Part shown: in pieces, positions 1 to 25,404 of the stretch
Position numbering within the stretch: position 1 is the first letter of the stretch
Layout: each line of letters opens with the position of its first letter
IMG/VR virus record: IMGVR_UViG_3300037458_000153
Span: 1-25,404 of that record
DNA: 25,404 nucleotides
DNA from: a virus
Lineage: Duplodnaviria; Caudoviricetes
Strand: one strand, 5' to 3'
Made by a program: the position numbers and the translations under genes
Notes under the pieces: model-generated
The model's database searches: none
What the model saw: only the letters and a program-made list of their open reading frames with translations
Told to the model about the DNA's origin: nothing

Positions 1-15
1 TTGTACCACCGTCAG

Positions 16-131
16 TATGTAGTACGTTAAATAAAAAAGCCGCCAAGAAGTGGGAAAACTTGGCGGCTAACGATTGGTAAGAGAGTTTAAGTGAATTGCA
101 CGTCACTTGCAATTATATAGTCAATCTGATT
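16..131. repeat. Terminal direct repeat, copy 1 (116 bp); circular assembly overlap
   Basis: 16-131 is identical to 25289-25404, implying a unit length of about 25,273 bp. Confidence 0.95.
33..68 (-). terminator. Rho-independent terminator
   Basis: AGCCGCCAAG/CTTGGCGGCT stem with a U-tract on the minus strand, just after the stop at 87. Confidence 0.85.
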
Positions 132-272
132 GATAAAATTGATTCTATTGACTCGTCTCCTGTAGAGCATCAGCTTTCTTTCCTCCAGGGATTTGATCTC
201 CCTGTCTATTCTGTCCACTTCCTCCTGTGCATTCTTTCTCGTGTTCAGTAGATGTAATTGCAATTCTCGCAT
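87..272 (-). CDS. Small coiled-coil hypothetical protein
   Basis: GGAGG SD before ATG 272 (MRELQLHLL...); heptad-like AQEEVDRIDREIKSLEERKL; followed by a terminator. Confidence 0.65.
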   Translation of the reverse strand: MRELQLHLLNTRKNAQEEVDRIDREIKSLEERKLMLYRRRVNRINFINQIDYIIASDVQFT

Positions 273-609
273 TAAGCCTCCCATACCATTTGTCATTAAG
301 AAAGTGTTTTGTAATAAATGCATTGCAGTCGTCCTTTTCTATGATCCAGTAGTTATCACCATCTTTTTCGTACATCTGGTAAGCACCATGATCCTTGTAT
401 GCTTGCCAAGCGTATCTGAGATCAACTGACTTGAATAATCCTATCCATCGAACGCACCCTACAAGGACATAACGTCGAGTCTTGTCAAGGAAGAGTGACT
501 CATTAAACGCAATATATCCGTCGTCTAAAGGATCATATTGCAAATGACATTTCTCGAATCGTAGTCCTTCAGTGGTGATACAATGGGCGGCAAAGTCTAA
601 AAAGTTCAT
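145..609 (-). CDS. Hypothetical protein
   Basis: 154-aa ORF with GAGGA SD; ATGA-coupled to the upstream peptide; C-terminus overlaps the next gene. Confidence 0.7.
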   Translation of the reverse strand: MNFLDFAAHCITTEGLRFEKCHLQYDPLDDGYIAFNESLFLDKTRRYVLVGCVRWIGLFKSVDLRYAWQAYKDHGAYQMYEKDGDNYWIIEKDDCNAFITKHFLNDKWYGRLNARIAITSTEHEKECTGGSGQNRQGDQIPGGKKADALQETSQ

Positions 610-683
610 TCTTCCTCATCTGGGATTATCGCTAGGGTAAAGATCAGTAAAGCCATTGTCATGTAATATAATTCGACAGCCAT
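606..683 (-). CDS. 25-aa hydrophobic peptide, not in the ORF track
   Basis: GAGGAA SD, MAVELYYMTMALLIFTLAIIPDEEE*; fills the gap between neighbours; its TGA overlaps the next ATG. Confidence 0.6.
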   Translation of the reverse strand: MAVELYYMTMALLIFTLAIIPDEEE

Positions 684-685
684 TA

Positions 686-1222
686 TTATTCCTCGTCTAT
701 TCTCAGAAGATGATTTGATTCCATGTGCCAGCCCTTATCTGGCGTCCATAGTTGGGTAGCAATTTGAGCAGCCATGGAGAAATTTACATAGAATGCTCTG
801 CCTGTAGCTAAGTCTGGATCATCAATGGGAAAGTACTTTTCGCAATGGTATTTTCTCTTTTGTTGCTTATGGTATTGGACAAGAATTCGTTTCTCAAACA
901 ATGCCAGATAATCATAGTTGCCCTGAAGATACCAAATTGAATTATCGTTGCGATAGATTCCACTTTTCACCCATTCATTAAAGCCGCCACCTTCTCTTCG
1001 CTTTCGTTCTGCAATCTCAATGCTCAGCCTGTGTGTCTTGCTACAGGGCTCATCTAACTTGACTTCAATATGATTGCAGCTTTCACCAATATTGTACTGA
1101 TTCTTCCTGCTACCATAGAACTGGATGTAAATCCCAAAATCCCTGAGTTGCATCATGCAAAAGTCTTGAAATTCTTGTCCTTTCTGAAAATCTTTGTCTT
1201 CCTGTGTTTCTGTCCTAGCCAT
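686..1222 (-). CDS. Putative PD-(D/E)xK nuclease-fold phage protein
   Basis: G-x-E-F helix, IEVKLD, LSIE and SGI motifs, which I recall from restriction-endonuclease-like phage proteins. Confidence 0.55.
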   Translation of the reverse strand: MARTETQEDKDFQKGQEFQDFCMMQLRDFGIYIQFYGSRKNQYNIGESCNHIEVKLDEPCSKTHRLSIEIAERKRREGGGFNEWVKSGIYRNDNSIWYLQGNYDYLALFEKRILVQYHKQQKRKYHCEKYFPIDDPDLATGRAFYVNFSMAAQIATQLWTPDKGWHMESNHLLRIDEE

Positions 1223-1277
1223 TACGACTCCAAAAGTTGTAATGGGCGTCCTTACCCGAATAAATCCTTTCTATTTG

Positions 1278-1283
1278 TATCTA
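1278..1283 (-). promoter_or_regulatory. TAGATA late-type promoter element
   Basis: TAGATA-caaaT|A upstream of the 1222-to-87 operon. Confidence 0.55.
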
Positions 1284-1323
1284 TCCAGGTAACTAAGATT
1301 TTTAGAGAAAAAATAATTTCCTA

Positions 1324-1353
1324 TTGCAAAAATAAAGATGACAAGACTATATT
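1324..1353 (+). promoter_or_regulatory. Sigma70-like promoter
   Basis: TTGCAA-N18-TATATT. Confidence 0.45.
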
Positions 1354-1764
1354 AAGGTAGCATTTTGAAAAAAGGAGTGATCTGGGCCTAATGCCTGATG
1401 AAGAGAGTGTGATTGATAGCAAGTGAAAAATAGCGATTGTCTTCACATGAAAATGGTAAGTTAAAAACAGTTCCGCAAGCTACAAGACACACAACACCAA
1501 GCCCTATACAGCTTGGTACTTAAGAGTAGGGCAACTAAGGGGAAAAAATAGTTCGCAACTATAGCCCGAACAAATCTTATGTCACAATAAAAAATTCACC
1601 TGCTCTGTCTTACCCTGACAACAGGTGCCGCTAGTACAAAGACACGTGAATTAAGATTTGGCTACTCAACATCAGTCCCTCATGATCATCCCACTGGACG
1701 CCTTAAAGCTTAAGATCTTAAATCTTTCTAAGAGGTACTAGTGGGAAAAGGGTGCGAATATGCC

Positions 1765-1795
1765 TTGACATAATTGATGTAAGTTACTATAGATA
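1765..1795 (+). promoter_or_regulatory. Sigma70-like promoter overlapping a TAGATA element
   Basis: TTGACA-N17-TATAGA; TAGATA at 1790-1795. Confidence 0.55.
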
Positions 1796-1799
1796 TATT

Positions 1800-1864
1800 A
1801 CCCTTAGAAATGCTTTAGGCCCGCCCCCTGGAATTGCGAATCTTCCAGGGGGCTTCTTTTTTTT
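1800..1864 (+). ncRNA. Candidate ~65-nt small RNA
   Basis: Promoter directly upstream, then the GCCCCCTGGAA/TTCCAGGGGGC terminator with U-tract; no convincing ORF. Confidence 0.45.
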
Positions 1865-1938
1865 ATGCCATATAGAATAATCAAAAAATAAGTGATTATT
1901 ACAAATACCTACCTTGAAAGATCCAAGGAGGTATCGGA

Positions 1939-2157
1939 ATGAATAGATGGCTTGAAAGAATTGACTGGATGCTAGAGCAGCATCCCAAAGAATCGCAAAG
2001 AAAGTACCTAGCAAGCGTCCAGAATCAAATTGAACGCTATCCCGCACTTTATCCCACCTTGCCCCAAGAATTGATTTTGGCCCGTCTGTGGCGTCATTAT
2101 AAAAGACTTGAGCGGGAGTCAGTGCTAGGCACCGCTAGCGAGTGCTACGGTAGATGA
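1939..2157 (+). CDS. Hypothetical protein
   Basis: Strong AAGGAGG SD; 72-aa helical-looking sequence. Confidence 0.7.
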   Translation: MNRWLERIDWMLEQHPKESQRKYLASVQNQIERYPALYPTLPQELILARLWRHYKRLERESVLGTASECYGR

Positions 2158-2182
2158 TTTTGCATCAGAAAGTTTTGGCAAC

Positions 2183-2209
2183 AAAAAAGGCCCAGCCTCC
2201 CTGCCGAGC
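2183..2209 (-). terminator. Rho-independent terminator
   Basis: GGCTCGGC/GCTGGGCC stem plus U6 after the stop at 2240. Confidence 0.7.
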
Positions 2210-2239
2210 CAAAACTCTTCTTCTGTGTAAGGTAGTCTA

Positions 2240-2479
2240 TCAGTCTCGTTTTTTATCCCAGCCCAATAGGTGCCTAGCTGTAGGGTGATAGGTGGGATAG
2301 ATGTCAGTGCAGCCACATCTCGGGCAACATGGCGTCTTGCTAGTGAGCCGCCAGATTGTGTAGATGAGTCCTGGGAAACAAGCCATGCACCATAGGACTA
2401 GTTCAATCAGGATGTGTCCTGGCGTCTTCGTAGCTGGGTACTCTACACATAAGCATTTGCCGCATACCATTCGTTCCAT
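2240..2479 (-). CDS. Small membrane protein with split zinc-ribbon (CxxC-hydrophobic segment-CPxCG)
   Basis: GGAGG SD before ATG 2479; CGKC...LVLWCMACFPGLIYTIW...CPRCG, a LITAF-like architecture. Confidence 0.7.
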   Translation of the reverse strand: MERMVCGKCLCVEYPATKTPGHILIELVLWCMACFPGLIYTIWRLTSKTPCCPRCGCTDIYPTYHPTARHLLGWDKKRD

Positions 2480-2513
2480 AAAAGCCTCCACAGTTAGATA
2501 GCTACAAGAAATG

Positions 2514-2614
2514 AAAAAGCCCCACCAGAAAGGAGCAACTCTAAATGGTGGGGCTTATCGGGCGTTCCTGCCCTATCTTATGTCATCCCTGCCACTAGGG
2601 CTCATCCTTGTGAC
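2514..2614 (-). ncRNA. Candidate CsrA/RsmA-binding small RNA
   Basis: Sigma70 promoter, CAAGGAUG, CAGGGAUG, GGGC-AGGAAC-GCCC, then an 11-bp terminator stem plus U5. Confidence 0.55.
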
Positions 2615-2620
2615 GCTTGT

Positions 2621-2648
2621 ATTGTAGCAATATGGATAGCACTGTCAA
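2621..2648 (-). promoter_or_regulatory. Sigma70 promoter
   Basis: TTGACA-N16-TACAAT with an extended -10 TG. Confidence 0.75.
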
Positions 2649-2654
2649 TAGATA
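2649..2654 (+). promoter_or_regulatory. TAGATA late-type promoter, leaderless
   Basis: TAGATA-tgggT-ATG(2660); no SD. Confidence 0.65.
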
Positions 2655-2659
2655 TGGGT

Positions 2660-3460
2660 ATGGCAATTACAACAATAGATCAGGCGTTAGCGGGAATGAA
2701 GCCTCCCGTAGAATTCTACAAAGCCCTAAGTGGCAATATGGTAGCTGGTAGGCCCTTTAGCTACTTTTACAGCAATGGTATTCCTGGCCCAGCAGCAGCA
2801 CCAAGTCCAGGTATCGGTGGTGCTGCCCTTACATCCTATGCTGGCCAACTACCATATACCAATCCATCAAGCGGATATAGTTATCTAGCTCGATTTGTAG
2901 GACAGTGTACGCAAGCTGGGACTTTGGTATTAGCGGATAGATTGTGGCATAACTCGGGCTACACCATTACCAGTAATACAGAACAAACACATACGGGTGC
3001 TGCGGATATTCCTGCCCGAGATGTGAATGGTGCTGCTCTGGGGCATGGTGTATTTGCTGCTGTAGAAGTCAGTAGTGCAGTTGGTGCTGGTACGCCAACA
3101 CTGACACTGAAATATAATAATCAAGACAATACAGAAAAGACTGCTACCAATGTTATCGCTACTGTGGCTAGTAGTGTTGCTGGGACATTTTATCCCATCG
3201 GCCTAGCTGCTGGTGACACTGGCATACGTAGAGCCGTGTCTCTTACATTATCTGCAACTTGGACTTCTGGGACAATTCATACTGTCTTGTATCGTCCGAT
3301 TGCAAGATTACAACTAGGGGCTAATGCTCCTTGGGCTTTAGATTTATTGACATCGGGAATGCCAAGAGTATTTGACAACGCTGTGCCGTTCTTATACTTC
3401 ATTCCCAATACAACAACATCGTCCACGATTCACGGGCAAGTAATTTATACACACGGGTAA
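2660..3460 (+). CDS. Putative virion structural protein, paralog 1
   Basis: Ala/Gly/Thr-rich, beta-type composition; start moved to 2660 because the paralog also begins MAITT. Confidence 0.7.
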   Translation: MAITTIDQALAGMKPPVEFYKALSGNMVAGRPFSYFYSNGIPGPAAAPSPGIGGAALTSYAGQLPYTNPSSGYSYLARFVGQCTQAGTLVLADRLWHNSGYTITSNTEQTHTGAADIPARDVNGAALGHGVFAAVEVSSAVGAGTPTLTLKYNNQDNTEKTATNVIATVASSVAGTFYPIGLAAGDTGIRRAVSLTLSATWTSGTIHTVLYRPIARLQLGANAPWALDLLTSGMPRVFDNAVPFLYFIPNTTTSSTIHGQVIYTHG

Positions 3461-3463
3461 TTT

Positions 3464-4282
3464 ATGGCAATAACAACATTAGCTGGGGCTGTCAGTGGAA
3501 TAAAGCGTGTGAATGAAATGCAACGTTCTGCACAAACATATACCACCACTATACCACTAAGCCATTTCTTCGTTAGCGGATATCCTACACCTGCCGCAGC
3601 ACCAACTCCTGGAATTGGCGGTACAACGTTAACTAGTTACGCTGGCCAAATCAATTTTGATAATCCCAGTAGTGGCAACACTTATTTATACAATTTTACT
3701 GCTAGTAATCAATCTTTGGGTACAGTGTGGCTATGTGATCGGCTGTGGCACAATAGCGGCATTACTATCACCTCCAACACAGAACAGACATTTACTGGCT
3801 CTGTAGATATTCCTGCCAGAGACATGAACGGTGCTGCTCTGGGACATGGCGTCTTTGCTGCTGTAGAAGTCAGTAGCACAGTTGGATCAGGTACACCAAC
3901 ATTAACTTTGAAATATAAAAATCAAGATAATGCGGAAAAGACTGCCACAAACATTATGGCAACTGTAGCAAACGCAGCAGCAGGCAGTTTTTATGTAATT
4001 GGCTTAGCTGCTGGTGACACTGGCATACGTAGAGCCGTGTCTCTTACATTATCTGCAACTTGGACAAGTGGGACAATTCATGTAGTGTTATATCGTCCTA
4101 TTGCTAAGCTTGCTATGTCCAGCACATTTGGATCGGGTAGGAATGATTCACAAAACAATTTGTGCTGTGTGTCGGTGGGATTTCCTAGGCTATATGACAA
4201 TAGCGTACCATTTATCGTGCATTCTAGTGGAACGTCTAACACAACTGGGCAGAGTGCCACAGTGCAATTTACACAGGGATAA
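3464..4282 (+). CDS. Putative virion structural protein, paralog 2
   Basis: Clear paralog (DRLWHNSG, DIPARD, AAGDTGIRRAVSLTLSATWTSGTIH). Confidence 0.7.
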   Translation: MAITTLAGAVSGIKRVNEMQRSAQTYTTTIPLSHFFVSGYPTPAAAPTPGIGGTTLTSYAGQINFDNPSSGNTYLYNFTASNQSLGTVWLCDRLWHNSGITITSNTEQTFTGSVDIPARDMNGAALGHGVFAAVEVSSTVGSGTPTLTLKYKNQDNAEKTATNIMATVANAAAGSFYVIGLAAGDTGIRRAVSLTLSATWTSGTIHVVLYRPIAKLAMSSTFGSGRNDSQNNLCCVSVGFPRLYDNSVPFIVHSSGTSNTTGQSATVQFTQG

Positions 4283-4285
4283 TTA

Positions 4286-6706
4286 ATGCGTGGACAGCAA
4301 ATCAGATCATCCTGGAATACTCCAGCGATATGGATGTTGGTAAATGATCCATTCAGGCAATGGTGGCTTGGATTCCATTACACTGAGGCTGTCACTGGCA
4401 GTATTAAGTTAGGTGGTGTTGCTACAGAATCTTATGTTCCAGCTAGTGGCTCCAGTACTTACAACGAGTCCATGTCTGGTGGCACTAAGGCTGATGGTGA
4501 TACCACAGAGTTGTTCACATACAACGTAGTGATGTCTGGTGGCACCAAGGCCAATGGTGATACCACAGAACTATTACACTATAATGCATCGGTGAGTGGT
4601 GGCACCAAGGCTAATGGTGATACCACAGAACTATTCAACTATAATGCATCGGTGAGTGGTGGCACCAAGGCTAATGGTGATACCACAGAGCTATTGACTT
4701 ATAATGCATCTGTGAGCGGCGGCACTAAGATTAGTGGTGCTGCTGTTGCCTCACTGATTCGCACTGCGGTGGTATCTGGTGGAACTAAGCTTAGTAGCAC
4801 TGCTGTTGCGTCACTGATTCATACTGCGGTAGTATCTGGTGGCACTAAGCTCAGTGGTGCCTGTGTTAATGTGGGCACCTATGCGTTGAATGTTAGCGGT
4901 GGCACTAAGCTCAGTGGTGCCGCCTATGTACTGGGCAGTGTAACATACAACGAAAGCATGACTGGTGGTGCTAAGCTCAGTGGTGATGCTACCATAAAAT
5001 CGATTTACACTTTTCCAGTCAGGGAAACGCCACACACTTGCACTGTTACTAGAGGCACAACTACAGATCCAGTCACTACCACTTGGCTTAAAGACTCCAA
5101 TTTCCACATGGTGAGGGAGGTAACTGGTGCTACTGGTATAAGCTACATGTTGTATTTTGGTAACGTTCCAAGATTGGGCATTACTAGATCATTAAGAATC
5201 AATGTGCGATATGCGGGCAGTGATGGACATATATGTTACTTACAACTCTACAATTACACCACATCGACTTACGATAATCTTATTCAATTACCCGAAACTG
5301 CTGGCTTTGTAGATCGCAATTTTGCAATTACGGATGACTACTTTAGCCCCTTTGACTACTATAGCGGTGCCAATAATGCAGTATTCAAAGTAGATCATCC
5401 AAGCCCTGGTAACATCAATCATTGGGTGGGTATTGATGAACTAATCATCACGTCCAACACTGGTACTGAACTTAGTGGCTCAGCAAATGTTTCTGTAGTA
5501 TATGCTTGTGACATGAGCAATGGTGCCAAGCTTAATGGTGCTTGCGATGAAAGTCTAAATGAATCCACGAACACGTATAATGAAACAATGTCTGGTGGTG
5601 TCAGACTCAGTGGACTGACTATCCACACTCATTACGTGAATGCCGATATGTCTGGCGGCACGAAGCTTAGCGGGACTAGCACACTAGTAACACAGTATAG
5701 TCAGACAATGTATGGTGGCTCTAAAGTCAGTGGTAATGCAGCCTCCACATCCCGCTATACATCAACTGCACTAGGTGGTGCTAAGCTCAGTGGATATGTG
5801 GATATATCTGAGTCTGGCGTTATCAACGAGACTATGAGCGGTGGGCTTAAACTTGATGGTACGGCAAGACTAGTTCGCTTGCTATATTCTGATGTTTCGG
5901 GTGGTATCAAGAGTGCTGGGGAAGTGGAAAGATTGTATACACTCAATCCTATGGCCTCTGGTGGCATCCTAGCTGTAGGCAACAGTAACAAAATCAATAT
6001 AGGACGCCCAGATGAGGATACCAACACTGGGCTATACTGGACACAAGATCCACCGTTTTGGAGCAAGCTAAATGAATCTGTGGCTGGCACATTTGTTCAT
6101 TGTGCTTTACCGCTTGGGTACAGCAACACTCTAGAAGTGGGCATGTCTGGCAATACAAGGATATCACCGAATATATCAGTCAATTTCATGTATAGGATGA
6201 GCGTACAGACTAGGATGACAGTAGTAGCCTCTGTGGTATGTGGCAGTACTGTAATAGCTTCCTGGACAACTAGTGGTGGTGGACTGGTAACTTATAGCAG
6301 AAAACTTACAGAAGCACAGATTGCTAACATCACTGACTTCAGTGATGTGCGAGTACGATTCGTTTGCACCAGCACTAATATTTCCCCAGTGAGTGCGTAC
6401 ATTTATTGGGCCAGATTGTATGTTGAAAATGCTGGGATGGCGGATGTCGAATTTACATACAATCCCGTTGTCTCGGGCGGGGCTGAGCTAGCTGGTGTGC
6501 CTTACGTTCTTGGCATCGGGGCTCATGTCATGCGGGCTACCACCACCACAGGTATACAGTTTGATAGTTTGACGGACATTGCAGCAAGGCTATCTGGCAG
6601 GAATGATATTGGCATTGGTATATCTGCGGACACAGGCGTAGAGGCCCAGTGGTACACACAGACTGAGCTTGATCTTAAGGAGACGGCTGCTTTACACGTC
6701 CTATAG
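4286..6706 (+). CDS. Repeat-rich putative tail fibre/adhesin
   Basis: 806 aa; ~20-aa SGGxK(L/A)xG repeats interrupted by two non-repetitive beta-rich domains. Confidence 0.7.
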   Translation: MRGQQIRSSWNTPAIWMLVNDPFRQWWLGFHYTEAVTGSIKLGGVATESYVPASGSSTYNESMSGGTKADGDTTELFTYNVVMSGGTKANGDTTELLHYNASVSGGTKANGDTTELFNYNASVSGGTKANGDTTELLTYNASVSGGTKISGAAVASLIRTAVVSGGTKLSSTAVASLIHTAVVSGGTKLSGACVNVGTYALNVSGGTKLSGAAYVLGSVTYNESMTGGAKLSGDATIKSIYTFPVRETPHTCTVTRGTTTDPVTTTWLKDSNFHMVREVTGATGISYMLYFGNVPRLGITRSLRINVRYAGSDGHICYLQLYNYTTSTYDNLIQLPETAGFVDRNFAITDDYFSPFDYYSGANNAVFKVDHPSPGNINHWVGIDELIITSNTGTELSGSANVSVVYACDMSNGAKLNGACDESLNESTNTYNETMSGGVRLSGLTIHTHYVNADMSGGTKLSGTSTLVTQYSQTMYGGSKVSGNAASTSRYTSTALGGAKLSGYVDISESGVINETMSGGLKLDGTARLVRLLYSDVSGGIKSAGEVERLYTLNPMASGGILAVGNSNKINIGRPDEDTNTGLYWTQDPPFWSKLNESVAGTFVHCALPLGYSNTLEVGMSGNTRISPNISVNFMYRMSVQTRMTVVASVVCGSTVIASWTTSGGGLVTYSRKLTEAQIANITDFSDVRVRFVCTSTNISPVSAYIYWARLYVENAGMADVEFTYNPVVSGGAELAGVPYVLGIGAHVMRATTTTGIQFDSLTDIAARLSGRNDIGIGISADTGVEAQWYTQTELDLKETAALHVL
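4472..4990 (+). repeat. Coding ~60-bp tandem repeat
   Basis: GGTGGCAC(C/T)AAG recurs about every 60 bp; near-identical units at 4530-4710. Confidence 0.9.
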
Positions 6707-6989
6707 CAGTTAGCTCTTGGTATAGCTGGGACTGTCCATCTACGGCTGTAACGGCAATGATGTATTCCCGATCTTCCACCATGTATTGCGTGATTTGCCA
6801 TGGTACGATTGCATGGTAATTGCCATTTGTATCATCAGCCACAAAGGATAGGGGACTGCCCATGCTTGTGGAGTCAGATAATATTTGGGCTTCCACATCA
6901 GCATTGCTTATGGGCAGTCCTGTTACGTTGTCGGTGAGATCGGATAGGCGGATGACGTTATCGGATGCGATATAAATTACGTGACTCAT
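6675..6989 (-). CDS. Small Ig-like virion protein (BppU N-terminal-like)
   Basis: LSDLTDNVTGLPISNADV...GNYHAIVP...EYIIAVTA beta-sandwich pattern; leaderless start. Confidence 0.55.
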   Translation of the reverse strand: MSHVIYIASDNVIRLSDLTDNVTGLPISNADVEAQILSDSTSMGSPLSFVADDTNGNYHAIVPWQITQYMVEDREYIIAVTAVDGQSQLYQELTAIGRVKQPSP

Positions 6990-6994
6990 ACGGG

Positions 6995-7000
6995 TATTTA
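6995..7000 (-). promoter_or_regulatory. TAAATA late-type promoter, leaderless
   Basis: TAAATA-cccgT-ATG(6989). Confidence 0.7.
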
Positions 7001-7004
7001 GTGC

Positions 7005-7052
7005 TTGACTCCCGCTTTTGCTATGGTATGGTGATAAGGGGTACTATCACCA
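7005..7052 (+). promoter_or_regulatory. Sigma70-like promoter with overlapping palindrome
   Basis: TTGACT-N16-TATGGT; TGGTGATA-N8-TATCACCA at 7029-7052. Confidence 0.55.
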
Positions 7053-7067
7053 ATAGGAGCTAAAGCT

Positions 7068-7343
7068 ATGGCCAAACGTCCAGCACCGCAAAAGAAGTGT
7101 GTCAAGAAGGGCTGTGGGGAGATGATGCACGCCCGTAAGAATGTCTGTCCTAAGTGTCAGACATTACAGCCAGTGAAAGAAAAGCCAGTCTCAGAGCCAA
7201 AGCCAGAGCCAGAAAATGAATTGATCAAACAGCAAACGCCCGAGTTTGTGATTATTGAAGCTATCCGCTTTGTCAGGGTATGTGGCGGTATCGGTAGGGC
7301 AATCACATTGCTGGAAGAATTGTACAAACTTCCTAGGGCATAG
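7068..7343 (+). CDS. Small basic zinc-finger protein, possibly DNA-binding
   Basis: AGGAG SD; CxxxxC...CPKC, Lys/Pro-rich linker, helix-GG-helix C-terminus; own promoter and terminator. Confidence 0.7.
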   Translation: MAKRPAPQKKCVKKGCGEMMHARKNVCPKCQTLQPVKEKPVSEPKPEPENELIKQQTPEFVIIEAIRFVRVCGGIGRAITLLEELYKLPRA

Positions 7344-7349
7344 GATACC

Positions 7350-7396
7350 AAAGCCCAGCCCCATACAACAAGTATGAAGCTGGGCTTTTTTGTTTA
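7350..7396 (+). terminator. Rho-independent terminator between convergent genes
   Basis: AAAGCCCAGC/GCTGGGCTTT stem plus U-tract. Confidence 0.8.
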
Positions 7397-7417
7397 ACTG
7401 CCACCATGGCAGTACCT

Positions 7418-8890
7418 TCATTCGAATAAACTATCTACCTCTTCATAAGGGATATCGGACAGCCCAAAGAATTCAACGCTCTTCCCAGACTTGTAAAACA
7501 CCTTGCCACATAATCCGCCACCTTGCTTTTCCAATTCCACCCGATCAATCAAACTTCTGAGCTTACTGCCCAGTGCTGTCAACAAGGCCCTACGCTCATC
7601 TGTACCCTTGCTTTTCTTAAGCTCCTGCCATGCCCACCTGATACCCGCTACCGTATCCTCTACCTTGTTGGCTTGCTCTGCTTTGACAGTTTCTATCTGA
7701 TCGGATACCTTGTCCTTCTCTTGCTCCAGCTTGGCCAATAGGACTAACAGGCTGTCTATGTTAGGCGTCTTGTCCACTGCTTTGATGGTGGCATTTATCT
7801 TGGCCACTATGCCCTCTAGCTTGACTTGTAACGAGTCCAGCCGATTATCCTGGACTTTGTTAGGCTCTATCTGTGTCTCCGTTACAACAGCCAATACGGA
7901 ATACAGGACAGCTTGTAGCGGGACACTCCAATATTTCCCATCAGCTTCAATAGCCGCAGATGGTACTAATTGTTTTTGTCCTGTGGCTCTGGTGATAGTA
8001 TACATGGTGCTGTTGCTGGCTTTATCCTTGCATAGTCCTTGCAACGGATTGACACTTCTGGGACGTGGCCCATGGTGGCGATGCTTTCTACTATTGATGG
8101 CAGCTTGGGCTTGATAGTAAGTGTCATTGTCTATTATGGCTGGATAATACTGGCAGTTGAAAGCCTCACCTAATACCAGTCTGCCAGTCAGAATCTTAAG
8201 GACATATCCTTTTTGCCATGTGGTAGCTTTGGATATGGGAGGAATCTTATCGGTATTGAATCGCCTACAGATTGCTTCAATGCCATAGCCTTCAATGGAT
8301 AAAGCAAATATCTGGCGGACAATAGCCGCTTTCTTTTCAATGACTTCCCACTTGCCTTTATTCAGTTTGAGCCAGCAAGGACAACGAGCGGAGACAATAG
8401 TATTTTCAGCATTGGCCAACTTAGCTTGCCAAGCTCTACCCACCCGCTCAGATTTCTTTTGGGATTCTTCTGCGGCTAGGATGAGTTCGATAGCGAACTC
8501 GGTAACACCAAAGCCTTTCAAGTCATCCTTGGTAAGGATACGATTCTTACGGACATGGCCAATATTTATTCCAGCCCTGAGTATCTGTCCGAATAATGCC
8601 AAGGACTGATCAAGATCCAAGCGGCTCAGTCTGTCTAATTGCTCAACAACTAGGACTGATCCTTTAGGAATTTTGCCTTGTTCGACAGCCTTAATGAATA
8701 CACCCAAGGCCCCCTTGTCTTTGTTCTTCCCGAGTCTGGCGGATATTCCAGCGTCCAGGTAGGTAGTGGGACTGGGTGTGAGCTTGTGAAAGTCACAGAA
8801 GCGGGTGAAGTCCTCAGACTGTCTACGCTTACTGTCACCTGTGGATTGATCGGGATGGCTCCACCTGACGTAGGAAATGGCGATACACAT
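7418..8890 (-). CDS. Large serine recombinase (integrase)
   Basis: YVRWS catalytic motif, DAGISA, LVVEQLDRLSR, recombinase domain (YPAIID) and coiled coil. Confidence 0.93.
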   Translation of the reverse strand: MCIAISYVRWSHPDQSTGDSKRRQSEDFTRFCDFHKLTPSPTTYLDAGISARLGKNKDKGALGVFIKAVEQGKIPKGSVLVVEQLDRLSRLDLDQSLALFGQILRAGINIGHVRKNRILTKDDLKGFGVTEFAIELILAAEESQKKSERVGRAWQAKLANAENTIVSARCPCWLKLNKGKWEVIEKKAAIVRQIFALSIEGYGIEAICRRFNTDKIPPISKATTWQKGYVLKILTGRLVLGEAFNCQYYPAIIDNDTYYQAQAAINSRKHRHHGPRPRSVNPLQGLCKDKASNSTMYTITRATGQKQLVPSAAIEADGKYWSVPLQAVLYSVLAVVTETQIEPNKVQDNRLDSLQVKLEGIVAKINATIKAVDKTPNIDSLLVLLAKLEQEKDKVSDQIETVKAEQANKVEDTVAGIRWAWQELKKSKGTDERRALLTALGSKLRSLIDRVELEKQGGGLCGKVFYKSGKSVEFFGLSDIPYEEVDSLFE

Positions 8891-8891
8891 G

Positions 8892-8962
8892 TTGATTCCC
8901 CCGTGATTAGTTTACCACAGTACATCAACATATACGCTACCAAACTAATCTAGGGGAATCAA
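8892..8962. other. Candidate attP site
   Basis: GATTAGTTT/AAACTAATC and GTACAT/ATATAC symmetric about AA at 8927-8928; outer TTGATTCCCC/GGGGAATCAA; abuts the integrase start. Confidence 0.65.
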
Positions 8963-8990
8963 GCGGGTAATCTTAATGCTGTCGGGCTAC

Positions 8991-8996
8991 TAAATA
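8991..8996 (+). promoter_or_regulatory. TAAATA late-type promoter, leaderless
   Basis: TAAATA-cccgT-ATG(9002). Confidence 0.7.
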
Positions 8997-9001
8997 CCCG
9001 T

Positions 9002-10465
9002 ATGCACAATGATGAATCAACAGACTGGCTTGGCTACCCCAAGGACATCAAGCACTACACCCCCCAAGAGGATGTAGAATATACATTCGACAATTTACCT
9101 AGGGATTTGCCCCCAGGTATCTGGGATAATCCCAAGCCCGATGAAATGGATGCCTATGACGAATTCCTTAAGGCATGGAATCAAGGCGAGGAAGAACTAA
9201 AGGAACACTGGCAGTCTACCGCTGAGGAAGGCGATACGATCAGAGCCTTAGCTTACTCCTGCATCACCAAGGGCTGTGATTGCACCAGTGGAACTTATGA
9301 AAAAGCTGACGTAATTGCCACAGCCGATGACGGTATGTGGGATGTACTTCATTACACATTCACCACAGCAGAAGTGTACTTTGGCTCCACATATGTGATT
9401 GCTGCGGGTGACTTGGTGGAATTACCACCAGCAGATGAAGGTGTGGTATCTGCATTAGGTGAAGGCTGGCATCCTAAGTCCTGCTTTACACGGCATGTGG
9501 ATGTAGATGTCCCGCCCAATACGGAAACTAGCACCACCGTCATTAACTATGCCCGCCTAAAGTTCTGGGCAATAGACAATTCTCTGACTGGTGCTAGTGC
9601 TATGATCAGTGGTATTGAGTCTGCAACTTCACCCACTAGCGGCTACTCTGCACAGACTTGGGAACGCACCGAAAGCCGAGTGTATTGGGATGCTGGAGCA
9701 TGGACAGCAGGAAGCATTTACTACAGTCCCAATATTGCTTGCGTCATCCAGGAAATTATTGATGGGCCTAGTTGGCGTAGTGGCGATGATATCCTAATGT
9801 TTCTGGATGGCTATGGGACAAGTCTAAATGAAGCATATGATTACGCTGATGATGCAGCCAAGTCAGCAGACTTAGAAATCTGGTGGGTAATCCACCACAA
9901 CATAAGTATGAGTGGTGGCGTCAAGTGTGATAGCTCAGCCAATGTCGCAGCCATATACACCATACCGATGAGTGGTGGAATAAAGCTAGGCACTGAATCA
10001 TTCTATGGCCTGACTTTCAATCAGCCAGTGAATGTACATGGTAGAGTGTGGCTAAGCGGCTTTGCTGATGTGTCGATATCTGTTCCGATGCGTGGCGGAA
10101 TCAAAGTAAACAGTACTGCTAGAGTCACGAATAATTTCAGCACTATCATACTTGGTGGTGTGAAACTAAGTGGACGTGCAGTGAAGCCTAGTTTCCCAAG
10201 TGGCTTTACCACTCGACATACTATCATTGTTCCCGCTGGTGCCGTTACCGCTGATCTCACAGGATTCTTGCTGGGTATCGTGGCCACCATTGATGCATCG
10301 ATGGTATCTGACAATATTTTTGCCATCACAGATACAAGCAATAATGTATTGCCACATGACTTCCGTAAGTTGAGCGGCAATGAACTCACACTGTATTTCA
10401 AGTGTGATCTATTAGCAGACAGTGACAATGTATTTTACTTGAACTATGGGGATGAGCATGTCTGA
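9002..10465 (+). CDS. Putative adhesin/tail-associated protein with C-terminal DUF2341-like domain
   Basis: Acidic N-terminus, SPNIACVIQEIIDGPSWRSG beta-domain, SGG repeats, ITDTSNNVLPH...FYLNYG ending. Confidence 0.6.
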   Translation: MHNDESTDWLGYPKDIKHYTPQEDVEYTFDNLPRDLPPGIWDNPKPDEMDAYDEFLKAWNQGEEELKEHWQSTAEEGDTIRALAYSCITKGCDCTSGTYEKADVIATADDGMWDVLHYTFTTAEVYFGSTYVIAAGDLVELPPADEGVVSALGEGWHPKSCFTRHVDVDVPPNTETSTTVINYARLKFWAIDNSLTGASAMISGIESATSPTSGYSAQTWERTESRVYWDAGAWTAGSIYYSPNIACVIQEIIDGPSWRSGDDILMFLDGYGTSLNEAYDYADDAAKSADLEIWWVIHHNISMSGGVKCDSSANVAAIYTIPMSGGIKLGTESFYGLTFNQPVNVHGRVWLSGFADVSISVPMRGGIKVNSTARVTNNFSTIILGGVKLSGRAVKPSFPSGFTTRHTIIVPAGAVTADLTGFLLGIVATIDASMVSDNIFAITDTSNNVLPHDFRKLSGNELTLYFKCDLLADSDNVFYLNYGDEHV

Positions 10466-10691
10466 GAAAGAAGCAAGAGAATGGCTGACTAAACGTGTCA
10501 TTAGAATACTAGCCCCGCCTAGCTGGAAACGTGATGAGGATGGCGCACAGATTTATTCTGTGCATTGTGCGATACTTGAGCGAGATGCATATTTGTGTGC
10601 TGTATTGTACGACAACATATTGTTTAGGGTGAAGGATGGGGACTGGCAATTAGCAGATAATAGATGGAGGGTGGTAGATGGCAACGTATAG
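10458..10691 (+). CDS. Hypothetical protein
   Basis: Overlaps both neighbours; likely start MSEKEA. Confidence 0.6.
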   Translation: MSEKEAREWLTKRVIRILAPPSWKRDEDGAQIYSVHCAILERDAYLCAVLYDNILFRVKDGDWQLADNRWRVVDGNV

Positions 10692-11571
10692 CGAATCAAT
10701 GTCCAAGGGTATGAAGCTATCGGGCAAGTCCCGCATTACGATGATCAATTCATCTAGGACTTGCTTCTGTAGTCCACCCGATGTGGACTATGAAGAGGTA
10801 ATGTCTGGCGGCGTATCCCTTAGTGGCTCTGCTGACGTGTGGGACAATAAGATACGTGGCGGTATTTATGCTGGTGGTACAGCCCGAGTCTCAGTAGCTA
10901 CACAGCCATGGGATGAATACGTAATGGTGTTACCATTAGATGAAACAAGTGGCACTGTCTATTACGATCACACCACTAGACATCTAGATGGTACTGGCAC
11001 TGCCACACCCGATATTGGCCCGTTCTGTTCTGGCAGTCAACACTTCGATGGACTAACAGAATACATTACTTTGCCCTACGATAATTACCATGGGCCATTC
11101 ACTGCCACAGCTTGGATCAAGATAGAAGATATCTTCTCTGCTCGCATGTGGTACAGCCGTGGACATACTACCCTTACCGACAAATGGTATTTCACCCAAG
11201 GACATAGTTTCATCAATCACTTAGCTGGACGGGTACAGAACACAGACAGCACTGCCATGGAAGCTTATAGCACTACCACAATGGATGCTGGTGAATGGTA
11301 TCATGTGGCCACATCGTATGATGGCAGTTCATTCAGCCAACATATTGATGGCATTGATGAAGGTAGTTGGGATTCCACTGGTAGTCCTGTGACTGGGACG
11401 AATGGTGGCTATATCGCTAGGTATGAAGGTGGCCAGCCGTATGCTGGGAATGTGCAAGAGCTACGATTGTATGGTGGCATACTATCTACAGCTTGGCTCA
11501 AAGCAGAATATGATAACTGGTGCAATCCAGAGTTTTATCATGTCAGCAAAAAGATGTTACCTACTTGGTGA
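10678..11571 (+). CDS. LamG/concanavalin-A-like domain protein
   Basis: FDGLTEYI, FTATAWIK, GEWYHVATSYDG, GNVQELRLY...LS motifs; GGAGG SD. Confidence 0.85.
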   Translation: MATYSESMSKGMKLSGKSRITMINSSRTCFCSPPDVDYEEVMSGGVSLSGSADVWDNKIRGGIYAGGTARVSVATQPWDEYVMVLPLDETSGTVYYDHTTRHLDGTGTATPDIGPFCSGSQHFDGLTEYITLPYDNYHGPFTATAWIKIEDIFSARMWYSRGHTTLTDKWYFTQGHSFINHLAGRVQNTDSTAMEAYSTTTMDAGEWYHVATSYDGSSFSQHIDGIDEGSWDSTGSPVTGTNGGYIARYEGGQPYAGNVQELRLYGGILSTAWLKAEYDNWCNPEFYHVSKKMLPTW

Positions 11572-11724
11572 TTTGCCACAGTTACATGGCTTCTTATTGA
11601 TTGATGGCGGTAAGCTTCTGACTGGCTTGCCCTGACATTCACGTTCTGTATTGACTGGCGATGGCTTGCCACATATCTTACAAATAAATCCAGCCATTCT
11701 AGCTTTGGCATAGTTACATTTCAT
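11557..11724 (-). CDS. Small Cys-rich protein
   Basis: GAGGAG SD, ATGA coupling; CKICG...CNCGK. Confidence 0.7.
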   Translation of the reverse strand: MKCNYAKARMAGFICKICGKPSPVNTERECQGKPVRSLPPSINKKPCNCGKSPSR

Positions 11725-12386
11725 ACTATCTCCTCTGTTGCCCAAGTGTACCATCGCTCAAGAAAGTCACAGTTATAGCCGCACAGGGCAGAGCCTAGGA
11801 TATTGCTATCACAGCCTACCAATACAATACCGTCACCTAATTGTTCAAGAGCAAAGATCTGTTCTTGCACATCACGTCGATAGCCTACCGTAGTACCACC
11901 ATCCACATAGCCAGTACAAGCGTAAGTGATATCGATACCTTGTGCGATACCCGCAGATCCAGGAGCCATAATCCATGGGCCATCAATATTACCACAGGTA
12001 CAGTCTACTATGCCTTCTCTTACTCTTAGTTCTGAGCCAATACCTTCTAGTAGTTCATTGATTGTGGTAAATCCATATGGCCACATGCAGCCATTGTATT
12101 CACCACTGACATACAGCCTACCACCCTCATTGATCCAGTCAGCCAGATAGGAATAATGGAAACTAGTGAAGTAAGTGCCAGTACAGCAATTATCACAGCC
12201 ACAGAATACAAAGTCACACTTGCTAAGTTTGGTGGTGATGTTCATGCCAACAGATAAATCAGTTTGAACACCTTTACTATCTGGGCAAAGGCAATAACGT
12301 GGATTTAACCATTCGTATTGTTCATAGCCAATGCGACATCCTGTTTTCTCACAGCAGCTACACCCTGGCTGAAAACGTACTGCCAT
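11721..12386 (-). CDS. Cys-rich distal tail-region protein
   Basis: GCSCC N-terminus and many Cys; GAGGAGG SD; third gene after the tape measure. Confidence 0.65.
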   Translation of the reverse strand: MAVRFQPGCSCCEKTGCRIGYEQYEWLNPRYCLCPDSKGVQTDLSVGMNITTKLSKCDFVFCGCDNCCTGTYFTSFHYSYLADWINEGGRLYVSGEYNGCMWPYGFTTINELLEGIGSELRVREGIVDCTCGNIDGPWIMAPGSAGIAQGIDITYACTGYVDGGTTVGYRRDVQEQIFALEQLGDGIVLVGCDSNILGSALCGYNCDFLERWYTWATEEIV

Positions 12387-12991
12387 TATTCCTCCTCTTG
12401 GCAGTTAGCTCCACTTACCCACCAGACACCCTCACCAAAGCTAAGTTGTATAAGACTTGCTGGGGTGTTAGTGGAATCTAAGTCCATGTACCAAGGATTG
12501 TGAATGTCCACGCTTTGCCCTGCTGTATAACTGGTGCCATCAAAATTCTTAGTGGTAGCTGTGGATTTACCTGGGGCTGTGGCTGTACCTTTGGGAATTG
12601 TCCCAGTAAAGGTGGCCATCTTGACGCCTGGAGAATAATCAAACACATAGTATGGATTTGTCTCTGCTCCCCTCATCCACACAATATCATCCGTCAATAC
12701 CCATTTAGATCCAGTGGCTTCTACTGCCCAATATTCTTCATCGCTATGACTACCTGTGGGATAATCCTCATCTGGATCTTCAGTAATGTAGCCATCTTCA
12801 TCTGGCTTGAGTGCTTCCCAACTGTAGTACCCGCTACCGTCACTGCCAGTTATCCTAGCCCAGAAAGCTCTAGGATAATATCCTTTGGCTCTATCGGTAG
12901 GCTCAGGCGCACCTGTATTCATTCGCTCATATTGAATCACTGCTTCAGCAGTACGTTTCTTTTCTTCAGATGTGAATCGGGCAAACGCCAT
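12386..12991 (-). CDS. Putative tail tip protein
   Basis: Position in the tail operon, TAATG coupling. Confidence 0.6.
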   Translation of the reverse strand: MAFARFTSEEKKRTAEAVIQYERMNTGAPEPTDRAKGYYPRAFWARITGSDGSGYYSWEALKPDEDGYITEDPDEDYPTGSHSDEEYWAVEATGSKWVLTDDIVWMRGAETNPYYVFDYSPGVKMATFTGTIPKGTATAPGKSTATTKNFDGTSYTAGQSVDIHNPWYMDLDSTNTPASLIQLSFGEGVWWVSGANCQEEE

Positions 12992-13830
12992 TAGAACACC
13001 GTATAAGGAAGTGGTGGATAGATTTCAAAATAATGGAAGTAAGGTGTTGTCCCACTACCTGGAAGAATACGCTTACCGTTTTGATCCAGTGGCACAGGAT
13101 CATTACAGATTGCTCCATCAATGATGACTGGCTTCAGTTTCCCTGTTGCGGAGTCATACTCACGCATACCCCTAGACTCGATCCACACACCATGACGATA
13201 TGGATTGAAAAGGAATTCAATCGTTGTCTTGTAGTACGTACCAATAGTCTTGTTGTATGCAGATGATACTGAGGCATTCATACAACGCCATGTTCTAGGT
13301 GGCATTCCCTGGAATGGCGTAGCATTCACACTGTTGACGTAGTACATGAAAATACTACCAGCGTCATACCAAAGATTGCGGGATACCTGGAGTACAGCAC
13401 AGCTTACATCCTTTTGAATCTGATTAGCAAAGAGATCCCCAGCCGTATTGCGGATGGGATTGCCATACACGTCATACCACACAGGGCTTTGTGTATTCAC
13501 AAATGAGCGGGAATATTGGGTAGGCTCATTGAGTGGATTGTCTTGCTGTTGCTGTTCACTCAGTGTGCCGTACTGAGCGGTAACGTGCCAGCTATATCCA
13601 TCATCGCCATGGGGTGTGGCTTGAATAGATTTACAGAATGAATAGGAATCTGACTCGGTGCCGTTGTTGTATACATCACCATAGTTCAGCCCAATTGCGG
13701 CACAGGCTGTAGCTGGGCCATCTAGTTTGGAATTCGTTTCCACATACCACACTCGGGTGTATGTGTTCTCATCCTTATTCCATTGTCCCTGGCGATTTTC
13801 AAATAGTTCGGTGCATTTAGTGACTGCCAT
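12991..13830 (-). CDS. Putative distal tail/hub protein
   Basis: Directly follows the tape measure; beta-rich. Confidence 0.6.
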   Translation of the reverse strand: MAVTKCTELFENRQGQWNKDENTYTRVWYVETNSKLDGPATACAAIGLNYGDVYNNGTESDSYSFCKSIQATPHGDDGYSWHVTAQYGTLSEQQQQDNPLNEPTQYSRSFVNTQSPVWYDVYGNPIRNTAGDLFANQIQKDVSCAVLQVSRNLWYDAGSIFMYYVNSVNATPFQGMPPRTWRCMNASVSSAYNKTIGTYYKTTIEFLFNPYRHGVWIESRGMREYDSATGKLKPVIIDGAICNDPVPLDQNGKRILPGSGTTPYFHYFEIYPPLPYTVF

Positions 13831-13836
13831 AAAAGG

Positions 13837-13842
13837 TATTTA
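13837..13842 (-). promoter_or_regulatory. TAAATA late-type promoter, leaderless
   Basis: TAAATA-cctttT-ATG(13830). Confidence 0.7.
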
Positions 13843-13854
13843 TGGTAGCAACAC

Positions 13855-15888
13855 CTAGAATGGTACGTCATCGTATTCGATGCTGGCAAGCTTCTGGAGG
13901 TACGTCACCATATTCTTTTGGTATTCCGTTTGATCCTTGGAATACTTGGCTATGTCCTTGGTATCCTTATCAACGTCCTTTTTGGGCGTCCCATACATGG
14001 TAGACAGATAGTCTGTATAAGCTTCCTGGCTGCCCATGGTGGCGATATCTGCGTATTTGGGCTGTCCACCCATTCCTAAGATGTCCTGTTGAGCTTGCTG
14101 AATACCTCTAGCAATCAAAGCGGGATCAGCCCCAGCCTGTAGCAATTGATCAAGCTCAGCAATCTTTTGCTGATATTGTTCCATGGGATTCCTTGTCTCT
14201 TCCCATAGTTGCTTGGCGGCTTCCCTGTTTTTCTTCTGCTTTTCCAGTTGCTCCATCTGTTTGAATTGAGCTTGAATGGCTTGGTATTCCTGCTGGGTGA
14301 CGCCACCTGACTTATTGAATCCGTCAATGATATTGAAGAAATCCTTGTCACTTTCGCTAAGCCAGAATGATCCTACTTCCTTTTGCTTCTGCTGGATATA
14401 CTTCATTACGCCATCTGCCCGCTTCTTTTCCTCTAGCTCCTTAGTCAATCTGTTGGCTTGTGCTAGATCGGCACCCTTGAGTCCCGATTCCCTCAGTTGC
14501 TTTTGGGCGTCAGTCTCCCCAAAGTGTTCTATGTCGCCACGTAGCTTGGCAATATATTCAGCAGCCTTCTTGGCATCCTCTCGCCACTTCTCCATGGCAT
14601 CGCTGGCGTCCAGCTTAGCAATCAAGTCTTTAGCTTCCTGGAGTTCGGGGCCTGCTAGTCCTCTGCCCAAAGCGTCATATAATCCTTTTTGCCTAGAGGA
14701 CATACCTAACGTATTGTATTCTTCACGTAGACTAGCAAGGTAATCCTTGTTCTTTTCAAGTCCCTTAAGCATTTCCTCGTTGGCGACAGTTATCCCATCA
14801 ATAGAATTGGCCACACCATTTTGGGCAGTAGTTGTTTCATTTGCTATACCCAACATACGTTCCATAGCGTCCGCACCAGCATTCATAGACTCTTCGGCTT
14901 TACCCAACATATCATCAGCAAACGCATCGCCAACACCAGTTATCATTGCAAATATTTTTGCAATGCCACCGATGATGAAGTTGATGATACCCTGCAAAGT
15001 CTTGAAAATTACCATCGTAAACTGGACGACTTTTTGTATGACTATCGCCACTGCTTTCAAAGCTTCGGCTACTACCCACACATAGTCTCCCCAGTCCTTG
15101 GTGTTGGGTAGCAATTCCTGAAGCGTATCTAAGATGATGTCCAAGACGGGTGTAATCGCCACAGTAAATTGACGCCACATACCTGTAACTCTACCTGTGA
15201 CATCTTCCCATTTGTCCTTCATCTCGCCTAAAGCTCTGGCCTGAGTGGTAGAAATGATCAGTCCTAATTCCTCTGCCTTCTTACGGTACTCATCCATGGC
15301 AGCCCCGCCAGCCCTGAACAATGGATCAAGCTTGGCTCCAGTCTCTTTGAATAGTTTCATAAGGATGGCAATACGATCACCTTGATTGCTGATCTTACTG
15401 ATAGCATCAGAAATAGCCTTGAATTGCTGATCACCTGACATGTTGTTTAGGGCTTGGACATCCAGTCCCAGACGTTGGAATACAGCAGAAGCTTCACCAA
15501 TACCATTGGCAGCCTCACTGATAGAACGTTGCATCTTAGCCATAACTGTACCTACCTCTTCAGCAGATACGTCTAGTTTTTCAAAGGCATATTGCAATCC
15601 GATGACGGCTTCCGCAGATACGTTGAATCGCTCAGACAATTTGTTTACTTTGTCAAGCTCATCAATCTGTTGGCCAACATTAGTTATCACAGAACGTAAA
15701 GCCATGAAGCCAGCAGCAGCCACACCAGCGGCAGTAGCTAATGCACCCAGTCCAGGAATGGCAGATGTAATACCGCCCATCATACTAGTGGCGGCACCCT
15801 TTACATCCTTACCAGCTACAGCTAATCCTTTCTTAAGATCAGCCGTCTGGACTTTCATTCCAATTACTACTTGCCCGACTACCGCCAC
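13855..15888 (-). CDS. Tail tape measure protein
   Basis: Long helical Ala/Gly/Lys-rich protein after the chaperones; GGAGG SD before GTG 15888. Confidence 0.9.
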   Translation of the reverse strand: MAVVGQVVIGMKVQTADLKKGLAVAGKDVKGAATSMMGGITSAIPGLGALATAAGVAAAGFMALRSVITNVGQQIDELDKVNKLSERFNVSAEAVIGLQYAFEKLDVSAEEVGTVMAKMQRSISEAANGIGEASAVFQRLGLDVQALNNMSGDQQFKAISDAISKISNQGDRIAILMKLFKETGAKLDPLFRAGGAAMDEYRKKAEELGLIISTTQARALGEMKDKWEDVTGRVTGMWRQFTVAITPVLDIILDTLQELLPNTKDWGDYVWVVAEALKAVAIVIQKVVQFTMVIFKTLQGIINFIIGGIAKIFAMITGVGDAFADDMLGKAEESMNAGADAMERMLGIANETTTAQNGVANSIDGITVANEEMLKGLEKNKDYLASLREEYNTLGMSSRQKGLYDALGRGLAGPELQEAKDLIAKLDASDAMEKWREDAKKAAEYIAKLRGDIEHFGETDAQKQLRESGLKGADLAQANRLTKELEEKKRADGVMKYIQQKQKEVGSFWLSESDKDFFNIIDGFNKSGGVTQQEYQAIQAQFKQMEQLEKQKKNREAAKQLWEETRNPMEQYQQKIAELDQLLQAGADPALIARGIQQAQQDILGMGGQPKYADIATMGSQEAYTDYLSTMYGTPKKDVDKDTKDIAKYSKDQTEYQKNMVTYLQKLASIEYDDVPF

Positions 15889-15889
15889 A

Positions 15890-16186
15890 TTACCTCCTGG
15901 CTGCCATAGCACTTAGCTTGGCTCTGTTCAACGCCACCTGATCTACCTGCTCTTCATATTGCGGAATAAAGTCTTTCGGTGCCAGTTTGCCACCATGTAC
16001 ATTGGCAAGTGTGGCACACTGGATACCTGTCTGTAGCCAAGGATCTGGTATAGGATTGATCCTAAAATAAGCAATCCACTCAGATAATTCCATGGAGTCC
16101 AAGGCTTCTACCTCCCGCAAACTTTTCCCCAATAGTATTGCTAATCTAAATAGCAACTGCCTTATTGGGGAGCTTCGGAGTTTTTT
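15890..16186 (-). CDS. Tail assembly chaperone, -1 frame extension (gpT-like)
   Basis: Frame is open from the slippery site: KLRSSPIRQLLFRLAILLGKS...ELSEWIAYF. Confidence 0.8.
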   Translation of the reverse strand, partial: KKLRSSPIRQLLFRLAILLGKSLREVEALDSMELSEWIAYFRINPIPDPWLQTGIQCATLANVHGGKLAPKDFIPQYEEQVDQVALNRAKLSAMAARR

Positions 16187-16512
16187 TCTAGTTCATCCAC
16201 ATCGCTCGGTAGTATTCCATTGAGCTTGGCGGCAGTCGTAAAAATGTCCGACAATACTTTGCCGCTCTTCAAGTTCAATAAGCCAACGTCTTCGGGAGTA
16301 AACAATAAGTTCCCCTGTTCGTCGCAGATTGTGAGAGCGGCTAAGCTTGCTCGAATATCATTACGTGTCTTGCCCTGCTGCTGGATTTCCCAGGCAGTTC
16401 TATCGCCAGCCGTCATGGTGCGCACATACACATGCCCGCCCCACTCTGGAGTTTCTACCTTCTCTTGCTTCAGATCCAAACAAGATAGAATTGCGTCTTT
16501 AGTTAGTTGCAT
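16162..16512 (-). CDS. Tail assembly chaperone (gpG-like)
   Basis: PEWGGHVYVRTMT, ICDEQGNLLF, ends ELEKN; AGGA SD before ATG 16512. Confidence 0.88.
   Translation of the reverse strand: MQLTKDAILSCLDLKQEKVETPEWGGHVYVRTMTAGDRTAWEIQQQGKTRNDIRASLAALTICDEQGNLLFTPEDVGLLNLKSGKVLSDIFTTAAKLNGILPSDVDELEKNSEAPQ
16180..16186 (-). other. Programmed -1 frameshift slippery site
   Basis: A AAA AAC heptamer links the two chaperone frames. Confidence 0.85.
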
Positions 16513-16513
16513 A

Positions 16514-16927
16514 TTAAGTCCTTGAAATACCAGTTGACAACTTGATTGTTCCGCTAGCCTTAACGTTTTGTTCAATTTCCATACCGGACAAAGCCCATTT
16601 AGTTAAGAATCCAGAGAACGCCCAAGTTTCCTCAGCAGTGCTATCAGCATCAGCCAACTTGAGTCTCCAGCTTTTTTCGACTGGACTAGTAGTCATGGTG
16701 TTGATATCTGCGTGATCCGTCTTGTTGTACCAGCAATCAAAAGATATTTCGCCATTGTCAGCTAGTTTGCTAACACGGAACGTCTTGGTGGTGCTGGTGA
16801 GATCAGTGGTATCAACGCTACCCGTTGTCCACTCTGGGCCTGAGATTGAAACGGCTGCTGCTACTGTTTCCCAAGCTGTGCCGTCTTGATATTGTAGTCG
16901 AGTTCCCTCGCCAGTGTATACTGCCAT
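16514..16927 (-). CDS. Major tail tube protein
   Basis: ISGPEWTTGSVDTTDL, DNGEISF, WAFSGFLT; expected gene order. Confidence 0.88.
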   Translation of the reverse strand: MAVYTGEGTRLQYQDGTAWETVAAAVSISGPEWTTGSVDTTDLTSTTKTFRVSKLADNGEISFDCWYNKTDHADINTMTTSPVEKSWRLKLADADSTAEETWAFSGFLTKWALSGMEIEQNVKASGTIKLSTGISRT

Positions 16928-16935
16928 AAATTATT

Positions 16936-16965
16936 CCTCATAGAAAAGAGACTATGAGGTATTTA
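16936..16965 (-). promoter_or_regulatory. TAAATA promoter with SD-sequestering hairpin
   Basis: TAAATA then CCTCATAG-N8-CTATGAGG. Confidence 0.75.
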
Positions 16966-16968
16966 TGA

Positions 16969-17376
16969 CTATGACTGCCGAAATGATAACGTGTATTCAT
17001 GAGTCCTGGCATATACCCAGTCTTCACTACCATCATCTAAAGCTTCCGCATCGTCATAGACATTTTGCAAGGTGATGGAGCCAACAGTGTAACTACCCAT
17101 AGTTCCCCTGTATCCTTGCATCACGCCCCGTAGTGCTTCCGCTATGTCGAAAGCCTCCTGCATATCCTGAGATAAACAGGCAAATTTTAGGGTGGCTCTG
17201 CTATGCCCAGCCTTGCCCGTAAGGTGGTGATCAGATTCCTCTGCTACCTGGGTGACAACGATGGCTGGGATGACTGGATCTTGCGGTAAATGTAGGGGGT
17301 AAATCCTAGTCGATACCAAAGTGGTGACGGGTACTTGAGCCGAAAGATAAGAATAGACTGCACTATAAACGTTCAT
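16969..17376 (-). CDS. Tail terminator/completion protein (DUF3168-like)
   Basis: LVSTRIYPLHLPQ...PAIV motif; gene order. Confidence 0.85.
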   Translation of the reverse strand: MNVYSAVYSYLSAQVPVTTLVSTRIYPLHLPQDPVIPAIVVTQVAEESDHHLTGKAGHSRATLKFACLSQDMQEAFDIAEALRGVMQGYRGTMGSYTVGSITLQNVYDDAEALDDGSEDWVYARTHEYTLSFRQS

Positions 17377-17852
17377 ACACCCCTCACCGCTTCATCTAAA
17401 AATTGCACAATGTTATATTCCGCTTCGTCCCCAGCTAACTTAGCCTTTTGCTCAAACGCCTTACGCATGTATTGTTTCCCCTCTACCCTGGGGCTGCCAG
17501 TTTGATTCTTATTCTGGCTCTTCTTGGGATATCTGCTGTGGCCATATTCCTGTAAGCTTCCATGAAAGAAAGATCTTTTGAATGGTACAGCTTTACCACC
17601 GTGGAATATATTGATCTGGATATGTTGTCGGGATCGTTTGCCAGCCCTAATCCTAATGTTCTTTTTGAGTTCGCCACTCTCTTTGGGAACTAGTTGCATG
17701 GCCAGTTGTTGCATCGGACGTAAAGCCCTACGCATCGTACTACGCATTATCTTCTTGGCTACTCTAGGCTCTAGGGCCTGTAGCCTTTCATCTATCTCTT
17801 TCTGGCCAGTAACTATGATCTTGACTGATTTGGCTATTGTTGCTCCAGACAC
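17373..17852 (-). CDS. HK97 gp10-like tail completion protein (start uncertain)
   Basis: VPKESGELKKNI, LQEYGH, YMRKAFE motifs. Confidence 0.85.
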   Translation of the reverse strand: MSGATIAKSVKIIVTGQKEIDERLQALEPRVAKKIMRSTMRRALRPMQQLAMQLVPKESGELKKNIRIRAGKRSRQHIQINIFHGGKAVPFKRSFFHGSLQEYGHSRYPKKSQNKNQTGSPRVEGKQYMRKAFEQKAKLAGDEAEYNIVQFLDEAVRGV

Positions 17853-18151
17853 TTACACAGTGTTTCTCTATCTTGGGCGTCTTTGTTCAGTACAGAAACT
17901 ATATTGAACACTCTGCCTTTCCACGTAATCCGATGCTTGGTGGTGAGTTCGCTCGCATATCTGAGCGTAATGAGATGACTGGCTGTCTCTCTGATAGCTC
18001 TAGCTTTCATAGACTCAGTGTCATCTAGCGGTAGGACATCTGCCCATCTGGAATATAATGCCGTCCAAGTTTGTTCCACTTGGCCAATGCTATCCCTTGT
18101 CTCGGTAGCTTGTTCAATCGTTACCCTTGTCCACAAATCACCTGATCTCAT
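17834..18151 (-). CDS. Head closure protein (SPP1 gp16-like)
   Basis: MRSGDL.TRVTI, RWADV, ITLRY, RITWKGRVFNI. Confidence 0.9.
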   Translation of the reverse strand: MRSGDLWTRVTIEQATETRDSIGQVEQTWTALYSRWADVLPLDDTESMKARAIRETASHLITLRYASELTTKHRITWKGRVFNIVSVLNKDAQDRETLCKCLEQQ

Positions 18152-18711
18152 ATACACTCCACTACAGTTAGTTGATCAATTAGACGTTGCACGCCAAAGG
18201 GAACTTCCGCAATGATTGTCCCGCTAATTGTTGCTTCCCTATTTTCATACCATTGGGATACCAATAGTTTGACGGCATGAGTTAAGGTAGCGGGAGGCGT
18301 AGTATATCCACAGGTAAAGCGGATTGTTATAGCATCATATCTTGGATAGACAGATGGCCAGTAATCTACTGGGCAGATAAATCCCGGCAGATTGCTAGCG
18401 GTAACTACCCTGTAATCAGTGTCTTCCACCATCGTAATTTCTACGTTGGACGTATCGTAATACTTGATGCTGTCAACTGATTGAAGCGGAGACTTCGGTA
18501 AAAACAAGCGATTGCTGGAGAAACAGGCTATTACACTTTGGTAAGTGTAGGCTCTGAAGCATTGAGAAGTCTCCGCTTCGATAAGTTGAATGGCAGCTTC
18601 CCTGAGTCCTTCTAGGTAGGAATCATCTTCCTCAATGTCAATGCGGCAATGATCCTTAAGGGCTGCTAGTGATACGATCTCGTCAGCGGATTTTGATATG
18701 GTAGTAAGCAT
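18148..18711 (-). CDS. Head-tail connector (HK97 gp6-like)
   Basis: VSLAALKDHCRID, AVKLLVSQWYENRE. Confidence 0.92.
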   Translation of the reverse strand: MLTTISKSADEIVSLAALKDHCRIDIEEDDSYLEGLREAAIQLIEAETSQCFRAYTYQSVIACFSSNRLFLPKSPLQSVDSIKYYDTSNVEITMVEDTDYRVVTASNLPGFICPVDYWPSVYPRYDAITIRFTCGYTTPPATLTHAVKLLVSQWYENREATISGTIIAEVPFGVQRLIDQLTVVECI

Positions 18712-18716
18712 AAATC

Positions 18717-18722
18717 TATTTA
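18717..18722 (-). promoter_or_regulatory. TAAATA late-type promoter, leaderless
   Basis: TAAATA-gattT-ATG(18711), directly after a terminator-like hairpin. Confidence 0.7.
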
Positions 18723-18724
18723 GC

Positions 18725-18755
18725 GAAGAAGCCCACCGTTTTACGGGCGGGCTTC
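18725..18755 (-). terminator. Terminator-like hairpin after the capsid gene
   Basis: GAAGCCCGCCCGT/ACGGTGGGCTTC; weak U-tract. Confidence 0.65.
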
Positions 18756-18794
18756 ATCTGTAACATGTGGAGCGTGTTACCTAATTCTTATGTA

Positions 18795-20048
18795 TTAGTG
18801 TAACAAGTGTTTAACCGCTGAGGTATTCACAAGTTTGCAGTCACCTCGATAGACTCCCATAAAGCCAACAGCATACTGATCCATGTATCGTTCCTTCAGC
18901 GTGAATAGCTGGACGGATGCGACATTACGGATAATGTGCTTGCTGAAATCACCAAACAGAATGGACTTAGCACTGTTAGCAACATTGGCCATAGCGTTGT
19001 TGATGACAATCGGCTTGCCTAGCAACATGCCTGGGCTTGCACTGGTAAGATCGTTTCTCCACAAAGGACGATAAGTGGAGTCCACTAGAGATTCTAGACT
19101 CTTGACAGTCAGATCGTTCATCATCCACACAGCAGAACTTCTGTAGGCGGGATCAACACTGTGGTAGAGATCCAGCAAATCAGAGTAAGAAACGCCACTG
19201 GTGCTATCGGCATCGGCACCCTTAACACTGTCAGTGACTACACCCGCTGGCTTGCTCGTTCCATCGCCAACTGTGAAATCAGTATTTGTCTTGCGGGCAA
19301 TTCGTTCGCCTAAGCAAGAGCCAACTAGATCACTAACGTTGATGGCGGAATCCTGGAGCAATTCGTAGGATACTGGGAAAGCACTGGTGCGGTAGGTAAA
19401 GCAGCCAATCTGCTTGATACCAAACGCAATATCAACGGCTGTATTAGCAACGATTTCGCTAACAATGGCGGCTTCATTTCCAGTGTCATCTACAGTTGGC
19501 CAATTGATGGTGCCACCAGTAGCAGTGGAAATATTGTTTGACACTTCACGGATTCCACCGAATTGCTTCAATGCTCTATCAAAGCCAGCTACCATACCTT
19601 CTTCTACGGTATAGCCACCAGCAGCATCAGTACCGACAACTTGTCCGTTATTGGTACGTAGCACTAGGGTGAGATCGGGGCGGTGTGTATCCACTTGGCA
19701 ACGCTCAGCAGCTTCTTCCCATTCCTTTTTGCAAAGGTGGCCAACACCAGCACTACGCATGGCCCAAGCTCGGAAAGCATTGTTTACGTCGTGTTGGGTA
19801 ATAGCTCTGCGGCTATAATTTCTTTCGGATACTTGCGGGACGCTCAGGGTAAGCGTCTGGACTTTTTCAATTCTTTCTTGCGTCTTGATTTGATTATCAA
19901 GATCATTCTTGCGGGATTCCAAAGAGTCCCATCTTTCAAGCTCTTCACTGGAGAAATTTCTATTCTCAGTTTTGACTACATTGGCCATGCCCTGCATATC
20001 AGCAACGACACCACCCAGTTGTTCTTTAAGATTTTTGAGTTCGTACAT
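18795..20048 (-). CDS. HK97-fold major capsid protein
   Basis: Coiled-coil delta domain, GGYTV, VSYELLQDS, GDGTSKPAG, WMMN, LLGKPI, ILFGDFS. Confidence 0.96.
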   Translation of the reverse strand: MYELKNLKEQLGGVVADMQGMANVVKTENRNFSSEELERWDSLESRKNDLDNQIKTQERIEKVQTLTLSVPQVSERNYSRRAITQHDVNNAFRAWAMRSAGVGHLCKKEWEEAAERCQVDTHRPDLTLVLRTNNGQVVGTDAAGGYTVEEGMVAGFDRALKQFGGIREVSNNISTATGGTINWPTVDDTGNEAAIVSEIVANTAVDIAFGIKQIGCFTYRTSAFPVSYELLQDSAINVSDLVGSCLGERIARKTNTDFTVGDGTSKPAGVVTDSVKGADADSTSGVSYSDLLDLYHSVDPAYRSSAVWMMNDLTVKSLESLVDSTYRPLWRNDLTSASPGMLLGKPIVINNAMANVANSAKSILFGDFSKHIIRNVASVQLFTLKERYMDQYAVGFMGVYRGDCKLVNTSAVKHLLH

Positions 20049-20104
20049 TTTATCACCATATTAGATAAGTTTCTTGCCGCTGCTCTGGGGCTTGGCTTAT
20101 GGTG

Positions 20105-20110
20105 TATCTA
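20105..20110 (-). promoter_or_regulatory. TAGATA late-type promoter for the capsid gene
   Basis: TAGATA-caccaT|A after a terminator; ~50-nt leader with GGTGA SD. Confidence 0.6.
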
Positions 20111-20122
20111 TGTTCCTTAAAT

Positions 20123-20219
20123 AAAAAAATGCTTAGGGCAACACACCCTAAGCATTTTTCAAGAAAAAGAGTTTTCGCAGAGAACTTAGTCCTACACTCG
20201 GTAAGACAAAAATTCTACT
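20123..20219 (-). ncRNA. Candidate ~95-nt small RNA
   Basis: TAGATA at 20226-20231, long 5' hairpin, AATGCTTAGGG/CCCTAAGCATT terminator. Confidence 0.5.
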
Positions 20220-20240
20220 ATGCAATATCTACACCTATTA

Positions 20241-20300
20241 AACAGAAACGCCCAGCAGAGTCGAGGCTGCTGGGCGTGACCACAGATCTTGAGTAAAACT
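20241..20300 (-). ncRNA. Candidate ~60-nt small RNA
   Basis: TAGATA at 20306-20311, short unpaired 5' part, ACGCCCAGCAG/CTGCTGGGCGT terminator. Confidence 0.5.
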
Positions 20301-20323
20301 ATTGTTATCTATGCAACACCATT

Positions 20324-20367
20324 AAAAAAAATACGCCCGCTGGAATGGCTAAAAAACAGCGGGCGTA
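20324..20367 (-). terminator. Rho-independent terminator after the protease gene
   Basis: TACGCCCGCTG/CAGCGGGCGTA plus U8. Confidence 0.85.
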
Positions 20368-20394
20368 AACTCAAAGCAATGGGACTTTCCAAAG

Positions 20395-20985
20395 TTATTT
20401 ATACTTCTCTAATCTTTTTTCCGTCTCGATTTTTAGTCGTTCCTGCTCAAGCCAAGTTGCATAATTGTCTTCCATTTCCTTGGATCGTACAAATGCAGTA
20501 GATGCTTGGTAGGCTGGCTTACTCACTGGCCCAACGTCTCTTAACTGTTTGACTGATCGTACCCAACAGATGTGCTTGTCACCCTCATTGGTGAATTCCG
20601 TCTTCCCTGGCTGAAACGCAAAGCTGCTTCCTTTACACAATCCTTTACTAATCTTAGTCCTGACTTTCATATGATCGGGATCGTCTTGGGCGAAAGGTAC
20701 TGAATAACGTAAGCCTTTGCTGTCGGTGCGGAGTTGCAATGTGTTACTTTCTACATCACCCAGAATGTAATCTTCACTGTGATTGAATCTGGCTTCTACG
20801 TTGGATCGTTCGGCTAGGACTTGATTGAATGCTTGGGAATCTATTCGTTCGTATAAGTTGCCGCCTAAGTGATACTCTGTACCTGGATCGGCTGAGTTGT
20901 AAAATACACTGGCATACCCACTGATGTAATGTTGTCCATTACGTTCCTCTATCTGAGTGGTATCCGTCGTCATCCTTATTTCCAT
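20395..20985 (-). CDS. HK97-family prohead protease
   Basis: ISGYASVF, FNH, LRTDSKGL, GSSFAF, DVGPVSKPAY. Confidence 0.95.
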   Translation of the reverse strand: MEIRMTTDTTQIEERNGQHYISGYASVFYNSADPGTEYHLGGNLYERIDSQAFNQVLAERSNVEARFNHSEDYILGDVESNTLQLRTDSKGLRYSVPFAQDDPDHMKVRTKISKGLCKGSSFAFQPGKTEFTNEGDKHICWVRSVKQLRDVGPVSKPAYQASTAFVRSKEMEDNYATWLEQERLKIETEKRLEKYK

Positions 20986-22517
20986 AATTCCTCCACGATT
21001 TGTTCAGTGGTGTATCTAGCCAGTACAGCTTGGTGCTGCTCTGGTAATGTCGCAGATAATTCGTGTTGCATATTGTCTAACATTCGCTCAGCAATTTCTT
21101 TGCCTTTTTTGAATGCCGACATGTTCTCAATGACTATATCCCGATGCTTTGTTAAGTCTGTCTGCCCTTCACTGACTGCCTTGCTTATCCGCTTAAGCAA
21201 TCGGGATACAGTCTGTTCCGTTAGTTTGCGGGCTACCTCTTCCGCTTCCTCCTCCACTGGCTCCTCTGCTGGAGCCTGGGGTAGCATCTGCGGCATCGGC
21301 TGCGGCTCTGGCTCCTCACCCTCTATCACAATATTGCTGGGGTGCTGCCAAGTTTCATCCTCACTCTTGTCCGTAGTCATGTTGAGTTTCTGTCGCATCT
21401 CTTGCCAACTGATCATACCGTTTTGGAATTGATATCCTAGAAGTTCAATCTCTGTCTTAATGTCAGTAGAGATGAGCTTCTTACGTTCAAACTCGATATA
21501 GTGGGATTCCTCTTCCTTTTCCTGCTCCGTCAGTAACTTAGTTTGACATTCCTCTTCCCAATTTATCAAATGATGTTCAATACTGTCAGCAAGGAAATTC
21601 TTGTCATCCTGTTCCAAGCTTCCATAGCTGGTATTCTGTGCTGATCCTATCTTGGAATGGCTGCTACCAAATAGATTGGCTGAGCTTATAAGATCGAATT
21701 CCCTGGACTGATTGAATTGTCCTTCATCATTATTGATGGCCACAGTAGTTGTCTTGGTGCCAGTGGGAACAAATGCTGGCTTGAATGTATTTTCTACGTT
21801 GGCGTGGGATCGATACCAAGCATTGCGGAATTCCGTTACCTTCTCCAGTCCTTTGATCGTTGGCGGTAATTCCACAATTAGTTTTGGCTGGGCATTGTTG
21901 GCGAAGTAGTAAGCCGCATGACGTTGGAGGCTCAAGCCCAAGCCCAAAGCATCACGTCCCAGTTGCAATGTGTTATAGCCCTCGACACCATCGCCAATAT
22001 TCTGGATGTGTAGACAGTCCTCTGTGGCAAGGGTAAATGGCTTGTCATTTAGATTGGTGCGGATTAGCGGTAAGCCAGTGGAGGTATCAATATAGGTGGC
22101 TGTTGGATCTAGTATCAACAACTCGACTGGCAAGGCATAAGCGTCACGAACGATATATGCCCACGCATTGCCATAGAGTAGGCAATACAATTGCATAGTC
22201 CTGCGAAATACAAATGGTGTGTACAGTGGTGAAGGACTACGCCTCAGTAATTTCTGGGCGGGATGCTGATTGTCCTTTTCCCTGCTGCCATTGTTGCCAT
22301 ACCTCATCACGTTCAGTGGTAATATGGCCACCTTGGTACTGATGAGTTCGCAAGCTCTGCGGACTGCGGGATTGCCTAGGACTGATTGTAGACTCACCCT
22401 AACACCGCTTGAGCTAGGTGGGCCACTGGTGAGCATTTCATACGTTGCGGGATCATTTAGATTAACACTGGGATTATCTAAGATGGATCGTTTGAATATT
22501 TTGTTCCAGATTGACAT
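20976..22517 (-). CDS. HK97-family portal protein
   Basis: AVRRACELIS, LLYGNAWAYIVRD, CLHI; start moved to 22517 (MSIWNKIFKR), removing the TerL overlap. Confidence 0.95.
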   Translation of the reverse strand: MSIWNKIFKRSILDNPSVNLNDPATYEMLTSGPPSSSGVRVSLQSVLGNPAVRRACELISTKVAILPLNVMRYGNNGSREKDNQHPAQKLLRRSPSPLYTPFVFRRTMQLYCLLYGNAWAYIVRDAYALPVELLILDPTATYIDTSTGLPLIRTNLNDKPFTLATEDCLHIQNIGDGVEGYNTLQLGRDALGLGLSLQRHAAYYFANNAQPKLIVELPPTIKGLEKVTEFRNAWYRSHANVENTFKPAFVPTGTKTTTVAINNDEGQFNQSREFDLISSANLFGSSHSKIGSAQNTSYGSLEQDDKNFLADSIEHHLINWEEECQTKLLTEQEKEEESHYIEFERKKLISTDIKTEIELLGYQFQNGMISWQEMRQKLNMTTDKSEDETWQHPSNIVIEGEEPEPQPMPQMLPQAPAEEPVEEEAEEVARKLTEQTVSRLLKRISKAVSEGQTDLTKHRDIVIENMSAFKKGKEIAERMLDNMQHELSATLPEQHQAVLARYTTEQIVEELWK

Positions 22518-22522
22518 AACGG

Positions 22523-22528
22523 TATTTA
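22523..22528 (-). promoter_or_regulatory. TAAATA late-type promoter, leaderless
   Basis: TAAATA-ccgtT-ATG(22517). Confidence 0.7.
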
Positions 22529-22536
22529 GTAGCTGT

Positions 22537-24180
22537 TCACACAAATACCATAGGCCCGTCCCAGGTATCATCCTCATATGCCAGCCACCCGCCCATTGCG
22601 ATGGCACTGGCCACAATCCCATCTATCCGCCCATTGCTCTTGAGCTTGTCCAGCATTATTTGATCCTCATTGTTGCTGCGGCAAGTGGCCACACTGACAC
22701 ACCAATCTAAGATCGGATGCCCAGCATGACGGATAGTATGATCCAGCATCTTGCGTTCTAGATAGGCGGTACTGGGTGACATGCTGGCAAAACTCTGCTT
22801 CACTTCCAGAAATTCACAATCCATTTCTTCTTGGAGTTTCATAATTGTCTCGGTAGCACCATAAGGATCATAGCGGAATTCCAAGATATTGAACTTCTGG
22901 GCGTCTTCTAAGATGGCTGCCCTGATGGCAGTAGGATCAATAATGTCTCCCTCAGTTAGTTTGATGTGGCCTTGCTGCTCCCATACAAGGTACGGCACAT
23001 GATCCGTTTTGCTCTTGATAGTCGCCAGTTGCTTCGGGCTGAAGAATCTGGGCAACAGATATATGTTCGGCTTGCCCTCATCATCCTCTTTCTTTACTGC
23101 CACCACATAACAAGTCAGATCATTACGCCTGGACATATCCAAGCCAATCATAGCGGGATATCCATGTAAGTCCTCTTCAGTAAATAGTCCTCTACAGAAT
23201 CGCCACTTGGTAATATCCAGCCAAGCTTGACAATGCCCTACTGGCATATTGAGTAGGAACGTTTTGAAACGGATGGCATCTAGTGGACTGTTCTTTGCCT
23301 TCTCATATTCTTGGCGGTAGTAGTTCATGGTGACAGTACCAGTGGGTAAATTCTCAGTTACCATTGCTGGCTGAGCTTTGATCCACTGTTCTTCTGTCGT
23401 CCACTCCTCATCTTCCCTGAGTCCATACACCATTCCTAGTGTGTCTAATCGCTCATCCTTGCCATCCATAATATCCAGTGCCAGTTGATACAGCCTGTAG
23501 CCTAGGTGTTCATGTTCATATTGGCAGTGTGAGATACTCCAAAGCTGTGGATTTTCTCTAGTCATACCTGCATTACACAGCCTGTCATAGATCACTTGGG
23601 CATGTGTTCCATTCCATTCCCATGTTTCATCCAGTGCTATCCAGTTGGCATTGAGTCCTGATTTACCTTCTGGTGTGCTGGATAATACACGAAATTTACT
23701 GTGCCGTTTCTCATCCTGTACCAAGGATATGTCTCTGCGAATCTTAAGGAATCGTAGGGACGGGCAATTGTCTATGTAATCACAGGACTGATTGAATAGG
23801 ATTTGAGCTTGTTCGACAGTACTGGCGATACAATAACACTCACTACCTGGATGCTGGAGCAGATGGTATAGCCCGAGTCCACTCAACAAAGAAGTCTTCC
23901 CTGACTTCTTTGGAGTGAACACATACACATGGCGGAAGCGTAAGCTACCATCTGGATTGCGGTAGCCATATGCTCTTAAGATCAGTTGTTTCTGCCATGG
24001 CATTAGTGACAGTGGCTTGCCCGTCCATGGGTGCTTACTCTGTATGCAGAAAGTACTGAGGAAATGGCAAATCTTATAAGGTAATTCGTAATCAATGTAA
24101 TGGCCTAGCTCGTCTGCTATCTTGTCTGCTTTCGTCAGACTGTGTTCCAGTCCTTTGAAATACATCTGGTATTCGTTCAT
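22537..24180 (-). CDS. terL: Terminase large subunit
   Basis: LMPWQ, Walker A PKKSGKT, Walker B IALDE, nuclease GLDMS..DLT, YDPY, RIDGIVA. Confidence 0.96.
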   Translation of the reverse strand: MNEYQMYFKGLEHSLTKADKIADELGHYIDYELPYKICHFLSTFCIQSKHPWTGKPLSLMPWQKQLILRAYGYRNPDGSLRFRHVYVFTPKKSGKTSLLSGLGLYHLLQHPGSECYCIASTVEQAQILFNQSCDYIDNCPSLRFLKIRRDISLVQDEKRHSKFRVLSSTPEGKSGLNANWIALDETWEWNGTHAQVIYDRLCNAGMTRENPQLWSISHCQYEHEHLGYRLYQLALDIMDGKDERLDTLGMVYGLREDEEWTTEEQWIKAQPAMVTENLPTGTVTMNYYRQEYEKAKNSPLDAIRFKTFLLNMPVGHCQAWLDITKWRFCRGLFTEEDLHGYPAMIGLDMSRRNDLTCYVVAVKKEDDEGKPNIYLLPRFFSPKQLATIKSKTDHVPYLVWEQQGHIKLTEGDIIDPTAIRAAILEDAQKFNILEFRYDPYGATETIMKLQEEMDCEFLEVKQSFASMSPSTAYLERKMLDHTIRHAGHPILDWCVSVATCRSNNEDQIMLDKLKSNGRIDGIVASAIAMGGWLAYEDDTWDGPMVFV

Positions 24181-24458
24181 TAGCCCTCTAGATGTGGAAA
24201 CAAATCGTGCAAGTCTGACGTTGGTGCGGCACCTTTATTCTTAGTGCTAGTAAGTCCTAGCAGTGTGGAATACTTACTGATCAGTTGAGTAGCTTTGATC
24301 TTGAGTGATACGCTACACTCGGGCAATAGTTCCTCTGCTTCATCGTACATGCTATATGCATCCGCCAGTCTCATCAGTAGTTCCTTGCTGTTCGGATTCA
24401 ACGCTAACATCGGGGCTATCTGATCGTAGTACGTCTGGGCTTTCTTGCTGAGTTTCAT
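24180..24458 (-). CDS. Probable terminase small subunit
   Basis: Directly upstream of and coupled to terL; helical, with an LGLT motif like P27-family TerS. Confidence 0.7.
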   Translation of the reverse strand: MKLSKKAQTYYDQIAPMLALNPNSKELLMRLADAYSMYDEAEELLPECSVSLKIKATQLISKYSTLLGLTSTKNKGAAPTSDLHDLFPHLEG

Positions 24459-24675
24459 CTGGCTCCTTTTTATTCTTCATCTCGTTGGCTTCGTATTCCC
24501 AATACATCTTAAGCAATGCTCTGCAAAACTCACTGTTGCTGACATGTTGACGTTGAGCACTTAGCTTAAGCTTTTCGTACTCTTCATCACTCGTGACAAA
24601 ACTTACTGAGTGTGTTCTATCTGGCTCTAAATATTTCCCTAACTCTTTGAATGGTGTAGTAATTTTCCTAGACAT
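24352..24675 (-). CDS. Ribbon-helix-helix DNA-binding protein
   Basis: SVSFVTSDEEYEKLKLSAQRQHVSNSEFCRALL; AGGAGG SD; TATATA-aagcT|A element upstream. Confidence 0.7.
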   Translation of the reverse strand: MSRKITTPFKELGKYLEPDRTHSVSFVTSDEEYEKLKLSAQRQHVSNSEFCRALLKMYWEYEANEMKNKKEPDETQQESPDVLRSDSPDVSVESEQQGTTDETGGCI

Positions 24676-24756
24676 GTAAAATCCTCCTAGCTTTATATAG
24701 TAATAACTGAGAGAAAATATCCTGTTATGCAGTTTTTCACCCTGGAGGGCTGTCAA

Positions 24757-24892
24757 AAAATCTGCACAGGCCCGTTGCGGCTTTCATCCTTTTAGGGAAG
24801 CTCAAAAAATGGCCCCCATTCCCCCCAGGATCGTTTGTGTGGCGTCCTAATCGCTCAGTAGCACAATGTGACGCATTATATTCATGTGCGTT
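24757..24892. other. Candidate cos/packaging region
   Basis: Non-coding gap between HNH and the terminase genes, with a GGGGGGAATGGGG tract on the minus strand; usual cos position in HK97-like phages. Confidence 0.45.
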
Positions 24893-25204
24893 CTATTGGC
24901 CTTGTGCAGTCTTTATATTGTGGCAGGAATAACATAATGATTGTAGATTCCTAGGCTCGAACATCTTGTCCATGTCACCACGATGAGGACTGATATGATC
25001 AACACACTGTGCTGCCCTAGTGATGCCCTTAGCTAAGCAGTGTACACATAGTGGATGATTGGCTAGATGTATATCCCTCAATGCCTTCCATGCTCTAGTG
25101 TACCCACGCTGATGGTAGTTGGGCCTATTGGTGAGCTTAGGGCAAGAGCAACGTTTAGGTGAGCGTTGACATACTGGACAGATTCTAGATGGTGCGTATG
25201 GCAT
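24893..25204 (-). CDS. Terminase-associated HNH endonuclease (HK97 gp74-like)
   Basis: RGYTRAW, PLCVHC, VDHISPH, NLQSLCYSCHNIKT. Confidence 0.95.
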   Translation of the reverse strand: MPYAPSRICPVCQRSPKRCSCPKLTNRPNYHQRGYTRAWKALRDIHLANHPLCVHCLAKGITRAAQCVDHISPHRGDMDKMFEPRNLQSLCYSCHNIKTAQGQ

Positions 25205-25211
25205 ACCAATA

Positions 25212-25283
25212 TAAATGCCGCTAGGGATAACGAATCCCTAGCGGCACTTAGTGAAAGATAATAGAAAGGTAAAGAGTTGTACC
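25212..25283 (-). ncRNA. Candidate ~70-nt small RNA or HNH leader
   Basis: TACATA at 25289-25294, pyrimidine-rich stretch, TGCCGCTAGGGAT/ATCCCTAGCGGCA hairpin. Confidence 0.4.
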
Positions 25284-25288
25284 GTCGT

Positions 25289-25404
25289 TATGTAGTACGT
25301 TAAATAAAAAAGCCGCCAAGAAGTGGGAAAACTTGGCGGCTAACGATTGGTAAGAGAGTTTAAGTGAATTGCACGTCACTTGCAATTATATAGTCAATCT
25401 GATT
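25289..25404. repeat. Terminal direct repeat, copy 2
   Basis: Identical to 16-131. Confidence 0.95.

Follow-up and report, generated by a model that had tools for sequence, protein, structure and literature searches.

A circularly closing 25.3-kb siphovirus-like genome with an integrase and no recognised replication or lysis genes

Background

HK97-like siphovirus genomes are roughly 40 kb in size, compared with about 25 kb for the genome described here. Borrowed tails and/or heads are typical of the small elements cf-PICIs, PICIs, P4 and PLE, which bring replication functions of their own. GTAs are fixed in the chromosome and are not packaged into their own particles, and the RcGTA main cluster is without replication and lysis genes. 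T4 late promoters are read by gp55/gp33/gp45 and have their last A 6 nt before the transcript start. In the part of PMC12772148 used here, cf-PICIs carry capsid and packaging genes of their own. Satellites without replication genes have already been described as well, namely the Streptomyces satellite phages MulchRoom (14.8 kb) and MiniFlayer (17.4 kb) (deCarvalho et al. 2023, PMC10690885, in the part of the paper used here).

Here we analyse an IMG/VR record of 25,404 nt, the whole of which is referred to as the window. We favour, with modest confidence, the reading that it is a minimal temperate phage of Planctomycetota, siphovirus-like, which uses the host replisome rather than a helper phage.

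Results

Closure of the genome

The window is a complete genome that closes into a circle, with a unit length of ~25.27 kb. Positions 8-131 equal 25281-25404 at 98% identity, with a 3-nt indel and two mismatches between the end copies in the first 15 nt of the overlap. In order to check the junction, we aligned independent Logan contigs from other runs (X1, X2 and X3) to the window. X2 (5,615 nt, depth 14.9) follows window 1-2705 with 0 differences and then window 25404-22305 (X2 2575-2820 corresponds to window 25158-25404, and X2 3109-5615 to window 22305-24811), and thereby bridges the window ends by over 2.7 kb to either side. Since its depth is that of the adjoining contigs (14.2-14.9), the joined form predominates. 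X1 (2,796 nt) overhangs window position 1 by 87 nt, the overhang being a diverged counterpart of 25199-25273, and X3 does not bridge the window ends. The circular unit of ~25.3 kb claimed by an earlier note on this DNA is thus borne out by X2 and X1. The source contig broke off in a strain-polymorphic stretch (24811-25280, the HNH gene), and the overlap at 1..131 is the assembly closure point and no biological repeat.

We regard it as very improbable that the circle is mis-joined or that the window is a fragment of a larger phage of about 60 kb. IMG/VR classes the record as 'linear', CheckV puts its completeness at 40%, and the first 15 nt of the overlap do not match perfectly, all of which would fit an artefact. 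However, the Logan contigs span the junction with kilobases on both sides, which contradicts the misassembly that the earlier note had named as a refutation of its reading. The imperfection of the overlap falls in the strain-variable stretch, and the gene order over the junction is that of an integrated relative (the island, see below). A second relative, G002, closes exactly at a similar size, and att repeats delimit the island to 21.9 kb.

Packaging, head, tail and fibre genes

The window encodes HK97-type packaging and head genes together with a siphovirus tail module, and its integrase is a large serine recombinase (Table 1). The full siphovirus morphogenesis set and integrase seen by the earlier note are confirmed by Pfam and PHROGs. 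The best identity of the large terminase to deposited phages is at most 31%, and in so unexplored a lineage many unassigned genes are to be expected. The HNH gene adjoins the terminase genes, which we take to be the HK97-like cos-cutting arrangement; HNH, TerS and TerL would cleave the DNA at a cos site and package genomes of unit length. Both relatives have strong TerS matches where the window has its 92-aa TerS-like gene. The 134-aa protein may be a DNA-binding regulator or a packaging accessory protein. For the portal, a start at 22622 was set aside for the ATG at 22517, directly 3' of a late motif, as the most likely start. The chaperones lie in a lambda-like G/GT arrangement. The 279-, 201- and 221-aa proteins belong to no family in Pfam, PHROGs or NCBIfam; the first has homologs in the island and G002, and the second in the island.

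The 487- and 297-aa fibre-like proteins have island homologs, and both also carry the 20-aa repeat of the 806-aa protein, which is likely a fibre as well. The 268- and 272-aa pair falls into an Atlas cluster with 4,927 members, of which 93% are viral, with a pLDDT of 0.90 for the stored model and no named family; these are likely virion or host-recognition proteins. Next to the integrase, the 91-aa zinc-ribbon protein is a candidate lysogeny regulator or directionality factor, and the palindrome at 7027..7053 may be an operator or an attP core. Thus, candidate palindromes exist for the attP-like site of the earlier note, and none is proven as attP.

Table 1 Features of the window, in order of position. 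Strand is given as +, - or. (none).
Feature	Position	Strand	Evidence or remark
Left copy of end overlap	1..131	.	equals 25274-25404
GC-rich hairpin, then T-run	about 30-68	-	by eye; placed as terminator of 178-aa/154-aa operon
154-aa early-region protein	145..609	-	orphan
178-aa early-region protein	686..1222	-	conserved GE..ExK..D and LSIEIxE motifs
Divergent control region, 716 nt non-coding	1223..1938	.	sequence reading
TTGACA-17-TATAGA promoter-like site	1765-1799	+	inside control region
Hairpin with T-run ahead of 72-aa gene	about 1822-1868		control region
72-aa protein	1939..2157	+	island 72-aa ORF: 39% identity, E 2e-10
Terminator 3' of 79-aa ORF	2210-2189		
79-aa ORF (83 aa from GTG)	2240..2479	-	CxxC, hydrophobic segment, CxxC
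Leader hairpin, 79-aa ORF	2536-2519		GGAGG-N7-ATG upstream of the ORF
TTGACA-16-TG-TACAAT, upstream of 79-aa ORF	2648-2621		
Paralogous pair, 268 and 272 aa	2654..4282	+	300-nt direct repeat at 77%
806-aa protein, tandem 20-aa (60-nt) repeats	4286..6706	+	repeat analysis; no Pfam/PHROGs family
104-aa gene	6675..6989	-	late motif directly before start codon
Late motif and ATG, 104-aa gene	6987..7002	-	arm of 16-nt perfect inverted repeat with 8989-9004
Palindrome, 8-nt arms, 8-nt spacer	7027..7053	.	overlaps TTGACT-16-TG-TATGGT promoter-like site upstream of 91-aa gene
91-aa zinc-ribbon protein, adjoins integrase	7068..7343	+	only weak profile matches
Bidirectional terminator-like hairpin, 3' of 91-aa gene	about 7353-7392		
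Large serine recombinase (integrase), 490 aa	7418..8890	-	PF00239 1e-12, PF07508 3e-11, phrog_95 1.5e-56
Late motif and ATG, 487-aa gene	8989..9004	+	other arm of 16-nt inverted repeat
Fibre operon, 487, 81 and 297 aa (LamG/concanavalin-like)	9002..11571	+	PF13385 1e-13
279-, 201- and 221-aa genes, tail-tip position after tape measure	11721..13830	-	position
Tape measure, 685 aa	13855..15912	-	phrog_9483 7e-35 and 8 more PHROGs, 6/8 tape-measure annotated
Tail assembly chaperones	G 16162-16575, T 15890-16156	-	PF06223 2e-14, phrog_344 3e-27, phrog_337 1e-13
Tail tube	16514-16927	-	Pfam/PHROGs
Tail terminator	16969-17376	-	Pfam/PHROGs
Neck1	17373-17852	-	Pfam/PHROGs
Head closure	17834-18157	-	Pfam/PHROGs
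Head-tail adaptor	18148-18711	-	Pfam/PHROGs; ATG after late motif
HK97-fold major capsid protein, 417 aa	18795..20048	-	PF05065 3e-58, phrog_10 2e-64
Prohead serine protease (S78)	20395..20985	-	PF04586 2e-28
Portal	20976..22517	-	PF04860 1e-64
Large terminase (TerL)	22537..24180	-	PF20441 2e-34, PF03354 1e-12, phrog_9 2e-117
TerS-like, 92 aa	24180..24458	-	PF05119 E 0.0022 (below cut-off), phrog_83 2.5e-4; assigned by position
134-aa ribbon-helix-helix-like protein	24352..24756	-	PF21983 2.4e-4 (below cut-off), NF041418 7e-4; weak NikA/MbpA/CopG-like
HNH endonuclease	24893..25204	-	PF01844 3e-7, phrog_144 1e-26; strain variants seen

Relatives

Relatives with the same gene absences, a search for which the earlier note had proposed, were found in two cases, and the minimal layout is common to all three elements. 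The island, a low-GC prophage of 21.9 kb (GC 0.36-0.46 versus 0.54-0.61 in the flanks), lies in tRNA-Glu of a Pirellulaceae MAG and has a 19-nt direct repeat at both borders, the left copy lying in the 3' end of tRNA-Glu(CTC). It matches 18 of the 30 window proteins with the order kept. This prophage shows that the lineage integrates and suggests that its hosts are likely Planctomycetota. G002 is a unit of 24,051 nt with an exact 123-nt terminal repeat, and matches 10 of the 30 proteins, including the serine recombinase (34-38% identical).

These relatives bear on the possibility that the window is a defective, GTA-like particle producer, that is, a mobile phage remnant without its own replication and lysis that is kept mainly as a prophage, which we consider quite doubtful. 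The gene set does resemble minimal GTA head-tail clusters, replication and lysis families are absent, and several truncated TerL remnants are found in Pirellulales MAGs (L016, L058, L064, L069). On the other hand, all morphogenesis ORFs of the window are full length, in two runs the element is mainly present in the joined form, with the depth of the element body, and G002 is a closed genome. The foreign GC of the island and its intact att repeats in the tRNA point to a mobile, recently arrived element that is not vertically fixed, and the co-existing strain variants to an evolving, spreading population.

Missing functions and the early region

We compared the ORFs of the window to Pfam (30 ORFs at E<=0.01 and 24 ORFs at E<=1), PHROGs, NCBIfam and PADLOC. 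All four libraries agree with the earlier note in that replication, lysis, sigma, antiterminator and repressor families number zero in the window, which also has no tRNAs and no Rfam match at E<=0.1. That note had left only a few short ORFs unassigned; the actual count of ORFs without a named family is 13 of 30 (3,214 aa, about 38% of the genome), to which the 79-aa membrane ORF is added. An initiator, regulator, holin or lysin could hide in this part of the genome.

Between the 72-aa gene and HNH lies an early region of roughly 3.5 kb, which may be a swappable replication/control slot. It holds the 178- and 154-aa genes in the window, an HUH Rep-like gene and a 159-aa gene in the island, and a 288-aa gene in G002. 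The island order of 72 aa, early genes, HNH, TerS and TerL is the order over the joined ends of the window, and the Rep-like gene occupies the exact position of the 178- and 154-aa genes. Its 206-aa product matches PF23343 (REP_ORF2-G2P, E 9e-7, 29.6 bits versus a cut-off of 27.8) and carries HFHFI (HUH) and YVTK (YxxK) motifs.

The motifs of the 178-aa protein have what we take to be a PD-(D/E)xK-like look. It has 5 homologs, and its family is present at 34 IMG/VR loci. In all nine loci examined the family stands directly downstream of a phrog_359 methyltransferase, which the window does not have, and in five of them a replication/primosomal protein, helicase or helicase loader is at most 4 genes away. 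We therefore place it, for all nine loci, in phage replication modules, where it is the companion of ParB-methyltransferases. The 154-aa protein, a tentative candidate for a DNA-binding or initiator protein, has no family in Pfam, PHROGs, NCBIfam or PADLOC and no Atlas match; a search of 1.84 billion representatives gave 3 matches, including a fragment of the protein itself, and another search gave one homolog. Its AF2 model (mean pLDDT 55) gave no Foldseek match in the PDB at E<=0.001, and the AF2 fold of the 178-aa protein failed (pLDDT 37.9). Since neither protein is similar to the island Rep or the 159-aa protein, and given these folds, their replication role is guilt by association only. 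The 72-aa protein, a candidate regulator with no Pfam, PHROGs or NCBIfam family and no PDB match below E 0.046, is the only non-structural protein besides HNH and TerS that the window shares with the island. The 79-aa ORF has no family in Pfam, NCBIfam or PADLOC and is a candidate membrane protein, perhaps a moron, exclusion protein or holin.

For a minimal temperate phage, the early slot would contribute no more than an initiator or accessory nuclease, and the host replisome would be recruited via small, unrecognised early proteins. Among the observations against this reading, no helicase, primase, polymerase, holin or endolysin is recognised in the three elements, although peptidoglycan hydrolase domains can usually be detected, and no origin is marked by iterons or a DnaA-box cluster. 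The missing replication and lysis genes would also fit the proposal of the earlier note, a helper-dependent satellite that makes its own particle and integrates by itself while a co-infecting phage provides replication, the reading of its late promoters and lysis; a Rep-like initiator is recognised in the island only. Helper dependence of the window element is possible, and we judge this satellite reading to be rather unlikely. No helper has been seen from which to borrow, whereas the island has its own HUH Rep-like gene and the 178-aa family is found in replication modules. Known satellites save on virion genes, whereas the window has the full set at 25 kb, and none of its 30 proteins matches MulchRoom or MiniFlayer at E<=0.01. 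The part of PMC10690885 used here does offer a precedent in satellites that encode their own capsid and packaging proteins and have no replication genes. The same two phages are overlooked in the statement of the earlier note that the window does the reverse of known satellites.

Late motif

A T4-late-like motif, ACTAAATACC-N3-ATG, is found at orthologous gene starts in the three elements: at the portal and adaptor genes in all of them, at the first post-tape-measure and first fibre genes in the window and island, and also at the tail-tube gene of G002 and the 104-aa gene of the window. The 279-aa gene starts right after a late motif with N6 spacing. TAAATA-N5-ATG was observed 5 times in the window versus 0.33 expected, and none of 100 shuffles reached 5. 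Over the 12 aligned sites of the three elements there is no conserved -35, and the variants are ACTAAATA (8 sites), NATAAATA (3 sites) and TATAAATA (none). The motif of the adaptor gene sits just after the capsid-gene terminator, a strong hairpin in all three elements (z -3.7 to -4.6; in the window -25.5 kcal/mol, z -3.7). By eye, a Shine-Dalgarno is lacking at motif-bearing genes and present, in GGAGG-like form, at their neighbours. In the 5.3-Mb host MAG we counted 3 motif matches, two of them inside the island, versus 4 for the reversed control. The motif is therefore conserved and element-specific, and no general host signal. The T4-like promoters of the earlier note correspond to this motif.

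We predict that the motif is a -10-only promoter. The geometry of TAAATA, 5 nt and ATG would place the transcript start at the A of the ATG, so that the late mRNAs would be leaderless. Resemblance to the late promoters of T4 (TATAAATA) and S-PM2 (NATAAATA), as given in the part of PMC2984593 used here, and the fit of this geometry to a start at the ATG speak for a helper phage. The rarity of the motif in the host MAG outside the island leaves room for a trans-acting factor from another phage. HNH and TerS are the only non-structural proteins common to the three elements, so no protein stands out as a common reader of the motif, and none of the elements has a gp55-like ORF. However, no helper is identified, and the T4 sequence is at 0 and the S-PM2 sequence at 3 of the 12 sites. 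An IMG/VR scan for CACTAAATACC-N3-ATG gave a single match per contig in each of the 80 loci listed out of 119, and among the matches listed there is no large phage rich in the exact motif. The estimated 320 IMG/VR matches are presumably of the order expected by chance (a rough estimate, made with no tool). For the minimal temperate phage that we favour, the motif-reading factor and the lysis genes would be among the ORFs without a named family or would be supplied by the host.

Discussion

Like MulchRoom and MiniFlayer, the window has its own terminase, portal, capsid, adaptor and HNH genes and no recognised primase or replication genes, and like MulchRoom it has an integrase (PMC10690885, in the part used here, and record annotations). 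Genes for a tail tube, tape measure or chaperones do not appear in the records of these two phages, whereas the window has a full tail set; they were co-isolated with helpers of about 130 kb, and none is known for the window. cf-PICIs, PICIs, P4 and PLE are small, integrative and phage-related like the window, which differs in that it encodes tails and its replication genes are unrecognised. A compact head-tail-terminase cluster is shared with RcGTA-type GTAs, from which the integrase, the att repeats and foreign GC of the island, and the free closed genome form set the element apart. As in T4-type late promoters, a short A/T-rich -10-type element without a -35 precedes structural genes (PMC2984593, in the part used here), and the last A of the motif is 6 nt before the predicted start; the consensus here is ACTAAATACC, and the predicted start is the ATG of a leaderless mRNA. 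In gene order and families, the whole packaging, head and tail module agrees with HK97-like temperate siphoviruses, as do the integrase of the window and the tRNA integration of its island relative. In contrast to these phages, the window is without a recognised replication module, lysis cassette or CI/Cro-type switch, and its late operons open at a -10-only-like motif directly before the ATG.

Closure of the unit

The window carries the class 'linear' in IMG/VR, with a CheckV completeness estimate of 40%. Its two ends overlap at 98% identity, with a 3-nt indel and two mismatches in the first 15 nt of the overlap. The window sequence was present in three wetland-metagenome runs (0.95, 0.93 and 0.88 of sampled words), and the circular form proposed in the earlier note was borne out by Logan contigs from such runs. 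A contig of run X2 (5,615 nt, depth 14.9) equals window 1-2705 with zero differences and then continues as window 25404-22305; it spans the junction, each side of which it covers over a length exceeding 2.7 kb, and the neighbouring contigs have equal depth (14.2-14.9). In agreement with this, a contig of run X1 (2,796 nt) overhangs window position 1 by 87 nt, the overhang aligning in diverged form with 25199-25273. No junction bridging was seen in the contigs of run X3, and X10 gave scraps only. The runs holding the window may comprise the sample of origin and are possibly from one campaign; the bridging contig is of another strain and from another assembler. The window is a self-closing unit of approximately 25.27 kb. 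Closure is also supported by the gene order across the joined ends, which parallels that of an integrated relative described below. An assembly artefact is therefore very improbable, being excluded as far as the contigs allow.

In X1 and X2 the HNH gene, together with the DNA upstream of it, occurs as a diverged major variant at depth 12-15, the window version being minor at depth 2.4-4.4, and for this reason the window contig ended within a strain-polymorphic stretch. At least two strongly diverged versions coexist within runs between identical flanks. In one variant 24 other letters replace an 82-nt stretch, and a 153-nt stretch has the same length but is diverged. This pattern suggests a hotspot of recombination or replacement.

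Gene content and missing functions

The head signature genes are present in the window (major capsid protein, PF05065 at 3e-58; portal, PF04860 at 1e-64; large terminase, PF20441/PF03354), and packaging at a cos site is predicted. PHROG and Pfam matches also show the genes of a non-contractile tail, namely tube, terminator, TAC G/T and TMP. The role of the three tip proteins is assigned from position and from conservation in relatives only. Coordinates of the features can be seen in the table.

Features of the window and of its two relatives. Column Position denotes window coordinates unless a locus is named. Column Remark denotes further description.
Feature	Position	Strand	Remark
Overlap of window ends	8-131 = 25281-25404
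Gene run from HNH to tail-tip position	25204 -> 11721	minus	comprises the next five rows
HNH endonuclease; 134-aa ORF; 92-aa ORF		minus	134 aa weakly ribbon-helix-helix-like (RHH-like); 92 aa small-terminase-like (TerS), below Pfam cut-off
TerL, portal, S78 protease, HK97-fold capsid protein		minus
Adaptor, head closure, Neck1, tail terminator proteins		minus
Tail tube, chaperones G and T, tape measure		minus	tape measure 685 aa
279-, 201- and 221-aa genes		minus	no named family; tail-tip position
487-, 81- and 297-aa genes		plus	convergent with the minus-strand morphogenesis run; 297 aa LamG-like
Large serine recombinase	7418-8890	minus	490 aa
104-aa gene			left of recombinase cassette
Paralogs of 268 and 272 aa		plus	plus-strand block; virus-only family (Atlas cluster, 4,927 members)
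806-aa protein		plus	plus-strand block; 20-aa tandem repeats common to 487- and 297-aa proteins
60-nt (20-aa) repeat unit	4460-4990, 5570-5800, 9890-9990		GGxK core
Early slot	across joined ends, ~3.5 kb		72-aa gene, 79-aa membrane ORF, 716 nt non-coding, 178- and 154-aa genes
Small gene with 79-aa ORF	2180-2660	minus
Palindrome	7027-7053		8-nt arms, 8-nt spacer
16-nt inverted repeat	6987-7002, 8989-9004		perfect
HNH gene and upstream, strain variants	24811-25280
Island, open TerL frame	L009:9980-10140
Island, 196-aa ORF	L009:11661-12251		no family; local GC 0.49, higher
G002, MT-A70 methyltransferase	L074:13729-14295		within tail genes
G002, cargo block	L116:3208-6615		glycosyltransferase/methyltransferase fusion, GNAT, HNH_3-AP2 endonuclease, second GT2

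Neither replication nor lysis, sigma, antiterminator or CI-type families were found in the window with Pfam, PHROGs, NCBIfam and PADLOC, and the gene absences reported in the earlier note therefore hold over four profile libraries. Its statement that only a few short ORFs lacked an assignment has to be corrected, since 13 of the 30 ORFs are without a named family (3,214 aa, approximately 38% of the genome). PADLOC gave nothing except a weak AbiEi-like row for a 91-aa zinc-ribbon ORF. There were no tRNAs in the window and no Rfam match at E<=0.1. Scans for sigma-70-type promoters (30 versus 25.7 and 19 versus 24.3 in shuffles) and for terminators (12 versus 8.1 and 15 versus 10.0) did not rise above shuffled sequences. 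DnaA boxes numbered 10 with 7.9 expected, zero of them in the non-coding region, and no iteron-like tandem repeats were present in the window.

Profile searches for holin and lysin families gave no match in the window or in its two relatives, the sole candidate being the 79-aa membrane ORF, whose product has a hydrophobic segment between two CxxC motifs. Its gene consists of a near-consensus sigma-70-type promoter (TTGACA-16-TG-TACAAT), a terminator-like leader hairpin, GGAGG-N7-ATG, the ORF and a terminator. As this is the only window gene with such a host-type promoter, its product could be a membrane protein expressed in lysogeny or a holin.

The 60-nt repeat unit is common to the 806-aa, the 487-aa and, at the protein level, the 297-aa proteins, which suggests modular exchange between fibre genes. 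The serine recombinase and the 91-aa ORF form a cassette flanked by two outward-facing late genes and bracketed by the 16-nt inverted repeat. An invertible segment around the integrase was considered and rejected, since near-copies of this 16-mer are also present at two other genes (portal and adaptor) and in the relatives. For the same reason we read the inverted repeat as two putative promoter-plus-ATG copies, with which cassette inversion is also compatible. The palindrome overlaps a promoter-like site upstream of the 91-aa gene and may be an operator or the core of attP.

Relatives in Planctomycetota

Deposited phages have TerL identities of at most 31% to the window, and the nearest relatives of TerL that bear a name are in MAGs of Planctomycetota. 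A species-genome scan with TerL placed a Pirellulaceae MAG at the top (43%), with a Pirellulales MAG at 34%; the closest TerL relatives, P0002-P0006, have 46-49% identity. When IMG/VR was scanned with the capsid protein, with TerL and with the 178-aa protein, few close relatives were found, and the metagenome scan gave 4 loci. Matching gene absences in relatives, which the earlier note had proposed to look for, were seen in two.

The first relative, which we call the island, lies in a Pirellulaceae contig of 157,626 nt that holds homologs of 18 of the 30 window proteins with their order kept. It has a GC content of 0.36-0.46 between flanks of 0.54-0.61 that bear a Ser/Thr kinase and DAHP synthase, and a 19-nt direct repeat marks its two borders, at a distance of 21,903 nt; on the left, the repeat is the 3' end of tRNA-Glu(CTC). 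Because of this foreign GC block, the repeats and the tRNA end, the island is regarded as an integrated, recently acquired prophage-like element of 21.9 kb. The window itself has the serine recombinase for integration; no homolog of it was found in the island's host genome, where a 511-aa ORF without family that adjoins the tRNA is a candidate integrase. In the island, the reading frame of TerL stays open after the stop codon of TerS but offers no ATG, GTG or TTG for approximately 45 codons; TerL may have a non-canonical start, or else the 478-aa product as annotated may lack part of the N-terminus. The 196-aa ORF is found in the island only, between TerL and portal.

The second relative, G002, is a record of 24,174 nt in IMG/VR; its ends repeat each other exactly over 123 nt, which gives a unit of 24,051 nt. 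It matches 10 of the 30 window proteins, the serine recombinase among them, and no replication or lysis gene was recognised in it; the island differs in having an HUH Rep-like gene. The minimal layout is thus common to three independent elements, each 22-25 kb in size.

C-terminal pieces of TerL (36-47% identity) were seen in isolation on large chromosomal contigs of Pirellulales MAGs (L016, L058, L064 and L069) that have no further match to the window; these are possibly decayed relatives. A Planctomycetota host range is likely, based on the relative at 43% TerL identity. We found no isolated phage of Planctomycetota in the literature, and none is known to us for the phylum.

A GTA-like element or a defective particle producer would also carry head and tail genes. 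This explanation is improbable, as the free closed form is dominant and strain variants coexist, and as the island has foreign GC and intact att repeats.

The early slot

The early slot lies between the 72-aa gene and the HNH gene. The island order is 72 aa, 206 aa, 159 aa, HNH, TerS and TerL, and the window, read over its joined ends, has 72 aa, 178 aa, 154 aa, HNH, the RHH-like ORF, TerS and TerL. The island 206-aa protein matches Pfam REP_ORF2-G2P (29.6 bits versus a cut-off of 27.8, E 9e-7) and has HUH (HFHFI) and YxxK (YVTK) motifs, making it a candidate rolling-circle initiator. No kinship was found between the window 178- and 154-aa proteins and the island Rep or 159-aa protein; hhalign of the 178-aa protein against both island proteins gave a probability below 1%. 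In G002 the slot holds a 288-aa protein with a weak winged-helix match.

The 178-aa protein has five homologs at 36-42% identity and 34 matching IMG/VR loci. We picked 16 of these loci for their neighbourhoods and kept the 9 with an ORF called over the match (7 dropped). The gene directly upstream of the homolog is a phrog_359 DNA methyltransferase at all nine (E<=1e-55), often with a ParB-like N-terminus, and five of the nine have replication or primosomal proteins, or DnaB-, DnaC- or DnaD-like helicases or helicase loaders, at most 4 genes away. This adjacency and the nearby replication genes indicate that the 178-aa family resides in replication modules. At the nine loci (L080, L081, L084, L088, L100, L101, L104, L109 and L111) the homolog follows, and often overlaps, the (ParB-)methyltransferase gene; the two form a conserved two-gene unit in many phages that are unrelated to one another and range in GC between 0.32 and 0.65. 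The window is without the methyltransferase that accompanies the family elsewhere.

The conserved GE..ExK pattern of the 178-aa protein may correspond to that of a PD-(D/E)xK nuclease. A PDB profile search with this protein gave 0 matches at E<=10, and its AF2 model failed (pLDDT 37.9). The 154-aa protein is an orphan, with nothing in Atlas and 3 matches in 1.84 billion representatives; its AF2 model is weak (pLDDT 55) and the best Foldseek match is not significant (E 0.04, TM approximately 0.2). Winged-helix-like Foldseek rows for it were scattered and unusable.

In phages, the modules for replication and control typically undergo non-homologous replacement at a fixed position. Since non-homologous proteins replace one another here, the early slot would supply a minimal initiator and the host would supply the replisome. 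New replication initiators, new regulators and new lysis proteins may well be among the proteins of this slot.

A late motif at start codons

The late motif, TAAATA-N5-ATG, occurs 5 times in the window with 0.33 expected, and 0 of 100 shuffles reached five. Four copies coincide precisely with gene starts, namely those of the 487-aa gene, the 104-aa gene, the portal gene (whose true start is most probably 22517) and the adaptor gene. The fifth, ahead of a 55-codon ORF on the opposite strand of the capsid-protease intergenic stretch, is probably due to chance. At the 279-aa gene the motif is spaced by N6. The motif stands at equal distance in the island orthologs (portal, adaptor, 283 aa and 539 aa) and in the portal, adaptor and tail tube genes of G002. 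Twelve aligned sites comprise 8 with ACTAAATA, 1 with GCTAAATA, 2 with CATAAATA and 1 with AATAAATA; eight continue with CC, and there is no conserved -35 over the twelve.

A strong U-run hairpin follows the capsid gene a few bases before the adaptor-gene motif in all three elements (z -3.7, -4.5 and -4.6), and transcription would therefore have to restart there. By eye, the motif-bearing genes are without a Shine-Dalgarno sequence and the neighbouring genes have one. In the 5.3-Mb host MAG, CTAAATA-N5-ATG occurs 3 times, two of them inside the island, and a reversed control 4 times, which argues that the motif is not a general host signal. The motif is a predicted -10-only promoter with the transcription start at the A of ATG, which would give leaderless late mRNAs; an alternative is a translational role on a read-through transcript.

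The late promoters of T4 (TATAAATA) and S-PM2 (NATAAATA) are given in the part of PMC2984593 available to us. The T4-like promoters claimed in the earlier note correspond to a conserved, element-specific motif without a conserved -35 that resembles these late promoters. The motif is not identical to either, with TATAAATA at 0 of 12 sites and NATAAATA at 3 of 12, and no gp55-like ORF was found when T4 gp55 was compared by phmmer and blastp with every ORF in the six frames of all three elements (best E 0.14). Besides HNH and TerS, the 72-aa protein is the only non-structural protein common to window and island, and none is found in all three elements.

An element-specific putative promoter without an evident reader speaks for the main claim of the earlier note, a satellite that depends on a helper. 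The replication and lysis absences that run through the whole family also point to helper dependence, and MulchRoom and MiniFlayer provide a precedent (PMC10690885, in the part available to us). However, no helper is in sight: a scan of IMG/VR for a motif-rich helper gave a single match per contig among the matches listed (80 of 119; approximately 320 estimated in all), about chance level by a rough estimate, this being a weak test with one motif form and a pattern narrowed to one flanking base. Furthermore, the island carries its own Rep-like gene and the window 178-aa protein belongs to a replication-module family. About a third of the genome is without assignment in a lineage without characterised relatives, and a 25-kb element would bear the cost of a full virion, which satellites normally avoid. 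There is also no sequence kinship with the Streptomyces satellites (0 of 30 proteins). Overall, we consider helper dependence unlikely. Somewhat more doubtful is its fuller version, namely virion-autonomous satellites: integrative Planctomycetota elements of 22-25 kb with all head, tail, packaging and integration genes that would take replication, lysis and late transcription from a co-infecting phage. A sigma-like factor of that phage would recognise their conserved ACTAAATACC-N3-ATG promoters and so give leaderless late mRNAs.

We favour, by a modest degree of confidence, the reading of the window as a minimal autonomous temperate phage that uses the host replisome. If this holds, the three elements offer a first look at a lineage of complete temperate tailed phages that are of unusually small size and have a link to Planctomycetota. 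The lineage would show a limit of non-structural stripping, with approximately 3.5 kb of early genes and no recognisable replisome parts or lysis genes. The fusion of motif and start codon predicts leaderless late operons from a -10-only promoter. If the elements were satellites instead, the satellite concept would extend to elements needing no structural help from a helper. On both readings, comparison of the three elements delimits a swappable early slot.

Comparison with known systems

PICIs, cf-PICIs, P4 and PLEs lack some or all virion genes, whereas the window has head, neck, tail and fibre genes; their primase or rep and helper-sensing regulator were not recognised in the window. MulchRoom and MiniFlayer, as described in the available part of PMC10690885, have their own capsid and packaging genes, no replication genes and helpers of approximately 130 kb. 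The window is similar in having its own capsid and packaging genes with replication genes absent by profile search, but the two satellites are without tails and differ from it in size and sequence, with no tblastn match of 30 window proteins to their genomes at E<=0.01. In contrast to the RcGTA type, which is chromosomally fixed, vertically inherited and without integrase or att sites, the window has an integrase and a free closed form, and the island relative is flanked by att repeats with a GC content of 0.40 versus 0.57. Judged by gene content, the window is neither a PICI, cf-PICI, P4 or PLE-type satellite nor a GTA. It differs from HK97-type temperate siphoviruses in having no lysis cassette by profile search. 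With regard to an initiator, none was recognised in the window, an HUH Rep-like gene occupies the island's slot, and the 178-aa family is found near replication modules. The structural genes place the window with the HK97-type temperate siphoviruses, and it would function like them.

Follow-up and report, generated by a model that had tools for sequence, protein, structure and literature searches.

A phage transcription unit with CsrA-type motifs as a possible low-capacity CsrA-binding RNA and leader

Can a phage draw off the CsrA of its host with an RNA of its own? The question is raised by a short intergenic stretch of IMGVR_UViG_3300037458_000153, a virus record from wetland metagenomes; the whole record, 25,404 bases in length, was analyzed here and is called the window. 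The first-pass annotation of this stretch had seen in it a host-sigma-driven small RNA that titrates host CsrA through repeated GGA loops, in the manner of CsrB, RsmY, and RsmZ.

A profile scan of the phage genes identified an HK97-type head, a tail, a terminase, and a large serine recombinase. Although classed as 40% complete, the record probably represents a whole circular genome of about 25.3 kb, because its last 116 bases (25289-25404) exactly repeat bases 16-131. No replication, lysis, or CI-type gene was recognized among the ORFs scanned, and csrA is absent from the record. A circle of this size that carries head, tail, and integrase genes and no recognized replication, lysis, or CI gene could possibly have a satellite-like lifestyle. 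The serine recombinase gene (7418-8890) is flanked by two paralogous, repeat-rich clusters of tail/decoration genes (2654-6706 and 9002-11571), which are oriented opposite to the main morphogenesis operon.

A promoter, three motifs, and a terminator

The minus-strand transcription unit at 2648-2514 is real (Table 1). The TTGACA-N16-TACAAT promoter, the perfect 11-bp terminator stem, the GGGC-AGGAAC-GCCC hairpin, and two further motif sites were all found where the first-pass annotation had placed them. Promoter and terminator 1 lie about 100 bases apart, with the three CsrA-type motifs in between. The promoter matches the consensus at 11 of 12 positions and is the best among 22 promoter-like sites in 1-8000; shuffles of that region hold a mean of 16.8 promoter-like sites at 9/12 or better. 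Transcription would start near 2614 and terminate at 2514. By inspection, the RNA strand has only frames of 10 and 2 codons, neither with a Shine-Dalgarno sequence, making this a predicted short RNA with its own promoter, an intrinsic terminator, and no ORF of note. The fold of the unit has a z score of -3.1, and 1 of 200 shuffles was as stable. Terminator 1 alone folds at -21.5 kcal/mol and holds the anti-Shine-Dalgarno-like CUCCUUUC in its loop; such long loops are frequent among the terminators of this phage.

Table 1. Positions of the features in and around the unit, numbered along the window
Feature	Position	Strand	Details
T4-late-promoter-like motif of the divergent first tail gene	2649-2662	plus	TAGATA-5 nt-ATG; abuts the unit's -35 box
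Sigma70-type promoter	2648-2621	minus	TTGACA 2648-2643, 16 nt, TACAAT 2626-2621, extended -10 TG
CsrA-type site 1	2610-2603	minus	CAAGGAUG
CsrA-type site 2	2591-2584	minus	CAGGGAUG
CsrA-type site 3	2573-2560	minus	GGGC-AGGAAC-GCCC: AGGAAC loop, 4-bp G-C stem, closing C-G
Antisense 17-codon ORF	2530-2598	plus	Shine-Dalgarno-like AAAGGAG, ATG 2545; probably incidental
Terminator 1	2556-2514	minus	perfect 11-bp stem 2556-2546/2527-2517, 18-nt loop, five U 2518-2514
79-aa ORF with GGAGG Shine-Dalgarno	2489-2240	minus	Shine-Dalgarno 2489-2485, ATG 2479
Terminator 2	2210-2183	minus	loop AGGGAG closed by C-G

Are the motifs more than an accident of composition? Three GGA by themselves are at chance level: 53% of 100,000 shuffles of the 57-nt body contain them. 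The longer motifs exceed chance. Because their definitions were fixed post hoc, with the sequence already known, the tests are supportive and not formal: three CA(R)GGA fell in the 57-nt body in 0.26% of shuffles, a pair of CARGGAUG within 60 nt arose in 1 of 500 shuffles of the window, and three CA(R)GGA fell within 60 nt anywhere in the window in 108 of 500. Two further clusters of three CA(R)GGA exist in the window (17169 and 8041), both inside genes. Among 159 other terminators from phage and prophage loci, none is preceded within 60 nt by more than one CA(R)GGA, and a survey of 1.98 Mb turned up 10 further promoter-terminator units, all without a motif. In the two thirds of IMG/VR that were scanned, 2 of 98 viral matches to a promoter plus two motifs had a terminator, and neither was similar to the unit. 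Hairpins of the form C-A(N)GGA(X)-G, with at least 4 bp, were counted as well. Genome-wide there are three, equal to the shuffle mean of 3.1; two of them fall in the 184 non-coding bases of the unit, which happened in 8 of 20,000 shuffles. The unusual feature is the placement of the motifs, between a near-consensus promoter and a terminator.

The DNA upstream of the promoter is the coding start of a divergent tail gene with a signal of another kind. TA(A/G)ATA followed 5 to 6 nt on by ATG, a motif resembling the T4-type late promoters described in PMC2984593, occurs 8 times (2649 and 8991 on the plus strand; 7000, 13842, 18722, 22528, 16965, and 20111 on the minus strand) against a shuffle mean of 1.5 and a maximum of 7 in 300 shuffles, and six of the occurrences precede real genes. 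Since the TAGATA motif is late-promoter-like, the sigma70-type promoter of the unit would be of another class, one driven by the host, and competition between the two promoters would be expected. The TA(A/G)ATA motifs precede structural genes that lack a Shine-Dalgarno sequence and share no common -35 element, suggestive of T4-late-like promoters and leaderless mRNAs. No sigma factor was recognized among the scanned ORFs of this siphovirus-type genome; a helper phage or an alternative sigma factor of the host may serve these motifs.

What the RNA may bind and what it resembles

How well would the motifs be displayed? Site 3 is predicted to lie in a loop and site 2 to be single stranded (unpaired probability, 0.91 to 0.99). 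The GG of site 1 is predicted to be buried in a 5' hairpin for all starts from 2620 to 2614 (unpaired probability, 0.00 to 0.04), at an opening cost of 4.2 kcal/mol. Single-stranded A(N)GGA motifs, and those with a purine at N, are reported to bind well, with micromolar binding for a single-stranded site (PMC4005645). The sites are spaced 19 and 20 nt apart. These spacings suit bridging by one CsrA dimer, because a dimer is reported to bridge sites 10 to 63 nt apart and to do so best above 18 (PMC7652899).

Tentatively, and with slightly less than even confidence, we read the unit as a low-capacity CsrA-binding small RNA and leader that stands outside the Rsm/Csr family. Constitutive transcription by a host sigma factor, mostly ending at terminator 1, would yield an RNA of about 100 nt able to bind about one CsrA dimer, presumably by spanning sites 2 and 3; site 1 would open only when CsrA is abundant. 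The result would be a modest titration of host CsrA and perhaps an effect on its targets, possibly in the integrated state. Occasional read-through of the five-U terminator 1 is predicted to allow expression of a 79-aa accessory gene (described below).

How does this compare with the known decoys? RsmX, RsmY, and RsmZ of Pseudomonas and CsrB and CsrC of Escherichia coli are described as having lengths of about 100 to 130 nt, an intrinsic terminator, repeated A(N)GGA(X) motifs, a C-G pair closing the loop site, and a single-stranded site between hairpins (PMC4005645), and in these respects the phage RNA is alike. It differs in capacity, with three motifs (four with read-through) and one loop, whereas RsmZ has 8 GGA and four loops (PMC4005645) and CsrB has 22 GGA; the sites are fewer than in most known sponges, as the first-pass annotation had noted. 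The known decoys mostly show their motifs in hairpin loops and are activated through BarA-UvrY or GacS-GacA. It also differs in having a consensus housekeeping-type promoter, in doubling as a leader, and in being phage borne, probably outside the Gammaproteobacteria. The comparison by Infernal with the Rfam Csr/Rsm covariance models, which that annotation had proposed as a check, gave no match for the unit at E values up to 5; three weak matches lay elsewhere in the window, none of them to Csr/Rsm. The RNA is not a member of the Rsm/Csr family.

A host-sigma RNA with CsrA-type motifs, as first claimed, is favored by the motif enrichment, a probable CsrA-positive host lineage, the 19- to 20-nt spacing, and a fourth CsrA-type loop downstream. 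The motifs are there. The description of a sponge acting through repeated GGA loops was overstated, with only one of the three predicted in a loop, one predicted to be buried, no Rfam match, and no homologue found.

Relatives were sought widely. Pattern searches found 0 of 20 distinct IMG/VR matches with a promoter or terminator, 0 of 102 matches with both in half of that collection, and 0 of 65 distinct matches with a terminator in JGI metagenomes. Against cultured phages and plasmids, blastn gave no match to the unit, and a DNA search of 401 Planctomycetota genomes returned 26 chance-level pieces (20 inspected) and no homologue. A single-sequence covariance model found no match in 151 genomes, where it was run without a positive control, and in 74 sources its matches were the terminators of the window itself plus a single weak one. 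The upstream regions of 19 of the 21 tail-gene relatives and of the 51 relatives of the 79-aa gene were covered, and none has such an RNA. The integrase, a 178-aa gene, and the distal tail gene led to no close viral locus, and the related phages, at 80 to 92%, are known as proteins only. Because no homologue was found anywhere searched, the RNA offers neither conservation nor covariation. Promoter-terminator units at two other loci (L513 and L478) were considered as relatives and rejected as unrelated one-offs.

The downstream gene and other readings of the leader

What follows the short RNA? The first-pass annotation overlooked a 79-aa gene that begins 35 nt past terminator 1, finishes at terminator 2, and has no evident leader other than this RNA. 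Because the gap leaves no space for another promoter, the short RNA doubles as the leader of this gene. The loop of terminator 2 is the fourth CsrA-type site, present in the read-through RNA only. In the encoded protein, a hydrophobic helical hairpin splits a CxxC...CxxC zinc ribbon, and the likeness to Pmp3/YqaE is weak (Pmp3 E value of 0.018, under the cut-off); its predicted fold, with a pLDDT of 68.5, had no PDB match at an E value of 0.001. Relatives occur at 51 viral loci, where, with no more than two ORFs upstream examined at each locus, the neighbors are repressor/Cro-type genes at 9 and tail-tube/chaperone regions at 5. By these likenesses the gene appears to be a mobile phage accessory gene. 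None of the 51 relatives has a leader terminator with CsrA-type motifs upstream, and such a leader is therefore not a usual part of the gene.

In a side observation, the loci L163 to L213 define a widespread phage protein family with a zinc ribbon split around a Pmp3-like hairpin and a GLIYSxWR motif, often positioned after repressors or within tail morons; none of the Pfam, PHROG, and NCBIfam families exceeded the cut-off for it.

The unit might then be an ordinary accessory-gene (moron) cassette in which a strong host promoter is damped by a leaky terminator, keeping a small membrane protein low, with the GGA motifs as incidental purine-rich sequence and the short RNA as a by-product. We consider this unlikely, though it keeps appreciable weight. 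The 79-aa ORF has a good Shine-Dalgarno sequence and no space for its own promoter, its relatives are mobile accessory genes with the neighbors just described, terminator 1 has just five U, its long loop is of a type common in the phage, and three GGA by themselves are at chance level. Against it stand the motif enrichment relative to the 159 other terminators, the second CsrA-type loop in terminator 2, and the lack of a motif-bearing terminator upstream of any of the 51 relatives.

Is the region transcribed? Two metatranscriptomes, which were chosen for containing the unit's stretch and in which DNA carry-over is possible, yielded contigs at 2220-2475, 2277-2427, and 2432-2582, covering the 79-aa ORF in both. 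The contig at 2432-2582 spans terminator 1, which fits read-through. In neither run did a contig lie wholly within the predicted RNA of about 100 nt; the contigs are unstranded and have a depth of about 2. Over 1-20000 there were 9 and 6 contigs, capsid, head, and tail genes included, and the RNA-run contigs show an active phage. Another contig, at 1375-1525, falls in 1223-1938, a 700-nt stretch of AT-rich non-coding DNA with a hairpin at about 1820-1850 that is a candidate origin or regulatory region.

Could CsrA itself set the read-through? In a TRAP-like attenuator, the 5' region of the free RNA would pair with the 5' arm and loop of terminator 1 as an antiterminator and permit read-through, while CsrA bound at site 2 would restore the terminator and turn the gene off. 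We regard this as improbable. There are precedents in TRAP and in the pgaA leader, which CsrA is reported to remodel for Rho termination (PMC7652899, PMC4347634). In predictions, nascent RNA of 83 to 91 nt pairs about 6 of the 11 arm bases and about 11 of the 18 loop bases with the 5' region, at -24.9 kcal/mol, and blocking site 2 removes most of this pairing and lets the terminator nucleate 2 to 4 nt earlier. Yet the observed energy gap was reached by 17%, 45%, and 49% of shuffles in three designs, duplex tests against shuffles gave 0.32, 0.11, and 0.03, the complete terminator has a stability advantage of 15.5 kcal/mol, and blocking site 1 alone leaves the antiterminator pairing in place.

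In run X1, a single contig of depth 2 (bin depths reproduced) joins about 2180-2238 to 2556-2579, with a short side of 24 nt and the intervening letters unread. The joint sets site 3 beside terminator 2 and skips terminator 1 and the 79-aa gene; it was not seen in run X2 at a stricter threshold. When folded, such a variant is predicted to carry four motifs in about 115 nt. This is a weak lead that some relative carries the RNA without the 79-aa gene, and to that extent it speaks for the preferred reading. In a more elaborate story, one could imagine a planctomycete phage in which the CsrA-bound leader terminates and the released RNA serves as a decoy, in which depletion of CsrA would favor the antiterminator and switch the membrane gene on, and in which terminator and gene were inserted into an older four-site decoy. 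As a whole this scheme is quite improbable.

What of the loop of terminator 1? Its exposed CUCCUUUC might pair with ribosome-binding sites, in trans or on the antisense 17-codon ORF in the manner of a type I antitoxin, with CsrA a secondary partner as in McaS. The loop is the exact complement of the Shine-Dalgarno sequence and AUG on the other strand, transcription of the plus-strand gene at 1939-2157 could extend into it, and base-pairing small RNAs with at least two GGA are reported to bind CsrA (PMC7652899). This reading, too, is quite improbable, for the antisense 17-aa peptide is not hydrophobic, the AUG is within the 11-bp stem, and when the loop was paired with 31 other start regions of the phage, no duplex was stronger than -15 kcal/mol and no target stood out. 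A true type I toxin-antitoxin pair was rejected on the character of the same peptide and on the 79-aa gene being on the same strand as the RNA. The plus-strand gene is an orphan ORF of 72 aa with a strong Shine-Dalgarno sequence within a hairpin; it is probably a real gene, because run X1 has related sequence at depth 2.

Finally, the motifs might bind some other protein, such as an ANTAR-type antiterminator or a helper-phage factor. ANTAR proteins recognize hairpins in tandem, each with an A1/G4 hexaloop. The A-N-N-G hexamer pattern is present at sites 1 and 2, but these are not predicted hairpin loops, and site 3 lacks G4. The layout of leader, terminator, and gene is typical of antitermination as described in PMC4347634, yet no hairpin overlaps the terminator arm and no such protein was recognized among the scanned ORFs of the window. 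This is the least probable of the readings, and very improbable.

A probable host phylum and the wider Csr setting

A low-capacity CsrA-binding RNA needs a host with CsrA. Which host is it? Ranking the 80 genome loci found with the capsid by the 29 window genes put Lacipirellula (9 genes), Phycisphaerales (9), and Gemmataceae (8) forward. A Ralstonia locus likewise shares 8 of the 29, two of five Planctomycetota loci share the capsid only, and the capsid gene by itself does not name the host. Relatives of the distal tail gene were found in 3 of 301 Planctomycetota genomes, the only phylum searched. On one contig, from a planctomycete prophage, 13 of the 29 window genes have counterparts, tail-tip genes included. 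Integrase look-alikes are mostly from Pseudomonadota, and searches of an atlas and of representatives pointed to no host. On these gene likenesses the host is probably a member of the Planctomycetota.

Do such bacteria have CsrA? All 7 Planctomycetota genomes reached through related prophage genes carry csrA, as do 80 of 201 sampled genomes of the phylum, with up to 17 copies; none was seen in the other 121. A high prevalence of csrA in Planctomycetota is also reported in PMC13443453. The RNA-binding arginines are kept in 19 of the 20 loci read, and FliW was present in 2 of 5 planctomycete genomes checked. The promoter type followed by a downstream CANGGAY occurs in 114 of 401 Planctomycetota genomes, versus about 15 for a reversed control that was counted by eye. 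Single CsrA-type loops (AAGGAA, C-G closed) are seen in the intergenic regions of planctomycete prophage tail operons at two loci (L575, 915-940, minus strand; L368, 13393-13407), one of the two hairpins being a terminator loop ahead of a tape-measure gene. The terminator loop of L575 was considered as a relative of the unit and set aside as an unrelated one-off.

Several other systems share parts of this design. StxS of lambdoid Stx phages is described as a short regulatory leader RNA made from a phage promoter active in the lysogen and ended by a near terminator (PMC7547250). It differs in its Q-controlled late promoter and Hfq-dependent pairing (PMC7547250), whereas the phage unit has a single accessory ORF downstream and CsrA as its predicted partner. 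McaS and GadY of E. coli and the 5' UTR of fimA in Salmonella are few-GGA RNAs or leaders reported to titrate CsrA as a second job (PMC7652899, PMC13501541), although all are chromosomal, enterobacterial, and without sequence likeness to the phage RNA. The TRAP-trp leader of Bacillus subtilis and the CsrA-pgaA leader of E. coli are alike in that a protein on repeated short motifs decides leader termination; they differ in that the phage antiterminator lacks statistical support and pgaA termination is Rho dependent.

Phages and plasmids are known to plug into host Csr/Rsm networks with CsrA/RsmA proteins of their own (PMC7366521, PMC8450108), for which a damping of host defenses such as CRISPR-Cas has been proposed (PMC8450108, PMC7366521). 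Such proteins add a repressor; the phage RNA would remove one and so, if the preferred reading is true, act with the opposite sign. It would then also be an RNA antagonist of CsrA outside the Gammaproteobacteria, and in a phylum whose genomes can each carry as many as 17 copies of csrA and often lack FliW. Literature searches that covered open-access papers found neither a CsrA decoy RNA encoded by a phage nor an intrinsic terminator gated by CsrA.

Elsewhere in the window, the intergenic stretch at 20049-20394, before the capsid gene, has three hairpins, two of them terminator-like, and a sigma70-like promoter, and could possibly encode a short RNA or control capsid expression.

Follow-up and report, generated by a model that had tools for sequence, protein, structure and literature searches.

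A hairpin overlapping a predicted late-type promoter is likely to gate translation of the tail tube gene in small Planctomycetota prophages

The window and the leader of its tail tube gene

The window, that is, the whole stretch of 25,404 nucleotides analysed here, is identical with the full virus record, and its genes comprise those for HNH, the terminases, portal, protease, HK97-type capsid, adaptor, closure, neck, terminator, tail tube, chaperones and tape measure, together with a serine recombinase gene. No replication genes were recognised by PHROG and Pfam in the window, which is possibly incomplete, and an Rfam scan of it gave zero matches. The two copies of a near-identical terminal repeat of 124 nt (8-131 on the plus strand and 25281-25404) are spaced by 25,273, and a second contig carrying one window protein is 25,372 long, which equals 25,273 + 99; this suggests a circular unit of 25,273 bp, contrary to which stand the IMG/VR label 'linear' and a CheckV completeness of 40%.

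Several further features lie elsewhere in the window. A low-GC stretch of ~700 nt without a convincing gene (1223-1938) is possibly an origin or attachment region, and large proteins with ~20-residue SGG-K-SG repeats, which are likely fibre or baseplate parts of the virion, are encoded at 4286-6706 and 9002-11571 on the plus strand, opposite to the tail module. The adaptor gene holds an inverted repeat (18473-18589) of 24 nt, 92% complementary, with its arms 69 nt apart. Another inverted repeat, TGGTGATA-N8-TATCACCA, is found at 7027-7053 between divergent genes at 6989 (minus strand) and 7068 (plus strand), and one of its arms is similar to the sequence ahead of the capsid ATG.

The gene for the major tail (tube) protein (137 aa; phrog_158, E 3e-9) occupies 16514-16927 on the minus strand, the strand of all features of its leader, and the preceding tail terminator gene (16969-17376, minus strand; phrog_347) ends 3 nt ahead of a TAAATA hexamer (16960-16965). 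This hexamer is the core of a predicted late-type promoter box, CATAAATA (16960-16967), which agrees with the T4 consensus TATAAATA at seven of eight positions. The transcription start is predicted at the 5th-7th base past the hexamer (16953-16955), where T4 geometry gives 16954 and the spacer distribution of the lineage gives 16955-16953, and the outcome is identical for all three positions. By sequence and folding, the 5′ arm of an inner stem, CCTCATAG (16952-16959), is a predicted anti-SD arm lying mostly upstream of the predicted +1, and is followed by an 8-nt loop (16944-16951) and the 3′ arm CTATGAGG (16936-16943). GAGGA, an SD-like sequence (16935-16939) that presumably serves the ribosome, is placed 7 nt ahead of the ATG at 16927, and an out-of-frame ATG (16941-16939, minus strand) is seen within the inner 3′ arm, directly ahead of the SD. 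TAAATA, and then stem-N8-stem with the SD in the 3′ arm, are all present on the minus strand exactly as the earlier note claimed, and the A at 16953, its proposed +1, is the 7th base past the hexamer, a start at which would take away six of the eight arm bases, as it also stated. Beyond that note, folding predicts an outer helix of nine pairs, the 5′ arm of which (16961-16969) takes in promoter bases and the final base of the upstream stop codon, while its 3′ arm (16923-16931) lies over the start codon, burying the AUG.

In all, 17 pairs are predicted in the read-through hairpin, and 14 of them would be lost with a start at the predicted +1. For the read-through RNA of 101 nt, the predicted fold has -28.4 kcal/mol (z -4.2; equalled by none of 200 shuffles), and the short RNAs beginning at 16955, 16954 or 16953 have z of -0.2 to -0.5. 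On truncation, the predicted cost of unfolding the ribosome site in this leader falls from 15.8 to 6.8 kcal/mol. Among the 44 TANATA sites of the window the tube leader has the lowest 50-nt folding energy. Perfect stems of at least 8 bp occur at ~12 places on the minus strand, and the TAAATA count in the window is at chance (16 vs 16.13 expected); neither the hexamer nor an 8-bp stem alone is rare, but their combination is.

A close relative in the sequencing data (runs X5 and X7) has no difference listed across 16953-16977, and in X5 the interval 16922-17010 shows 4 differences, of which two are unlisted, vs 42/234 in the coding region; the alignment to this relative stops at 16922, adjoining the end of the outer stem. 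RNA contigs of two studies, possibly of one campaign, end at 16926 and 16930, where DNA contigs continue. These ends are a weak hint of a start near the hairpin, as a start and a stop are indistinguishable from contigs, and the missing RNA contig cover over 16931-17130 carries no evidential weight.

The TANATA box in the window and its relatives

Relatives were gathered via terminase, portal and capsid queries, and comprise viral contigs, prophage L021 in a Pirellulaceae MAG, beside which Rfam identifies one tRNA, and prophages in G174, G397 and G371 of the same phylum. Those in host genomes are low-GC prophages of Planctomycetota, the spans of which, judged by the GC drop, are ~21 kb in G001 and ~26 kb in G174; a Rep gene is carried by the G001 prophage and a primase-polymerase by that of G371. 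A tube-gene search for close loci found none in viral contigs, and metagenome contigs gave two weak partial matches, which were unused. A quickly built portal tree has 63 rows, out of 104 found before near-copies were dropped, and in it 17 of the 18 motif-labelled rows fall within one set of 18 (SH-aLRT 99), the remaining member of which has one motif start. Of the 45 rows outside that set, 42 are without motif starts and L182 has four; the box is thus in use in two or more head lineages. L182 and L216 (G371 C37, G397 C32) represent a second head-gene lineage with TANATA leaderless starts, and the closeness of the L216 tube gene to that of L178 suggests mosaicism.

In the available text on T4 late promoters, an 8-bp box lies about one turn upstream of +1, its first base at -13 and the box extending from -13 to -6, with no conservation at -35 and with an a/gC variant in Aeh1 (PMC2988020). 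In the window, an ATG follows 7 of the 16 TAAATA copies at a spacer of 5-6, and none at 0-4 or 7-11; these seven cases are five real genes and two short frames (binomial P 2e-4 for 5/15). Six real genes of the window start 5-6 nt past TA(A/G)ATA. TAAATA is located 5 nt ahead of the ATG of the portal gene (22523-22528, minus strand), which is predicted leaderless and has TAGATA in the same place in L002, of the head-tail adaptor gene (18717-18722, minus strand), of a 104-aa gene (6995-7000, minus strand) and of a 487-aa gene (8991-8996, plus strand), and 6 nt ahead of that of a 279-aa gene following the tape measure gene (13837-13842, minus strand); TAGATA (2649-2654, plus strand) is 5 nt ahead of the ATG at 2660 of a 266-aa gene. 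Among 188 TARATA in 12 loci, an ATG stands at spacers 4, 5 and 6 in 17, 24 and 7 cases, vs 3.4 expected. No -35 signal was found at the 36 gene-start TARATA sites; directly before the box the base context favours A (24/36) and C (21/36), and T tracts at -15 to -18, with T in 25-26 of the 36 at -15 and -17, are read by us as tails of upstream terminators. Prophages found later broaden the box from TARATA to TANATA, the third base being variable, so that the lineage is described by a -10-only box, (A/C)TANATA, 4-6 nt ahead of the ATG in many virion genes. By T4 arithmetic a 5-nt spacer makes the A of the ATG the +1, and therefore leaderless mRNAs would result. The earlier reading of TAAATA as a promoter is supported by this constant distance from the start codons.

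No excess of sigma-70-type promoters was found in 12500-25404 (16 vs 22.8). For the protease, head closure, neck, terminator, chaperone, tape measure and terminase genes of the window there is no separate box, and their expression has to rely on polycistronic RNA; silencing of read-through therefore could not be general. Two arrangements in relatives fit genes with their own promoters: in L016 (6807-12288) the head and tail modules have opposite orientations, and in L021 (17981-18223) an opposite-strand gene is inserted directly ahead of the tube promoter.

The factor that reads the box was sought in the elements and their hosts. PF04542 had no match in the window, no sigma families appeared in scans of the non-structural ORFs of lineage elements, and gp33, sliding clamp and replisome families were absent from the PHROG and Pfam scans of the 32 window ORFs. 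T4 gp55, compared with 5,020 six-frame segments from 20 motif-using loci and T4, gave a best E of 0.77 outside T4. The gp55 family profile phrog_234 gave 17 weak matches in 401 genomes of the phylum and 0/14 in control genomes (L184-L193); most of these matches lie in frames of 560-650 aa and, from that size, are probably RpoD-like. The profile phrog_12791 was uninformative, matching nothing anywhere, controls included.

In host genomes the motif clusters in the prophage, without enrichment ahead of host genes. G001 has 45 cases of TARATA-N4-6-ATG vs 38 in the control, nine of them in the prophage, and plausible starts make up 3/36 of the rest; in G174, 8 of the 16 matches to CTANATA-N4-5-ATG are in the prophage, with 15 control matches genome-wide. 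In a set of 226 upstream regions, taken from 400 kb of the G174 genome, there are 5 copies of TANATA in sense and 9 in antisense, and 14 of the reversed control. A host housekeeping promoter was rejected, as the box is not broadly used in G001 or G174. The sources that remain are a late sigma of a helper phage, one of ~30 host sigmas (30 sigma region-2 matches occur in G001) or a small phage protein. A candidate regulator is the 72-aa protein encoded at 1939-2157 (plus strand), predicted as three helices (pLDDT 89), which is 39% identical to its counterpart in the G001 prophage (L023:3357-3575) and has no fold match at E <= 0.001. Of two further candidate activators, the 178-aa protein at 686-1222 yields a poor alpha/beta model (pLDDT 36), and the 154-aa protein at 145-609 has no Atlas match. 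No 16S tail match, which would give the anti-SD, was found in G001.

Tube and capsid leaders across the lineage

The tube proteins of the lineage are 23-41% identical to that of the window, and TANATA lies 4-35 nt ahead of the ATG in 13/13 distinct tube genes. In the outgroup, TARATA was found within 70 nt of the tube gene in 0/23 rows, a count that concerns the TARATA form alone (TAAATA and TAGATA) and that is in itself lowered by the GC-rich state of many outgroup loci. The tube genes of L011 and L012 are leaderless and the other 11 are leadered. A strong stem is predicted over the SD in 9/11 leadered genes (window, L009, L013, L016, L021, L034, L174, L178 and L216), in all nine of which TANATA is within or directly before the 5′ arm; the two others, L008 and L032, lack a real stem.

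Leader statistics were computed on ten leadered genes, including both weak ones (L008, L032) and without L216. The duplex of a leader's own two arms averages -11.4 vs -5.9 kcal/mol for cross-arm duplexes, and none of 200,000 permutations of the ten leaders was as low. The predicted energy for opening the ribosome site falls on truncation by a median of 8.6 kcal/mol vs -0.1 in the outgroup (P 2.6e-4), for which 15 of 23 leaders were used after 8 near-duplicates were dropped; against this trend, the outgroup leader L042 falls by 9.9 kcal/mol. In the leaderless L011 the AUG is predicted to be buried in read-through RNA too (13.8 to 0.4), and the short form of L216 is able to refold over part of the SD.

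At the variable promoter base the pair is reversed between L178 and L216, from G-C to C-G, a compensated change that is one event in two sequences and alone is not significant (275/500 shuffles). When six leaders were aligned by MAFFT, RNAalifold found 0 pairs, as the arms are not alignable in columns, and per-leader folding and the duplex permutation test were used in its place. The comparison of leaders indicates that the stem is conserved with changed sequence, and that the feature is real and conserved.

The extension of the layout to many capsid genes is weaker, its figures coming from lineage leaders alone. The major capsid leader of the window (20049-20110, minus strand) has TAGATA (20110-20105) and a CACCATA pairing with TATGGTG near the start codon, a weak stem no better than shuffles (z -0.07). 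Fifteen capsid leaders were taken, of which 14 have TANATA, L075 being without the box, and 11/14 drop by at least 4 kcal/mol; L002 drops by 2.4, L009 and L012 show no drop, and the capsid start of L016 is uncertain. Repeats of (G)CC(C)AAG, often in small hairpin loops, recur in the capsid leaders of the window, L002, L008, L009, L011, L012, L013, L021, L032 and L034, and are possibly a protein-binding RNA element; Rfam had no match to the capsid leaders of the five sources scanned.

A probable promoter-gated switch, its alternatives and its meaning

Based on these comparisons, we consider that the tube leader is probably best explained as a promoter-gated translation switch, a reading well supported by the comparison of sequences. 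Promoter activity, the +1, use of the SD, the effect on translation and its purpose are all deduced from the sequence, spacing and arm complementarity that are observed. In RNA that reads through from upstream, the ribosome site of the tube gene and its start codon would be closed off by the 17-pair hairpin, and RNA begun 5-7 nt past TAAATA would have lost most of the 5′ arm and could be translated; the tube gene is thus likely to be translated only from RNA begun at the overlapping box. Many virion genes, with the box 4-6 nt from the ATG, would yield leaderless mRNAs, while the high-copy proteins, tail tube and often major capsid, would keep an SD for strong translation, and this SD would be locked by a stem whose 5′ arm is the promoter with its first bases. 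Consequently, tube and capsid proteins would be made only while the TANATA-reading factor is active, and not from leaky or prophage-state read-through. The adaptor box at 18717-18722 is the likely source of the read-through RNA over the tube leader. Since such read-through would come from the same promoter class, the early/late timing of T4 need not apply, and, given also the genes without a box, the lock may therefore guard against a prophage-state leak or set dosage rather than timing.

Other roles of the hairpin have to be weighed against this switch. It may terminate transcription, forming in read-through RNA only, or in antisense, and so end the upstream operon but spare RNA from the overlapping promoter; the geometry is equally compatible with this, the stem comes directly after the stop codon, and a scan rates the inner stem terminator-like on both strands, being also the only item listed by the terminator scan from the tail terminator gene to the hexamer. 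However, the sense tail past the full stem holds 0-3 T in 8 bases in 12/12 leaders (2-4 in antisense), terminator-like sites ahead of other lineage boxes do carry T tracts, and the stems are mostly AU-rich and always paired with the SD and start region, so that we regard termination as unlikely. About as little weight, or slightly less, is given to an RNA processing or stability element, wherein a nuclease cut frees the ribosome site or the upstream 3′ end is shielded and TAAATA is incidental here. Stems of 10-17 pairs, as predicted here, could be substrates of double-strand nucleases, and the RNA contig ends at 16926-16930 may reflect a cut, or a stop of reverse transcription, no less than a start; but processing leaves unexplained both the position of TANATA at the 5′ arm, at transcription-start spacing, in all nine strong cases, and the leaderless start of the tube gene in two relatives.

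The inverted repeat might instead act as DNA, either as the operator of a dimeric regulator, for instance a ribbon-helix-helix-like protein, or as a promoter-opening cruciform. The predicted +1 falls on the repeat, one protein of the window is NikA-like (ribbon-helix-helix-like), by a weak match at E 2.4e-4 that is under the Pfam cut-off, and the strand asymmetry of folding is mixed, the sense fold being more stable than the antisense in 5/8 strong stems. Yet the arms are wholly different among relatives, the loops vary from 5 to ~15 nt, G-U pairs occur in 5/8 strong stems and the repeat is found at no other promoter of the window, which makes a role as DNA quite improbable. As for pure coincidence, an AT-rich hexamer having fallen on one of the various 8-bp stems, with which the expected hexamer count and the ~12 such stems on the minus strand would agree, the position kept in 13/13 relatives, the stems in 9/11 and the arm-specific complementarity of the sequences have largely refuted it, leaving it a very slight probability.

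The precedent given in the earlier note, that of T4 e, soc, 49 and I-TevI, is correct: in the available text, the SD and/or AUG of these genes are buried in long transcripts, and the DNA for the 5′ strand contains a TATAAATA-type box, the transcripts from which are without that strand (PMC3014915). Similarly, the SD and AUG are here in a predicted helix of the long RNA, the predicted promoter box is within the DNA of the 5′ arm, and structure is kept with changed sequence in relatives (9/11 leadered). Whereas the T4 control concerns lysozyme or nuclease genes of lytic myoviruses, the present one would concern tube and capsid genes of 21-26-kb HK97-type siphovirus-like prophages of Planctomycetota; the box here is TANATA, most other box-bearing genes start leaderless, and the nearest upstream candidate promoter, the adaptor TAAATA, is of the same class, with no early/late contrast shown. 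The predicted promoter resembles the gp55/gp33/gp45 late promoters of T4, as far as the available text describes them, in its single box about one helical turn from +1 and no -35, and the A/C bases ahead of the lineage box match the Aeh1 late consensus (PMC2988020). Unlike in the gp55 system, searches of the window and of 19 other motif-using loci gave no homologue of gp55 or of sigma factors, and the third base varies freely. The layout, promoter and stem parts of the proposed T4-style switch are supported, and the lineage is not T4-like: the switch would work like the T4 promoter/hairpin switch without being, as far as tested, a member of the gp55 system.

A second comparison is with satellites. 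The Streptomyces satellite phages MulchRoom and MiniFlayer are described, in the text available, as having their own capsids and no replication genes (PMC10690885). Like these and the capsid-forming PICIs, the present elements are small and of low GC and encode a head and packaging functions of their own, with few or no recognised replication genes and an integrase in some (PMC10690885); unlike them, they encode a full siphovirus tail, and some members have a Rep or primase gene. The word 'promoter' is absent from the main text of the satellite paper, as available (PMC10690885). Tentatively, and with more doubt than confidence, these elements may be helper-dependent prophages of Planctomycetota which encode a whole virion without the means to transcribe it, and in which leaderless starts and SD-locking hairpins on tube and capsid genes would restrict translation to RNA begun by the gp55-like late factor of a larger phage. 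If so, the promoter would be a helper sensor common to at least two head-gene lineages.

In the titles and abstract openings of the literature covered, a coverage outside which subscription papers mostly fall, no account of such a system was found, which is not proof that it is unpublished. If the switch is true, a control layout of T4-like lytic phages would extend to small temperate siphovirus-like elements of Planctomycetota, and would there be placed on the two most abundant virion proteins. TANATA would be a phage-specific promoter with mostly leaderless starts, which helps to fix start codons and to find such prophages. The question thereby raised is which factor reads such a T4-late-like promoter when no sigma gene is detectable in the elements themselves, and the G174 prophage, residing in a single-contig genome, makes this question testable.
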